DNA from: an uncultured delta proteobacterium
GTDB lineage: Bacteria > Desulfobacterota > RBG-13-43-22
Assembly: GCA_963843145.1 (NCBI GenBank)
Contig: CAWJJC010000027.1
Coordinates: 96,001-160,000, forward strand
Direction of reading: 5' to 3'
DNA: 64,000 nucleotides
Shown here one piece after another: positions 1 through 64,000 of the stretch. The first letter of the stretch is position 1, and each line of letters begins with the position of its first letter. Below the pieces are notes generated by a model, which was given only the letters and a program-made list of their open reading frames with translations, ran no database searches and was not told the origin of the DNA. A program made the position numbers and the translations under genes.

Positions 1-357
1 TCCCAACTGAGCACTCCGCTGGCCGAAGAAGATATCCACATCGGCCCTTCCGATTACGTCCCCTGGCAGGGGGATAATAAGGTTTGTTTCCTCCGCCTGG
101 AAGCCGCCAATTTTTGCGGGGTACCCTTTGAATTGGAGGCCCGCTTGTCGGTTCAGGATTCTCCCAACAGCGCCGGGGTAGTCATCGATGCCGTCCGCTA
201 CTGCCGGCTGGCCAGGGACCGGGGAGAGGCCGGCGTTTTACTGCCGGCCGCCGCCTATTTTATGAAGCATCCACCCCTCCAGTTAGAGGAAGCGGAGGCG
301 CGACGGCAGATGGAAGAATACTTGGCCAGGGACTTCACGATTGCTCCGGGAAAGTAA
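1..357 (+). CDS. ino1: myo-inositol-1-phosphate synthase, C-terminal part (runs off window start)
   Basis: Frame reads IHIGPSDYVPWQGDNKV...LEARLSVQDSPNSAGVVIDAVR...YFMKHPP, the C-terminal signature of bacterial/archaeal MIPS. Confidence 0.88.
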   Translation, partial: SQLSTPLAEEDIHIGPSDYVPWQGDNKVCFLRLEAANFCGVPFELEARLSVQDSPNSAGVVIDAVRYCRLARDRGEAGVLLPAAAYFMKHPPLQLEEAEARRQMEEYLARDFTIAPGK

Positions 358-985
358 ACTGGGTCGACTCTATTTGCACTGGGTGGAAGCCTGCCCGACC
401 GCCCTGCTCCACCGTTCCGTCTTCCAACCCAACCACCTGACTTATTCAGCCCTCTTATTCAGTATCCTGGTTATTCCGGCCTTCATCCATTCCTTCTGGC
501 TGGGAGGTCTGACCATATTAGTCGCCGGGGTCCTGGATACCTTGGACGGGGCGCTGGCCCGAAAAACGGGTCGAACCTCCCTTTCCGGGGCTTTCCTGGA
601 TTCCGTTTTAGATCGCTACGGCGATTTTTTTATTTACCTGGGTCTCTGGGCGGCCGTGGTCATCCGGGTGCCCCGCCTTTTTTTAGGGGTTACCCTTTTA
701 ATATTTTTCTGCATCCAGGGTTCGTTCATGGTCAGCTATGCTCGGGCCCGGGGAGAAGGACTGGGGGTGTCGACCTCCGTAGGACTCTTCGGCCGGGCTG
801 AACGACTGGTTACCCTGGGAGTGGGCTCGATAGTCAACGACCTGTTGCCTTTGGTCTGGCCCCAGCGGCCCTGGCTGGAGCAACAGGGATTCATTTTAGG
901 AGTCCTCCTGCTGTTGGCCTTGGGCGTTCATCTTTCAGCCCTCCAACGAATCGTCACCCTCACCGGGCGTTTGAAGGGTGATTGA
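341..985 (+). CDS. CDP-alcohol phosphatidyltransferase (phosphatidylinositol-phosphate synthase-like)
   Basis: DTLDGALAR...GAFLDSVLDRYGD motif, SYARARGEGLG, multiple TM helices; overlaps ino1 stop. Confidence 0.88.
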   Translation: MLRESKLGRLYLHWVEACPTALLHRSVFQPNHLTYSALLFSILVIPAFIHSFWLGGLTILVAGVLDTLDGALARKTGRTSLSGAFLDSVLDRYGDFFIYLGLWAAVVIRVPRLFLGVTLLIFFCIQGSFMVSYARARGEGLGVSTSVGLFGRAERLVTLGVGSIVNDLLPLVWPQRPWLEQQGFILGVLLLLALGVHLSALQRIVTLTGRLKGD

Positions 986-1343
986 CGATAGCGGTAATGA
1001 AATAAGGGCCTCCTTTCCCGAAGGATCGGGGCAGAAGAAATTTCCTGAGCGGTCCAGGCCGCTCGACCTGAATCCTGTTCCGGGGTTTCTCCCCTTATAT
1101 GTCACAAAAGACATAACTTGTTAAACTTTCATGATAATTTTCTATTGCAAATGCCTTTTTATTCCGCTATATCATCAATATCATCTTTGTAAAATCAAAT
1201 CATAATTCTCTGTTTAAATCAATAGACTGAACGATAGGAGGTGAGACCAGTCCTGACGTTTAGACCGCTTTGCTTTGTTCATTGCAGTTAGCGATCAACC
1301 CAAAATCCAACCAGTAAACAAGAAAGGAAGGTGAGTGAATATT

Positions 1344-4300
1344 ATGGGCGTAACCCGAAGGGATTTTATTAAGATTAGTGGTGCCGGCGCTGCCGGACTG
1401 GTCCTGACCCAATTGGGTTTTGACCTTTCACCCATCGAAATCTATGCCCAGGAATTCAAACTCAAAGGGGCCAAGGAGACCACCAGCATCTGCTGCTACT
1501 GTTCGGTCGGCTGCGGGATCATCGTGCACACCGATAGCCAGGGCAAGGTCATCAACATGGAAGGTGATCCCGACCACCCCATCAGTGAGGGAGCCCTTTG
1601 CGCCAAAGGGGCCGCCTCCTATCAGATCGCGGTCAACGAGAACCGGCTGAAAAAGGTCCGCTACCGGGCCCCTTACAGCGACAAATGGAAAGAAGTCTCC
1701 TGGGACTGGGCCCTGGACAAGATGGCGGCCAATATCAAAAAAAGCCGCGACGCCAGCTTTGTGGAGAAAAACGCCGCCGGCCAGGTGGTCAATCGGACCA
1801 ACGGCATCGCCTCCGTGGGCAGCGCTGCCCTGGACAACGAGGAATGCTGGCTGTTCCAGAAATTCCTGAGGTCGCTGGGGCTGGTGTATATCGAGCACCA
1901 GGCCCGTATCTGACACAGCGCTACGGTAGCGGCTCTGGGAGAGTCGTTCGGACGCGGTGCCATGACCAATCATTATATCGATTTCCGGAATTCCGATGTC
2001 ATCCTCAACATGGGCGGGAATGTGGCCGAAAACCACCCGGTTTCCTTCAAATGGATTCAGGCCGCCAAGGAGAAGGGATCGGTTTTCATTCACGTCGATC
2101 CCCGTTTTACCCGGACCTCCACCAAGGCCGATATCTATGCCCCCTTACGTTCCGGAACGGATATCGCCTTTTTGGGAGGCATGATCAAATATATCCTGGA
2201 CAACAAACTGTATGACGAATTTTACCTGGCCAACTATACCAATGCCTCCCTCCTCGTGAATCCCAAGTTCGGCTTCAACGACGGCCTTTTCTCCGGGTAC
2301 GATTCCGCCAAGCGGGCTTATGATAAATCCACCTGGTCCCTGGAAAAAGACGAGAAGGGCATCCCCAAGCAGGACTTGACGCTGCAGAACGAGCACAGCG
2401 TCTTCCAGCTTCTAAAGAAACACTATGCCCGTTACACCCTGGAGAAGGTGTCGGAGATCACCGGGACCCCCAAAGAAGATCTGATGAAAGTTTACCAAAC
2501 CTACGGATCCACCGGGACCCCCGATAAATCGGCGACCATTCTCTACGCCATGGGCTGGACCCAGCACACCGTGGGCACCCAGAACATCCGGGCCATGTCC
2601 ATTATTCAGCTCCTGCTGGGCAACATCGGGATCGCCGGCGGCGGGGTCAACGCCCTGCGCGGCGAATCCAACGTCCAGGGCTCCACGGATCATTGTCTGC
2701 TCTTCCACATCATCCCCGGCTATCTGCCCACCCCTCGAGCCAAGCTGGCGACGCTGGCCGATTACAACAAAACCACCCCGACCACCAAGGATCCCCGCAG
2801 CGCCAACTGGTGGCAGAACCGGCCCAAGTACATGGCCAGTCTCCTGAAATCTTTTTACGGGGCCAAGGCCACCAAGGAAAACGAATTCGGTTACGCCTGG
2901 CTTCCCAAGCTGGAGGACACCCAAAACGCCTCCTGGCTGATCCTTTTCGATGAAATGTACAAGGGGGCCTTTACCGGGTTCTTCGCCTGGGGGATGAACC
3001 CGGCCTGTTCCGGCGCCAACGCGGGCAAGGTGCGGGAGGCTCTGGGCAAGCTGGACTGGATGGTCAACGTCAACCTCTTCGACAGCGAAACCGGCTCCTT
3101 CTGGAAGGGCCCGGGCGTAAACCCCAAGAAGATCAAGACCGAGGTCTTCCAGCTTCCCGCGGCGGCTTTTATGGAAAAGGAAGGCAGCATCAGCAACAGC
3201 GGCCGCTGGTCCCAGTGGCGCTATAAGGCCGCCAAAGCCCCCGGAGAGGCCAGGCCGGATGCGGAAATCATCTATGAACTGTTTAAAAAAGTCCGGGCCC
3301 TCTACGAAAAAGGCCCAGGGGCCCCGGCCGGCCCCATTTTGAATCTGAAATGGGACTATGAAACCAACGGGCATTTTGATATCCACCAGGTGGCCAAAGA
3401 GATTAACGGGATTGACCTGACCACCGGAAAAATGGTGGACAATTTCACCAAACTGAAGGACGACGGGACCACCGCCTGTGGAAACTGGCTTTATTCCGGC
3501 AGCTATACCGAAGCCGGCAACATGATGGCCCGGCGTAAAAAAGGCGATCCCACCGGCTTGGGCCTCTATCCGGAATGGTCCTGGTGCTGGCCCCTCAACC
3601 GGCGGATTATTTATAACCGGGCTTCGGTGGATCTGGAAGGAAATCCCCGCAATCCGAAGCGGGCGCTGGTCAAATGGAACGCCGAGACCAAGAAATGGGT
3701 CGGCGATGTGCCGGACGGCGGCTGGCCTCCCATGGATAAGACGGGTTTCTACCCCTTTATCATGAAACCGGACGGGGTGGCTTCAGTCTTCGGTCCCGGG
3801 CTGGCCGACGGGCCTTTCCCCGAGCACTACGAACCGTTGGAATGTCCCATCGACAAAAACCTGATGTCCGGTCAGATGATCAACCCGGTCGTCAAAATTT
3901 TCAAGGAGGGCCTGGATAAATTCTCCTCCTGCGATCCCAAGTTTCCGCTGGTCTGTACCACTTACCGGGTAACCGAACACTGGCAGACCGGAGTCTTGAG
4001 CCGCTGGCTGCCCTGGTTGATCGAAGCCGAACCGCAAATGTTCGTGGAAATGAGCCAGGAGTTGGCCAAACTGAAGGCGATCAAGAACGGGGAACGGGTC
4101 CTGGTCTCCAGCCCCCGTGGGCAAGTAGAAGCCGTGGCCATTGTGACCTTCCGCTTGAAACCTTTTCTGATCGCCGGCCAGACCATTCATCAGATCGGAC
4201 TGCCCTGGCATTACGGCTGGCTCCACCCCAAGAACGGCGGAGACAGCGCCAACCTGCTGACCCCGACGGTGGGCGATCCCAATACCATGATCCCTGAATC

Positions 4301-4367
4301 CAAGGCCTTCATGGCCAATGTAACCAAGTTAGCCAAACAACCGGCCCACAAGGCCAAGAAGGCATAA
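1344..4367 (+). CDS. fdnG: formate dehydrogenase alpha subunit, selenocysteine-containing (UGA at 1911-1913 read through)
   Basis: Tat signal TRRDFIK, CCYCSVGC Fe-S motif, EHQARI-TGA-HS active site in frame with ORF 1962..4367, molybdopterin-binding C-terminus. Confidence 0.95.
1929..1947 (+). promoter_or_regulatory. bacterial SECIS hairpin
   Basis: GCGGCTCT-GGG-AGAGTCGT stem-loop starting 15 nt downstream of the in-frame UGA. Confidence 0.7.
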
Positions 4368-4382
4368 GGGAGGTGAACCCGA

Positions 4383-5141
4383 ATGGCAGATAAATCTTTC
4401 TTTGTAGATACATCCAAATGTACGGCCTGCCGGGGGTGCCAGGTGGCCTGCAAACAATGGAACAAACTGGGGACCGAATACACGGTCAACCGGGGGAGTC
4501 ACCAAAACCCGCCGGATCTGTCTTCCACCTGCTACAAGCTCGTTCACTTTAACGAGGCCGAAGTGGCCGGCCGGCCGGTCTGGTTATTCTTTCCGGAACA
4601 ATGCCGCCATTGTGTGGAACCGCCCTGCAAAGAGGCGGCCGATGCCCAGATCAAAGACGCCATCCTCAAGGACGAGGCCACCGGCGCCGTCATTTATACG
4701 GATAAAACCAAAAAGCTCAAGGCCAAAGACATCCTGGATGCCTGCCCGTACAATATCCCCCGGGTGGACAAGAAAACCAAACTCCTGGTTAAATGCACCA
4801 TGTGCTTTGACCGGGTGAAAATCGGGATGCTCCCAGCCTGCGTCAAGACCTGCCCCACCGGGGCCATGAGCTTCGGTGACCGGAATGAAATATTGGACAA
4901 GGCCCAGAAACGTTTGGCCGAGGTGAAGAAAAAATTTCCTCAGGCCAGCCTCTTGGATCCCGACGATCTTCGGACCGTCTACCTGGTCCTGGAAGACCGA
5001 AAACTATACTATAAGTTTGCTTCAGCCGAAGGACGGGGAATCACCCGCCAAGCGGCGTTGCGAAGATTGTTTAAACCCTTGACGACGGTAGCAGCGGCTA
5101 CGGCGGTTTTCGGAGGAATGGTTCAGGATACCCACCGCTAA
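4383..5141 (+). CDS. fdnH: formate dehydrogenase Fe-S (beta) subunit
   Basis: CTACRGCQVAC, CRHCVEPPC, CTMC...PACVKTCP ferredoxin motifs; RBS GGAGG; directly follows alpha subunit. Confidence 0.92.
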   Translation: MADKSFFVDTSKCTACRGCQVACKQWNKLGTEYTVNRGSHQNPPDLSSTCYKLVHFNEAEVAGRPVWLFFPEQCRHCVEPPCKEAADAQIKDAILKDEATGAVIYTDKTKKLKAKDILDACPYNIPRVDKKTKLLVKCTMCFDRVKIGMLPACVKTCPTGAMSFGDRNEILDKAQKRLAEVKKKFPQASLLDPDDLRTVYLVLEDRKLYYKFASAEGRGITRQAALRRLFKPLTTVAAATAVFGGMVQDTHR

Positions 5142-5173
5142 GCCGGCTGTCTACGGTTAACCTTAACTCCTCC

Positions 5174-5205
5174 AAGGGCCGATGTTCGCATCGGCCCTTT
5201 TTTTA
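5174..5205 (+). terminator. intrinsic terminator of fdh operon
   Basis: AAGGGCCGATG-TTCG-CATCGGCCCTT followed by T run. Confidence 0.85.
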
Positions 5206-5296
5206 TCGGATTTTGGGTTTCTTTTTTAGACCGATTGGGTTACACTCGGAAACATTCGAATTATTTCGATGCTACCTTGATGCTTGGGAGGATACT

Positions 5297-6094
5297 ATGC
5301 GGTTTGATCAACGGCTGGTCGTCTGTTTTACAATGCTTCTGATGGGTTGTTTTCTGGTGGGCGCCGTCCAGGCGTCAGCCCAATGTCCCCCTCCCGATAA
5401 AGTTCAGGCTTCCTTGAAAAAGCTCTTTCCCAACGTGGAACTGGGCGCCATTCAACCCAGCGAAGTCAAAGGACTTTGTCAGGTACAGGTCAAGCTGGGG
5501 GGCCAAATCCGTCTCCTTTATGCGGACGGCCAGGGGGATTTTTTTCTGCTCGGCAATCTGATAGAGACCAAGAGCGGACGCAACCTGACCATGGAGGCCA
5601 CGCAGCTTTTAAACCGCATGGGGGCCGATGATCTCCATCAATTGGAGGCCTTAACCGCCTTTTCCCACGGAAAGGGCGATAAAGTCCTCTATTTCGTTAC
5701 CGACCCACAATGCCCCTATTGCAAGCAGGCGGAAGCTATTATTAAGAAGATCGGCGATAAAGGGGAGCTAACGGTTCGCTATATCTTCTTTCCGCTCCCC
5801 AGCCATAAAGGCGCCAAGGAACAATGTATCTCGATTATCTGCGACAAGAAAGGCTTGGAAGGCCTGGAAAAGGGCTATAAATCAGAGAACCAGTGCGCTG
5901 AAGGGGTAAAAAAAGTGGACGAGAGTCTGGCTTTTTTGCACAAGAAAGGGATTGCTTCCACCCCGACTTTTATTTTTTCCGATGGAATCGTTCATTCCGG
6001 ATTGATGCCGGAAGAGACCCTGCGCCAGCGGTTGGGCCTCCCTCCGGCCGGTCCTAAAACGGAAATTAAAACTCCCGGACCGATCAAAAAATAA
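5297..6094 (+). CDS. dsbC: DsbC-family thiol:disulfide interchange protein
   Basis: Signal peptide, DsbC-like N-terminal dimerisation region, TDPQCPYC, cis-Pro loop STPT; RBS GGAGG before ATG 5297. Confidence 0.85.
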   Translation: MRFDQRLVVCFTMLLMGCFLVGAVQASAQCPPPDKVQASLKKLFPNVELGAIQPSEVKGLCQVQVKLGGQIRLLYADGQGDFFLLGNLIETKSGRNLTMEATQLLNRMGADDLHQLEALTAFSHGKGDKVLYFVTDPQCPYCKQAEAIIKKIGDKGELTVRYIFFPLPSHKGAKEQCISIICDKKGLEGLEKGYKSENQCAEGVKKVDESLAFLHKKGIASTPTFIFSDGIVHSGLMPEETLRQRLGLPPAGPKTEIKTPGPIKK

Positions 6095-6154
6095 CTGATT
6101 GCCTTGTTCGATATTCTGCGGTTCAAAAACTAACTGCCGGCCATAGTACGGGAT

Positions 6155-6949
6155 TTACCTTCTAGGCGGTGGTGGGGCATATCCCCGGTTATCATCCCAG
6201 AAACGGTTCCGGGGGTGCGGGGGGCGGCAGTCGATGATTCCTTTGCGGCAAAGGGTCTCGCGCCACTCATATTTCAGAAAATGCCTTTCCGCGGCCACCG
6301 GCTCCGGTTCAAAATCCACCCGGATGACCGGGGAATATTTTTCTTCCCCATAACCGGTTCCCGGTTGGGCCTCCGTCCGGGGCCTCATGGCCTGGGGAGC
6401 GCTTTGTCCGGGCATTTCTTTCCTGTCTTGATGCCCATAGGTCCCCCCGCGTTCATAGACCGGCGGTTCCGGCGGTCTTTTTTCCGGAAAAACCGCCACG
6501 GCGATGACCCCCATGGCGGAATAATCTCCCCAGGCGCCGGCATAGGAGCCACCGGCCTCGGTAAAGTAAAAGGTGTTCACCTGGTTATTCGAACTGCGCC
6601 ATCCGTCATAATACCCCCAGCCCTGCGGATCGAGGATGTACATGCGTTCCTGGGGCTGCAGAAAAGACTTTTTCCCGGAAATAATGTTGCGCCCATCGAC
6701 GGCGATGACCAACCCTACCCGATAGGGGGTGTGATTTTTAACTCGGATACTGTACCGTTCCCCCCGGATGGCTTCCAGATAAGCTCGATAGGTATTCGGT
6801 TGCCCGGAGTCCACCGGATATAGTGGCAGACCGGGTCCCTGCTCGGTGACCACACTAACATCCAGCAGAGGGGAGTACGCCAGAAGGGTTCCCGAGGACA
6901 GCAGCAAAGCTAACCAGACGATAAACACAACTATTTTTTTCATATACAT
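6155..6949 (-). CDS. exported hypothetical protein
   Basis: Signal peptide; GERYSIRVKN...VIAVDGRNIISG...GVIAVAVFPE core; RBS GAGGAGG. Confidence 0.75.
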   Translation of the reverse strand: MYMKKIVVFIVWLALLLSSGTLLAYSPLLDVSVVTEQGPGLPLYPVDSGQPNTYRAYLEAIRGERYSIRVKNHTPYRVGLVIAVDGRNIISGKKSFLQPQERMYILDPQGWGYYDGWRSSNNQVNTFYFTEAGGSYAGAWGDYSAMGVIAVAVFPEKRPPEPPVYERGGTYGHQDRKEMPGQSAPQAMRPRTEAQPGTGYGEEKYSPVIRVDFEPEPVAAERHFLKYEWRETLCRKGIIDCRPPHPRNRFWDDNRGYAPPPPRR

Positions 6950-7012
6950 CCTCCTCTTCGAATAATTAACCCTTTAGACCGCATGATTTTCCTAAAGTTA
7001 AAAAAGAGGTTG

Positions 7013-7321
7013 TTCGCCCTTTTGGGTGGGTGGCCACAATAGGTAGTAGCTTAGACTGAATTCGGGCCTCCGTGGCCGCCGGGTCTCGGCGAAAGGGTTT
7101 TCCACCTTGCTTTTTAGGTTCTAACCCGGCCCCTATGTTTTCAAATCTTCCAGGAGGCAGGGCCAGCCTGGGAGGCGCCAAGAAATACGGGGTTTGGGCC
7201 TGCTTTAAATAAACTTAAACACTTAGGCCCGGATTCGAAGTCCGGAGTACCTTTGGAAAACCCTTTCACCGAGACCCGGCGGCCATACCAGATCTGGGGG
7301 CTACCCACCCAAAAGGGCGAA
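7013..7321. repeat. nested long inverted repeats (23 bp outer, 32 bp inner) between divergent genes
   Basis: 7013-7035 pairs with 7299-7321 (1 mismatch); 7073-7104 pairs with 7254-7285 (1 mismatch). Confidence 0.9.
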
Positions 7322-7444
7322 GCGTCAAAAAAAATTTCTCGGTCTCCAATGAGGGTCCCATACCGACCGGACCCGATTATGGTTGAAGTGCCGGTCCCTA
7401 ACGTGGTAATTATTGAAGTATAAATTATTTTCGGATTGGAATCC

Positions 7445-8875
7445 ATGCGTAATCTTTCCCTCTTGGCCGACATGTACGAATTAACCATGCTGGGTGGGTA
7501 TATCGCCAGCGGCAAAGAGAATCAACAGGCCAACTTCGATTATTTTTTTCGGAAAGTTCCGGATGCCGGCGGATATTGCGTTACGGCGGGCCTGGAACAG
7601 TTGATCGATTATATTCAACATATCCATTTTTCCGCGCGCGATTTGGCCTATCTGGAAGGGCTCGCCATTTTCCCGGAGAAGGTGCTCTCCTACCTGGAAA
7701 ATTTTCATTTCGCCGGGGACCTCTATGCCATTCCCGAGGGCACTTTAGTCTTTCCCGGGGAACCCATTATCCGGGTAACCGCCTCCCTGCCCGAGGCCCA
7801 ATTTATCGAATCGGCCCTTCTAAATATCATGAATTTTCAGACCCTCATCGCCACTAAAGCCGCCCGGGTCTGCATCGCCGCCGAGGGGGACCCGGTGGTG
7901 GAATTCGGACTTCGCCGAGCCCATGGTCCGGATGCCGCCCTGGGGGCCGCACGGGCGGCCTTTATCGGCGGCGCCCAGGGGACCTCCAATGTTCTGGCCG
8001 GCAAGCTGTTCGGAATCCCGGTCCGGGGGACCCTGGCCCACAGTTGGGTGGAATCCTTTCCGTCCGAACTGGAGGCTTTCAGGACCTATTGCCGCCTCTA
8101 CCCCGAGGCCAGTCTCTTGTTGGTGGACACCTATGATACGCTGAAAAGCGGGGTGCCCAACGCCATTAAGGTGGGAATAGAAATGCGGTCCCAGGGCCGG
8201 GGAGAGCTGAGCGGTATCCGTCTGGACAGTGGGGACCTGGCCTATCTCAGCCAGGAAGCCCGAAAAATGTTGGATAAAGAAGGCTTCCAGCAGACCAAGA
8301 TTTTTGCATCCAGCGATTTGGACGAATGGATCATCGAAAGCATCAAGAAACAGGGCGGTCGAATCGACACCTGGGGTGTGGGGACTAAACTGGTGACCGC
8401 CTACTCCAACCCGGCCCTGGGCGGCGTTTATAAACTGACCGGCATCGAAGAAGCGGGTCGAATGGTCCCCAAAATAAAAAGGTCCGACAATCCTGAAAAA
8501 GTGACCAACCCCGGGATGAAGAAAGTTATTCGCTTTTTTGATCCTAATGGTTTCATGCGGGGGGACGTGATGTTCCTGGAGGGAGAAGTGCCGGAATCCA
8601 AGGCGCTCCGGGTCTACCATCCCACCATTCCCCATCTCCGCAAAATGTACCCGGCTCGATTTTTACGTTCCGAATTATTGGTCCCGATTTTCAAAAAAGG
8701 GGCCTTGGTTTACTCAAGGCCCTCCCTGCCGGAAATCCAGAAAAACACACACCGCAATTTAGACCGGTTGGGACCGGAACATAAACGTTTCCAAAACCCT
8801 CATATTTATCATATCAGCCTTAGCCAAAAGCTGCTGCGGACCAAACAGACGTTGCTTAAACAAACGTTCCAGTAA
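7445..8875 (+). CDS. pncB: nicotinate phosphoribosyltransferase
   Basis: LLADMYELTM, EFGLRRAHG, GTLAHSWV, LLVDTYD, GIRLDSGDL, GVGTKL, GGVYKL motifs. Confidence 0.95.
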   Translation: MRNLSLLADMYELTMLGGYIASGKENQQANFDYFFRKVPDAGGYCVTAGLEQLIDYIQHIHFSARDLAYLEGLAIFPEKVLSYLENFHFAGDLYAIPEGTLVFPGEPIIRVTASLPEAQFIESALLNIMNFQTLIATKAARVCIAAEGDPVVEFGLRRAHGPDAALGAARAAFIGGAQGTSNVLAGKLFGIPVRGTLAHSWVESFPSELEAFRTYCRLYPEASLLLVDTYDTLKSGVPNAIKVGIEMRSQGRGELSGIRLDSGDLAYLSQEARKMLDKEGFQQTKIFASSDLDEWIIESIKKQGGRIDTWGVGTKLVTAYSNPALGGVYKLTGIEEAGRMVPKIKRSDNPEKVTNPGMKKVIRFFDPNGFMRGDVMFLEGEVPESKALRVYHPTIPHLRKMYPARFLRSELLVPIFKKGALVYSRPSLPEIQKNTHRNLDRLGPEHKRFQNPHIYHISLSQKLLRTKQTLLKQTFQ

Positions 8876-8904
8876 AACCTAAGGTTTTGGAGAGTTTTCA
8901 GCTG

Positions 8905-8985
8905 TCAATTGTCAATTATCAATTGATTATTGATTATTGATTATTGGCCTTTTTGCAGGTCACCGAGGCTTATTTACAACCTAAA
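8905..8985. repeat. heptamer-periodic (CAATTGA/TAATCAA) repeat element
   Basis: Inverted copy of 62982-63075 including the GTAAATAAGCC..CCTGCAAAAAGGCCAATAATCAAT flank; related copy at 15570-15690. Confidence 0.8.
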
Positions 8986-9469
8986 ACGTTCGGGAACAGG
9001 CGATCGTTTCGTGCTCTTTCCCTCTAACGGAGAGGATGGGCACCGGACAACGGCGAAAAACCTTTTCCGCTGTGGATCCAAAAAGGGTGTTGGCGATATT
9101 GGTTCGCCCTTTGGTCCCCATGACCACCAGATCTACTCCCTGATCCTTGACGATTTCCAGAAGCTCCACCCAGGGAACGCCGACCCGGAAGACCCGGACC
9201 ACCCGCAGATCCTGACAACTGCTTTCTTTCAACAGTTGGTCGGTTTCGGCATCTCGATTGCGCTTCTGATCGGCGATATATTTTTCCACGGTAACCCCGA
9301 TACCTTCCACCTCTACTTTGCGGATGGCTTCCACGTCCCGTTGGTTGAGGACATTGGCCACTACCAGAACGGCGTTTACGGAGCTGGCTAAAAGGGCCGC
9401 GTACTTAAGAGTAGCCTTGGAATAATCGGAGAAATCAACAGCCGCCATAATTTTATTAATCGGTCCCAT
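8981..9469 (-). CDS. universal stress protein
   Basis: [20 protein letters not shown]...[17 protein letters not shown]. Confidence 0.92.
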
Positions 9470-9555
9470 AAAACCCTCCTTGATTTATTTAATATGACGT
9501 TTCGCCCTTTTGGATGGTTATCCCCCATATCTGGTATGGCCACGAAGGCCCTATC

Positions 9556-10044
9556 TCAGACTGAGCTGCTAAACTCTGAGCCGGGCATGAATTTGGGGGG
9601 AAATGACTCGCCAGGGCCCAGGGATAAACCCGGCAGGACCATCAAAGTGGCCGTGCCGTGGGCCAGAAGGCGACCCTCCTGATCATGGATCTCGGATTGC
9701 CCCAGGGCTAAGGTTTTTCCCAATTTAAGGCATTGCCCCTTAGCCACCATCTTTCCTTTGAGCGTTGGGGAAAGGTAGTTGAGTTTCATTTCCACGGTGG
9801 TCAACCCCAGACCCTCATCCAGTAAAGGGTAGACCGCCCAGAAGGCGGAGGCGTCAATCAGGGAGGAAAAAACACCGCCATGTACCATTCCAAAAGGCTG
9901 AAGGTGTTTCTCCCCCAGGGAGACCTCCAGCAGTGAAGTCCCTTCTCCCAATTCGATGATCGACATGGAGATTAATTGAAAATAAGGACACTGGTTTACC
10001 GTCCGGCAAACCGCGGTTACATAATCCGGATTGAGTCGTTTCAT
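9556..10044 (-). CDS. PaaI-family thioesterase
   Basis: QPFGMVHGGVFSSLID, TVEMKLNYL hotdog-fold motifs. Confidence 0.9.
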   Translation of the reverse strand: MKRLNPDYVTAVCRTVNQCPYFQLISMSIIELGEGTSLLEVSLGEKHLQPFGMVHGGVFSSLIDASAFWAVYPLLDEGLGLTTVEMKLNYLSPTLKGKMVAKGQCLKLGKTLALGQSEIHDQEGRLLAHGTATLMVLPGLSLGPGESFPPKFMPGSEFSSSV

Positions 10045-10152
10045 CCCCTTCCTCTTTCTTTCCTGGCTGTCTTGTTTATAGTCAATCCCCTCGATTTTTA
10101 AAAGAAAAAAATGCGAATCCAGACTAACTCAAAGGCCCGGGAAGGAACGAAT

Positions 10153-11154
10153 TCATCGATTTCTAGTCGTCGCTTCCCCCGGTATCAGCGGCCAGGGCTT
10201 TCCCAGTCTGAAAGCCTTCTCAATGTTCCCTTCCCGGATAAAATCGTCCTTCACGAGCAAATAATTGCCTTTCACTATTTCCCCCGGGTCGAGACAGGCC
10301 GCGGAGAGTATTTGTTCCAGACCCAATCCGGCCTTTTTGAAAAGCGCCATTTCCTCCAGGAAGGAACAACCCGGCGAGACCCCCGGCGAACCGCTGTCGG
10401 TGCCGACTACCAGACGAACCCCCAATTGGGCCGCCCGGAATATTGATTCCAGGTGCGCTTCCACGATTTTTTCCAGCGCGCCTTTCTGTTCCGCGGGGAG
10501 ACCGTTTTTTAAATGGGCCAAGGCATACAGGGTGGGGGTCCAATGAATGTCTTTTTCTTTTAAAAGGTGGAGCGTTTCTTCGGAAATAAAAAAACCGTGC
10601 TGAATAGAGGAAATCGGAAAAGAGGCCGCCTCCCGAATGGCCTGGTCGGAATTTACGTGGCAATGAACGGGCAATCCGTATTGGCTGGCCTCTTCGACGA
10701 GGCAACGGAATTCCTCCCGGGTAAATCCTCCGGAGGTGATTCGCCCGAGATTTTTCAAGGATACGATCCCCGATTGAACCACCTTCACCAAGTCGCCCCC
10801 CTCCTGAAAAATGTCGGCGACCGCCTGCCGGATTTCTTTTATTCCCTCCACCCCTCGGCCTAAAAAACCTCCATACAAACCTTTCTTGTGCAGGGCGTAA
10901 CCGGCGGTTTTCAGCCGGACCAAGGGGGCCTCTTGCCGGTCCAGGGCCTTTTTTAGACGAAGCCCCACTCCTTCACGGTTGCCCATATCCCAAAGGACAG
11001 AAATCCCCTGCCGGGCGTAAACCTGCAGGGTAGTTAAAGCCCCCTCAACCGCTAAAGGCGCGCCGTCTTGAAAAAAGTGAATGTGCCCGTCTCGAAAGGG
11101 CGGGATGATCCGGCAACCGGAGGGCACCGTGGAAATCTGCTCCTGGAGGTCCAC
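10153..11154 (-). CDS. amidohydrolase family protein
   Basis: DGHIH, VHCH, SIQHG, GTDSG metal-dependent hydrolase motifs. Confidence 0.8.
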   Translation of the reverse strand: MDLQEQISTVPSGCRIIPPFRDGHIHFFQDGAPLAVEGALTTLQVYARQGISVLWDMGNREGVGLRLKKALDRQEAPLVRLKTAGYALHKKGLYGGFLGRGVEGIKEIRQAVADIFQEGGDLVKVVQSGIVSLKNLGRITSGGFTREEFRCLVEEASQYGLPVHCHVNSDQAIREAASFPISSIQHGFFISEETLHLLKEKDIHWTPTLYALAHLKNGLPAEQKGALEKIVEAHLESIFRAAQLGVRLVVGTDSGSPGVSPGCSFLEEMALFKKAGLGLEQILSAACLDPGEIVKGNYLLVKDDFIREGNIEKAFRLGKPWPLIPGEATTRNR

Positions 11155-11169
11155 TGCAGCCCGGACCGG

Positions 11170-11700
11170 TTAAGAGATTAAGCCTAAAGGAAATCCCTTA
11201 ATCAGCGGAGGACTGAGAGGATCTTCTTTATGGTCGGTTGGAGAGTTTTCGTCATCTTTTTTCCTTCTCCCGATCTTTTTCCCGGTAAGGATTTCCAAAC
11301 CCTCTTCGATTCCGGTTATGGCATAGACGTGAAATCGCCTTTTTTTGACGGCCTCGATGACTTCTTTACCGGCGGGCAGGGACAAGGCCTGGGGTTGATC
11401 GGCCAGTTGGAAGTTGTAGACGTAGCACCAATCCCGAGGTCGGCCCTTTTTCTTCGCCTCTTCCTCCACCAGGGTCCGGGTAATGTAGGTCAGGCCCGTT
11501 TTGGAAGGACCGGCAACATAGACATTAAAATCCAATCCTCCCAGGCCCATGCCGAAGGTCAGGGCCTTGACGGCCCGGTCCTGGGCCAGCACCCGTACCG
11601 GGCCGGCAGCTAGTTCGGCTGAACTCTCAAATCCCAGACTGTCCGGATCGCAGGTCTTTCGAAGTTGATCGGGGTCTAAGGGACGATATTTTTTTACCAT
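11170..11700 (-). pseudogene. Lon-like (LonC/AAA) protease with large in-frame internal deletion
   Basis: N-terminal QDRAVKAL...DWCYVYNF...LSLPAG fused directly to extreme C-terminal KEVIEAVKKRRFHVYAITGIEEGLEILTG; AAA core and protease domain absent. Confidence 0.75.
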
Positions 11701-11821
11701 CGAGGTTTTCCCTTCCTTCAGCAATCGTCGGTCTACCTCTCATAGCACAGGAGATTTTATTTTATCAAGTCCTGATGCCGAGAAAAAAGTCCAAGAACGA
11801 CTTTTTTCTCGGATAGAAAAA

Positions 11822-11851
11822 GAAGGGCCGGGGTGTTAGCCCCGGCCCTTC
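11822..11851 (-). terminator. GC hairpin terminator downstream of 11880..12932
   Basis: GAAGGGCCGGGG-loop-CCCCGGCCCTTC with T-rich tail on minus strand. Confidence 0.7.
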
Positions 11852-11879
11852 CGAGTGCGAATAAACCAAAGAGGACGGA

Positions 11880-12932
11880 TTAGAAAAGGATCCGCAACCC
11901 GCCTCCTACTCGACCGTATTTAGTCCAGTCACCAAACTGGTCAAAGGCCGACCGACCCTCGATGAAAAACTCAAAATTCGTCCCTTTGGGTTCATCGGTA
12001 ATCGGAAAGCCGATCTCCAGGATTAGATCGCCTTTAGAGTCCTCACTGGTTGCCCAGAGGCCCGCTCCCGCTCCCAGGTAAATTCTTTTTGACGGATGAT
12101 AGGTGAAAATGGCATCCGCCAGAAAGGCCGAATTGTCGTTTTCCCCTCTGATCAGCCCCGCAAACCCCGCCAGACCGGTCAAGGCCAACTGATCGGCAAA
12201 CTTATACCGATACCCTAAACGAACCATCCCGAAGGCGGAAACGTCAAATCGCATTAAAGGACCAAAATCCGCGACCAGAAATCCTTTCCTGCCCTCGACC
12301 TTGGGCTTTTCAACCGCCGCCGGGGGCGCGGGGGTTGCAGGGGTTGGAGAGGGCGCAGGGGTCGGAGGCGGGGTAACCGCTCCCGGAGGGGGTCCGGTCG
12401 CTTCTTTTGGCGGGGCGGTACCCTTGGGTTCTTCTTTGGGCGGTGGGGGAGGAGGCGCCGCCACCTTGGGGACGTCGATAACCTCTTTTAAGGAAATGTT
12501 CAAGCAGATGAGCGGAATAATGAAAACATGATCGCGTTCGCTATGCCGAACAACCAGCCGATAGGCCTGAAAGGAGGTCTTTCCGGCCCAGACGGGATCC
12601 TTTAAGACCGCAATCTTCCCCTTCTTTTTATAGATCATCCATTTAAAGGCCTCTCCGGGTTGAACGGTCACCGCTTCCGGCTTGGCGCTCTTAAGCTGTT
12701 CCATAAAAGGTTCATAAAGCTCGGGCGCTCCCGCTTTGACAAATCCAAGCTTAACGTTCTTCTTTAAACGGGAGAGGAGAGGGAAAACCGCTTCCGCCTT
12801 CAGTCCTTTCGCTTGATAAAAAGGATTTCTCCCCAATTTTTTTATCTGGGTGGCCGCAGCCAGCGGTTGAATACCCCAGGCCAGCAACAGAAATAGACCC
12901 AACCAGCCCGCCAACATACATTTCATTTTCAT
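11880..12932 (-). CDS. exported protein with Pro-rich linker and C-terminal outer-membrane beta-barrel
   Basis: Signal peptide, PPPPPP/PTPAP linker, alternating beta strands, terminal GLRILF with C-terminal Phe. Confidence 0.75.
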   Translation of the reverse strand: MKMKCMLAGWLGLFLLLAWGIQPLAAATQIKKLGRNPFYQAKGLKAEAVFPLLSRLKKNVKLGFVKAGAPELYEPFMEQLKSAKPEAVTVQPGEAFKWMIYKKKGKIAVLKDPVWAGKTSFQAYRLVVRHSERDHVFIIPLICLNISLKEVIDVPKVAAPPPPPPKEEPKGTAPPKEATGPPPGAVTPPPTPAPSPTPATPAPPAAVEKPKVEGRKGFLVADFGPLMRFDVSAFGMVRLGYRYKFADQLALTGLAGFAGLIRGENDNSAFLADAIFTYHPSKRIYLGAGAGLWATSEDSKGDLILEIGFPITDEPKGTNFEFFIEGRSAFDQFGDWTKYGRVGGGLRILF

Positions 12933-13103
12933 CTTTCTTTCCTCCTTGATTTTTCTCCATCCGTGGCCTTTATTTCTACCGTGGTAGTATTATTGAATCG
13001 CCTCCTTCGGTCAAGAACAAAAAATCCGATACTTGCAATAAACGCCCCCCCTGCCCTTCCATCCAGCAAAATCGCATCAAGACCGATGCAAGTTTCAAGC
13101 TTC

Positions 13104-13889
13104 TTACTGCCTGGCGGTTCGGAAGTGGACCGGTGGGGTCGTTTCAAAATTGGTGCGAAAAGGATTGATGTCGATCCCTCCCCGGCGGGTGTAGCGGGCA
13201 TAGACGGTCAGCTTCTCCGGGCGGCAGCGGAGCCAAAGATCCATGAAGATCTTCTCGACGCAGTTCTCATGGAAGTCCTGGTGCAACCGATAGGAAACCA
13301 GATATCTGAGAAGACCGGCTCGATCCAGGCGCGGCCCCCGGTAACGGATTTGAATAGCGGCCCAGTCCGGCTGCCCGCTGAGCGGACAATTTGTTTTTAA
13401 CAAATTTGAAACCAGGGTCTCTTCCACCACCGGGGCGCCGGCGGCGAGAAAATCCGGATTCACCCGATATTCGCTGATATCCACTTCCAGGCGGTCCAGC
13501 GATTCGCCGGGAAGCTCTTCGATTCGTTCCTGTCTGAAAAGCTCCGCTGATTTCAGGACGACTTCCACCGGGCTGCCGCAGGCTCGACTCAGATCCTGCG
13601 TAAGGATCGTCTGCAGCGATTGAGAATCTTCAATAGGGGTCTGGTTAAAGGAATTCAAATATTGTTTGAACGACTTCGATTCGATGAGCCGGGGGGAATC
13701 CGCAGGGAAATAGAAGGTCGCTAAAGCGATTTTAGGCTTCCCCTGGGGATTTATCCAAGATAGTTCGTAAGACGTCCAGACATCCATTCCCCAAAAAGGT
13801 AAAGGCTCGACGATGCCGCTTTCCTCCCGCTGCGGGCGACGGGAAATGGGGGAAAGTAACTGGGGATCGTAACGGTCTTGATAATTCAA
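13104..13889 (-). CDS. queF: NADPH-dependent 7-cyano-7-deazaguanine reductase (type II QueF)
   Basis: YELSW, IESKSFKQYLNSFN, LKTNCPLSGQPDW, FHENCVE, YTRRGGIDINPFR; probable TTG start after GGGAG. Confidence 0.93.
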   Translation of the reverse strand: MNYQDRYDPQLLSPISRRPQREESGIVEPLPFWGMDVWTSYELSWINPQGKPKIALATFYFPADSPRLIESKSFKQYLNSFNQTPIEDSQSLQTILTQDLSRACGSPVEVVLKSAELFRQERIEELPGESLDRLEVDISEYRVNPDFLAAGAPVVEETLVSNLLKTNCPLSGQPDWAAIQIRYRGPRLDRAGLLRYLVSYRLHQDFHENCVEKIFMDLWLRCRPEKLTVYARYTRRGGIDINPFRTNFETTPPVHFRTARQ

Positions 13890-14303
13890 GAATACTAGCT
13901 CCCGACTAACTCTAGCCAAAAATATTTTAAATATAATCGAAGAGCGGGTTTGGCGCAATCGATCTTTCTTCAACAACCGTTCCAAGGCGTGGTGATTGAC
14001 AAACGCTTCGTACGTGATTAATGTTCCAAAATGGAACTGAGTCCTCCACAATGGTAGCGTACCTGTCTGGAAAAACATTCACTGATTTCCCTCCCGGTTT
14101 TGAAAAAAATTTGCCGGACACCTTTTTCCATAACAAATTTAAGCTCTTATAATCTTTTATGATCTAAATTCCAAGTTGGTATAGCTATTGCTAACAATTA
14201 CTAATAGCTTTTTCTGATAAGGATAAATTTTGCTTTCCTGGGCGGGTTCACGACCTATTAATATCAACTCAAAATCCATGGTCAACGAATGAAGGAGGAG
14301 TTC

Positions 14304-15552
14304 ATGAAACGGTTAAGAACTAAAATGATCATAGGGGTGGGCATCCTCCTCCTGGCGGGGGTAATGGGCAGCCTAATCACCGGTAAAAGTCTGGCCGGTC
14401 TTTATTACCTGCCTGCGATCTTCAACGGCAATGCCAATAATAACAGCGGGTATGTGGTCCTGGCCTGGAACGATCTCGGAATGCATTGCTATAATCGGAA
14501 TTTTCAGGACCTGGGGGTCTTGCCGCCCTATAACAACCTCTGGGCCCAGGTGGTCAAGGTGGCCGATCCTCCGCAAATCATTACCACCGGCATTGAAGTG
14601 ACCTATGAATTCCCCAATAATACCGAGTCCGTCAGCAAATCCAATTTCTGGACCAACGCCCAAAAACTTTTCGGGCTGGCTGCCCCTCTTCAGCCTAATA
14701 TTGGATTAACGGGCAAAGGGTTGTCCGGGACCTTGGATCTGGATGGAGATCACTATAAGGCGGACGGAATTCCCCTGACCGAATTTCAGGATACCGCCCC
14801 CACCACCTCCTATCCCTATCAATTGGCCACCGTGATCGTCCGGGATGCCCAGACCAAGGTAGAACTGGCTCGGACCATCACGGTGGCTCCGGTTTCCACG
14901 GAAATGCACTGCGATAATTGTCACTCCAATAATGGGACCGCGAACCCCAATATTGCCACTGGCCGTGGTGGAGAACAATATTCTAACCTTGCACGACCAG
15001 AGAAATCAGGGTGATTATCCCAACGGCCACACGGGCGCTCTAATGAACCGCCGGCCGATCCTCTGCGCCGAATGCCATGCCTCCAATGTCCTAGGAAAAC
15101 CCGGTGCGGGCGACGTGCCCAGTTTTTCCAATGCCATGCACAGAAGACACAGCGGCCACGTCCCTGACACGATAAACGGCTGTTATCAATGCCACCCCGG
15201 CCCGCAAACCCAATGTTTGCGGGACACCATGTTTAAGCAAGGATTGACCTGTATCGATTGCCATGGGACTTTGGCCAAGGTCTCCCAGAATCCCAATCCC
15301 TGGCTCAATGAACCGCGGTGTGACACCTGCCATCCCTCTATCATCCAAGACCAGCCCTTATACCGCCATTCTACCGGTCACAAAGGGATTCGTTGCGCGG
15401 CCTGCCACGATAGCCCTCATGCCATTGCCCCCACCAATCAGGCTAATGACGCCATTAAATTCCTGGGCTGGCAGGGGAAAAACGGTCCCCTCAGTAAATG
15501 TACCGTTTGTCATCTCACCCAGCCGACGAGCTCCATGCCTCATGGGAAATAG
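14304..15552 (+). CDS. exported multiheme cytochrome c (7 CxxCH), one frameshift near 14965
   Basis: CDNCH in ORF 14289; CAECH, CYQCH, CIDCH, CDTCH, CAACH, CTVCH in ORF 14932; signal peptide; AWNDLGMHC motif. Confidence 0.85.
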
Positions 15553-15569
15553 TTTTCCCCTTTACTTTA

Positions 15570-15690
15570 ATAATCAATAATCAATTGTTAATTGACAATT
15601 GATTATTGATTATGAGCCATGGTGCGGGTTAAGGAGGTTTTTCTCGCATTAAACTCCCATGCCCGGCACGGGCGCGCCGAGGCATGAAAA
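15570..15690. repeat. heptamer-periodic element plus CCCATGCCCGG..GGCATGAAAA module
   Basis: Inverted similarity to 62946-63075. Confidence 0.7.
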
Positions 15691-15761
15691 AGTTCGAAGG
15701 GCGATCCCCAGGATTAAGACCGAACACAGAAAGCAATATCCCTACTAACCTACCCCACCTC

Positions 15762-15793
15762 AGGCAGGGTCGTTTTCGACCCTGCCTTTTTTT
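15762..15793 (+). terminator. intrinsic terminator
   Basis: AGGCAGGGTCG-TTTT-CGACCCTGCCT plus T run. Confidence 0.8.
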
Positions 15794-15857
15794 CTTGACA
15801 GGCCTGGGAAACGATGATTTCGTGATTTAATTTTGAAACCTATTGGATTGATCCCTC

Positions 15858-16616
15858 ATGAGGTCCCCGGACATCAGCCCAGCCCCATTATTGAAAGTGA
15901 AAAATCTCTCCCGGGACTTTGGAGGCCTGCGGGCCTTGGCCTCCATTTCCTTTGAGCTGTTGCCGGAGGAAATCGTCGGCCTCATCGGACCGAATGGGGC
16001 GGGCAAGACGACCCTCTTCGCCCTGCTCAGCGGGTTTCTCACCCCTTCTGAGGGGGAGATCCTTTTTTCGGAGACATCCATTGGCGGGTGGCGTCCGGAC
16101 CGGATCTGCCACCTGGGAATGGCCCGCACCTTCCAGGTGGTCCGTCCCTTTCCGGAGATGACCGTCTATGATAATATTAAAGCCGCCGCCGTCTTCGGGA
16201 AACCGGTAAAACGTGCGGGGGCGGTAGTGGATCAGGATATCCGGGATATTTTGGAAATTACCGGCCTGGCGCCCAAAGCCGTCCAGAAATCCAGTTCCCT
16301 CAGTCTCCCGGAACGCAAGCGGCTGGAAGTGGCCCGAACGCTGGCCACCCAGCCACGGCTGCTGCTTTTGGACGAAGTCCTGGCCGGACTTAACCCCCGG
16401 GAAGTGGAAGAGGCGATCCCGCTGATCCTTTCCCTCAACAGCCAAAGAAAAATCAGCCTGCTCCTGATCGAACACAATCTGCGGGCCGTTATGGGGATTT
16501 GTCAACGCCTGTTGGTTTTGAATTTCGGTCAACTTATTTTTGACGGCCTTCCGCAGGCCGCAGTGGAGGACCTCGGGGTGATTCAGGCCTACCTGGGAGA
16601 GCAACAGGATGCTTAA
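15858..16616 (+). CDS. livG: branched-chain amino acid-type ABC ATPase (LivG-like)
   Basis: GPNGAGKTT, ARTFQ, LLLLDE, IEHN, AYLG. Confidence 0.9.
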   Translation: MRSPDISPAPLLKVKNLSRDFGGLRALASISFELLPEEIVGLIGPNGAGKTTLFALLSGFLTPSEGEILFSETSIGGWRPDRICHLGMARTFQVVRPFPEMTVYDNIKAAAVFGKPVKRAGAVVDQDIRDILEITGLAPKAVQKSSSLSLPERKRLEVARTLATQPRLLLLDEVLAGLNPREVEEAIPLILSLNSQRKISLLLIEHNLRAVMGICQRLLVLNFGQLIFDGLPQAAVEDLGVIQAYLGEQQDA

Positions 16617-17316
16617 AGTCGAAAGCCTGTCGACCGGCTATGGGGACGCCCAGGTGCTGGACCGGATTTCCTTTGAGGTCCAACCGGGACTGATGACCTG
16701 CATCCTGGGCCCCAACGGGGCGGGCAAGACCACACTCCTGCGGGCCATTACCGGACTTCTTCCGGCGCAAGCCGGCCGGATACTGTTCCTGGGGAAGGAA
16801 ATTCAGGGCCAAAAAACGTACCGAATTGTGGATCTGGGGATGACGATGATCCCGGAAGGACGCCGTCTCTGGCCGCCCTTGACGGTTCAGGAAAACCTGG
16901 AACTCGGAGCCTACCGGGTCTCCGATCCGGCAGAGGTGGCTGAACGGTTGGCCTGGGTCTTTTCATTGTTTCCTCACCTGGCCACCCGCAAGCCGCAGCG
17001 TTGCGGCACCCTCTCGGGCGGGGAGCAGCAAATGGTGGCTATCGGCCGAGGATTGATGGCGGCCCCGAAGCTCTTGTTAATGGACGAACCCTCTCTGGGG
17101 CTGGCCCCGCTGATTGTCCGGGAGATGTTTGAGGCCATTAAAAAAATAGTCGCCTCGGGGACCACTGTGCTGCTGATCGAGCAAAACACCCAGGTAGCCC
17201 TTTCCGCGGCCCATTACGGCTATGTTCTGGAAAGGGGAGCGATGGTCATGGAGGGGGAGGCGGGTTCTTTACGCGAGAACGCGCATATTAAACAGGCCTA
17301 TTTGGGTCTATCATAA
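16609..17316 (+). CDS. livF: ABC ATPase (LivF-like)
   Basis: GPNGAGKTT, PEGRR, LSGGEQQM, DEPSLGLAP. Confidence 0.92.
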   Translation: MLKVESLSTGYGDAQVLDRISFEVQPGLMTCILGPNGAGKTTLLRAITGLLPAQAGRILFLGKEIQGQKTYRIVDLGMTMIPEGRRLWPPLTVQENLELGAYRVSDPAEVAERLAWVFSLFPHLATRKPQRCGTLSGGEQQMVAIGRGLMAAPKLLLMDEPSLGLAPLIVREMFEAIKKIVASGTTVLLIEQNTQVALSAAHYGYVLERGAMVMEGEAGSLRENAHIKQAYLGLS

Positions 17317-17330
17317 AGGAGGAGATAAGA

Positions 17331-18524
17331 ATGAGAATCCATTTCACGAAGCGTTGGCTGGTAATGGGACTGATCTTGGCCCTGGGCTGGGGAACAAGCT
17401 GGGCCGCCCCGGCGATCAAGCTGGGCGCCCAGGCTCCGCAGTCAGGCAGTCTGGCGAAGCACGGCATCGAACAAATCAAAGGGATCCGTTTGGCCGCCGA
17501 AGAGTTTGAAAAGAAAACCAAGATCAAGGTTGAGCTGCTGGTTTATGACGATGAAAGCAATCCCCAGAAGGCCGTGTCGGCGGTGGAAAAATTAGCCGGC
17601 GTAGATAAGGTGCAGGCCATTGTGGGCGGTTATGGGTCCAACCTGGTTGGTCCGGCCTCGGAAGCCGCCGAACGGTATAATACCCCCTACCTTACTACCG
17701 GAGCGGTGGATACCAAGCTCACGGCCAAGAAATTCAAGAATTTCTTCCGGCTGAACAATATGCCCGGCTATGCCGCGGCACAAGCCGGAGCCATCAAAAC
17801 CCTCTTGGCGGCCAAGAAAGTCGGGGTGCTATACAACAGCCTGGCTGCTACCACGGAGATCGCCGAAGCGGTTAAAGACCAATTGCAGAAGGCCGGGGTG
17901 GAGGTTCCGGTCTTTGAAAAATTTGAAAAAGGCACCACCAACTATAAACCCATGTTGTTAAAAGTCCGGGATGCCGGCTGCGAAGTCCTGTTGGTGGAAG
18001 GCTATTTCCCGGATTACGTGGGGACCATTAAGGATGCCAAGATCCTCAACCTACCGGTCAAGGCCTATGTCGGGGCCTGGGGGATCGGCACCCCGGAATT
18101 TGTCCGGGAACTGGGGCCCATGAGCGAATATATCTACGGCACCTCGATCTGGGAGATGGGCACCGCCCCTAAGGAGGCCAAGAAGGAAGAGGCCGAGGTG
18201 GCGGCCAGCTACAAGGCAAAGTATAAGGAAGACCCTTCGTATATCGCCATGCTCGGATATCTCTCCGCCAAATACATGCTCGAGGCCATCGTACAGGGGG
18301 GCGGCAAAACCGGAAGTTACAGCCCGGAAAAAACCCGGAACGCCCTACGGGCACTGGATACGGTGAGCCCCTTAGGCCGGGTGGCTTTCGATGAGAAAGG
18401 GGACCCGCGTTTTTTCACCGCCGTCTTGTTTCAGACCCAGAAGGGGGAACAAGTAGTGGTTTATCCCAAAGATCGGGCCACGGGAAGCGTTCACTACCCG
18501 GGCGTTCCCTGGGGAGGGAAATAG
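17331..18524 (+). CDS. Liv-type ABC substrate-binding protein
   Basis: Signal peptide, IKLGAQAPQSG, YDDESNP, LGRVAFDEKG. Confidence 0.88.
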   Translation: MRIHFTKRWLVMGLILALGWGTSWAAPAIKLGAQAPQSGSLAKHGIEQIKGIRLAAEEFEKKTKIKVELLVYDDESNPQKAVSAVEKLAGVDKVQAIVGGYGSNLVGPASEAAERYNTPYLTTGAVDTKLTAKKFKNFFRLNNMPGYAAAQAGAIKTLLAAKKVGVLYNSLAATTEIAEAVKDQLQKAGVEVPVFEKFEKGTTNYKPMLLKVRDAGCEVLLVEGYFPDYVGTIKDAKILNLPVKAYVGAWGIGTPEFVRELGPMSEYIYGTSIWEMGTAPKEAKKEEAEVAASYKAKYKEDPSYIAMLGYLSAKYMLEAIVQGGGKTGSYSPEKTRNALRALDTVSPLGRVAFDEKGDPRFFTAVLFQTQKGEQVVVYPKDRATGSVHYPGVPWGGK

Positions 18525-18560
18525 ATCTAAAAGGCCGGTTTTGCAAAAGACCCCCCGGCC

Positions 18561-18638
18561 GTCATTGCGAGCGAAGCGAAGCAATCCCCCATAGCTGATT
18601 CTTGGGGATTGCTTCGTCGCTTCACTTCTCGCAATGAC
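18561..18638. repeat. REP-like palindrome family A (GTCATTGCGA...GCAATCCCC / GGGGATTGC...TCGCAATGAC)
   Basis: Further copies at about 34392, 40058, 42528, 58815 and 59351. Confidence 0.85.
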
Positions 18639-18773
18639 AGACTTTTCGACTTTTTTTTGATTTTGAAATTTGGTCATTTGGATTTGTTTCGGATTTTGAT
18701 ATTCGGATTTCGAATTTGAACCAAGGCTTCCCTATTTTTTGATTCGTATTATGAAGGGTAAAGGACAAAAACC

Positions 18774-19646
18774 TTGATCTCCGGCGCCACTGTCATACAA
18801 TCCGTGTTGTCCGGCCTGTTGGAAGGGGGCAATTATGCCCTCTACAGCCTGGGCCTGGCCTTCGTCTTTGGCATCATGCAAATTATTAACATGGCCCACG
18901 GGGAATTCCTGGTTCTGGGTGGCTATGTCGCTTATTGGCTCCTGGTTAAAGCGGGCCTCAACCCCCTGCTCTCCCTGCCGTTCGCGGCCCTCCTGGCCGG
19001 CGGGGTTTCTTTCGCCAACTACCGTATTTTTCTTCAGCGGATTCGCACCACCGTGGAACTCAATACCCTGATCCTGACCTTCGGCATCGGGATCCTGCTC
19101 TCCAACCTTTATCTGCAGCTTTGGTCGGCAGATATCCGCAATATCAGCGTACCGTGGATGGAAAATCCTCTGGGACTGGGCGGGGTGTATATCAGCCTGG
19201 GGGAAATCATCGCCTTTCTGATCTCCTTTTTCGCGGTTCTGGCCCTCTACCTTTTCCTGCGCAGGACCAAGCTGGGGAAGGCCATTCGGATCACGGCCAT
19301 TGACCGCGACGCGGCGGCCCTGGCCGGGATCAATGTGGAAAGGGTGGACCTGCTGGCCTTCAGCATCGGGGGAGCGCTGGCCGGTTTGGGGGGGCCGTTG
19401 CTGGGCATGCTGTCTTTTGTCAGCCCGGGAACCGGCATCGGGATTACCGTCAAGGCCTTTATTCTGACCGTTTTGGCCGGGGTGGGCTCCATCCCCGGAT
19501 TGATCGTAGCCGGGATGATCCTGGGCGTGGGAGAAGCGTTGACCGTCACCTTCATCAGTTCCTCTTTCCGGGAACTTTTCGGTTTCACCCTCTTTTTGGT
19601 CATTTTACTGCTTCGGCCCTCCGGGTTGTACGGCCAGAGGGCTTAA
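18774..19646 (+). CDS. livH: ABC permease (LivH-like)
   Basis: FGIMQIINMAHGEF, TKLGKAIR, multiple TM helices. Confidence 0.9.
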   Translation: MISGATVIQSVLSGLLEGGNYALYSLGLAFVFGIMQIINMAHGEFLVLGGYVAYWLLVKAGLNPLLSLPFAALLAGGVSFANYRIFLQRIRTTVELNTLILTFGIGILLSNLYLQLWSADIRNISVPWMENPLGLGGVYISLGEIIAFLISFFAVLALYLFLRRTKLGKAIRITAIDRDAAALAGINVERVDLLAFSIGGALAGLGGPLLGMLSFVSPGTGIGITVKAFILTVLAGVGSIPGLIVAGMILGVGEALTVTFISSSFRELFGFTLFLVILLLRPSGLYGQRA

Positions 19647-19657
19647 ACAATACTAAT

Positions 19658-19826
19658 TATTAACAGTCTCAGAATAGAATCGACTATCTCGAGGTTCTCT
19701 TATCGTCATTCCCGCAACGTTTCTGGGCGGGAATCCAGCCCCGGTCTGGTACGATTCTGGATCCCCGATAAAGACACTCGGGGATGACGGTCGGTGTTAT
19801 GTCGAGACAATCATGAGACCCTTAAT
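19658..19826. mobile_element. MITE-like element (ATTAACAGTCTCA...TGAGACCCTTAAT) carrying REP family B
   Basis: Terminal inverted repeats; internal AATAGAATCGA and GTCATTCCC..GAATCCAG / CTGGATCCCC..GGGATGAC palindrome. Confidence 0.6.
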
Positions 19827-19870
19827 AGGTATTTAGTTTAAATCCGAAATTTTGAATTTAGGAATTTTCA

Positions 19871-20842
19871 ATGACCTGGAAACCTTTAGGGGAAATCAGT
19901 GAGAAAACCGCCGCGTTCCTGACCTTCGCCCTGGTCCTGCTCCTGCCGCTGCTTCTTTCATTTAATCCCTACTACCTGAGCATTTTCATCGCCGCCCTGA
20001 TCCTGGGATCTGTTTCCCTGGCCTGGAATTTTCTAGCTGGGGTTTGCGGACAGGTTTCCTTTGGACATGCGGCTTTTTTCGGTATTGGGGCCTATACCTC
20101 CTCGCTGCTGGTGATGAAAGGCGGCTGGAACCCTCTGCTGGCCATGGTGGGAGCGGCTTTTAGTGGGGTGTTGGGTGGTTTAGTGATCGGGTTCCCGGCC
20201 TTTCGACTCCGAGGGCCTTATTTTGCTTTGTCTATTCTGGGCTTCGCGGAAGTACTCAAACTGCTCACCTTAAATCTGACCGGTTTAACCGAGGGTTCCC
20301 AGGGCCTTTTTAATATCCCTTCCCTGCCGACGATCCACTGGGGAGGCCTGACCCTTGATTTTTATATCTCCCGGACCACTAATTACTATTTGGCGGCCCT
20401 TTTGATGCTGGCGGTCTACCTGTTTCTCTACGCCCTGCGCTACTCCAACACCGGCCTGGCCATGTCGGCGGTCCACGGGGATGAGGAAACGGCCGCCGGT
20501 ATCGGGGTGCCGGTGTTTCGGACCAAACTCCTGGCTTTGTCGGTGTCCGCCTTCTGCACCGCCTTAATGGGCGCTTTCTACGCCCATTATGTCCATTTCC
20601 TGAGTCCGGATTCGGCCTTCGACGGCGCCTGGTCGGTTATGCCCATTGTGGCCTCGCTCTTTGGAGGAATGAGCACCCTCATCGGACCCAGTATCGGCGC
20701 ACTCCTGATCACCGGCCTGGATGAATTTGTTTTCAAATATTTTTTTGAGACCGGCCATAAGCTTTTTTTCGGACTCCTTTTGGCGGTGGTCATTGTCTGG
20801 GCACCCAAGGGATTGTTGGGGAAATCGATCAGAAAAGAATAG
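19871..20842 (+). CDS. livM: ABC permease (LivM-like)
   Basis: GQVSFGHAAFFGIGAY, RLRGPYFAL, GGMSTLIGP. Confidence 0.9.
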   Translation: MTWKPLGEISEKTAAFLTFALVLLLPLLLSFNPYYLSIFIAALILGSVSLAWNFLAGVCGQVSFGHAAFFGIGAYTSSLLVMKGGWNPLLAMVGAAFSGVLGGLVIGFPAFRLRGPYFALSILGFAEVLKLLTLNLTGLTEGSQGLFNIPSLPTIHWGGLTLDFYISRTTNYYLAALLMLAVYLFLYALRYSNTGLAMSAVHGDEETAAGIGVPVFRTKLLALSVSAFCTALMGAFYAHYVHFLSPDSAFDGAWSVMPIVASLFGGMSTLIGPSIGALLITGLDEFVFKYFFETGHKLFFGLLLAVVIVWAPKGLLGKSIRKE

Positions 20843-20896
20843 GATTTTACACCGCAAAGATCGCTAAGGACGCAAAGAACAGAAAGGAAACCTCTT

Positions 20897-22464
20897 TTGA
20901 AACGCCCCTCCATTACCATTCCTGCCGGAATCCCTGACCTTCCCGCTTCGCCGGGCTGCCGTCTCCTTTCCGGAAAAAACAGCGGTCATTTCTCCCGAAG
21001 CGGGCGGACGGGAAGTATCCTATCGCTGGCTGGAAGACCATTCCTCCATCCTGGCGGCCTCTCTGGAACGGCTGGGGGTGGCCCCCGGAGACCGAGTGGG
21101 GCTCTGGCTCAAGAACAGCCTGGAATACATCCTGGCTTTTTACGGGATTTTAAAGGCCGGCGGAGTCGTCGTCCCCATCAGCACCCATTACCGGAGCCGG
21201 GAGGTTCTGCACCAGTTGAATACCACTGAAGCCAAAGGGTTGATCGCCCAGGCCGGTCTGCTGGGCACCCTGGAGGAGCTTTCCGCGGGGCATACGGGAC
21301 CTGGGTTTTCTAGTGACCGAAGGACAAGAAAAACCGCAATCCGGGGCCATTTCCTTTTCTTCCCTGCTTCAGGGTCCGAAAGGCCCCGACCGATCCATGG
21401 GACTTGATCCCCAGGAAACACTGGCCGTTCTTCCTTTCTCCAGCGGCACCACCGGACTGCCCAAAGGGGTGATGTTGACCCACCAAAACTTGTTGAGCAA
21501 TCTCTTCCAGGTCGTCCGGGCCCATGGGGTCCATGATGGCGATCTCTTTATCAACCAGCTCCCTTTTTTCCATATTTACGGGATGACTGTCCTCATGGGG
21601 GCCGCCATCCTGGCCGGGGCGACCCAGGTGGTAGCCAGCCGCTTCCGCCCGCTGGATGAATTTCTGGCATTATTTAAAACTTTCCGCCCTACCCTCTTCT
21701 TTACCGTCCCCCTGATCGTCCAGGAATTCTGCCAGGACCCGCAGGTCCCGACCATGGATTGGAGCCGGCTGCGCTATATCAACACCGGCGGCGCGCCCCT
21801 CTCCCCCGAGATCCAGGAACGATTCACCCGGATCACCGGGGTGCCGGTCATGCAGGGGTATGGGTTGACGGAATCCTCCCCCACCACCCATGTCAATCCC
21901 CTGGACCGGATTAAGGTGGGCTCCATCGGCTGGCCCCTGGCCAACACCGAGGACAAGATCGTCAACCCGGGGACCGGGATGGAACTCCCCCCCGGAGAGG
22001 TGGGAGAGCTCTGGGTCCGAGGCCCCCAGATAATGAAAGGCTACTACCAGGACCCGGAGTCTACGGCCCAGACCCTGGTGGACGGCTGGCTCCGAACCGG
22101 CGACCTGGCCCTGAAGGATGAAGAAGGCTATGTCTATATCGTCGACCGTCTGAAAGAATTAATCAAGTGCAAGGGCTTCCAGGTGGCCCCGGCGGAAATC
22201 GAGCATGTCCTGGTGGGACATCCGGCGGTCCAGGACGCCGCTGTCATTGCGGAAGCCCATCCGGACTTTGGCGAGGTCCCGGTGGCCTATGTGGTCCTGC
22301 GGTCCGAGGCCGAATGCACCGCGGAAGACCTGATCGAATACGCCGCCAATGGCCTGGCCAAGTACAAACGACTTGCCCGCGTGGTATTCATCGACGCCAT
22401 CCCCCGCAGCCCTTCCGGCAAAATTCTCCGCCGCGTGCTAAAGAACGGTCATACCTCAAGCTGA
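20897..22464 (+). CDS. acyl/aryl-CoA ligase (4-coumarate-CoA ligase-like), frameshifts near 20930 and 21300
   Basis: SSGTTGLPKGV, QGYGLTE, GWLRTGD, DRLKELIK, SPSGKILRR; N-terminus spread over ORFs 20897 and 21078. Confidence 0.85.
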
Positions 22465-22923
22465 ACAGATTAATACGATTGGAATGGTAAGGGTTCGGTG
22501 ATCCGTGGTGAGGGCTTCTTCCTGAAGTCTTGTTTTTGAAATTTGGTCCAACCTGCAAGATTTCTAACTCTAATTGTTGGCGTCCATCCCCAATTAAATG
22601 GCCCCCCAAGGATAAGAAACCCTATTTACTTTTCTTAGAATTGTGTATATTTCTTTGAATTCCAAGGCCAATTCAATCAGGTAACCCGTCATCCAGTTTC
22701 GCCCCTATCCCTATAAAGAGGCACCAGATGGGAGATTTAAGGAAACCCCATTTCTAAACCGAGAGTAAGAACCCTTACGTCCCGAAGAGCTAGTCCGCAG
22801 GGGTTCCCCCTCCCAGGGAGGGTTTATATGGTGGCAGATAAGGGGGGGGAGAGTTTGGAAGAGATGGAAAAGGCTAAGGGAATACGAAAATCTAAATATA
22901 AAATAGCACAAAGGAGGGGCACG

Positions 22924-23844
22924 ATGAGCAACCAGAGCAGGTGGGCAGGCATTGTAATGGGGGTGGTCATGGGGTTGTTGTTTTCGGGAGTCGTCGTATT
23001 GGCAGGGAACCTGGAACCCAGCGGGGGGCCGACTCAAGCCGGTTCGCAGATGTACACCATTGAGCAAATCTATGAACGGCTGAATACCGGCGCGGCGGGG
23101 AGCAAGATGACGTACTTCACCGAGCCAAGCAGCGGGCCAGCGGGTACGGGCCGCACCCTGGTTGAAATCATGGAGAAATTGCCGGCCCTAGATGATGACA
23201 ACGGCGCCGGTCCGGCCAACGTAGCCGAAGGAAAGACATACTGGGGGCTCACCAGCGGACAGTGGGGATTGAAGTCCGGTTCAATGTTGCCTACGGTTGG
23301 GGTTTCCAGGACCGGGCAGACCACGGGGTATGGACCAGGAGATGACGGCGACCTCCAAAAAGGTGTGGTCTGGCCGAATCCAAGATTTACGGATAACAAT
23401 AATAATGGGACGGTAACCGATAACCTGACCGGTCTGATCTGGCTGAAGAATGCTAATTGCATGGATATGGTGGGGGGAATAGCTAAAAGCTCAGGGAGGC
23501 TTACTTGGGCCGATGCGCTGACCTGGTCCAATAATTTGGCAACCGGAAACTGCGGCCTCACTGATGGTTCGACTGCCGGCCAATGGCGGCTGCCGAATGT
23601 GCGTGAAATGCAGAGTCTGCCTGATTATGGTTTTTTTAGTCCGGCTTTGTGCAACACGGATGGATCAGCAAAGTGGTCGGAGGGTGCTCCGTTTACGGGC
23701 GTTCAGTCGGATTACTACTGGTCGAGCACTACGTTCGCGAGCAGTACGAACACCGCGTGGCACGTGGACCTGAGCGCCGGCGGCGTGTATCAAAACGATA
23801 AGAATGTTACGGACCTCGTGTGGCCCGTCCGCGGCGGACAATGA
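22924..23844 (+). CDS. exported DUF1566 (Lcl C-terminal, C-type lectin-like) protein
   Basis: RFTDNNNNGTVTDNLTGLIW, WRLPNVREM, YYWSSTT...VWPVRGG; RBS AGGAGG. Confidence 0.88.
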   Translation: MSNQSRWAGIVMGVVMGLLFSGVVVLAGNLEPSGGPTQAGSQMYTIEQIYERLNTGAAGSKMTYFTEPSSGPAGTGRTLVEIMEKLPALDDDNGAGPANVAEGKTYWGLTSGQWGLKSGSMLPTVGVSRTGQTTGYGPGDDGDLQKGVVWPNPRFTDNNNNGTVTDNLTGLIWLKNANCMDMVGGIAKSSGRLTWADALTWSNNLATGNCGLTDGSTAGQWRLPNVREMQSLPDYGFFSPALCNTDGSAKWSEGAPFTGVQSDYYWSSTTFASSTNTAWHVDLSAGGVYQNDKNVTDLVWPVRGGQ

Positions 23845-24038
23845 AGATAATTGGGTTATTTGATCTTTTATGGGAGTGCAGGGGGGCATGCCCCCGCCCG
23901 CTGGGCGGGATTTTTTTGGAGTTAAGGCATGGTGTTCTCACAGAAGTTAGCTGATCAGTACCGCGAGTTGAAGAGCGCGGTGGCGGCTTGAAGTTGCAGA
24001 TGTAAATATCGACAAACCATAGCAAGGGAGGTTTTTAC

Positions 24039-24587
24039 ATGATCTACACAACACCGAAACCGATATGGCCAGTAGCGTTGTTCGCGGCCGTTGTCCTGGC
24101 CCTGCTGGGTATGTACCAGATAGGTTCAGCCGCGAGTATGGACCCTACGGCCAAATGGGCCTGGAGTACGAATGCGAGCTGGATCGATTTCAACCCCACC
24201 GTCGGTGGAGAGGTAGCCGTGTATGGGGATCACCTGGAAGGGTACATCTGGGCCGAGAACGTCGGCTGGATTCGGCTGGGAACTCATACCAGCGGCAGCC
24301 CCTATACCTATGGCAACACCGATGCCACCAATTACGGGGTCAACCGCGATTCCAGTGGCAGTTTGTTAGGCTATGCCTGGGGCGCCAATGTGGGCTGGAT
24401 CAACTTTGCCCCCACCGGAGGCGGGGTGACCATCGACCCGCAGACCGGTGCCTTTGCCGGTTACGCCTGGGGGGAGAACGTGGGCTGGATCAGTCTCAAG
24501 GGGGGCAGCGGACCCACGGCCTACGGGGTGGTCACCGATTTTCGTAATTTCCAAATCTATCTGCCATTGGTTCTGAGACCGTCGTGA
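24039..24587 (+). CDS. exported protein with GYAWGENVGWI repeats and LPL tail
   Basis: Signal peptide; three GY(A/I)WxxNVGWI repeats; ends QIYLPLVLRPS. Confidence 0.85.
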   Translation: MIYTTPKPIWPVALFAAVVLALLGMYQIGSAASMDPTAKWAWSTNASWIDFNPTVGGEVAVYGDHLEGYIWAENVGWIRLGTHTSGSPYTYGNTDATNYGVNRDSSGSLLGYAWGANVGWINFAPTGGGVTIDPQTGAFAGYAWGENVGWISLKGGSGPTAYGVVTDFRNFQIYLPLVLRPS

Positions 24588-24624
24588 GAATTTAGCGGGA
24601 AACACCTATTGAACCACTCAGAGA

Positions 24625-24659
24625 AGAGGGCAGGATTCAGAAATGGCCCTGCCCTCTTT
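24625..24659 (+). terminator. hairpin terminator
   Basis: AAGAGGGCAGG...CCTGCCCTCTTT. Confidence 0.6.
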
Positions 24660-25146
24660 GTACAGTTCGATCGGTAATCGTTATCAAGTTGGCAGGAGAT
24701 TTAAACCATAGGCGGACAAATAAGAGACTCACACCCAAACCCAAAACCCTCGAACTTCAGATAGACTACTCGGATTCCCAGCTTCCTTTCTACGAGGATG
24801 CCTTTGACCTGGATTTTGGGGTTTCCGCGGCTCCATCGGCTCCCTGAGCTAAGAGGTCCGCCGGAGGCCCAGGGTGTATACCATTTTTCGTAGTCGCCCC
24901 CCTCGTTTTCCCTTTTCCCAACAACGGGCAACGTCCAAGCCTCCAACCCCCCTTTTTTTTCGGAAGACCCCCATTGTACCCTTGCTTTGGACCCAATTTT
25001 CTTATTGACCCGGTATTATTATTATTTTAAACTCTTTCCAGCTAAAAGAAACTTCTTATCATTGAGACAGACGAATTCTTCAAGGGGATGAAGGCAATTC
25101 CCACGGAATGCCCATCCCCGATTCTTTCTTACGAGGAGCAAAGGAC

Positions 25147-26234
25147 ATGCGTCACCATCGATTGGCGGATTGGTTCAGATCAAGTTCAGGTTGGGCGCGC
25201 AAGCAAGCCCTCAGGCGCCCGAATCCAATCATGAAAACCGGGCTGCGCGCAGCGATGATTCTACTTACATTCGTCTTGGTACAGAACATGGTACCCGCGC
25301 AGGTCGCGGCGGCTCCCAGTCTTGTGCTAATTGCTCAGAGCGATTCGATGGTGGCGGTGGTTGGAACGACGAACGTGAACGACCAAAATTTCGGGGGAGT
25401 CTCCCTCGCGTGTCCTGCGGGCAAGGTGGCGGTCGGGGGCGGGATAGACCCCAGTAATGTACTCACCGAGTTTGTCACTTCTTCCGGTCCGACGTGGGGG
25501 GGGTAACCGGCTCCTCTTGCAGCCCGTGGGCGCCAATCCGGCTCCCGACGGTTGGGAGGCATACATTAGAAACGACTCTGGCGCCACGGCGCCGGTCAAC
25601 GTCGCCGTGATCTGTGTGACTAGTTCTTCGGTAAGCAGTGTTGTTGGAACGACGAACGTGAACGACGGCGATTATGGTGTGGTTTCCCTCGCCTGCCCTG
25701 CGGGCCAGGTGGCGGTTGGAGGCGGGATAGACCCCAGTAATGTGTTCACCGAGTATGTCACTTCTTCCGGTCCGACGTGGGGGGGTAACCGGCTCCTCAT
25801 GCAACCCGTTGGCGCCAATCCGGCTCCCGACGGTTGGCAGGCAAGCATTTTTAACTTCTCTGGTACCAGGGCGCCGGTCAAGGCCGCCGTCATCTGTGTG
25901 ACTAGTTCCTCGGTAAGCAGTGTCGTTGGAACGGCCAATGCGAACGACCACACTTTTGGTGTGGTTTCCCTCGCATGCCCTGCGGGCCAAGTGGCGGTTG
26001 GCGGCGGGATAGACGCCCAGGGTTTGTTGGAGGAGCATGTCACTTCTTCCGGTCCGACGTGGGGGGGCAACCAGCTCCACTTGCAGCCCGTGGGCGCCAA
26101 TCCGGCTCCGACGGTTGGCAGGCAAGCATTCTCAACGGTCTGCCCCGCCGCCGTTCAACGTCGCCGTGATCTGTATGCCAGCAGCGAATTCGACAGCGGC
26201 GCAATCTATCTTCTTGCCGTTGATCGTGAGATAA
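25147..26234 (+). CDS. exported protein with three about 94-aa Cys-containing repeats and LPL tail (frameshifted)
   Basis: Repeat units start about 25357, 25640, 25922 (SLACPAGxVAVGGGID...AVIC); indels near the G run at 25496-25503 and near 26110; ends SIFLPLIVR. Confidence 0.8.
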
Positions 26235-26308
26235 AGACTGGAGTACCCTTCTGTACAAGATACGGCTGGTAAATGCACGTCTAGACCTTATCTAATGTAC
26301 AAACAACA

Positions 26309-26348
26309 AAAGGAGAGAGAAGATTATGTCTTCTCTCTCCTTTTTTTG
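26309..26348 (+). terminator. intrinsic terminator
   Basis: AAGGAGAGAGAAGA...TCTTCTCTCTCCTT plus T run. Confidence 0.8.
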
Positions 26349-26419
26349 TTTCTTGGAATAGATGAGTGCGACAAGGGTTACTTGCTGTTTGGCGGTTCTG
26401 CCCCCCGTGAGCGTGTCTT

Positions 26420-26650
26420 TTGTTTAGAATAGCTTTGCCAAAAGGTAAAATCACTCCCGATCATATTCACCTGCTGAAATCCTGGAAGCATTTCGGATTC
26501 AGGTCTTTTGCGGCCCCCGCATCCTGCCCAGAAAAAGCTGCCATGGCCTCCGGCTCGTAAAGGCATGCCTACGCCTCGGAGAGAAAACCTGGCCCGCTAT
26601 ATCATCCGGGCTTCTTTCTCTCAGGAACGAATGACCTATCTGCCGGAACC
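26420..26650 (+). mobile_element. IS91-family transposase remnant
   Basis: Broken frames give AKGKITPDHIHLLKSWKH..GF.VFCGPRILP and ENLARYIIRASFSQERMTYLPE, recognisable as IS91-type Y2 transposase segments. Confidence 0.65.
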
Positions 26651-26778
26651 TGTCGAGAGGTAAAGGCAATTTAGGCAGGATGTCGGCGCCTGCTCCCTTG
26701 AATCCTAATTTTTAGGCCTTGGGACGCCAAGGAAAATTTCAATATAAATTCTGCGACGGCTTCTGAAAACCGGGACTT

Positions 26779-27100
26779 ATTAACGGTCTCAAAATAATAT
26801 TGACTGGATTCTTTAACGCTGCCAAGTCACAACCAAAGAAAAAAGACGACCTCTCACAGAGTGCACAGAGATCGCAGAGAAATATTATTTATGATTGCCG
26901 CTGAGAGGCCGGCAATCATAAAAAGTCTCCCGCTCCGCGAATAAGACCCCGCCGGAGGCGTGAGTTGTTTTGAAAAATCGGCGTCTCAGCGATATTTCAA
27001 AAAAGAGATTCGTCTTTCTCTGCGCTCTCGGCGAACTCGAGCGAAGCGGGCGAGAGATAAAAAGAACAACCCGTGTATAGACAATTATGAGACTATTTAA
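26779..27100. mobile_element. MITE-like element (ATTAACGGTCTCA...TGAGACTATTTAA) with internal CACAGAG/CGCAGAG hairpin module
   Basis: Ends resemble 19658-19826 and 40189; internal inverted repeats. Confidence 0.5.
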
Positions 27101-27302
27101 AAGTGTCCTGTTCCTTCTTTCTATAATTCAAACAGCTTTAAACTCAACAGGCGAGCACTGTGCAAGATTCGCAGAATGATGACCCTGGAACAATCGATTC
27201 TGAAAACGGTAACCATAATCGGACGGACGGTCTGGTGCATTTGTCTAAAGGCGAAATATAAATTTTAACTTATTCCGTAAATAGTGTTAGAATGATTTTA
27301 TT

Positions 27303-27896
27303 GTGCGTCATTGGCTGATAACAGCAATCCTTATCTGCCTGTTTTTCCCTGAAACCGGCTGGTCGGACATCTATTACTGGATAGATGGCCAGGGAATTCA
27401 GAACTATACCGGGAACCTGGAGAGCGTTCCCGAAAAGTACCGTTCACAAGCGCAACTGCTTTCTCTTCCGCCGGCGCCGCCGGCTCCCCCTGAACTGGCC
27501 CCGAGCCCACCCAACCGGGGCACGACGAGAATCCCCTTCACCCCCGGCTCTCCTGTTTTGGTGCAAGCCAAAATCAACGGCATCGGACCCATCACGCTTA
27601 TACTGGATACCGGTGCGGAGGGTACTATAATTTCACCTTCGGTCCTGACCCGGTTAGGTCGCGCCCCTGAAAATGGGCCGCCCCTTACCTTGAAAGGCGT
27701 GACGGGAATGGGTTATGCGAGTAGAGTCTGGGTTGATTTCATCGAAGTCGGTGATACCAAAGTAGGTCCCCTGCTGATTGCCGTTTATGAGGCTGACCTG
27801 AGAGGAGCCGAAGGTTTACTGGGCCGGGACTTTCTATCCCACCTAAAGGTAACTATTGACTCCAAGGAAAAAGTGGTTACGCTGTCGCCTAATTGA
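27303..27896 (+). CDS. exported retropepsin-like aspartic protease with N-terminal DUF4124-like domain
   Basis: Signal peptide, IYYWIDGQG..YT, Pro linker, LILDTGA, GLLGRDFL. Confidence 0.85.
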   Translation: MRHWLITAILICLFFPETGWSDIYYWIDGQGIQNYTGNLESVPEKYRSQAQLLSLPPAPPAPPELAPSPPNRGTTRIPFTPGSPVLVQAKINGIGPITLILDTGAEGTIISPSVLTRLGRAPENGPPLTLKGVTGMGYASRVWVDFIEVGDTKVGPLLIAVYEADLRGAEGLLGRDFLSHLKVTIDSKEKVVTLSPN

Positions 27897-28010
27897 GGGC
27901 AGGGGGCAACGAAACGGGAAAAGGACTGTCCGCAAACCGCGGGATCGGCACCCCTTTTTCCGAAAGGTGCATTTCATCTAGCCTTTTATTCTATTGAGGA
28001 GGGAACGAGC

Positions 28011-29054
28011 GTGGAAGAAAAAATGCGTGTCATGAACGAAAAACCGCGCAATGCGGAAACCCCGATTCAATATCTTCGTTCGTGGATTACGGCCAATGCC
28101 GTCTTCTTCGACCGCAATCAGGGTGAAATCCCTGAGAAACCGGTAGCCCTCTCGGAGTGGGAGCTTGTCATCGAGGGGGAAGTGGAAGAGCCTCTCCGCG
28201 TCAATTTCGACCAGATCTACCGAATGCCCAAGACCATCGTCGCGAACACGCTGGAATGTTCAGGAAACAGCCGGTCACTTCTGGAAGAAAAGGCCGCGGG
28301 AAATCCCTGGACCATCGGCGGTGTTGGAAATGCCGTCTGGGGCGGAGTCTGGCTCAGGGATCTTTTAAACCAAAGTGGTTTAAAAAGGGGCGCGCAACAG
28401 GTGGCCTTCGAAGGGTTGGATAAACCCCTGGGCGGCAAACAGGTAAAATTCATCCGCAGCATCCCGATCGAGAAGGCCATGTCATCAACCCTCCTGGCCT
28501 ACGAGATGAACGGCGAACCACTGCCGCTGAAACACGGGTTCCCTTTAAGGGCCCTGGCCTTGGGCTGGACTGGCGCCAACTGTGTGAAGTGGCTTTCCAA
28601 AGTCACGGTCTTGGACCGGCCCTTGGAAGGGTTTTTCATGGACCAAGTCTATCGGGTGTTTCCAAAGGGAGAAGATCCCAAATCCGGTGAGGTGGTAACC
28701 GGCCTGAAACTGAAGTCCATCATCACCCAACCGGTCAAAGGAGAGCACCTTCCCCCGGGGATGGTGACCATCCTGGGAGCGGCCTATGCCGGACCGATCG
28801 ATGTGGAAGGGGTTGACGTGTCGGTGGACGGCGGGCAAACGTGGAACCGGGCCGCCTTTATCGGTCCGCACGAGCCGTTTGCCTGGCGGCAATGGCAGTA
28901 CTTGTGGGAAGTGGATAAAGAGGGCGAATATACCATCATGTCCCGTGCTATTGACGCGGAGGGACGTCAACAGCCCCTGAACGCGCAGTGGAATGTCTTG
29001 GGATACGGCAACAACGGGGTAATGGAGCATGCGGTCACCATGCATATCGTCTGA
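28011..29054 (+). CDS. sulfite oxidase-family molybdopterin oxidoreductase
   Basis: TLECSGNSR, LLAYEMNGEPLPLKHGFPLR, VKWL, dimerisation domain VSVDGGQTW...WN..GY.NN. Confidence 0.9.
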   Translation: MEEKMRVMNEKPRNAETPIQYLRSWITANAVFFDRNQGEIPEKPVALSEWELVIEGEVEEPLRVNFDQIYRMPKTIVANTLECSGNSRSLLEEKAAGNPWTIGGVGNAVWGGVWLRDLLNQSGLKRGAQQVAFEGLDKPLGGKQVKFIRSIPIEKAMSSTLLAYEMNGEPLPLKHGFPLRALALGWTGANCVKWLSKVTVLDRPLEGFFMDQVYRVFPKGEDPKSGEVVTGLKLKSIITQPVKGEHLPPGMVTILGAAYAGPIDVEGVDVSVDGGQTWNRAAFIGPHEPFAWRQWQYLWEVDKEGEYTIMSRAIDAEGRQQPLNAQWNVLGYGNNGVMEHAVTMHIV

Positions 29055-29123
29055 GGGTGCAATTGGAATTTCCTATTGTTCTTTTGCATTCACTAACCGG
29101 GGGCCAACCAAGCTATTCTGCTG

Positions 29124-29918
29124 ATGTCGTCAACGGTAGTCCCGACCAAAACCCAGATGGTCGACAGCGCCGGCGGCCGGAGCCAACTCGCCCAGCTCAC
29201 CACCAGCGGCTTGGTACTCCTGGTGCTTCTCTTCTTGACCGCCCCGCTGGCCTACCTGCCGGAGGCGGTCCTCTCCGCGATCGTCTTTCTCATCGGTCTG
29301 GAACTGATCGATGTCCAAGGTATGCGCAAGATCTTCGCCGAGCGACCCTGGGAGTTTTGGGTAGCGCTGATCACGGCCGCGGTTGTGGTCATTGTGGGGG
29401 TCGAGCAGAGCATTCTCCTGGCGATAGTCTTGTCGCTCGTGGTGCATACGCGCCATGGCTATCAGGTGAACAACATGGTGATTGTTCATGACCAGACACT
29501 CGGCTGGCGGCAGCAGCAGATTAACCTCCCGGAACAGGCCGCACCCGGTCTCATGATTTACCGGTTCATGCACAATATGTACTACGCCAATATCGAGGTA
29601 CTCCATAATGAGGTCGTCGGACTGGCCAGAGGCGCGCAGCCTCCCTTATCATGGTTCTGCATCGATGCCGCGGCGGTCAACGATGTGGACTTCACGGCGG
29701 CCGAAGCATTGCGCTCAATTCACGGCATCCTGAAATCGCTGGGGATCAAACTCGTCTTTTGCCAACTTGTCGAGGAAGTCCGCCGGGAATTTGACCGATC
29801 CCAGCTCACCGAGCTGTTCGGCCGGGATGCTTTTTTTGAAACCCCCAACGCGGTGTTAAACGCCTTTGTCGAGAAGGACCACCTCTGGATCGACAACCGC
29901 GATATAATTACGGAATAA
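29124..29918 (+). pseudogene. SulP-family anion transporter, 5-prime truncated, with STAS domain
   Basis: Starts mid-protein at VNGSPTKT/GGRSQLAQL...PLAYLPEAVLSAIV; STAS DFTAAEAL; N-terminal TM region absent. Confidence 0.8.
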
Positions 29919-29969
29919 TTAGCCTGATAAGGTCAAGTTAGTAGCGGCTGACCTCCCTCTCGCCGGGTT

Positions 29970-30030
29970 CCGGATATAAATACAGTCTTTCCCTTCATAC
30001 AATTACAGCCTTTACCTTATTCTTTTATTT
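29970..30030 (+). promoter_or_regulatory. conserved upstream element with TACAG(T/C)CTTT direct repeats
   Basis: Similar block at 32897-32951; repeats start at 29981 and 30004. Confidence 0.55.
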
Positions 30031-30100
30031 ACTATCTTTAGTTAAATAGTTAAAATTATAATAAAGTTGTTATCCCTGTGGGTAATTGGAGAAATTTAAA

Positions 30101-32616
30101 ATGAAAAAGATCAGGATGTTTAGGGAGGGGATGACCTCTTTTTCGGTGGATTTCAGCCGTAGGACCAGGGCCTCCTCCCGTAGGAGTCTAATCTTCGTAA
30201 TGGCCCCTCTCAGGACGTGTTTGATCGCCTTCAGCCTGATCCTCACCCTGCTTCCAGCGGCGAAAACGTCTGCTCAGCCGGTCCCGGCGCCGGTCGGAAA
30301 CAAAAGTCCAATGACTTCGGCTGAACCCCGGCCGCGATCCCTGGGCGCGGCCGGCTGTCAGTGGACCTACTATCCGATTTCCGGCGGTCAGCTCCAACCG
30401 GAGCAGCCGCTCTTTAACGATCCCGATAATACGCCCCTCATCAATCTGAGCCTGGGCAATATGTTTAAAGGAAAATCCACCCACTTAAACAGCACCGGCT
30501 CAACGGATTTCGACGGCGACAACAAGACCGACGTCTTCCGCACCCTGCCGCGCTCCGACGGCAACCTGCAATGGCAATACTCCAGCGGCGGTGCCGGTCC
30601 CTGGCAGGACCTGGCCTATGCCAGCAATACCCTGCCGGCTTCGGCGTTGCAGTTTGGTGATTTCAATGGCGACAGCAAGACAGATGTCTTCGCCAGCTAT
30701 TATGACACTGCCCCAACCTATCATTGGCTGTACTCCCCCAGCGGGACGGACAGCTTCGTCACCCTGAATACTTCGACTATTCTTCGCGGATCGCCTGGCA
30801 CTCGGCGATTTCAACGGCGACGGCAAAACGGACGTTTTCACCGCCACGCTACAGAACAATGTCTACCAATGGGGCTACTTCCCCGGCGGGAACGGCGGTA
30901 TGGTGCAACTGGCCTTTGCAGCGACCGATCCGTCGTTGCTGCGCTTTGGCGATTTCGACGGCGACGGCAAGACCGACGTTTTCGCGGCTACCCAGCAGGC
31001 CGACGGTTCAACCCAATGGCTGTATTCCAGCGGGGGGGCAACCAGTTACACCAACTCTGACTACGACCACCGTGCCTTACTCGGAGCTGAAATTCGGCGA
31101 CTTCGACGGCGACGGCAAGACCGATGTGCTGGCCGCGCTGCCCCAGGCCGATGGCGGCCTGCAGGTGGTCTACTGGCCGGGCGGGCTCGGCCCGGCGGTC
31201 ACCTTGGGATACATCCCGGCGCCCGCCCCCGCGCTGCGGGTGGGGGACTTCAACGGCGACGGCATCTCCGACCTGCTGGCGCTGCGCTGCGGAATGCCGG
31301 GGCCGCTGGCTTTCGGTCCGCGGCAAACCCTGGCGACGTCCGGTTATGGCACGTTTTATAAGACCCTGACCGGGGACGTCAACGGCGATGGCCGGCCCGA
31401 CGTGATTTTGATCTCGACTTGCCAGAACCCCAACCCCTTTGGAATATGCGCCACCCACCACCTCCAGGTCGGCGTGGCGCTGGGTACGCCCGCCCATACC
31501 GACACCCTGGTGGCGCCGCAGCAGTTGGGGGCCGATAGCCTGGACTTCACCTATTACAAGGTTCTGGCCGGCGATTTCGACGGCGATGGGAAAACCGACC
31601 TGGCGCTGATCAATGGCACTCCCACCAGCCTGACGATCTATGTGGCCCGCTCCAATGGCGATGGGAGTTTCACACTGGGTTCCCCGCAGACCTTCACAGG
31701 AGAAAACTGGTCCATACTTCAACCCCATCGTGGGCGATTTCAACGGCGACGGCAAAGCCGACCTGGCCTTCACGACGGTTTGCAATACGGTTCCTTGCAA
31801 GCCGGCAGTTGTACTGATGGGGATAATAACGCCGTGTATGTGGCCACTTCCACCGGCGCCGGGACCTTTACCCTGGGCGCCCGTCAGGACCTGGGCCCGG
31901 CCAACGGGTGGGTCGACTTCTATGCCTTCGCCGGCGATTTCAACGGCGATGGGAAAACCGACCTGGTCTTCAACTCCACCTGCCAGAAGAAGAATTACAT
32001 CGATCAGCACCTGCACGGTCGGTGATGCCAACTTTGTCTACACGGCGTTATCGACCGGGCTCGGGAGTTTCACCTTGAGTGCGAGGCAGACGTATGGCAG
32101 CTTCGGGCTGGGGAGACTACCCCGTCAGCGTAGATCTGATCGGCGACGTGAACGGCGACGGCCGCAGCGACCTGGTCTGGTCTTCTTCCTATCAATCGGT
32201 CGCTAAGACCAACAATAATCAGGTGGTGGTGGGTTTCGCCAATCCCGACGGGAACCTTCCAGCTCGGGTCCGTTCAAAACTTCGGCAGCGCCTGGACGGG
32301 CAGCCTGACCCTGGCCGACCTCAACCACGATGGCAAGGCCGATCTGATCTGGAATAACGCTCCCTTAGGTGACACGGATGTGGATACCTATGCGGCCGCC
32401 ACGTCGAACGGCGATGGCACGTTCAAGGTCCTGGGACAGGGGGCCGTCTACACCGGCCAGGGGTATTTCCAAATTCCGGAGAGCTTCGACTTCAAAAAGC
32501 CGGTCTCCGGCCTGACGCTCGTGTCCACCCGGCAAAATTCAATCAGCAATGCCCTGTTTGTTGTCCATGGCTTCTTGCCGGGAGGGAATGTTTACCTGCC
32601 TTTAATACGAAAATAG
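30101..32616 (+). CDS. exported FG-GAP/VCBS repeat protein with LPL tail (several frameshifts)
   Basis: More than ten GDF(N/D)GDGK(T/A)D repeats across ORFs 30086, 30900, 30724, 31640, 32079, 32380; ends NVYLPLIRK. Confidence 0.85.
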
Positions 32617-32850
32617 AATCGAGCACCACTTTTTAGGCGTTTTGTTTTTGCCGTCATCCCGGACTCGATCCGGGATCCAGGTGACTCAGGACCTTCACTG
32701 CCCTGGATTCCGACCATTCGACAAAGCTCATGGCCCTGAGTAAGTCGAAGGGCGTTCGCCGGAATGACGACCTAATAAATTGAATAAACATAAATTTCCA
32801 CGCCTCGGGGTACCCGCTCCGGGCTCCGGGTTACGAACGAAAGTGAGCCC
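32611..32850. repeat. REP family B composite repeat
   Basis: AATAGAATCGA then GTCATCCCGG..GGATCCAG / CTGGATTCC..CCGGAATGAC; copies at 19706, 61405, 62828. Confidence 0.8.
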
Positions 32851-32896
32851 CCTTTGAGTCGAACTCTTTTAACCTCCAACTTTAAAGATCAATCCG

Positions 32897-32951
32897 CCCG
32901 GATATACAGTCTTTTCTTTCCTAAAATACATCCTTTACCCCATTCATTTCT
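32897..32951 (+). promoter_or_regulatory. second copy of upstream direct-repeat element
   Basis: CCGGATATACAGTCTTT...TACATCCTTTACC; repeats start at 32905 and 32927. Confidence 0.55.
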
Positions 32952-33116
32952 ACCAGGTAATGATTTAAACTAATAATGACATTAAGTCTGCCCTTTTCAG
33001 AAGTGCGGACTTAACCTTACCCCCCCACTAAGTCATTTGGGGACGTCCCAAAATCTCGTGCTTGGGATTTCCCAATCACCATAAAGCCCACAGGTTTAGG
33101 AATGAAAGGAGAAGAA

Positions 33117-34349
33117 ATGGAAGCCAATCCGTTGATTAAACACCGGTTGTCCGCTAGCCGGCGAGTTCTCCTTTTGCTGGGGACGCTGCTGGCCGGTAAT
33201 TTTTATGTACTTCCTCTGCAGGCGGCCGGGGTGGTCGGCTGCGGCACGCCGGCGAGTTGCACCGAATCGGCCTTCGATACCGCCTTGACCGGCGGCGGCA
33301 GCGTTTCTTTTAATTGCGGCGGTTTGGCGACCATAGCCTTGACCTTTTACAAGCAGATTTCCGTTGACACCACCATTGATGGCGGCGGGAAGATTACCTT
33401 GAACGCCCCGAATACCTACTTCTTCCAGGTTTATGGCGCCAACTCCCTGACCTTGCAGAACATTATCCTGGCCAACGGTTCTTCCAGCATCGCCGGGGCC
33501 ATTGAAAACTTTGGAACGACCACGATTGAAAAGAGTCAATTAGTGAACAACCATTCAAGCAACCATGCCGGCGCCATTGTTAATTACGGCCACTTGGTAC
33601 TGACCGGCAGCACCTTAGCGAACAATCAAGCCGTCAACGGTGGGGGTGCCGTTTATAACGATAGCGGGACGGTGGAGGTGACCGACAGCCTGTTTACGGG
33701 CAACAAGGTCACCGGGCTAACCGGCAAAGGCGGGGCCATCGCGAACATTGGCGGCACCATCACTTTAAACCGGGTAGCCCTGACCGACAATTCGGCGGTC
33801 GACGCCGGGGGCGGGATTTACAGCCTCGATTCCCTCACCCTCACCAATGTGACCCTCAGCGGCAATCAATCCACCACGAATGGCGGCGGCGGGATTTACC
33901 AAGGAAACCACATCGGGTCGCTGAACTTTGTGACGGTGGTCGGCAATAGTGGTACTTTCGGGGCGGGGGTTTACAACGATGGGTCTCTGGGTTCGCTGTT
34001 CCTTCAAAACACGCTCCTTTCGAACAACGCCGGGGGGAACTGTGACGGTGTGATAAACTCGAGCGGGCATAACCTCTCCAGCGACAATAACTGTGGCTCC
34101 GCGTTTACCCAGTCGGGCGACAAGAACAATACCCCGGCCCTCTTGGGATCCCTGGCCGATAATGGCGGCCGGACGCTAACCTACATGCCCCTGCCCCCCA
34201 GCCCGGCCCGTGATGGCGGGCAATGTGTGGTCGGCGTGACCGTGGATCAACGCGGCGCTTTACGACCGGTCGGGGCGGCTTGTGATATAGGAGCGGCGGA
34301 ATACGGGGGCATATTACCGAGGTTGTATTTGCCCCTGATGAAACGCTAA
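33117..34349 (+). CDS. exported GGAI beta-helix protein with choice-of-anchor Q-like domain and LPL tail
   Basis: VVGCGTPASCT N-terminus, GGAI/GGGIY repeats, DQRG..R...CDIGAAE, ends LYLPLMKR. Confidence 0.88.
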   Translation: MEANPLIKHRLSASRRVLLLLGTLLAGNFYVLPLQAAGVVGCGTPASCTESAFDTALTGGGSVSFNCGGLATIALTFYKQISVDTTIDGGGKITLNAPNTYFFQVYGANSLTLQNIILANGSSSIAGAIENFGTTTIEKSQLVNNHSSNHAGAIVNYGHLVLTGSTLANNQAVNGGGAVYNDSGTVEVTDSLFTGNKVTGLTGKGGAIANIGGTITLNRVALTDNSAVDAGGGIYSLDSLTLTNVTLSGNQSTTNGGGGIYQGNHIGSLNFVTVVGNSGTFGAGVYNDGSLGSLFLQNTLLSNNAGGNCDGVINSSGHNLSSDNNCGSAFTQSGDKNNTPALLGSLADNGGRTLTYMPLPPSPARDGGQCVVGVTVDQRGALRPVGAACDIGAAEYGGILPRLYLPLMKR

Positions 34350-34391
34350 AGGGTTGTATTTGGTGCGTTTTCAAAAAGTTCAAAAAACCTG

Positions 34392-34486
34392 TCATTGCGA
34401 CCCCGGTCTAGTTCCGGGGGAAGCTTTTCTCTGCCATGGTATCTAGCTGATTCTTGGAGATCGCTTTGTCGCTTGACTCCTCGTAA
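34392..34486. repeat. REP family A, degenerate copy
   Basis: GTCATTGCGACCCCGG...TAGCTGATTCTTGG...CTCCTCGTAAT. Confidence 0.65.
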
Positions 34487-34534
34487 TTCAGCCAATATTA
34501 TTTTTAGACCATCAATAAGACTGGAGGGAAAAAG

Positions 34535-36178
34535 ATGGAAACCAGGGCCTTCAGATTCCAAGTGCTAATCATAGTTGGATTGATCGTGGCCACGCTTTGG
34601 TCCACCCCTTCCCTCCAGGCCGCCTCCAACGTCAAATTGAGCGGCGTCATGCCCTCCTTCGGGGACGTTAATTCATTCCAGATCAGTCCGGACGGCCGGT
34701 ATGCCGTCTATCTGGCAGATCAGGACACGGTTGGAGTAAATGAGCTTTACAGCGTCTTGTTAGGAGGGGGCTCCCCCATTCGATTGAATCCCCTTCTTCC
34801 CTCCGGTAGAACCGTTATTTCGTTTTCGATCAGCCCGGACAGCAGCCGGGTGGTATATGTGGCCAACCAAGATACGGCTATGGTCCCAGAACTTTACAGC
34901 GTCCCCATCGGGGGTCCGGCAGCGGCAGTGACCAAGCTTAACGGGGCCGTGGTGGCCGGCGGGAATGTGAGTGCCTACTTTCTGATCAGCCCGGACAGCA
35001 GTCGGGTGGTTTATCGGGCCAACCAACAGACGGCATCTGTCGCTGAATTATACAGCGCCCCCATCGGGGGTCCGGCGGGGTCCGAGGTCAAGCTCAACGG
35101 GGCCCTGGTGGCCGGCGGGAATGTGACTTTCTTTCAGGTCAGCCCGGACAGCAGCCGGGTGGTTTATCTGGCCGACCAACAGATGGATAATGTGGTTGAA
35201 TTGCACAGCGTCCCCATCGGGGGTCCGGCGGGGTCTGGAGTCAAGCTCAACGGGGCCCTGGTGGCCGGCGGGAATGTACTTACCTTTCAGCTCAGTCCGG
35301 ATAGCAGACGGGTGGTTTATGTGGCCAACCAAGATACGGCTACCGTCATTGAATTATACAGCGTCCCCATCGGGGGGCCGGCGGGGTCCGGGGTCAAGCT
35401 CAACGGGGCCCTGGTGGCCGGCGGGAATGTGAATGGCTTCTTTCAGATCAGCCCGGACAGCAGCCAGGTGGTTTATCGGGCCGACCAACAGACGGATAAT
35501 GTCACTGAATTGTACAGCGTCCCCATTGGAGGTCCGGCGGCGGCCGGGATCAAGCTCAACGGGGCCTTGGTGGCCCTCGGGAGTGTTTATAACTTTCAGA
35601 TCAGCCCGGATAGCAGCCGGGTGGTTTATCGGGCCAACCAACATACGGCTACTGTCTTTGAACTTTACAGCGTCCCGATCGGAGGTCCAGCGGCGGCCGG
35701 GATCAAGCTCAACGGGGCCTTGGTGGCCCTCGGGAGTGTTTATAACTTTCAGATCAGCCCGGATAGCAGCCGGGTGGTTTATCGGGCCAACCAAGATACG
35801 GCTACTGTCTTTGAACTTTACAGCGTCCCCATCGGGGGTCCGGCGGGGTCCGGGGTCAAGATCAACGGGGCCCTGGTGGCCCTCGGGAATGTTAATACCT
35901 TTCAGTTCAGTCCGGACAGCAGCCGGGTGGTTTATCAGGCCGACCAAGATACGGCTACTGTCTTTGAACTTTACAGCGTCCCGATCGGAGGTCCAGCGGC
36001 GGCCGGAATCAAGCTCAACGGGGCCCTGGTGGCCAGCGGAAATGTGGGTCTTTTTCAGATCAGTCCGGACAACGGTCGGGTACTTTATGTGGCCGACCAG
36101 GACACAAACGATGTCTTTGAACTCTATATGACGTCCAATTATTTACTCCACTTGCCTCTTATTCTGAGGCAGGGCTAA
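34535..36178 (+). CDS. exported beta-propeller protein (ten about 51-aa FQISPDSSRVVY...ELYSV repeats) with LPL tail
   Basis: Signal peptide; 10 TolB/PD40-like repeats, near-identical at DNA level; ends LLHLPLILRQG. Confidence 0.88.
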   Translation: METRAFRFQVLIIVGLIVATLWSTPSLQAASNVKLSGVMPSFGDVNSFQISPDGRYAVYLADQDTVGVNELYSVLLGGGSPIRLNPLLPSGRTVISFSISPDSSRVVYVANQDTAMVPELYSVPIGGPAAAVTKLNGAVVAGGNVSAYFLISPDSSRVVYRANQQTASVAELYSAPIGGPAGSEVKLNGALVAGGNVTFFQVSPDSSRVVYLADQQMDNVVELHSVPIGGPAGSGVKLNGALVAGGNVLTFQLSPDSRRVVYVANQDTATVIELYSVPIGGPAGSGVKLNGALVAGGNVNGFFQISPDSSQVVYRADQQTDNVTELYSVPIGGPAAAGIKLNGALVALGSVYNFQISPDSSRVVYRANQHTATVFELYSVPIGGPAAAGIKLNGALVALGSVYNFQISPDSSRVVYRANQDTATVFELYSVPIGGPAGSGVKINGALVALGNVNTFQFSPDSSRVVYQADQDTATVFELYSVPIGGPAAAGIKLNGALVASGNVGLFQISPDNGRVLYVADQDTNDVFELYMTSNYLLHLPLILRQG

Positions 36179-36265
36179 CAGGAGATAACCTGTTTGAAAA
36201 TATTAGTTTAATACTGGTCAATTCGGTTAAATCGGCAATCACCCAAATACCAGGAGGAGAAAGTA

Positions 36266-38043
36266 ATGGAAAAACAAGGAGCAAAAGGAAAAAAAGTTCT
36301 TCGATGGATTGCAGGGGGTCTTATTTTGATGTTGGGCAACTTCTTCCTGGATGGCAGACCTTCAGGCCGCCGGCACGGTCGGTACCGGGACTTCGGCCAG
36401 TTGCACCCAATTAGCGCTCACAACGGCCCTGACCGGGGGCGGCACGGTTACCTTCAACTGTGGAGGCGCCGGAGACAATTCTGGTTATCCCCAGCCGGAT
36501 GAACATTACAGCGGACACGGTTATTAAAGGCGGAGGGGTGATCACCCTCAGCGGCGGGTTAAACAACGGCCTGTTTTACGTGATGGCCCCGGCCTCCTTG
36601 ACGCTGAACGATATTACTCTCGATAGCGCTTATGCCGCCACGGATGGGGACGGCGGTGCCATTCGGGCCAGCGGCCCATTGACGCTGGATAATGTTACCA
36701 TTCAAAATAGCCAGACCACCGACGTTTATTGCGGAGGAGCGATCTGGTCCAATGGGGAGGTCAACATTTCCAACAGCCTCTTTAAGAACAATACAGGCGG
36801 AAATGGCGGGGCGATCTGCACCGGGCAATTTGACACAACCCGGTTGCAGGTCACCAACAGCGGTTTCAGCAATAACCAGGCCGTCTCAACCGTCAATGGC
36901 TTTGGCGGCGCGATCTTTGTAGCCGGTTCGGTGGCGGAGGTGACGATCGCTGACAGCGGTTTTACCGGCAACACTGCCCGCTTCGGCGGTGCGCTGGCCG
37001 TTTATACGGGTGGAACCGCGACTATCCGCGGGGCAAGCCCCCTGAATCCCGTCTCTTTCATCAGCAATTCGGCTACGCAGGAGGGCGGCGCGATCTGGAG
37101 TCAGGGTACGCTGAAGGTTTATAATGGTAACTTTTTAACGAACAAAGTTCCTTTAAACGTCGCGGGCTATGGCGGCGGTATCGCCAGTTACGGCGGCGTG
37201 ACACTTTGGGACAGTTCCTTCGTCTTCAACGAGGGTCGTTACGGCGCCGGGCTCTTTGTCGGCAATAAAGCGAGCGGCTCAGCGGCGGACGTGCGACGAA
37301 CGCTTTTCAATCTGGGTAATGCTTTGGAAGGCGGCGGTATCTATACTAACGACACCAACGCGTTCGTCACCGTCTCGGATAGCGTATTTAGTAGTAATAC
37401 CGCCGCCGAGGGCGGCGGACTGGCGCGCTTTAACTCGAGGGTGGACATATCGAATTCGTCGTTTACGGACAATGCATCTACAAATGATGGTGGTGGTCTA
37501 TGGATCACACACGGTCCCGCCAACACCCAAGACCCTAGCTTTGTGAGCCTGACTAGCGTGACCATCGGCCGGAACACGGCGAACCCCGGTCTTAAACACG
37601 GCGGTGGTTACTATAATCAGGGCATTAGCGTGTTGACAAACGTCACGATCAAAGACAACACGAATGGCATTTATAATACCGGGTTGTCTCAACTGAATAT
37701 TTACAACACCGTATTGGACAATCCGAATTCGCTCAATTGCGATGGCGGCACGCCTCTCACCTTGGGCGGTCACAATCTGTCTACGGACATGAGTTGCGGG
37801 GTTGAACAGAACAATGTAACTGTCCAGCTCTTCGGTCCACCGGCCCTCAATACCAATGGCATTAATCAAACCCTCTATTACCCGCCGCTGGCGGGCAGCC
37901 CGTTGATCAATGGGGCCGCCAATTCCCAAAATTGTCCAATGTTGGACCAGCGCGGGGCCGTCCGTCCTGATGCCTGCGACATCGGAGCGGTTGAATATGG
38001 CGGACTGGCCTGGAGCACCTTCCTCCCGCTTATCAAAAGATGA
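36266..38043 (+). CDS. exported GGAI beta-helix protein with LPL tail (frameshifts near 5-prime end)
   Basis: Signal in ORF 36266, TVGTGTSASC, GGAI repeats, LDQRGAVRPDACDIGAVE, ends STFLPLIKR. Confidence 0.85.
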
Positions 38044-38132
38044 GGAAAAATCCAAAAAGGTTTAGATTATATGGTAACCATTTTGGTGAGAGTGGAAATG
38101 ACATAAAACCGACATCCAGGAGGGAAAGAACT

Positions 38133-39988
38133 ATGAAATTGCAATCATCATTAAATAAAAAGGTCTTTCGATGGGCAGTAGGGGGTCTGTTTTTAATGTT
38201 GGGCATCATCTTGGGCATCACGTCGCTTCAGGCCGCCGGTACGGTCGGTACCGGGACTTCGGCCAGTTGCAACCAAGCGGCGCTCACAACGGCCCTGACC
38301 GGGGGCGGGACGGTTACCTTCAACTGTGGAGGGACATTGGCCACCATTCCGTCATCAGCCAGATCCCCATCACCCAGGACACGGTCATTGAAGGAGGCAA
38401 CCTGGTCAAGATCGACGGTGGGCTGGTCACCCGTTTCTTTGATATCCCCGGTTCCCAGACGTCTCTGACCTTAAAAGACATTATCCTCGCCAGTGGCTAC
38501 AGCAGGGAAGCGGGGGCGGCAACGGCGGAGCCATCCGGAGCGCGGGGACGCTGACACTCAATAACGTCACCATTCAATTCTGCCAAACCAAGGGGTACGG
38601 GGGAGCGGTCTATTCCAGTGGCCCCATGATCGTCTCCAACAGCACCTTTAACGATAACACCTCGACCTCGTCCGGCGGGGCGATCTATTCCGAAGGGACT
38701 TTGACTGTCTCCCAAAGCACCTTTGACAAGAACACAGGAGTCATCGCCGGCGGGGCGATCTGCACCGGAGTGCCGCCTTCCAACCGATTGCAGGTCACCA
38801 ACAGCACCTTCACCAACAACAAGACCACCGATGCCACCTACGGCTATGGCGGTGCGATCTTTGTGAGCGGACCGATAGCGGAGGCGACCATCATTGACAG
38901 TTTTTTCCGACAGCAATTCTGCAAAGTTAGGTGGCGGGCTGACCGTTTGGACCGGTGGCACGGCCACGCTCCGCACCCAGAATCCCTCCATCCGAAATGC
39001 ATTTCTAGTCAACTCCGCCACCCAAGACGGCGGGGCGATTTATAATGTGGGGACACTGGACATTTACGGGGCGGATCTGAACAATAACACGGCGCCTCAA
39101 AACACCGGCGGGATAGGCCACGGCGGTGCGATCGCCAATACCGGCAATCTGAAGCTTTACGATAGTCAATTGACCTTCAACAAGGGGCGTTTTGGCGGTG
39201 CGCTTTTTGTCGGCATTATCCCAAGCGCCCAGGCGGATGTGCAGACGAACAATTTTCAGTGGCAACGATGCGAGTGAATTCGGCGGCGGTCTCTGTACTG
39301 GCGATGCCCTATTTAATACCGGTGCAACCGTTACCGTGACCGACAGTGTGTTTCGTAACAATACGGCGGTGGTCAACGGCGGGGGAGCGTATCGCTTCAA
39401 CGCGCTTCTGGAAATTTCTAATTCGTCATTCACGGACAACCAGGCTGGCAGGAGTCGGAGGCGGCTTATATAGCGGAGCCAGCGTTCCGGACCCCGCCCG
39501 GTAAACGCCACGAGCGTGACCTTTGGCGGGAACACGGCGGGCAGCGGTCATGGCGGCGGCATTTATACCTCGGGCTACAGCACCTTGAAAAACCTCACCA
39601 TCAAAGACAACACCAACGGTCTGTTCAATGCCGGCAACTTCGTGACGACCCATTTGGGAAACAGCATTCTGGAAAATCCGGGATTCCTCAATTGTGACGG
39701 CGGCGGCGTACCGATCAGCCTGGATGGGCACAATCTTTCCTCCGACAGCAGTTGCGCGGTGGAAACAAATGGGACGCCCGCTCAGCTCGGTCCCCGAGTG
39801 ATTAATGCCAATGGCATCAATGTAACCCGTTATTACCCGCCGCTGGCCGGCAGCCCCCTGATCAACCGGCGGCCGGTTGTCCCACCCTGGATCAACGCGG
39901 CGCCTCGCGGCCTGACGCCTGCGACATTGGCGCGGTTGAATACGGCGGGCTGGCTTGGAGCACATTCCTCCCTCTTATCAGAAAATGA
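38133..39988 (+). CDS. paralogous GGAI beta-helix protein with LPL tail (multiple frameshifts)
   Basis: 5-prime block near-identical to 36361-36465; GGAI repeats across ORFs 38040-39516; last frame TGG AGC ACA TTC CTC CCT CTT ATC AGA AAA TGA = WSTFLPLIRK. Confidence 0.8.
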
Positions 39989-40029
39989 TGAGCGGCCGAA
40001 AGCGTCCAAGCGGATACCATTCCATTATT

Positions 40030-40182
40030 GATGGATTCGCAAAAAGTCCCCAGCGCTGTCATTGCGAGGAGTGAAGCGACGAAGCAATCCCCAAGAATCA
40101 GCTAGTTACCATGGTGGGGATTGCTTCCCCCGGATCAAGTCCGGGGTCGCAATGACAGGTTTTTGGATTTTTTGCGAGGTTG
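40030..40182. repeat. REP family A inside GATGGATTCGCAAAAAGTCC...GGATTTTTTGCGAGG inverted flanks
   Basis: Full palindrome at 40058-40156 plus outer inverted ends. Confidence 0.8.
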
Positions 40183-40333
40183 TCCATTATTAACGGTCTC
40201 ACAACTAAAACAACCTTCATGCCAGTACACAGATTAATCTTGGACCCCGGCCATTCGACAAAGCTCATGCCCCTTCGGCAGGGCTTCGGCGAGATCAGTC
40301 GAGTCGCTCAAGGCCATGAGCTTTGTCAAAAGT

Positions 40334-40461
40334 ATTTATGAATTGTATGGTGTTCCCCTGGGGGGACCGGCAGCGTCTGGATTCAAGTTGAACGGTATCC
40401 TGACCCCCGTATGACCTCCGAATATTTGCTCCACCTGCCTCTGATTCTGAGGCAGCAATAA
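40334..40461 (+). pseudogene. remnant of ELYSV beta-propeller gene retaining LPL tail
   Basis: IYELYGVPLGGPAASGFKLNG then MTSEYLLHLPLILRQQ-stop, paralogous to the end of 34535..36178. Confidence 0.75.
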
Positions 40462-40642
40462 AAGGAAGCGAAATAACCATGGGCCGTTTGATTTATTGAT
40501 CGTTTGCGGGATTATGCTGGCTACGCTGGCGCCGATAAACGTGGTGGCCAATACCTACGTCGTGAACAGCCCCGCCGATCCGGCTGTGACCCGGACATTC
40601 AACGTTTCAAGCAATTTGTTCCTGCCACTGATCCTTAAGTAG
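40458..40642 (+). pseudogene. mini-gene: signal peptide, ANTYVVNSPAD and LPL tail
   Basis: Frame KRKRNNHGPFDLLIVCGIMLATLAPINVVANTYVVNSPADPAVTRTFNVSSNLFLPLILK-stop; start codon not intact. Confidence 0.65.
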
Positions 40643-40662
40643 AAAGAAAGGATATTTCCATT

Positions 40663-40974
40663 ATGGAATTCGCCCTGCTGCTTCTGGTCTATGGATTGTG
40701 CATCGCGCTCACCAGTGTCCTCTGGGCGTACCCGGCGGCCTTGACGGGTTGCTACGTTCTCGTCAGCATCCTCACGCTGATCAAATGGCACACCAGGGCC
40801 GACGTGGTCTCCTTCGCCGCTGCTGCCATTCTTGGACCCTTGGGCGAGGCGGTTGCCGTTCACTCTGGGGCCTGGACCTATACGAAATCCAGCTTCTTGA
40901 TTCCCCTGTGGCTACCTCTGCTGTGGGGAGTTGCCGGCTTGTTTCTGAGAAGAATTGCCTGGATTATGAGTTGA
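40663..40974 (+). CDS. small integral membrane protein (DUF2878-like)
   Basis: About four TM segments; LGPLGEAVAVHSGAWTY...PLWLPLLWG. Confidence 0.7.
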   Translation: MEFALLLLVYGLCIALTSVLWAYPAALTGCYVLVSILTLIKWHTRADVVSFAAAAILGPLGEAVAVHSGAWTYTKSSFLIPLWLPLLWGVAGLFLRRIAWIMS

Positions 40975-41046
40975 AAACCACTTTCGTAGCTCCCAACCAG
41001 ACAGCTCTGGAGCAGATCTTAGCTTCGAAGAGCGGCAGGAGGAAAA

Positions 41047-41496
41047 ATGCGTAAACCATTTATGAGGGAAATTTTATTGCTGATGCTGTTGGGCGGGTTG
41101 GTCCTGTTTGGGCAGCGGGTTTCCGCCACGATCACTTCGCTGCCCATGTCCAATCCCTTTTGTTTTCAGCCCGATCCTTCAGTCAACCAGTGTTTGATCA
41201 ATGTCCGTTCCTGGCAGGCGAACGATAACGGGGTGGGGAACATCTTGGCCTATGTCAATTTTTCGATCGACAATAAACTGCGTTACCGGTCAAACGCGTT
41301 TTTTGAGAATAATATCGCCTACAGCTTTGACATGATCCCCGGGGGAATCAAGGTGACCTGTGGGTTACCCAACGAAGGTGGGTTCGGATCGTTGTACGGC
41401 AAGGCCTATACCGTCGATGTCAAGGCCTATGATATCACCAACACTTGGGTCCTCGACGATCAATTGCAAGTAAAATGCCCCGCTTACAATCCTTAA
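41047..41496 (+). CDS. exported Cys-containing hypothetical protein, no LPL tail
   Basis: Signal peptide, MSNPFCFQ...MIPGGIKVTCG...CPAYNP; RBS AGGAGG. Confidence 0.8.
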   Translation: MRKPFMREILLLMLLGGLVLFGQRVSATITSLPMSNPFCFQPDPSVNQCLINVRSWQANDNGVGNILAYVNFSIDNKLRYRSNAFFENNIAYSFDMIPGGIKVTCGLPNEGGFGSLYGKAYTVDVKAYDITNTWVLDDQLQVKCPAYNP

Positions 41497-41975
41497 GCAT
41501 AAGCGCAGATCGCCAGCGGCTTCGGCGAACCTTTTTTCTATGGCTTGGCCTGATCACGGTCTTGCCGTTTCCCGGCGAGCTCGCCCAGGCCGCTTCGGTC
41601 ACCGTCCAGATGAGTAACCCGTCCTGTGTTCAGGTCCTCCCGGCGGACGGGACGTGTTCGATTCAGGTGGGCAACGTGATTGCCTCCGGCAGCGACCAAA
41701 CCTTTTCGCGGCTCGAAGTCCTGATGAACGGCAAGTTGCGAATTTACATGGGCGGCTTCTTTGAAGCGTCAGCCGATCTCACCCACTCTATGGTGCCGGG
41801 CGGCCTGTCCGTTGCCTGCGGCAGGCCAAACGATGGTGGGTTGGCCAACTACGGCAGGTCGTATTTATTAACGGCGAACGCCTATATGGGGGATGGTACT
41901 TCGGCTTCCTCTTCCACGACTGTTTTCTGCCCGGCTTACGATGGGAAGACCTTTCTTCCGTTAATTGAAAAATAG
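41475..41975 (+). CDS. paralog of the upstream protein, with LPL tail
   Basis: MSNPSCVQ...MVPGGLSVACG...CPAYDGKTFLPLIEK; start uncertain. Confidence 0.78.
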   Translation: MPRLQSLSISADRQRLRRTFFLWLGLITVLPFPGELAQAASVTVQMSNPSCVQVLPADGTCSIQVGNVIASGSDQTFSRLEVLMNGKLRIYMGGFFEASADLTHSMVPGGLSVACGRPNDGGLANYGRSYLLTANAYMGDGTSASSSTTVFCPAYDGKTFLPLIEK

Positions 41976-42003
41976 AATAAAATTGGAAAGGGAGGGTTTT
42001 TTG

Positions 42004-42501
42004 ATGAATCCTGGAAGGAGTCTAATCGCCATTATCTTCGCCATCGTTATCGCCGGCGTGCCTGCAAACCTGACCTTTGCCGCCGACAACCAGGTCAAAG
42101 GCACACTGACTTACCGGACGTACTCGGTAACGCTCAAATACGCCTGGCTAGTGAAGGGTCCTAATGAGAGGGACCCGGGGAAGACGATTCGCCGCCTGAT
42201 CCTGTCCGCCGACGACATCGGCGCCAAATTGCAGGCCTGTGAGACCCTATCCTGCGCGAGCGGCCAGGTGACCGAGGGAATGACGGTGGACTTCGATGCT
42301 CCGCCACGTCTCGGCTACTGGTTGGCGCTGAACGGCCAAAAGGTCCAATATTCCTTCGGCGCTATGCCCGAGGCGTTCAAGGCGCGCGTAGACAAGGCCG
42401 AACATCTCGCCGGTAAACTGGCGTTCGACGACGTCGCGGCCGGCGGTCCGAAGGTAGACGTCGATTTCGACCTCACGCTATTCAAGGAATTCAAATTGTG
42501 A
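42004..42501 (+). CDS. exported hypothetical protein
   Basis: Signal peptide; RBS GGAGG. Confidence 0.7.
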   Translation: MNPGRSLIAIIFAIVIAGVPANLTFAADNQVKGTLTYRTYSVTLKYAWLVKGPNERDPGKTIRRLILSADDIGAKLQACETLSCASGQVTEGMTVDFDAPPRLGYWLALNGQKVQYSFGAMPEAFKARVDKAEHLAGKLAFDDVAAGGPKVDVDFDLTLFKEFKL

Positions 42502-42527
42502 TATAGTCGTAGAAAGTCTCCAGACTT

Positions 42528-42625
42528 GTCATTGCGAAGAGTGAAGCGCTGAAGCAATCCCCAATAATTAGCTATTTACCAAGGTGGGGAGTACTTCCAC
42601 CGGATCAAGTCTGGGGTAGCAATGA
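42528..42625. repeat. REP family A copy
   Basis: GTCATTGCGAAGAGTGAAGC...GCAATCCCC...GGTAGCAATGA. Confidence 0.75.
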
Positions 42626-42677
42626 AAGTTCTTGGACCTTTTCCGAAACCATTAATCTTCAGAAAGGAGAAATCACC

Positions 42678-43088
42678 ATGCCGAAAATGACCAAGGAAAT
42701 GCAGGAGATGTTTAATCGGACCGGGATCAAACAACTGGCTACGGCTGACAAAAAGGGGGTCCCCAATGTAGTGCCGATCAGTTTCATGAAGATTTTGGAT
42801 GACGAAACCATCCTGGCCTCGGCGGTCTTCATGACCAAGACCTTCCAGAATCTGAAAGAGAATCCCGTTTGCGCCCTGTCGGTCTGGGAAGGCTTTACGG
42901 GGTATCAATTCAAGGGTGCGGTTACGGTTGCCACCAGCGGATCGGTTTTTGAGGAGACGCAGGCCTGGACCGAAGAAGAAGGCAAGAAACTGGGATTGCC
43001 GCTCAAATCCAAGGGGGCGGTGCTGATTAAGCTCACCGAAATTTACTCGATTTCTCCAGGCCCGGATGCGGGAAACAAAATCGCCTAG
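42678..43088 (+). CDS. pyridoxamine 5-phosphate oxidase-like FMN-binding protein
   Basis: LATADKKGVPNVVP, KTFQNLKENP, GYQFKG, PGPDAG. Confidence 0.88.
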   Translation: MPKMTKEMQEMFNRTGIKQLATADKKGVPNVVPISFMKILDDETILASAVFMTKTFQNLKENPVCALSVWEGFTGYQFKGAVTVATSGSVFEETQAWTEEEGKKLGLPLKSKGAVLIKLTEIYSISPGPDAGNKIA

Positions 43089-43169
43089 CAGGAAATTTTT
43101 CCTGCCATCGTTTCTAAATCCGTTTACCTTAAAGTAAGGAATATTATAGTAGTAATGAGAAAGAGGGAC

Positions 43170-43439
43170 ATGGCCACCCTGACCAGCAAGGGGCAGGTAA
43201 CCATCCCCAAAGTTGTACGGGATTCCCTGCAACTGCGGGCCGGCGACAAGGTAGAATTCGTCCTCTCCGACGAGAAAGAGGCCCTTTTCCGACCGATCAC
43301 CAAAAAAGTTGATGAGGTCTTCGGTCGACTATACCGCCAAGGCACAAATGCTGTTTCCGTTGAACAAATGGACGCCGGCCTTAAACGAAAGATGCGGGTT
43401 TTTCAGCCGGGTCCAATGAACAAGCGTCGACTATTTTAG
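43170..43439 (+). CDS. AbrB/MazE-family antitoxin (no adjacent PIN toxin)
   Basis: ATLTSKGQVTIPK.VR..L.L..GDKVEF. Confidence 0.85.
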   Translation: MATLTSKGQVTIPKVVRDSLQLRAGDKVEFVLSDEKEALFRPITKKVDEVFGRLYRQGTNAVSVEQMDAGLKRKMRVFQPGPMNKRRLF

Positions 43440-43452
43440 TCCGGAAAATTTT

Positions 43453-43764
43453 TTATCTTTCAAATAGCGCTAAACTTAACAGACGGGCACTGTGTAGAAC
43501 GCGCAGGATAAGGACCCTGGAGCCATCGATTCTGAAAACAGTTCTGTACGGGCCATAGATAATATGACGATATTCCCTTCCTAATTCCGTTGATTCCGGT
43601 ATGACCGGGCATCGCAGAGGATATCGTTCCAGGGAATCGATTTGTCGTTCTAATTCACTCACCAATCTGTTGGCCGCCGCCTCGTTGTCCACCGCGATAT
43701 AGTGGAAGATTTCTCTCAGGTCAGATTCAGCGGTGGCAGTAATCTCAACGCGATACTTTGGCAT
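43453..43764 (-). CDS. RelE/ParE-family toxin
   Basis: VEITATAESDLREIFHYIA, YRTVFRI, ILRVLHSAR. Confidence 0.88.
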   Translation of the reverse strand: MPKYRVEITATAESDLREIFHYIAVDNEAAANRLVSELERQIDSLERYPLRCPVIPESTELGREYRHIIYGPYRTVFRIDGSRVLILRVLHSARLLSLALFER

Positions 43765-44030
43765 TCTTCCGGAACTCCTTCAGGAAATCCCGGGCCCCCC
43801 CGGGTACGACCTTCACGGATATCGACTTCCGCCTCAGCCAGCAAATTGCCCAGGTTTAGCGATTTCAATTTTCTTTCAAAAACTTCCACCTCCAATAAAA
43901 CGGCATCCGGCCGGCCATTCACGGTAACGATAATTGGACGGCCCGTCTGGTGCATTTGTCTAAAGATTTCATTGGTTTTCTTCTTAAGCTCGGAAACCGA
44001 CTTTATGTCTTCGGAAATACTCAAGGCCAT
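43745..44030 (-). CDS. Phd/YefM-family antitoxin (frameshift in C run near 43795)
   Basis: IKSVSELK, PIIVTVNGRPDAVL; overlaps toxin start. Confidence 0.85.
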
Positions 44031-44162
44031 GCCCCTTGGCCTCCTTTCTGATATTATATAAGATACTTAATATGATATCATTAGAAGGGCTAAAATAGAA
44101 GAAAAAAATCATCTAGGTCAGCTCATAAAAATGTATTATGATAAAGTCAGGAGGCTGGAACC

Positions 44163-45404
44163 ATGTCCAACGCCAAGCTGACCTTCTATGGGACCCATTG
44201 GTGTCCTGACTGCCGGCGCAGCCGACAGTTTCTGGGGGAGCAACAGATTCCCTATCAGTGGATCGATCTCGAGAAAAATCCGGAAGCCGAGCAACTGGTC
44301 ATCCAAATGAACCAGGGGAAACGCATTATCCCCACGATTGTCTTTAGCGACGGCTCCTTCCTGGCTGAGCCGAGCAATACGGAGCTGGCCGTCAAATTGG
44401 GGCTCAAGACCACGGCCAGCCGCCGCCACTACCAAGTCATCATTATCGGCGGCGGACCGGCTGGACTGACCGCGGCCTTGTACACGGCCCGGGAAGGGAT
44501 CGATACTCTGCTGATGGAATCGGCTTCCTTTGGCGGACAGATTGCCGCAACGGAACAACTGGACAACTTTCCGGGTTTCCCGGAGGGCATCATCGGTCTG
44601 GAACTGGCCGGACGCCTTCGTCAGCAGGCCCTCCGCTTCGGGGTGGAAATGCTGGAAACCCAGAAGGCGGTTGCCCTGCAACGCCGGGAGTTTTACCTGA
44701 CCATTCAAACCGGGGACGAACTGCTCTACACCGCGGAGGCTGTGCTGCTGGCCACCGGCGGTAACTACAAGCGGCTCAACGTCCCCGGAGAAGACCGGTA
44801 TCTGGGCGCCGGCGTCCATTTTTGTTCCACCTGCGACGGCCCTTTTTATAAGGGGAAAGCCGTCGCCGTGGTGGGAGGAGGAAACAGCGCCGCCCAGGAA
44901 AGTCTTTTCCTGACTCAGTTCGCCGATCGGGTGACGGTCCTGGTGCGGGGCGAGACCTTTAGGGCCAGCAAGATCCTTGAAGAAAAAGTGCTGAATCATC
45001 CCAAGATCGCCGTCCGCTGGCAAACCACGGTTCGGGAATTCGTCGGCCGGAAATCCAAACTGGAAAAGCTTAAGCTGATCAACACGGTCAGCGGGGTGGA
45101 GGAGGAAATGGCCGTGGACGGGGCCTTCATCTTCATCGGCCTGACGCCCCACACCGCCTTTCTACGGGATTCGGCCATCCGGCTCGATCCGGGCGGATTT
45201 GTGGTCACCGGTTACGATCTCCTGCACGGCGGCGACCGGCCCCCGGGCTATGAAAATCGGGATCCGCTGCTTCTGGAAACCAGCCTGCCCGGGGTCTTTG
45301 CTGCCGGCGATGTGCGCCGGGGCAGCACCAAGCAGGCCGCCAGCGCCGCCGGCGAAGGGGCCAGCGCCGCCCTGGAAATACGCGAACAACTCAAGATGAG
45401 GTAA
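44163..45404 (+). CDS. glutaredoxin/NrdH - thioredoxin reductase fusion
   Basis: N-terminal WCPDC...IPT; GGGPAGLTAA, CSTCDG, GGGNSA, GVFAAGDVR. Confidence 0.9.
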   Translation: MSNAKLTFYGTHWCPDCRRSRQFLGEQQIPYQWIDLEKNPEAEQLVIQMNQGKRIIPTIVFSDGSFLAEPSNTELAVKLGLKTTASRRHYQVIIIGGGPAGLTAALYTAREGIDTLLMESASFGGQIAATEQLDNFPGFPEGIIGLELAGRLRQQALRFGVEMLETQKAVALQRREFYLTIQTGDELLYTAEAVLLATGGNYKRLNVPGEDRYLGAGVHFCSTCDGPFYKGKAVAVVGGGNSAAQESLFLTQFADRVTVLVRGETFRASKILEEKVLNHPKIAVRWQTTVREFVGRKSKLEKLKLINTVSGVEEEMAVDGAFIFIGLTPHTAFLRDSAIRLDPGGFVVTGYDLLHGGDRPPGYENRDPLLLETSLPGVFAAGDVRRGSTKQAASAAGEGASAALEIREQLKMR

Positions 45405-45413
45405 GGAAAACCC

Positions 45414-46085
45414 ATGACCGGAATCGCGGAAATAGTCCTTAGACTGCTCCTTGGAGCCATGTTGGGCGGAATTGTCGGCTTCGAACGCTATACCCACGGC
45501 CGGCCGGCCGGATTCAGGACGCATCTCATTGTCTGCCTGGCGTCCGTCCTGATTATGATTGTTTCGGTCGATTTTCAATACCTCACCAAACAAAATCCCA
45601 ACTATATACGAATCGATCCTTCTCGGATAGCCGCCGGGGCTATTACGGGAATAGGGTTTCTGGGCGCCGGCGTCATCATTAAGACGGGATTTATTGTCCA
45701 GGGCCTGACCACCGCCGCTTGCCTCTGGATCGTTTCCGCCATCGGCCTGTCCGTGGGCGTTGGCCTTTATCTCCCGGCTATTATTGCCACTTTTATTACG
45801 ATGGTGGCGCTCTATTTTCTGAGAGGAATTGAGCAGAAAATGGAAAAGAAAGTGTTTAAACAGGTCGGCATCACGACCGACAGCGACGATAAGGAGAAAA
45901 TAGTCGAAGCGACCTTAAAGGAGGCCAAGGCGGTGATCACCAATATTAATTATGAATACGCCCGCCCGGACGCAGTCTACAGTTACACTTTCACTATTTC
46001 AGTCGACGACCGGGAAGACCTCCGTGGATTACTTTCCAAACTTAGTTCAATTGCCGGGATCAGCCGGGTATCCATCAAGGGCTGA
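45414..46085 (+). CDS. MgtC/SapB family membrane protein
   Basis: GFER...PAGFRTH, DPSRIAAGAITGIGFLGAG, GLTTAA. Confidence 0.92.
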   Translation: MTGIAEIVLRLLLGAMLGGIVGFERYTHGRPAGFRTHLIVCLASVLIMIVSVDFQYLTKQNPNYIRIDPSRIAAGAITGIGFLGAGVIIKTGFIVQGLTTAACLWIVSAIGLSVGVGLYLPAIIATFITMVALYFLRGIEQKMEKKVFKQVGITTDSDDKEKIVEATLKEAKAVITNINYEYARPDAVYSYTFTISVDDREDLRGLLSKLSSIAGISRVSIKG

Positions 46086-46124
46086 GTTTTAGGTGGACCA
46101 ATCGAGACCTCACCGCCGTGGAGG

Positions 46125-46518
46125 ATGACTATTATGCCATTCAAAGAGGGAACTGATGAAATTTTGGTTAAACCGGTGCCCGCGGATCCAGTCGAAGCCG
46201 CTTGCGGATCCATCGAAGGGGATTTCTCCCTAACCGCCGATCTGCTGGTTGAACGCCATAAGGATAAAAAAAGTGAATCCTTCGGTTATCCTCGACCGTT
46301 TCGCCCTGCTGGGTCAGTTCCCGATTAGTATTCTTCCGGTGGATGATCCCTTTGTCCGCGAAGCCGCCGAAATCAAGTCCGGACACCCCATCGCTTACGC
46401 CGACGCCTTCTGCACGGCCCTGGCCCAACGCCATCAGGGGCGGGTCTTGACCGGGGACCCGGAGTTCAAGACGGTAGAGAAATTAGTCGCCATCCAATGG
46501 CTGAAGGGCCGGAATTAA
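46125..46518 (+). pseudogene. degraded antitoxin and PIN (VapC) toxin remnant
   Basis: PIN C-terminus AAEIKSGHPIAYADAFCTALA...LTGDPEFK; N-terminal half missing; antitoxin tail DPVEAACG..LTADLL upstream. Confidence 0.7.
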
Positions 46519-46566
46519 GTTCAAAGGACTGATGGATATTTCAACCAATGCCGCGGCATTGATGCC

Positions 46567-47459
46567 GTTTCAATCCACGCCCCCGCGCGGGGGGCGACTG
46601 TTCTTGACAGGACGGTTTCAATCCACGCCCCCGCGCGGGGGGCGACCTACCGGATCCGGTGGCCTAGGCTGCCATTCAGTGTTTCAATCCACGCCCCCGC
46701 GCGGGGGGCGACTCAACTCGGCCGATCATAGCGCATGGCCGTATCACGGTGTTTCAATCCACGCCCCCGCGCGGGGGGCGACGTATCGGCCTGCATGTCC
46801 GGTATCGCTTGGCCGGTTGTTTCAATCCACGCCCCCGCGCGGGGGGCGACAGTCGGCAATCGGATCCGGTGACGTCTGGCTCGATAGTTTCAATCCACGC
46901 CCCCGCGCGGGGGGCGACCTGCAGCGTTGCTGAGCGTTGTGGCCATCAACTCTGACGTTTCAATCCACGCCCCCGCGCGGGGGGCGACATCTTGCAGCCG
47001 AGACAGTACCTCGGTTACGCTGAGGTTTCAATCCACGCCCCCGCGCGGGGGGCGACTTACATCAGCAGCGATGTAGACGTCTACATGATGTTTCAATCCA
47101 CGCCCCCGCGCGGGGGGCGACTGCAGCGCATTATCGCGTCCAGGCTCATGAGGTTTCAATCCACGCCCCCGCGCGGGGGGCGACTAGCGGCGCAGTACAG
47201 GCAGCAGATCAGCTACATGTTTCAATCCACGCCCCCGCGCGGGGGGCGACCCGCATGCCACGAGTGCGATCAATGCCGATGACGTGTTTCAATCCACGCC
47301 CCCGCGCGGGGGGCGACACCGGCGAGTATGAGTATCGCCGGCGCATGAGTTTGCAACGAAGTTTCAATCCACGCCCCCGCGCGGGGGGCGACCTCGATCT
47401 CATGCGGCCATCCCGTACGAGACTAGTGTTTCAATCCACGCCCCCGCGCGGGGGGCGAC
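46567..47459 (-). CRISPR. type I-C CRISPR array, 14 repeats and 13 spacers
   Basis: 32-bp repeat GTTTCAATCCACGCCCCCGCGCGGGGGGCGAC (plus strand) at 46567, 46615, 46681, 46751, 46819, 46887, 46957, 47025, 47090, 47153, 47219, 47286, 47361, 47428; spacers 16-43 nt. Confidence 0.98.
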
Positions 47460-47690
47460 TGTTTACTTCCAACTTCTTTAAAACATTACATTTATCAACC
47501 CATTTTTGCGAACCCGTCTCCAGAACATCCTAATCGTATTAAATTTTCAAAGAGCCTTATTTGTAACTTACTGATATATAAAAACAAATCTCTTGCGCGA
47601 ACCGACTCTACGCAAACCATCCATAACTCATTGATAAATTTCCATAAGCTCCCATTCTCCTGGAACGGCAGCTTATGGTTCGCACTTGAC
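47460..47690 (-). promoter_or_regulatory. CRISPR leader
   Basis: AT-rich region between cas2 and the first repeat with repeated GCGAACC motifs. Confidence 0.8.
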
Positions 47691-47691
47691 T

Positions 47692-47982
47692 CTAAACCAC
47701 CAGCGGGTCTTCCAGATCATATCCTTTTTTGGCTCCCACGTGCTCCATCCGGCGTTTCCAGTTGGACCCCAGGAAATAGAATCGCAGGCTGTCCTGTTCC
47801 GGATTAATCTCTTTGATCAACCGGTCTCGAAAAAAGGCCCAGCGCGCGGGATCCACGGAGCATTCGAATACCGAATACTGCACCCGCTGGCCGTTATTTT
47901 TGCAGACCTTGGCCACCCGGGCCAACCGGCGCCGGCCTTCCGGCTCTATCGTGGAAACATCATAGCTGACAACGACCATCAT
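47692..47982 (-). CDS. cas2: CRISPR-associated Cas2
   Basis: VVSYDVST, GQRVQYSVFEC, DSLRFYFLG. Confidence 0.95.
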   Translation of the reverse strand: MMVVVSYDVSTIEPEGRRRLARVAKVCKNNGQRVQYSVFECSVDPARWAFFRDRLIKEINPEQDSLRFYFLGSNWKRRMEHVGAKKGYDLEDPLVV

Positions 47983-48023
47983 AATCAGTCACCATTTCCG
48001 CTTGGGGCTGCGGCTATAGAGCT

Positions 48024-48112
48024 TTTTCACCGCCGAGTCGCTGAGTTCGCCGAGGAATTTTTTTCCTGAAATCGGGAGATACCGATTTCAGGAAACCTCA
48101 CGGCCTGCGGCA
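48024..48112. repeat. TTTTCACCGC-type hairpin repeat between cas1 and cas2
   Basis: Similar to 49228-49320 between cas4 and cas1, including GAAATCGG..CCGATTTC stem and CCTGCGGC end. Confidence 0.6.
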
Positions 48113-48175
48113 CAGCCTTTATTTCTTTTGCTTCCATCTCCCCTCTTCCCTCTTCCATCTTTTTATTGATTCCCT

Positions 48176-49208
48176 TTACTTCCATAAAAATGGCGGATAA
48201 CCATCCAGGTCACCGCGAATATGCCGCGCCAGGAGCATGGCCTGGAGATGAGGCAGCAGACCCATAGTAACCTTTTCTTCCAAGAAAGGATGGACGAGTT
48301 CATCCTGTTTCCTTTTCTGATAAGCCACCAGGACGGTTTTTCTGGTCTCGTCATCCATGAGCACCGCGCCATTTTCTTTAGTGGTGAAGCCTTTCTTCTG
48401 AACCTGGTTGAGATTAATCAAGGAAAGGGCCAGACGATCGGCAAAGACCGGCCGAAACTCCTCCATCAGGTCGAGGGCCAAACCCGGACGGCCCGGTCGA
48501 TCCCGGTGCAGAAACCCCACCGCCGGATCGAGCCCCACGCACTCCAGGGCGGAACGCACATCATGCATCAACAGAGTATAGAGAAACGACAACAGGCAAT
48601 TAACCCGGTCCAATGGCGGACGTCGGTTTCGCTCGGCAAAGGTAAAATCCCCCTTCTGGGAAAGGATCAGGTGATCGAAGACCCCAAAATAGGTATGGGC
48701 CGCCTCCCCCTCGATGCCGCGAAGCACATCGAGGGATGTGTCGCCTGATAACGCCTGAAGATTGTACTTTAAGCGCTCATAAGCCGACCGAACCTCATCC
48801 TCATTAACCTTCGCCGAATGATCCCGGAGCGTTCGGCCCAGGACCGATCGGCAATTGGCCACTTTACCGACGAGGATGGACCCGGCCATCCGGGCCGATT
48901 GAGCCTCATCGTCGGCCCAACGGTACTGCTGCCTCCTAAGGAGTACATTTCCGGAGACCGGCCCCTGAACCCGAGCCAAAAAACGGCCATGCTCTGAAAG
49001 GAAGCTGAGGCTCACCCCCTGCTCGGCGCAAAAACCCATCAGAAAAGGGCTGCAGGAAACCTGGCCGAAGCAGACGATCCCCCCGATGGTATGGATCGGG
49101 AGCTGCAGGAGGATCTCCTTCTCCGCTCTTGACCACCACAGTTTCCCCCTCCTTGGAGAGGTAGGCCCCCTGGGTGGTGACAAATAGGGTATTTAAGTGT
49201 TTTTTCAT
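48176..49208 (-). CDS. cas1: type I-C Cas1 (frameshift near 49125)
   Basis: [69 protein letters not shown]. Confidence 0.95.
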
Positions 49209-49361
49209 GGCAACACCGTTTAAAAACTTTTCACCGCAAAGGCGCGAAGGGCGCAAAGGGAATCATCTTCTGGAAAATCGAAGAAAGCCCGATTTTCCAG
49301 AAACCCCTCAACCTGCGGCGCTTCATTCGATTCAAATCTCATCACACGATGATTCGTCTTG

Positions 49362-50004
49362 TCAATCTTTCAGGTCCTTCAGCGCAGTCGAAAGATAACG
49401 TTTTATGTCCCTTTTCCGGCCTAAGGACTGGGGCAGGCAAACCTCGATCAGGGAACATTGTTTGCATTTTTTTCCATAAACGGCCGGCGGGGTTATTCCA
49501 GCATCCAGGAGTTTATGGACCCCGGCGGCCGTTTCTTCGGTTGTTTTCCTCAATTCCGGTGAAAAAACTACGTCATGGCGACGTCTGGTTTTTCCATAGA
49601 AAAGGGCGCCCTCCGGGACCTCGACGCCGATCATTTCCTCCAGGCACATGGCCTGGGCGCAAAGCTGGACCTCATCGCAATGGTCCGGCTTGGGCTTTCC
49701 CCGCTTGTACTCCACCGGAAAAGGCCTCCACCCGCCTCCAGGCTGCGGATGAAATTCCACCACGTCGGCCACCCCTACCAGCCCGAGCCGGAGAGAGCGC
49801 AACGAAAGGCCTCGCTCGATTCTCGCCCCGGCCCGGGTCTCCCCTTCCTGCTCGTGGACCCGCTCGTGCAGGATGCGGCCCTCAGCGGTCCAGCGATTTT
49901 CCTCCCACACCTGTTCGATATGAATCAAGGCGCACTGGCGCTCGCAGAAGGCAAAATGCTGCAAGGCCGAGAGCATGATCAGGTTGTCTTCGGTAGTAGC
50001 TCAT
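49362..50004 (-). CDS. cas4: Cas4 exonuclease (probable 1-nt indel just after ATG)
   Basis: LSALQHFAFCERQ, ADVVEF, PVEYKRGKPK, QLCAQAMCLEEM, CKQCSLIEVC. Confidence 0.95.
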
Positions 50005-50597
50005 GGCCCCTTCCAGGGTCCCCGGGCCTGGGTCCGGGTCCGGTAAAGCCTTTCGGTAAAGCCGCCCTCCTTTAAAAAGGCTTTCTCCAGCGCCCGAAGC
50101 TGCTGGTCCAGCAGGTAGTTGGTCTGGTGGATCAGGCAGACCATGGTGTTGGCGGCCACTTCTGCCGAGCCCTCTTCAAGATAGGTCTTATAGGTCAAAT
50201 AGGACCTATCTTGAGCATAGCAGAGCTTTCTGACAGCTTTGGCTTGGGAATGATCCTTGCCCCAGAGGGGCAGGCCCTTTTGCCGCAAAAAATCCTTGAA
50301 ATCCACCAATAGTTCTTCCAGGCTGGCCCGGGCCACACCAACCAGCTTCAGCTCGGTCTTCTTGGAGGTGCCGGAGGCCTGGCTGCCTTCAGCTATATTC
50401 TGCTTGCCGCTGCGCGCCGCCTGGGCCATCTGATCGTGCGTGCGGGAACGGCGAGAGATGAAACGGTCGCAGAAAAATACGGCGCCGTCATAGACGATCT
50501 CGGCCATTTTGAAGGACTGGAGATCCTGGTAACCGCCGTGGGGAGGGATGAGGGCGGAAGGGGCGTTGGGAAGTTTGTTTCCGGAATGGGCTGCCAT
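50001..50597 (-). CDS. four-helix-bundle (23S-IVS-like) protein with suffix domain
   Basis: GGYQDL.SF, DQMAQAARSGKQNIAEG, ARASLEELL.DF, F..EGGFTERLY. Confidence 0.88.
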   Translation of the reverse strand: MAAHSGNKLPNAPSALIPPHGGYQDLQSFKMAEIVYDGAVFFCDRFISRRSRTHDQMAQAARSGKQNIAEGSQASGTSKKTELKLVGVARASLEELLVDFKDFLRQKGLPLWGKDHSQAKAVRKLCYAQDRSYLTYKTYLEEGSAEVAANTMVCLIHQTNYLLDQQLRALEKAFLKEGGFTERLYRTRTQARGPWKGP

Positions 50598-50644
50598 TGG
50601 TTTACAGGGCCTCCTTGGTTTAGGGGAATTATCAGCTTTAATCC

Positions 50645-51205
50645 TCAGTAAATGCAAAACCTACACCAACTGCCCTTGGCTTTGGCGATCTCGGCGGTCA
50701 GGATGGCGTATTCTTTCTCCTGCCGGACCTCCCGATTTCTCCACTCTTCGGTCAATTCCTCCCGGATGGCGATCCCGCGCATCCGTTTTTCTATCCAGTC
50801 ATCGGAGTAGCCCTTGGCCTTATAAAGCGCCCGGGTCCTCTTCGTTCCCAACTCGGGATCTTCTATCTCTTGCACCCGCTCGTACCCCACCTTGGCCAGC
50901 CAACGCTTGAAGGGTTCCGCCTTAGGGGAAGGAATAGACTGAATAATGCGGAAAACGCCTTCGGTATTGGCGCAATCGGTTTCCCTCAGCTTCCCATCCG
51001 AGGCGGTCAACTTCAACCCGTGACAAAATGTCACGACTTCACTTCCTTCTTCATTGAGCCTTTGCTTTAATTTTCTCCAATAGGCCCCTGCATCGACGCT
51101 TCCCGTCAAAACGGCACAAACATCGACAATCGAAAACCACCATTCATTCTTATGGATCGTTTTTCGGATTTCCTTGCCTTTGAAAACAGCTATGTTTGTC
51201 TCCAT
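50645..51205 (-). CDS. Bro-N domain (phage antirepressor-like) protein, C-terminally truncated
   Basis: IRK....EWWFSIVDV, YWRKLKQRL, IQSIPSPKAEPFKRWLAKVGYER; breaks after AEIAKA. Confidence 0.85.
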   Translation of the reverse strand: METNIAVFKGKEIRKTIHKNEWWFSIVDVCAVLTGSVDAGAYWRKLKQRLNEEGSEVVTFCHGLKLTASDGKLRETDCANTEGVFRIIQSIPSPKAEPFKRWLAKVGYERVQEIEDPELGTKRTRALYKAKGYSDDWIEKRMRGIAIREELTEEWRNREVRQEKEYAILTAEIAKAKGSWCRFCIY

Positions 51206-51217
51206 TTACTGATATCC

Positions 51218-52106
51218 TCAGATTTTTTCCTCAATAGATACCCCTTGAGGAGGATTATCTTTTAGAACGTGGACTTGATAGTCAGAAAAAGCCCTTGCCG
51301 GGGTTGAAACATCAGTCGCTCGGTTGACCTTAACAAAATCAAATAGTTTATGCGCTGGGGCGTTCCCCAGGGCGGAGTCATGTTTAAAGACAATCAATTT
51401 CCGGGCGTTCATTTTTCCCCGGGCAGCCGAATGATCATGGTCAAACATGTTAATCAAGGCATCCCACAATATTGATAGGTCGTCTTCTGAAAAACCAGTT
51501 TGAGCGGCAAGATGGGCTGAGATATATCCCTCGGCACGGTAGAGGGCGTAGGGGACGATGTGTTTTCTGCCCATAGTTCGGTTGTCACCGCTTTGTTGTT
51601 CGGCTTCTTTTTCAGTGGCAACCGCCATTCGAGTAATGCTTATCTCCATAGGGACAATGGACTCTAAACTTCGTGCAAAATTCAATTGAACAGGACCACG
51701 GACTTGACCACAATTAACCCCCGTAGACATAACGGCTCCAAAGGTCCTTACATCATAAAAATTATCACACATCCACTTCTCGGGCATTTTCTACCTCATC
51801 GCCGGTTCCTTTGCGTTTCTTACCCTCCCCTTTATCTGCAACTCCGACAGCCTTATGTGCTCTCTCATGAGTCTGGTTGAGGATGGCCTTCTCCCGAATA
51901 TAAATTTCATAAGGGGATTGACCACCTTTCACGATCTCAACAAAATTCCTGATTTTTCTCTTTAAACAGACATCGGTCACTAACCCAAAACTTGTTTCCG
52001 GATCAATACGAGGCATATTGCCGGCATCAGGGTCACCATTAGGGTTTCCGTTTTCGACATCAAAGAGATAAACAAATTCGTAGCGACTTTTAATAGATTC
52101 GTTCAT
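51218..52106 (-). CDS. cas7: type I-C Cas7/Csd2 (frameshift near 51780)
   Basis: [51 protein letters not shown]. Confidence 0.95.
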
Positions 52107-52110
52107 TTTA

Positions 52111-53817
52111 TTAGTCCTCCTTCTGTTGTTCCGTTTTAGTATAAAAAGCCTGTCGTTGATGATAGTATCCAATGGCAAACATCCCTTGATCGTCAAGGCT
52201 TAGATGTGCAGGGAATTTCTCGATGCCCCCCATTATCTCTTCGATCATTTTGTCCGTCCTAAATCCATATTCCGCCTTTTGGAGGTGATGCTGGGCCAAC
52301 CGGAGCAATTGGGGAAATACAACGCTCGGAGTCGCCGATGCCGATCCGTAAAAGCGATCCTTGATGGTTGTATTGGCACCGGGGATGGCGTCCTTCTGCG
52401 CTTTCTCCAAAACGGCGAACAGCCTCCCTAATCGGTAAGCGACGTTTGGGGATTCCTTATCCAAAGCCATACTGACCTCCTCTTTGTTTTGATGGATGCG
52501 ACTTTTTCGATTTAAAAAGGCCTTGATCATGGCGGCCCGCATATAGTTAATGTTTTGATCAGCCCTGATCCTTCCTATGAGGATCGAAAGCAAACTTTGT
52601 GGATAAGCGCTCCCGGTTATGATGGCCCGCATCAAAACGCCGCCGAGAAGCGGCGGGATATTATCTGTCTTTCTTTGAACTGCGGTCTCTTTTAAAAGCC
52701 ACCATATCCCTGGAAACTCAGGTTCTTTTTCACTTCGGACGATAGCCAAGTCCCGAAAATGTTGTCCAATCCTGTTGCTGATCTCTCCTACGGTGCTTAC
52801 ATGCCAGAAACGGACGGAAAGCCGTGAAGCATTCGGAGATAACCCCAGAATATAGAAGTTGAGATCAGGATCATCGATACCTGGGGGCTGCTTCCCGTCT
52901 CGAACCGCTTCTAAGAAAAGTCGCACATCGGCTAAATCCCCTGAATCATCTCTAGGGTCGAGGATCATTCCCATAAAACCTTCAATGGGGGACTCCCGCT
53001 CGGTCCAAAAGACCGTCGTGGCATCTCCGATACGAATTTTTTGACGACTCTCGAACCGGAGCAGATAATTAAGGGCCGTGGTATAGGCGAAGGCAGTATC
53101 TTCCCCTATAGGCGCATTGAAATTTTGAACTTTCTCGTACGACAAAAAGGCGTCTAAATTAAAAGATACAATGCCTGCCCCGGTAGATTGTGCACCCTGT
53201 ACACCTTTAATCGCCGGATGCAAGCGAGCTATCGGTGCCGGTTCCCCCTTGATCAGACAAGTGGAGATCGTCTTGGATGAATTTGCCGCACAGTATTTAA
53301 TCCAGGCATCCCTGACCAAAGGGCGATCATGGATATATTCTAATTCTCCATCCAGTTGAAAAACAAGATTTGCACCGGACATTTCACCCCAATGTTCAAG
53401 GAACTTTTCCTCCTCAGGATGCCATGATTCAAGAAAACAGATAACCGCCTTCAGACCGCGATCAGATATTCCTTTTCCTATTTCCTGGTGTAATTTCTTA
53501 AAAGCCGCAAAACATTTTTTAGTTCGGTCATTTTTTCCTTTGGTATCCCACCCTAAGACATATCCCGTATTGTCCCACATGAAATTGGGTGTAATATCCA
53601 CCGCACGTTTTTTCCCTATCATTGGAACGGTAAGAGAAGCGGGTATTGTTTCGTTGTTTGCCTTTTCCCGGAGATCCTTGACTTGAACAACTTCCCCATC
53701 ATCGTTAAGAACCACGACAAAATGTATCCTCTGGCTACCAAATCCAAAAAGAGGGATTTTGGTTTCTGGGTTATCCTTTAACCTCTCATAATACTGATTC
53801 AGCGCTTGTAGTATCAC
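52111..53817 (-). CDS. cas8c: type I-C Cas8c/Csd1
   Basis: [51 protein letters not shown]. Confidence 0.95.
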
Positions 53818-54467
53818 CTCTTCACCTCCTCTCCATTTAAGGTGGGTATTTCAATTATTCCCTCCCTCATAACCGCTCTGAAGAACTTGGCCTCCATTTT
53901 ATTATCAAAATCAATGTCGTGCAGCATCCAACCCAAATCCTTCTCCCCCTGATGCACAGACGGCGGCACATCCTCCGCCGCCTCAAACTGGGCCGGGAAC
54001 TCCCGGCAGCCCAGATAAGGTCGATGGAAACACTGCCCCTTGGCGGCCCGGCGGTCGAACATCTCCTTATGCTTGGCCGGGTTGTTGTCTTCCGAACCGC
54101 TGAAATCGAAATGGGCGTCGATGACATAAGCAACATCTCGCAGGATCATGGCGGCCCGCTGCTGCCGATCTTCTTCAATGAAAACCTCAACGGGGGATCG
54201 GCCATCTTTCATCGCTTTTTTAACCGTTCCGACACCCAATTTACCAGCCAATTCATTCCGCCGAATGTTGTCGAAACGGATCGGATTAAGCACATGGATT
54301 CGATCAATCACCCATTGAATAGCCGGTTTCCAGTAAATGGCCTCCAGCACCCCCCGGGCCGCCGAAGGGGTCATCACATCATAACTGACTCGTTCCACTT
54401 TCATCTCGGGGCGGGTAAAACAAGCGTAATTACCCCATACCTTCAATTTAATTCCGTAAGCCATCAT
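53814..54467 (-). CDS. cas5c: type I-C Cas5/Cas5d
   Basis: [41 protein letters not shown]. Confidence 0.96.
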
Positions 54468-54514
54468 CTCACCTCCCTTCTCTCGTCATTTTTGGATTAG
54501 ACTCCCTTAAGGAG

Positions 54515-56711
54515 CTAAACCATGAGTGATTCCACCTCATGAAAGGATGGATCCTCCGGGCATAGTCCCAGATCCTTCCGATAAATATCTTTGTTGGTCA
54601 ATATGTTGTATCGTTCGTGAATACGTTCAACCGCTCCCCCGTTTAATAAATCATAAAAAGTCCTCGGCGGAACCTGGATGGTGAACCGTTGTGCTTTACG
54701 AGCCGTTGCTCCAGGGTATTCCGTATATCGAATCTCCCTTATCAGGGAATCCGCCTCCTCATTCCAGGGAATGACAATGGATTCCATGTAATCCTGAATG
54801 ATTTTAAACTTCTGGGCGATTGTCCTAAACGGATAATCTCCAGTCCGGTTCCCGTCTAAAATCATTTTAAGAATCTGAAACTCATCTAAATATTCCCCCT
54901 TCTGCCAATAAAGAATCTGGAAATATTCTTCCACTGCCTTAAGACCTAGGGGATCTTGCTGATGCCGCATAACCTCCTGAGCGGTCTGAGCCGTTTGCCG
55001 GAAATATCCCGGCGGCAAACCGGACTCCGGGGTAAAAATGAAAACTTGTCCCATTCCCGGCAATAATCCTTCTCGATTACAGCGCCCGGCAGCCTGAGCT
55101 ATTGAATCGATGCCGGCAATGGCCCGGAATACAACCGGGAAGTCGATATCCACCCCGGCCTCAATCAACTGAGTACTGACTACCCGGCATGGCTCACCGA
55201 TTTTCAGGGTTTGGCGGATTTTTTTAAGGATTGCGGTTCGATGCGCCGGGCACATCAAGGCGCTCAAATGGAACACGCCCCCTTCCTGGCGAATCAACTC
55301 AAAGGTCTCCCGGGCCTGCCTTCGGGTATTGCAAATGGTGAGGACTTGCTTATATTCAAGAAGCATGTTGGCCAGGGCTTGATTACTCAATGTCGGCAGG
55401 TACTCCACTCTTCACCTTCTTAAAGGTTTGATAAAGGAAAACCGGATCGGGAATGATTTCCCGGATGCCCTCCAAGCCATCTCTAAATTCCGAAGACTTG
55501 CCCAAGGCCGGCTGAGTGGCTGTACACAAGACAATCGTTGTGCAATAAATAGTCGATAATTCCTTTATCGCTTCCAGGCATGGCTTTAAGAGCGGGACCG
55601 GAAGCATCTGGGCCTCATCCAGAATCACCACGCTTTGGGCGATATTATGCAATTTCCTGCACCGGGAAGAGCGCACAGAAAAAAGGGATTCGAAAAACTG
55701 GACGTTCGTAGTGACGATGACCGGGGCATCCCAATTTTCGGAAGCCAAACTTGACCAGCGGTCTTCTTCCGGAGGATCGAAGTTGGAGTGGTGCTCAATT
55801 ACGGCGTTTTCTCCAAGTGCTCTTCGAAAAATATCCGCGTTTTGTTCTATGATGCTGGTGTAAGGGATGACATAGATAACTCTTTTCAGATTATATTTAA
55901 TGGCATGCCTGAAAGCAAAGGCCAAGGAAGAAAGGGTTTTCCCTCCCCCGGTGGGTACAGTCAGGGAAAAAAGGCCGGGTTCCAATTCGGCTGCCTTCAG
56001 ACAGTTTTCGAATATACCCTTCCTCTCCTCGTTAACTTTGGTTGGGGAGGCCCGATTGACCAGGTCATCTATAAAGATCTGCAAATTCCTTTCCAAGACC
56101 TCCAGGGAAGGGTAACCTTGTCGCCAGGAGGATTTATCCGGTTCAAGAAATTTTTCGGTATCCAGGAAATCAGCATCGACCAGACAGGAGTAAACCATCC
56201 GGGTCAAGAATGAAAGCTGGAAAGAAAATCTTTTTTGGTCTGAGAGGGCAAACGGAGGCTTCAAGGCCAACTTCTTTTGAAGCAGCGCAATAGGGGCGCT
56301 GGAATAATCCGGGATCTTTTTCTGCAAACGGCTGTAGAGACAGGAGACATCATTCGTTTTCCCGTCCGGAAGTCCGGCATGATGGCCGGCTATGGCGTAG
56401 GAGATGAGTTTCCCCATTTCATTGAAAATGGATGAAGCATGTTGAGCCCCTGCCGTGGAGTGATCAGGTCGACCAGGCTTGGCTTCGATATGGGCCTCCG
56501 GATCGTTCATGGTAAGCAGACGGTTCTGAAACTCGCATGAATACTTCCCTAAGTCATGCCACAACCCCGCCAAATAAGCCCAATCGCCCCCCTTAAAAGG
56601 TTCAGCAAACTTCCGAGCCCTCTCGGCCACATTTTTTAGATGGTCCTCCAGCGGCTGCCACTCCTCCGGCGGCCGGCCGGGCAGGCTGTGGGCATAGATT
56701 TTTTGGGGCAT
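54515..56711 (-). CDS. cas3: Cas3 HD-nuclease/helicase (frameshift near 55410)
   Basis: HDLGK, HHAGL, DADFLDT, PTGGGKT, DEAQ, TAT, STQLIEAGVDID, QAAGRCNREG. Confidence 0.95.
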
Positions 56712-57084
56712 AGTTGGTCCCTTCACTTTTGAGGTTTCCCGGCCCAACGGTTCGCGGGACGTCTGGGCTACATACCCCCCCTACCCTCCCTCACCCGCCA
56801 TCCTGGATCCTCCCGATTTACTGCCTGCCGGGGCAGGCTTATCGAGTCCAGGAGGGAGAATAAAGGAGATGATTCCCCCTCACCCCAGCCCTCTCCCGCA
56901 GCGGGGAGAGGGAGGTTAGCAGTCGGGTGGTATCCAAGCCTACAAGAAAGCCATATATCATCGGGTTTTGTCAGATACGGACAAACCTCATTGAAAAAAT
57001 TCCCAGGTGGATTTATTTTTTGGCCTTTCTTCCGGAAAGGCCCAAGAAATCCGGGCCATCCTGTTAATCCTGTCAGACCGTTTT

Positions 57085-57630
57085 TTCTTCTTTTCCTCCT
57101 ATATCCCATCTGTTTTTCTCTCAAGCCGAACCCAATTTTCTTCCTGGGCTTCTCCGGCGGGGCCATCAGTGCCCGGATGGCGTCGAAAACCACTTTAAAA
57201 TTATCGTCGTATTTTCGTTCCATCTGGGCCAGCTTCTGTTTTAACTCCTCGTGGCTGTTCAGAATCTCCCTTAATCTGGTAAAGGTCCTCATGATTTGGA
57301 TGTTCACCATGATGGCCCGCTCGCTGTTAAGGACGCTGGATAGCATGGCCACCCCGTTTTCGGTGAACGCATAAGGTAAGTACTTGTAATGCTGACCTCT
57401 CTTTAAGGTCACAAATTGTGACCTTAAAAGTCCTTCCGCTTCTTCCTTGGTTAATGGAACATGAAATCTTCCGGAAACCGGTTTAAATTCCTTTTGACGG
57501 CCTGATTTAGAGCCTTGGTTTCCACCTGGTAAAGATCCGCCAAATTTGATCCAACATCACTTTTTTCCCCCGGATCAACAGAATTTTACTCTCGATCAAT
57601 TCCGGAGGCAGAATATCTAATTTTTTCCAA
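57085..57630 (-). CDS. ORF6N-domain DNA-binding protein (frameshifted), copy 1
   Basis: [66 protein letters not shown]; 3-prime end approximate. Confidence 0.85.
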
Positions 57631-57644
57631 CTGGGGTTCTCCTT

Positions 57645-57708
57645 TCAAGGCTGCCATTCTCTCCGGCGGGCGGCCGGGGAGGCTGTGAACAAATAGTTTT
57701 TCAGGCAT
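57645..57708 (-). pseudogene. stub duplicating the 5-prime end of cas3
   Basis: MPEKLFVHSLPGRPPE(E)WQP-stop versus cas3 MPQKIYAHSLPGRPPEEWQP. Confidence 0.75.
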
Positions 57709-57964
57709 GGGCTGCTCCTTAGCCGGCAGGCGGGGTCGCCTGCCCTACGGGACTGGATCCCCCCGGCTTACAACCTGCCGGGGCAGGCTTATCGAGTCCG
57801 GGATGACGGAAAAAGACGGGTTCCCCCCCCCTGACCCTCTCCCCCGCAGGGAAGGGAGAAAAGGGAAGGATTTGGTCTTTCTTCCGGAAAGACCCAAAAT
57901 ATCCCGTCCATCCTGCAGATCCTGTCAGGCTTTCTTTTCCTCTCCCCTTCGTTTATACACGGCC

Positions 57965-58468
57965 TTAGGCTCCTTCAGGTTGAAACCGATTTTCTTTTTG
58001 GGCTTCTCCGGCGGCGGCCATCAGTGCCCGGATGGCTTCGAAAACCACCTTGAAGTTGTCGTCGTATTTCTTTTCCAGGGCATCCAGTTTGCGGGCCAGG
58101 TCTTTATGAGAAGCGACCATCTCCCTGAGTTTAACGAAGGCCCGCATGATCTGGATGTTGACCTCAATCGCCCGGTCGCTGTTAAGAACTGAGGAAAGCA
58201 TGGCAACCCCTTGTTCCGTGAACGCGAAAACGTTTTTGGAGTGTTTGATTTTTGAACTGATCGCAATTTGTGATATTTCCGAATCTCCTCCCGGGTCAAA
58301 TGAAACATAAAATCCTCTGGAAACCTCTTGCGATTCCGTTTCACTGCCTGATTTAAGACCGGGTTTCAACGGAATAAAGCTCGGCAAGGTCCCCGTCCAA
58401 TATCACTTTTTGACCGCGAATCATTAAAATTTTTTTTCCACTAATTCAACGGGTACCAAGGGTTCCAT
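57965..58468 (-). CDS. ORF6N-domain protein (frameshifted), copy 2
   Basis: [70 protein letters not shown]. Confidence 0.82.
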
Positions 58469-58504
58469 AATTTCTCCTTAGGGCCATAATCTCGACCACA
58501 TTTC

Positions 58505-58600
58505 TCAAATGCTCCTCCAGCGTTCCGTAAGAGCAAATGGCAAATACCTGCGGCTTCCATGTTGAATCTTTGAGGTCACAAATTGTGACCTTAAAAGTCC
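58505..58600 (-). pseudogene. ORF6N internal fragment, copy 3
   Basis: LRSQFVTSKIQHGSRRYLPFALTE. Confidence 0.7.
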
Positions 58601-58646
58601 TCCCGGGTAAGGTTTATCGAATCCGGGAGGACGGAAAAAGACGTTT

Positions 58647-58690
58647 CCCCCCTCACCCCGGCCCTCTCCCCCAGTGGGGAAGAGGGGGTA
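58647..58690. repeat. CCCCCTCACCCC..CCCTCTCCC..GGGAGAGGG palindromic repeat
   Basis: Copies at 56876-56912 and about 57825-57860. Confidence 0.7.
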
Positions 58691-58814
58691 TAATGGAAGT
58701 TTAATAACATACCATATTGCCACTACCCTGGCAGTCTGGTCATATTTTTTTAAGGGTGCCGGAAAAATAATCCGCTGGTTTTGACGGTTCAATTTTCAAG
58801 AAGTCTAAAAACCC

Positions 58815-58913
58815 GTCATTGCGACCCCGGGCTTGATCCGGGGGAAGCAATCCCCAATTAGGGAACTGGCTGATAGTTGGGGATTGCTTCGTCGCTTCAC
58901 TCCTCGCAATGAC
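58815..58913. repeat. REP family A copy
   Basis: GTCATTGCGACCCCGG...GCAATCCCC...GGGGATTGC...CTCGCAATGAC. Confidence 0.85.
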
Positions 58914-59331
58914 AGGTCGAAGGACTTTTTGCGAGTCCGGCATATTTCTTTAAGGATGATATCGATTGGCTCTTTGGACTCGACGCCGGAAGGGAGCGGT
59001 TGGACGAAAGGAAACGGTTCATCCGGAGATTGACTCCTGGTCCTGGAAAACGCAAGAAATCGGATGGTTCACTTCTTTACTCCCAATGACAGGGGGTTGG
59101 TTAATTTAACCTGTTTCCAGAGGTTAAAACTTTAAGCGATCCGATTGTTTCTCGATTGAATATATGGGGGAGATTTCCCTTCCCATATCACGAACGAATG
59201 GGAATGGCAAGAAGTTCGATGGGCAGTAGGGCGCTTTTCCTACAAATTAGTTTGAGAACGACGGCGGAAGAGAACGTGTTGTTTTCAGTCGGCAGCGGGG
59301 GAATCGAATTAAACCGACAAATTAAAAACGC

Positions 59332-59448
59332 GGATGGTTCCGCCAAAAAAGAAGCAATCCCCACCTCTGGAGGTAGCTGATCAGGGGGGATTGCTTCGTC
59401 GTTTCACTCCTCGCAATGACAAACCGGGGACTTTTGGCGGACTTATCT
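59332..59448. repeat. partial REP family A in inverted flanks, overlapping the acyl-CoA synthetase stop codon
   Basis: GATGGTTCCGCCAAAAA...CTTTTGGCGGACTTATC. Confidence 0.65.
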
Positions 59449-61335
59449 TTTTTCTTCCGGTCTCTCTAAAATCACCTGGTAATGGATGGTATAACGGGCC
59501 AGGATTTCGGCGACCCGCTTCTCCAGGGTTTCCCGATCCGTTCCGGGTGCCGGTTGAATCCGAATAGTCGCCGAGGTGCCGTGGATCTTATCTTCGGTCA
59601 CGGAGACTTCCAGGGAAACGGCCAAAGGCCCCAGGGCCTTTAATTCCCGGGCGTAGACCCGTCGGATGGCATCCCAACGCAGGGCCGGCTTGAAGACCTT
59701 GCCCACGGCGGTCAGGGGAATTTGATCGACAATGAAGATTTCCTTGGGTATGGCGGCCTTCTCCCCGATATGCGCCCGGGACCAGTCCATGATCTCTTCC
59801 GGAGTTAGAGAAGTCTGCTCCGAGAGTTCTACATAGGCCACCGGGACCTCCCCGGCATGGGGATCGGGCCGGCCGACGGCGGCCGCCAGTTTGACGCCCT
59901 TCAGCCGGAAGAGCGGTTCTTCGATGGCGCCGGGATCGATATTATGCCCGCCGCGAATAATCAGGTCCTTCTTCCTGCCGGTCAGCCAGAAATAGCCGTC
60001 CTCATCCTGCCGTCCCAGGTCCCCGGTATTGAACCAGCCTTCCTGAATCCAGATCCCTCGGTTATGGATCTCTTCCACGTAGCCCTTGAAAACGGTCGGT
60101 CCCTGGATGCAAACCGCTCCGATCTCTCCCGGGGCGGCATCCCGGAGATAGCGGCCTTCCGGATCTTGGAGGGCGATCTTCATCTGCTGGTAGGGCAAGC
60201 GCAGCCCAATGCTGCCGACCTTCCGCTCCCCGTCCTTGGGGTTGACGGCCGAGGCGCAGGTCGATTCGGTCAAGCCGTAACCCTCCAGGATCTTCATGCC
60301 CGAATGTTGCTCGAAGCGTCGGAAGAGCTCCACACTTAAGGGTGCGGCCCCGCAGATCACATAGCGCAGGGAGGAGATATCGGCGCCGGCCACCGGGGTA
60401 TCCAGGAGCACGGAGAGGACCGTGGGCACACAGGAGAAAAAGACCGGCCGGTAGCGCTCCACGATCCGGTAAAAGTTCTTCATGATCGCCGGGTCCCGGA
60501 AGCCGGCCGGCGAGAGCAGCACCACCTCGGCGCCGATGGAAAAAGGGGCCAGACCGGTGACGCAGGTCCCGTTGCAATGGAACAGGGGCAGCCCGCAGAG
60601 GGCCCCCTCGCCCGGCTGCAAGCCGTTGGCCGCCCGGAGGTCCCAAGCCAGCACCGCCTCGTTAAAGTGACTGCGACGGGCTAATTTCGGCCGGCCGGTG
60701 GTCCCTCCGGTATGATAAAGGGAAGCAATGTCTTCCGGGTCGATGACCCGCTTGAAGATCAACGATTCGCTGGGATAGGACTCCAGGCGTTCTTCATAGC
60801 CGATGATCCCTTCCGCTTCCCGGCCCGGTCCCATAACCTGGACCACCTGTTTCAGGGTGGGAATCTCCTTCCGGATGGCCTCGACCTTGGCCCAGATATC
60901 CGACCCCGGGACCGGTCCCAAGGCGACCAGAACCTTGGTGCCCGCGGCCTGGCAGATATCCCGGATGGTAGCCGCCTCCAGCAGCGGATTGACCGGGTTG
61001 GCGATGCCGACCGCCTCCCCGCCCCAGAGGACGAAATGGGTCTGGGGAAGGTTTGGCAGGAGGTAGGTGACCACCTCTTGCGGGCCGACGCCCAGATCGT
61101 GGAATAAATTGGCGGTCTGCCGGATCTTGCCCATGAAATCCCGGTAAGTGAAGCGGACCGGAGTCTCCCAGGCCTCGCCGCTTTTCAGAAAAGTCAGGGC
61201 CATAGCATTGGGATTGATATAGGCGCCCTTTTCCAAAAGGTCGTAAGTATTCTTTTCCCGGATTCGTTCCTCAAGGGGGACCTTTTCCAGGGCTTCAATA
61301 TCCGCCAGATTTTCGATTTTGTAGACTGTTTCCAT
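59443..61335 (-). CDS. acyl-CoA synthetase (AMP-forming)
   Basis: YHTGGTTGRPK, EGYGLTE, WFNTGDLG, IIRGGHNIDP, LTAVGKVFKPALR; RBS GAGG before ATG 61335. Confidence 0.92.
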   Translation of the reverse strand: METVYKIENLADIEALEKVPLEERIREKNTYDLLEKGAYINPNAMALTFLKSGEAWETPVRFTYRDFMGKIRQTANLFHDLGVGPQEVVTYLLPNLPQTHFVLWGGEAVGIANPVNPLLEAATIRDICQAAGTKVLVALGPVPGSDIWAKVEAIRKEIPTLKQVVQVMGPGREAEGIIGYEERLESYPSESLIFKRVIDPEDIASLYHTGGTTGRPKLARRSHFNEAVLAWDLRAANGLQPGEGALCGLPLFHCNGTCVTGLAPFSIGAEVVLLSPAGFRDPAIMKNFYRIVERYRPVFFSCVPTVLSVLLDTPVAGADISSLRYVICGAAPLSVELFRRFEQHSGMKILEGYGLTESTCASAVNPKDGERKVGSIGLRLPYQQMKIALQDPEGRYLRDAAPGEIGAVCIQGPTVFKGYVEEIHNRGIWIQEGWFNTGDLGRQDEDGYFWLTGRKKDLIIRGGHNIDPGAIEEPLFRLKGVKLAAAVGRPDPHAGEVPVAYVELSEQTSLTPEEIMDWSRAHIGEKAAIPKEIFIVDQIPLTAVGKVFKPALRWDAIRRVYARELKALGPLAVSLEVSVTEDKIHGTSATIRIQPAPGTDRETLEKRVAEILARYTIHYQVILERPEEKR

Positions 61336-61359
61336 AAAGTTCACCTCAGGGATTGTATG

Positions 61360-61620
61360 AAAATAGAATCGACTGCCGCTTTTTATAGCCCTCATTTTTT
61401 TGCCGTCATGCCGGACTTGATAAGCCTGCCCCGGCGGGTAGTAAGCCGGGGGCATCCAGGCCCTTTGAGGCTTAGCCGAGGACTGGATTCCGGATCACGC
61501 TTCGCTTGTCCGGAATGACGAATCTTGATCAAGCCTTTTTTCATGCTACAGGGTGTCCACGCCGGGTGTGGAGGTCGCCTCCGCTGAGCCGGCCGGCGGG
61601 GTCGCCGGCCCTACGAAAAA
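61360..61620. repeat. REP family B composite repeat
   Basis: AATAGAATCGA, GTCATGCCGG...CTGGATTCCGG...CCGGAATGACGAATCTTG, TTTTCATGC module. Confidence 0.8.
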
Positions 61621-61633
61621 CTCGAAAAAGGAA

Positions 61634-62764
61634 TCAATTCAAGGTTGTCAGATAAACAAAGGCCCCCTTTTTAACCGTCAGGATCACCGCGGACTTGACC
61701 GCGTTCCCATCAGTCCCCAGATCCATAACCCCGGAGACGGCCGGAAACCTTCGGGTTTGGGTCAGGGCCAGCCGGACCTTCTCTCCTTCCACGGACTTGG
61801 CCCGTTCCATGGCGTCCAGCAACACGAAGTAGGCATCGGCCCCCAGAGCGTGAAAGGCGGTGACGTCCTTTTCCCGCGGATATTTCTTGCTGAAGTTTTT
61901 AATGAACTCCTTGGCCAGAGGGGTGGCCGCCCCCTGGGTATGAAAATGGCCGATAAAGTGCATCCCTTCGACGGCCGAGCCGCCGATCTGGATCAACTCC
62001 GGGGTCTGAGCTCCGTCCGAGCCGAAGATCGGGACGTTCAACCCCAGTTCCTTGGCCTGGCGGGCGATCAAGGCGTCTTCGGTGTAGTAGTTGGGAATGA
62101 AGAGCACGTCCGGCTTGGCGTCCAGGATAGTGGACAATTGGGCCGAAAAGTCCTGGTCTCCCCCCTGACAAAAGCTTTCGGCCACGATCTTTCCGCCCAT
62201 TTTGATGAAGGCTTTTTTGAAAAACTCGGCCAGCCCCACACAGTAATCCTGGGATTTATCGGTCAGCACCGCGGCCCGACGGGCCTTGAGATTCGTGAAG
62301 GCAAATTTGGCCGCGGCCTCGCCCTGAAAGGTATCCAGAAAACAGACCCGAAAGACATATTTTTTCCCCTGGGTGACCAAGGGGTTGGTGGCCGTGGGAG
62401 AAACCATGGGGACCCGGGCTTTCTCGGCGATGGGCCCGCCGGCCAGGGTGTTGCCGCTGATGGCCTCACCGATGATGGCCGAAACCTTGTTTTTTTCGAC
62501 CAGTCGGCTGACCGCGTTGGCCGCCTCGATCCTGTCGCCCTTGGTATCGACCAAGAACAATTCCACTTTCTTGCCCAGGACTTTGGGCCTCATGGCATTG
62601 GCCGTCTGGATCCCGGCCCATTCCATCTGGCCGAAGGAGGCCACTCCGCCGGTCATGGGCAGATAGACCCCGATCCGAACGGAGTCCTGGGCAAAGGACA
62701 TGGAAGACGTCAGTCCCCAGAGAACCCCTATGGTCAAGATCAAGCCCATCCACTTTTTTATCAT
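61634..62764 (-). CDS. Liv-type ABC substrate-binding protein
   Basis: Signal peptide, VRIGVYLPMTG, FRVCFLD..QG, DFSAQL; RBS AGGAGG. Confidence 0.9.
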   Translation of the reverse strand: MIKKWMGLILTIGVLWGLTSSMSFAQDSVRIGVYLPMTGGVASFGQMEWAGIQTANAMRPKVLGKKVELFLVDTKGDRIEAANAVSRLVEKNKVSAIIGEAISGNTLAGGPIAEKARVPMVSPTATNPLVTQGKKYVFRVCFLDTFQGEAAAKFAFTNLKARRAAVLTDKSQDYCVGLAEFFKKAFIKMGGKIVAESFCQGGDQDFSAQLSTILDAKPDVLFIPNYYTEDALIARQAKELGLNVPIFGSDGAQTPELIQIGGSAVEGMHFIGHFHTQGAATPLAKEFIKNFSKKYPREKDVTAFHALGADAYFVLLDAMERAKSVEGEKVRLALTQTRRFPAVSGVMDLGTDGNAVKSAVILTVKKGAFVYLTTLN

Positions 62765-62783
62765 AGTCCGCCTCCTTAATACG

Positions 62784-63200
62784 AAAATAGAATCGAACAC
62801 CGCTTTTAAGGCCTTTCCCCTGAGTAGTCATACCGGACTCGATCCGGTATCCAGGATATCCGAAGCTTATCCGAGGCTGGATTCCGGATCGCGTCACGCC
62901 GGCGGCGTGACTTATCCGGAATGACGAATCTTGGTCAAGCCTTGTTTTCATGCCTTGGGGTGACCGCCCCGGGCATGGGGGTTTAGTATGTAAATAAGCC
63001 GTTATGGCCTGCAAAAAGGCCAATAATCAATAATCAATTGACAATTGACAATTGACAATTGATTATTGATTATTAATGTCAACCAGTTATGATTATGTCT
63101 GCCCCTTATTTTCATGCTTCGAGGTGCCCGTCCTCGGTGTGGGTGCCGCACCCGCTGAGCCAGAAGGCGGGGATGCCTGACCTACGGAAAATTTCATGAA
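62784..63200. repeat. stack of REP family B, TTTTCATGC modules and heptamer-periodic element
   Basis: 62828-62925 palindrome; 63022-63075 CAATAAT/CAATTGA periodic inverted tract. Confidence 0.8.
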
Positions 63201-63204
63201 CGGG

Positions 63205-64000
63205 TTATTCGTCCTTATCTCGTTTCCGGAAATACACCCGGATCGGGGTCAGGTCCATTCCGAAGGCTTTCCGCAATTGATTGGTTAAATACCGCTGATA
63301 AGAGAAATGGATCTTCTCCGGATAATTTGCAAAAAAGACAAAGGTCGGCGGTTTCACCCCCACCTGAGTCCCGTAAAAGATCTTAACCCGCTGCCCGCCC
63401 ATCAGGGGCAGCGAATGTCCGGCCAGAATCGTTTTCAGGGCCTGGTTGACCTGGCCGGTCCCCACCCGCTGCGTGTATTGAAGGTAAAGCTTGCGGGCGG
63501 TTTTCATCAGGTGCCCCAAACCATAGCCCGTTTGCGCGGAAACCGGAACGAAGGGGGCAAAGGCCAGATACTTGAGCTGATAACGAAGCTCTTCCAGATA
63601 CGCTTTCTTTTTGACGGTTTTGGCGATCAGGTCCCACTTGTTGATCCCCACCAGGCAGGCCCGCCCTTTTTCAAAAGCCAATCCGGCAATCCGAGCGTCC
63701 TGCTCGGTGACCTGATCCTGGGCGTCCAGCAGGATAACCGCCAGATCGCAACGATCCAGGGTCCTGATGGCTTCCAGGACGCAGTATTTTTCCAGCCGCT
63801 GCGAGACGCGGGCCTTGCGCCGAATTCCGGCCGTATCGATGAGCAGGTATTTCTGTCCCTGGAATTCAAAGGGGGTATCAATCGCGTCGCGGGTGGTCCC
63901 GGGAATGGGGCTGACCATCACCCGCTCCACCCCCAGGAGGGCATTGACCAGGGAGGACTTGCCCACATTGGGCCGACCGATGACCGCCAAGGACAGGAAC
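63205..64000 (-). CDS. der: ribosome biogenesis GTPase Der, C-terminal part (runs off window end)
   Basis: [41 protein letters not shown]....TPI. Confidence 0.96.

Follow-up and report, generated by a model that had tools for sequence, protein, structure and literature searches.

In the host genome, a peptide with the consensus [LIV]-[YFH]-L-P-L-[IVM]-x-[KR], with an extension of 0-4 residues, stands at the extreme C-terminus of dozens of unrelated proteins with ordinary Sec-type signal peptides. The tail is a modular add-on to a folded body, as in two neighbouring paralogues that end CPAYNP and CPAYDGKTFLPLIEK, and it is under protein-level selection, being written in 45 codings among 49 tails and kept across orthologues from three genera. 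On balance, these sequence patterns favour a very short C-terminal sorting or retention tag that lacks a membrane-spanning helix and is read by a lineage-specific partner.

Tails in the window and the host genome

Six-frame translation of the window, the whole 64-kb stretch of DNA that was analysed, gives ten cores of the form [YFH]LPL[IVML], all on the + strand; in each case x[KR] comes next, and the frame closes with a stop 0-3 residues later (Table 1). The ten [YFH]LPL[IVM]x[KR] tails listed in the original prediction were recovered with identical sequences and end coordinates. The accompanying claim that the full-length genes encode N-terminal signal peptides holds for the eight with signal-peptide-like starts, although four of these are split over frames in the assembly; the other two are short 3′ remnants. 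The frameshifted and remnant genes are compatible with a set in decay, or with errors in the assembly, and they count against the sorting-tag reading. For the FG-GAP gene, the orthologue in a relative (G157; 87% DNA identity) is a single 844-codon stop-to-stop frame ending IYLPLIRK, relative to which the window copy has at least five extra single bases.

Table 1. Tail genes and neighbouring features of the window
Position	Strand	Feature	Basis
22828..23844	+	Lcl C-terminal (DUF1566) domain protein, membrane-anchored, without tail	Pfam PF07603, 89.7 bits
24039..24587	+	182-aa exported protein, intact single ORF with signal-peptide-like start, GW-type repeats, ends IYLPLVLRPS	ORF, tail read
25108..26234	+	Exported protein, signal-peptide-like start, three internal repeats, split over three frames, ends IFLPLIVR	ORFs 25108-25506, 25457-26272, 26037-26234
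26770..27106		Multi-copy repeat of ~330 bp, like a miniature transposable element	DNA search of 23001-43000
30086..32616	+	FG-GAP repeat protein, signal-peptide-like start, frameshifted, ends VYLPLIRK	Pfam FG-GAP_3, FG-GAP
33102..34349	+	Beta-helix protein, intact single ORF with signal-peptide-like start, choice-of-anchor Q domain then directly LYLPLMKR	NF041518, 66.1 bits, residues 347-401 of 415
34535..36178	+	PD40 repeat protein, intact single ORF with signal-peptide-like start, ends LHLPLILRQG	Pfam PD40
36266..38043	+	Beta-helix protein with choice-of-anchor Q, one frameshift near 5′ end, signal-peptide ORF 36266-36502 in another frame, ends TFLPLIKR	NF041518, 47.5 bits; POMP repeat
38040..39988	+	Paralogue of 36266..38043, signal-peptide-like start, split over several frames, ends TFLPLIRK	ORFs, tail read
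40342..40461	+	3′ remnant of PD40-type tail gene, ends LHLPLILRQQ	39-codon open frame
40496..40642	+	3′ remnant, ends LFLPLILK	48-aa ORF
41047..41496	+	Tail-less paralogue of 41445..41975, ends CPAYNP	BLASTP
41445..41975	+	176-aa exported protein, intact single ORF with signal-peptide-like start, ends CPAYDGKTFLPLIEK	ORF, tail read

As originally proposed, the bodies are mutually unrelated: Pfam and NCBIfam matches confirm different folds, the tail cargo including FG-GAP, PD40, beta-helix with PMP repeats and choice-of-anchor Q, RCC1, DUF4394/DUF6923, DUF7948 with SBBP, calcineurin-like phosphoesterase, LamG and BNR/sortilin domains, and several small tail proteins match no Pfam family. The modularity shows at the 3′ end of the island, where the two paralogues align over 148 residues (BLASTP, 32% identity, E 6e-21) up to CPAYN/CPAYD, and the tail adds 10 residues to their common fold; the orthologue of the tailed copy (loci L019/L112) ends TFLPLIQR. 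The first tail gene, whose product matches no Pfam family, forms a conserved pair with the DUF1566 gene that is adjacent in five relatives (G156, G157, G159, G160 and G161; 70-89% nucleotide identity, differing flanks) and was not found in three Chloroflexota genomes; its orthologues in four other loci (77-85% identity) keep the tail. Paralogues of the PD40 protein lie on contigs C28, C15 and C2, the one on C28 sharing the LHLPLILRQQ ending of the first remnant, and the end of the second remnant resembles that of a 785-aa protein on C28 (8079-10436). A stretch 73-79% identical to 38040..39988 occurs in contig C26 of G156.

The island is not special in this respect, as tails occur on at least 12 contigs of the host genome (G000 in the comparisons). 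Genome-wide, six-frame translation gives 192 cores; the distance to the stop is exactly 2 residues for 43 of them and no more than 6 for 79. Of 3953 crude genes of at least 150 aa, 31 bear the tail, where the rate elsewhere in the same genes predicts ~0.48; the tail is therefore not a product of chance. The corresponding DNA pattern has 37 matches and its reversed control 1. The enrichment among signal-peptide proteins, for which a proteome-wide scan had been proposed, was found: signal-peptide-like N-termini begin 18 of the 31 tail genes versus 844 of 3922 others (Fisher p = 1.2e-5), as called by a home-made heuristic that counts membrane proteins too. The 13 tail genes scored without such a start are mostly contig-end fragments or frameshifts. 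Of the originally suggested short beta-strand tag read by a receptor, it is the C-terminal sorting-tag behaviour on exported proteins that these counts bear out.

Distribution and the slot of known anchors

The tag is in bulk or absent per genome. Three genera of the host family carry it; it was not found in 14 genomes of a fourth genus (g2) or in 146 sampled phylum-mates of other families. With a tight pattern, the 37 matches of the host genome compare with no more than 6, level with the control, in any of 150 phylum-mates; a looser pattern gives matches against reversed control of 39/4, 34/1, 17/5 and 14/3 in genus g1, 15/5 in g112 and 12/7 in g113, with 12 g2 genomes at control level. The original remark that similar YLPLV tails are common on secreted proteins of Chloroflexota also found support: 16 of 19 external choice-of-anchor Q loci with YLP-type tails are labelled Chloroflexota, and 13 of 201 sampled Chloroflexota genomes have a strong excess (at least 10 matches, control at most 4), most others having 0-2. 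With tails on that many host contigs, the motif is not confined to the island. Since one tag is carried by at least 10 unrelated cargo families within one lineage and leaves no trace in sister genomes, a lineage-specific partner is indicated. Imported cargo genes with lineage-specific expansion, and no partner, could also explain the all-or-none pattern. Cargo does arrive by transfer, because the calcineurin-like phosphoesterase occurs in the host alone among 21 host-family genomes.

In two unrelated cargo families the tail lies where relatives carry PEP-CTERM, the type 9 secretion system (T9SS) C-terminal domain or other anchors. Within the choice-of-anchor Q family, a YLP-type tail ends 19 of 80 related loci, and the same point is occupied elsewhere by a PEP-CTERM-like domain (L021), a hydrophobic-plus-basic end (L072), an Asp-rich module ending in Cys (L026, L041) or long further domains. 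Among the best 120 relatives of the phosphoesterase, a loose YLP motif lies within the last 22 residues of 34, and in 23 of these it closes the protein, against an expectation of 0.016 per protein; 24 carry the T9SS domain PF18962, and a single one (P0112) is a PEP-CTERM protein by its NCBI name. Some of these relatives have Pro/Thr linkers before the tail.

Proposed partner, self-sufficient anchor and other readings

On the sorting-tag reading, cargo would be exported via Sec, and a partner exclusive to tag-bearing lineages would then recognise the tag on the outer side of the cytoplasmic membrane, in the wall or in the periplasm, so that adhesin-like beta-helices, beta-propellers and the phosphatase would be held on the cell envelope. 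The tag occurs both in a BamA-containing diderm and in BamA-less Chloroflexota, so its partner is not outer-membrane insertion machinery. Since no known family of sorting enzymes tracks the tag, sortase, exosortase, CPBP and rhomboid included, the partner probably belongs to a class without a recognised role in protein sorting. Around tail genes in 17 host stretches and 19 external loci, no non-cargo gene family turns up repeatedly, and only generic ABC ATPases and a few other unannotated shared genes lie near tails in both the host and the Chloroflexota genome G247.

That no approach found machinery could also mean that none is needed. The tail may be a self-sufficient anchor: a short hydrophobic hook (L-Y/F-L-P-L-I-L), ending in Lys or Arg, would dip into the cytoplasmic membrane from its outer leaflet or bind a wall polymer directly, without enzyme or receptor. 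Such an anchor would suit the occurrence of the tag in two very different envelope types and the tolerance of a variable 0-4 residue extension, and the near-equal use of K and R (22 and 21 of 49 tails) points to charge rather than to a covalent link through Lys. Among the literature matches listed, FLPLI and FLPLV appear in work on the membrane-active peptides temporin and crabrolin, which is a coincidence of letters and not homology. However, a peptide of seven or eight residues with a proline at its centre would, as a rough estimate, be too short to bind a membrane stably as a monomer. Moreover, a self-sufficient hook should spread sporadically, yet the 14 g2 and 146 other-family genomes are at control whereas sister genera have 12-39 matches, and the sharp conservation both of L-P-L (49 of 49 tails) and of its distance from the stop looks like recognition by a binding site. 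We consider the self-sufficient anchor unlikely, if worth keeping in view.

It is quite improbable that the tail is a signal for export across the outer membrane of a diderm host, comparable to the T9SS C-terminal domain, and not an anchor. The host does have BamA (680 bits) and is a diderm, as had been supposed, although the ORF at 11880-12932 that had been taken for an outer-membrane barrel matched no Pfam family. A second Omp85-family gene and the placement of the T9SS domain on phosphoesterase relatives would suit such a signal, as would the beta-helix cargo, which lacks an autotransporter barrel as predicted and matches only choice-of-anchor Q and POMP/PMP repeats. The second Omp85 gene and its adjoining 1311-aa ORF resemble an ordinary TamA/TamB pair, which would argue against this role. 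The tag is also common in Chloroflexota, and none of the eight tail-bearing genomes tested there has a BamA match; the tail therefore cannot depend on BAM, in agreement with the original prediction.

Very little weight falls on the idea that the tail is recognised by a protease of C-terminal processing or quality control (PDZ-type, tail-specific or Ste24-like) and would thereby govern maturation or turnover and not location. The motif is read close to a free C-terminus, and the host and G247 share a Ste24-like M48 peptidase and rhomboids. Against this, strong matches to the Ste24-like gene occur in 12 of 14 tag-free g2 genomes as well as in five of six other tag-bearing family genomes, G159 having none; the single host rhomboid has counterparts in g2; and one would not expect a degradation tag to be interchangeable with PEP-CTERM, T9SS and dockerin-like anchors on shared bodies.

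Finally, the island holds gene remnants and several multi-copy short repeats besides that in Table 1 (~24664-25061, ~26441-26648 and ~40023-40206, the last inverted relative to 34372-34487), with many 75-97% identical copies in the host and relatives including g2, but an artefact, whether chance match or peptide from a repeated DNA element landed at gene 3′ ends, is refuted to the point of negligible probability by the reversed control, by 45 different 15-nt core sequences among 49 tails that use all six Leu and all four Pro codons, by unrelated DNA downstream of the stops, and by conservation of the tail in distant phyla on homologous and unrelated proteins.

Comparison with catalogued motifs and sorting systems

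The motif is already in NCBIfam. NF050076 (sort_motif_YLP) and NF053834 (ultrashort_CTERM), "YLP-box putative sorting motif-containing protein", describe the same motif, and their alignments cover the final 10-11 residues of the window tails; they were compared here by names and scores. They match 15 and 13 of 41 tails, respectively (E ≤ 1), and in the last 40 residues of 24039..24587 they score 16.7 bits (curated cut-off 15) and 14.7 bits (curated cut-off 10); these models are very short, and six-frame scans give matches in 11 of 14 control genomes too. The motif is thus not unrecognised, but the two models name a putative motif only; that wording, with no publication on the YLP box found in literature searches, fits the original statement that such tails lack established machinery.

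The tail had been set apart from LPXTG, PEP-CTERM and GlyGly-CTERM, and rightly so, since it lacks a membrane-spanning segment and contains a single basic residue. PEP-CTERM/exosortase is alike in being a C-terminal tag on many unrelated Sec-exported surface proteins, in bulk or in none per genome, that takes the same position after choice-of-anchor Q and on a phosphoesterase relative. The YLP tail differs in having neither transmembrane helix nor Arg cluster. Exosortase (PF09721) is in the host, G156 and three of 14 tag-free g2 genomes, had no match in G157, G158, G160, G161 or any of five tag-rich Chloroflexota, and the host has only about three PEP-CTERM-like ORFs. LPXTG/sortase signals share a short L-P-containing signature near the C-terminus of exported surface proteins, but the YLP tail is without T-G, membrane anchor or charged tail. 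Sortase (PF04203) occurs in four of five tag-rich Chloroflexota, in none of 21 host-family genomes and not in the single-contig, tag-bearing G247. The T9SS domain PF18962 replaces the tail on the closest non-YLP phosphoesterase relatives (54-62% identity), yet it is by its Pfam model a folded domain and the tail an 8-residue peptide; a Pfam scan of 16 tail proteins from the window or the genome gave no match to PF18962.

The signals read by CPBP "myxosortases" (MYXO-CTERM) and rhombosortase (GlyGly-CTERM) are tripartite, with motif, helix and Arg cluster, and the YLP tag differs from them in this. CPBP (PF02517) had no match in G000, G160, G138 or G164, and the rhomboid is single-copy in the host, with counterparts equally present in tag-free g2. 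As outlined in 10.1101/2023.06.07.544157, every characterised sorting enzyme has its substrate held at the membrane by a membrane-spanning helix and an Arg cluster; set against that outline, the YLP tag, with neither, is unlike such substrates, which counts against the sorting-tag reading. In the same outline, MYXO-CTERM and related Cys-containing signals, and GlyGly-CTERM, were orphans defined computationally before intramembrane proteases were assigned to them (10.1101/2023.06.07.544157), and the YLP tag is at the orphan stage through which those signals passed.

Tails in the window and across the host genome

The YLP box considered here is a tail of the form [LIV]-[YFH]-L-P-L-[IVM]-x-[KR] plus 0-4 residues at the extreme C-terminus. 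Six-frame translation of the window returned its core, [YFH]LPL[IVML], 10 times and no more, always on the + strand, and in all ten cases the core is followed by one residue, then Lys or Arg, then a stop within 0-3 further residues. The sequences and end coordinates of the ten tails are exactly those of the original prediction. The genes and remnants that carry them are listed in the table.

Genes and gene remnants of the window that end in the YLP-box tail
Coordinates	Strand	State
24039-24587	+	intact ORF, signal-peptide-like start and tail
33102-34349	+	intact ORF, signal-peptide-like start and tail
34535-36178	+	intact ORF, signal-peptide-like start and tail
41445-41975	+	intact ORF, signal-peptide-like start and tail
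25108-26234	+	split over reading frames in the assembly, signal-peptide-like start kept
30086-32616	+	split over reading frames in the assembly, signal-peptide-like start kept
36266-38043	+	split over reading frames in the assembly, signal-peptide-like start kept
38040-39988	+	split over reading frames in the assembly, signal-peptide-like start kept
40342-40461	+	3' remnant with tail
40496-40642	+	3' remnant with tail

Frameshifts affect four of the eight full-length tail genes of the island, and where an intact orthologue permits comparison they are single extra bases. The orthologue of 30086-32616 in G157, a genome of the same genus, is 87% identical, forms a single open frame of 844 codons (stop to stop) and ends IYLPLIRK, and relative to it the window copy has at least five extra single bases. 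The frameshifts reflect either gene decay or assembly error. Short multi-copy repeats of about 110-400 bp, resembling miniature transposable elements, lie at 24664-25061, 26441-26648, 26770-27106, 40023-40206 and 34372-34487, the fourth matching the fifth in inverted orientation; many copies with 75-97% identity occur in the host genome and across its family, including the tag-free genus g2. In their translations, small overlapping ORFs at 43155-44030 resemble toxin-antitoxin pairs (AbrB-type antitoxin, ParE/RelE-like toxin and Phd/YefM-like antitoxin).

Although the tail had been described as a feature of this island, cores occur on at least 12 contigs of the host genome, the three largest among them (assembly of 5.35 Mb in 32 contigs, completeness 97.9%, contamination 6.9%; the window is C27:96001-160000). 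Six-frame translation of the genome gives 192 cores; a stop follows after exactly two residues in 43 of them and within six residues in 79. The excess is large: 31 of 3953 crude genes of at least 150 aa carry the tail, versus about 0.48 expected from the rate of the motif elsewhere in the same genes. The anticipated enrichment among signal-peptide proteins is also found, since by a simple home-made rule a signal-peptide-like N-terminus is present in 18 of the 31 tail genes versus 844 of 3922 others (odds ratio 5.0, p = 1.2e-5). Most of the 13 tail genes without such a start are truncated by contig ends or frameshifts, and a cytoplasmic-looking protein of 532 aa ending FLPLIQEIYL is probably a chance match. 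Phage-type integrase genes adjoin three other tail-gene clusters of the genome (L003:11285-12001, L005:14448-15287, L009:7113-8006).

Among the 49 tails of the host genome with an open frame of at least 40 codons there are 45 different 15-nt codings. Each of the six Leu codons and each of the four Pro codons is used, and the stops are followed by unrelated DNA, so that the peptide, and not a DNA repeat, is what selection acts on. In this set the residue before the aromatic position is L, I or V in 40 of 49 tails, the next is Y (24), F (21) or H (4), L-P-L is invariant, and then come I (41), V (4), M (3) or L (1), a variable residue, and K (22) or R (21).

Cargo bodies, exchange of anchors and distribution

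That the tail ends proteins of different folds was borne out by Pfam and NCBIfam searches, in which the cargo bodies fall into many unrelated families. They include FG-GAP and PD40 propeller repeats, beta-helices with PMP repeats and a choice-of-anchor Q domain, RCC1, DUF4394/DUF6923, DUF7948 with SBBP repeats, LamG, BNR/sortilin, a calcineurin-like phosphoesterase and several small proteins that match no Pfam family. As an add-on, the tail extends the cargo body: the neighbouring paralogues 41047-41496 and 41445-41975 can be aligned to their ends at 32% identity, and the first terminates at CPAYNP where the second runs on as CPAYDGKTFLPLIEK. For the 182-aa family of 24039-24587, an AlphaFold2 model built from five input sequences has a mean pLDDT of 31.9 and was set aside.

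The tail also exchanges with known anchors. In the beta-helix proteins the tail lies at most about 10 residues after the choice-of-anchor Q domain. Comparison of the sequence following the conserved DIGAVEY in 80 choice-of-anchor Q loci, taken from a scan of species-representative genomes, showed that 19 end in a YLP-type tail (for example LYLPLVVR, VFLPLMIK, SYLPIVKK, LYLPVIIR and IFMPLVKR). Sixteen of the 19 come from records labelled as Chloroflexota lineages, in keeping with the original prediction's statement that such tails are common on secreted proteins of that phylum; of the remainder, one is from an unlabelled bacterium and two are from a record titled uncultured delta proteobacterium. 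The same slot is occupied elsewhere by a PEP-CTERM-like domain (L021), a hydrophobic stretch with a basic end (L072), an Asp-rich module ending in Cys (L026 and L041) or, in four gammaproteobacterial loci, a short I-F-x-N/D-G-F end, and in many others by further domains.

The tail-bearing phosphoesterase (C13:11469-12377), which was not found in the other 20 genomes of the host family, represents a second, unrelated cargo family with the same kind of exchange. Among its 120 best relatives in a large protein collection, a loose YLP motif falls in the last 22 residues of 34 and at the very end of 23, with about 0.016 expected per protein. The type IX secretion (T9SS) C-terminal domain PF18962 is present on 24 of the 120, including the closest non-YLP relatives (54-62% identity); one is a PEP-CTERM protein by its NCBI name, and several have Pro/Thr-rich linkers before the tail. 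On conserved bodies the tail and established anchors thus substitute for one another, and the tail is most simply another anchor or sorting signal.

A six-frame genome scan with the NCBIfam model NF050076 was unselective, with controls also giving matches in 11 of 14 genomes; because this model is too short, DNA patterns with a reversed-pattern control were used. The tight pattern, [YF]LPL[IVM]x[KRQHNS]-stop, is tuned to L-P-L and undercounts genomes using L-P-I, L-P-V or L-P-A. It gives 37 matches in the host genome versus one for the control, and at most six, not above their own controls, in 150 other genomes of the phylum. With a looser pattern (matches/control), four genomes of the host genus (g1) give 39/4, 34/1, 17/5 and 14/3, two of genus g112 give 15/5 and 4/1 (the latter genome 76% complete), one of g113 gives 12/7, and twelve of g2 are at control level. 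A DNA search with 23001-43000 of the window matched tail genes in g1, g112 and g113 only; in g2 the matches were limited to short multi-copy repeats and to genes that have no tail (the retropepsin-like protease, the molybdopterin oxidoreductase and the SulP fragment).

In Chloroflexota, 13 of 201 sampled genomes have at least 10 matches with a control of at most 4 (G182, G186, G195, G207, G231, G247, G261, G270, G279, G297, G315, G355 and G360), and most, about 150, have 0-2. The distribution is all-or-none: in two distant phyla the tag is present in bulk or not at all, and the cargo is often strain-specific. In the genome G247, one of the 13 and a single contig of 2.57 Mb, a stop follows the motif after exactly two residues in 20 cases, and about 11 of its tail proteins are convincing and begin with a signal-peptide-like sequence. 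At G247:C1:643618-652857 (L145), three tandem tail genes lie between two ORFs whose best host matches are 63% and 51% identical, which we take to be gap and pgk, and one at 52%, which we take to be tpiA. At G247:C1:1794689-1801519 (L202, L203), a tail gene and a gene with the tail-like end FMPLIQ flank a 664-aa ORF and three proteins with cohesin domains, of which one also matches dockerin; the arrangement suggests a surface assembly.

Candidate partners of the tag

None of five enzyme families examined tracks the tag. Sortase was found in none of 21 host-family genomes and not in G247, although four of five tag-rich Chloroflexota have it. Exosortase is present in the host, in G156 and in three g2 genomes, and was not found in G157, G158, G160, G161 or any of five tag-rich Chloroflexota. 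CPBP proteases had no match in the host, G160, G138 or G164; rhomboid has one copy in the host and one in each of two tag-free g2 genomes tested; and a Ste24-like M48 peptidase common to the host and G247 also has strong matches in 12 of 14 g2 genomes. All five were rejected as readers. The host has one exosortase gene (C3:5079-5615, L101) and about three PEP-CTERM-like ORFs on contigs C3 and C4, so two C-terminal tag systems coexist there.

Candidates within the island fared no better. The retropepsin-like protease at 27303-27896 occurs in the host, G158 and G161 but also in the tag-free G163, G170 and G171, and is missing from G156, G157 and G160. A DUF2878-like membrane ORF at 40663-40974 has a Pfam match below cut-off. 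In the window (22828-24587) a membrane-anchored Lcl_C (DUF1566) gene adjoins the 182-aa tail gene, and this pair is kept adjacent at 70-89% nucleotide identity in three genera, with differing flanks and some broken copies (L103, L104, L105, L106, L107; L005:4018-5532). The two genes may form a small module that is mobile or maintained by co-selection. Neither gene was found in the Chloroflexota genomes G152-G154 or in G155, and by BLAST Lcl_C is also not in G247; the pair is confined to the host family and is therefore not general. A language model, however, places the 182-aa protein with a look-alike cluster of 66 members (score 0.97) that occurs most often in Chloroflexota.

Clustering of the ORFs from 17 host stretches and 80 external loci showed that the families recurring near tail genes are parts of branched-chain amino-acid ABC transporters, GGDEF/PAS sensors, histidine kinases and phage-type integrases, none of which resembles sorting machinery, and BLAST of the external flanks against all host ORFs gave no further candidate. 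The host and the whole G247 contig share 858 proteins, 233 with membrane or signal features. Genes near tails in both genomes are mostly generic ABC ATPases with a few other shared genes, and among the genes beside G247 tails are those for cohesin/dockerin proteins, CofD and an MFS transporter. The two best-looking shared ORFs, beside the tail cluster on contig C20, resemble in sequence a metal-ion transporter and an MFS transporter.

Interpretation and relation to known sorting systems

C-terminal sorting signals determine which proteins bacteria display on their surface, and every signal that could be assigned to its enzyme (sortase, exosortase, archaeosortase, rhombosortase, myxosortase) has given rise to a field of its own. 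On balance we favor a role of the tail in sorting or retention, exerted through a partner that is specific to the tag-bearing lineages and belongs to a type so far unlinked to protein sorting. The analysis establishes the position and excess of the tail, selection at the protein level, its modularity, its exchange with known anchors, its all-or-none distribution, its independence from BamA and the failure of the known enzyme families. A partner, if there is one, would act after Sec export, and the outcome would be retention of the cargo on the envelope. Should there be a dedicated reader, it would have to capture a soluble C-terminus of just eight residues, which would be a new mechanism.

The main alternative is that the tail attaches by itself to membrane or wall as a hydrophobic hook and needs no partner. 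This idea was prompted by the strings FLPLI and FLPLV, which among the matches listed occur mainly in papers on temporin and crabrolin, short membrane-active animal peptides, a coincidence of letters. A hook would account for the lack of identifiable machinery and for K and R being used equally, but it is hard to reconcile with the complete absence of the tag from sister genomes and with an L-P-L that does not vary, and we consider it unlikely. An outer-membrane export signal is much less probable still. The host is diderm as expected, with BamA at 680 bits and a second Omp85-family gene adjoining a 1311-aa ORF, presumably TamA/TamB, and so shows the tag in a true diderm; BamA was not matched in any of eight tag-bearing Chloroflexota genomes tested, and therefore the reader of the tag is not the BAM machinery and the tag is not limited to one envelope type. 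The 350-aa ORF at 11880-12932 (-), once read as an outer-membrane barrel, matches no Pfam family at E <= 0.001. Similarly improbable is a tag for proteolysis or turnover.

Returning to the sorting tag, we tentatively entertain a broader possibility, namely that the YLP box may be a further prokaryotic C-terminal sorting class, the first without a membrane-spanning helix, with a reader unrelated to sortases, exosortases/archaeosortases, rhombosortases and CPBP proteases and with machinery and cargo that transfer together, horizontally, between Chloroflexota lacking BamA and a diderm lineage that has it. New here are the occurrence of the tag in a lineage with BamA, anchor exchange in a second cargo family, the exclusion of four enzyme classes and two contrast sets. 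These sets (g1, g112 and g113 versus g2; 13 rich versus about 150 empty Chloroflexota) are suited to identification of a partner by phylogenetic profile. Loci L036 and L025 bear the names Litorilinea aerophila and Thermoflexus, both with cultured strains that may carry the tails. Chloroflexota are abundant in soils, sediments and wastewater, and the tag would improve surface-protein prediction in this phylum.

The motif is represented by two NCBIfam models, NF050076 (sort_motif_YLP, 11 positions) and NF053834 (ultrashort_CTERM, 10 positions), both entitled 'YLP-box putative sorting motif-containing protein'. In 24039-24587, the C-terminal 40 residues pass both curated cut-offs (16.7 bits against 15 and 14.7 bits against 10), and whole-protein scores are borderline (14.1 and 13 bits, respectively). 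Across the host genome, 15 of 41 tails match NF050076 and 13 of 41 match NF053834 (last 40 residues, E <= 1). The motif was therefore already known to curators, and the host tails are new members; as in the YLP-box definition, they lie at the extreme C-terminus of many unrelated proteins of one genome. The possibility that a known sorting model already covers the motif thus holds for the match to window tails, but the models are named 'putative' and no paper on 'YLP-box' or on C-terminal 'YLPL' in Chloroflexi was found in the literature searched. Among the matches listed, titles and abstract openings of the 'choice-of-anchor' literature held nothing on this tail, and papers retrieved with motif strings were mostly on antimicrobial or venom peptides and none on bacterial protein sorting. 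The accessible portion of a preprint on myxosortase that reviews orphan sorting signals (10.1101/2023.06.07.544157) makes no mention of 'YLP' or 'Chloroflex'.

Several known systems differ from the tag. As in the original prediction, the tail is not a BAM beta-signal, as it lacks a terminal aromatic and ends in K/R or a short polar extension. Unlike T9SS cargo, none of 16 tail proteins scanned with Pfam carries PF18962. The beta-helix proteins end in choice-of-anchor Q plus tail and have no NCBIfam autotransporter barrel (33102-34349, 36460-38043); two beta-helix paralogues from L001 and L007 likewise have no Pfam barrel, unlike type V autotransporter adhesins. Tripartite C-terminal sorting domains consist, as described in the same preprint (10.1101/2023.06.07.544157), of a motif, a transmembrane hydrophobic segment and a basic cluster. 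Unlike these domains (LPXTG, PEP-CTERM, PGF-CTERM, GlyGly-CTERM, MYXO-CTERM), the YLP tail has, as predicted, no hydrophobic segment of transmembrane length, there being just 2-6 residues between L-P-L and the stop; it has a single K or R (22 K and 21 R among 49) in place of a basic cluster, and no co-distributed sortase, exosortase/archaeosortase, rhombosortase or CPBP protease. Because helix, Arg cluster and co-distributed enzyme were each looked for and not found, the tag lies outside the PEP-CTERM/LPXTG design. The YLP box is a catalogued yet orphan signal that breaks the rule of motif, helix and Arg cluster. Like LPXTG, PEP-CTERM, PGF-CTERM, GlyGly-CTERM and MYXO-CTERM, its motif stands near the C-terminus of exported proteins, and the tag is a member of the NCBIfam YLP-box family that works like PEP-CTERM, LPXTG and their kin.
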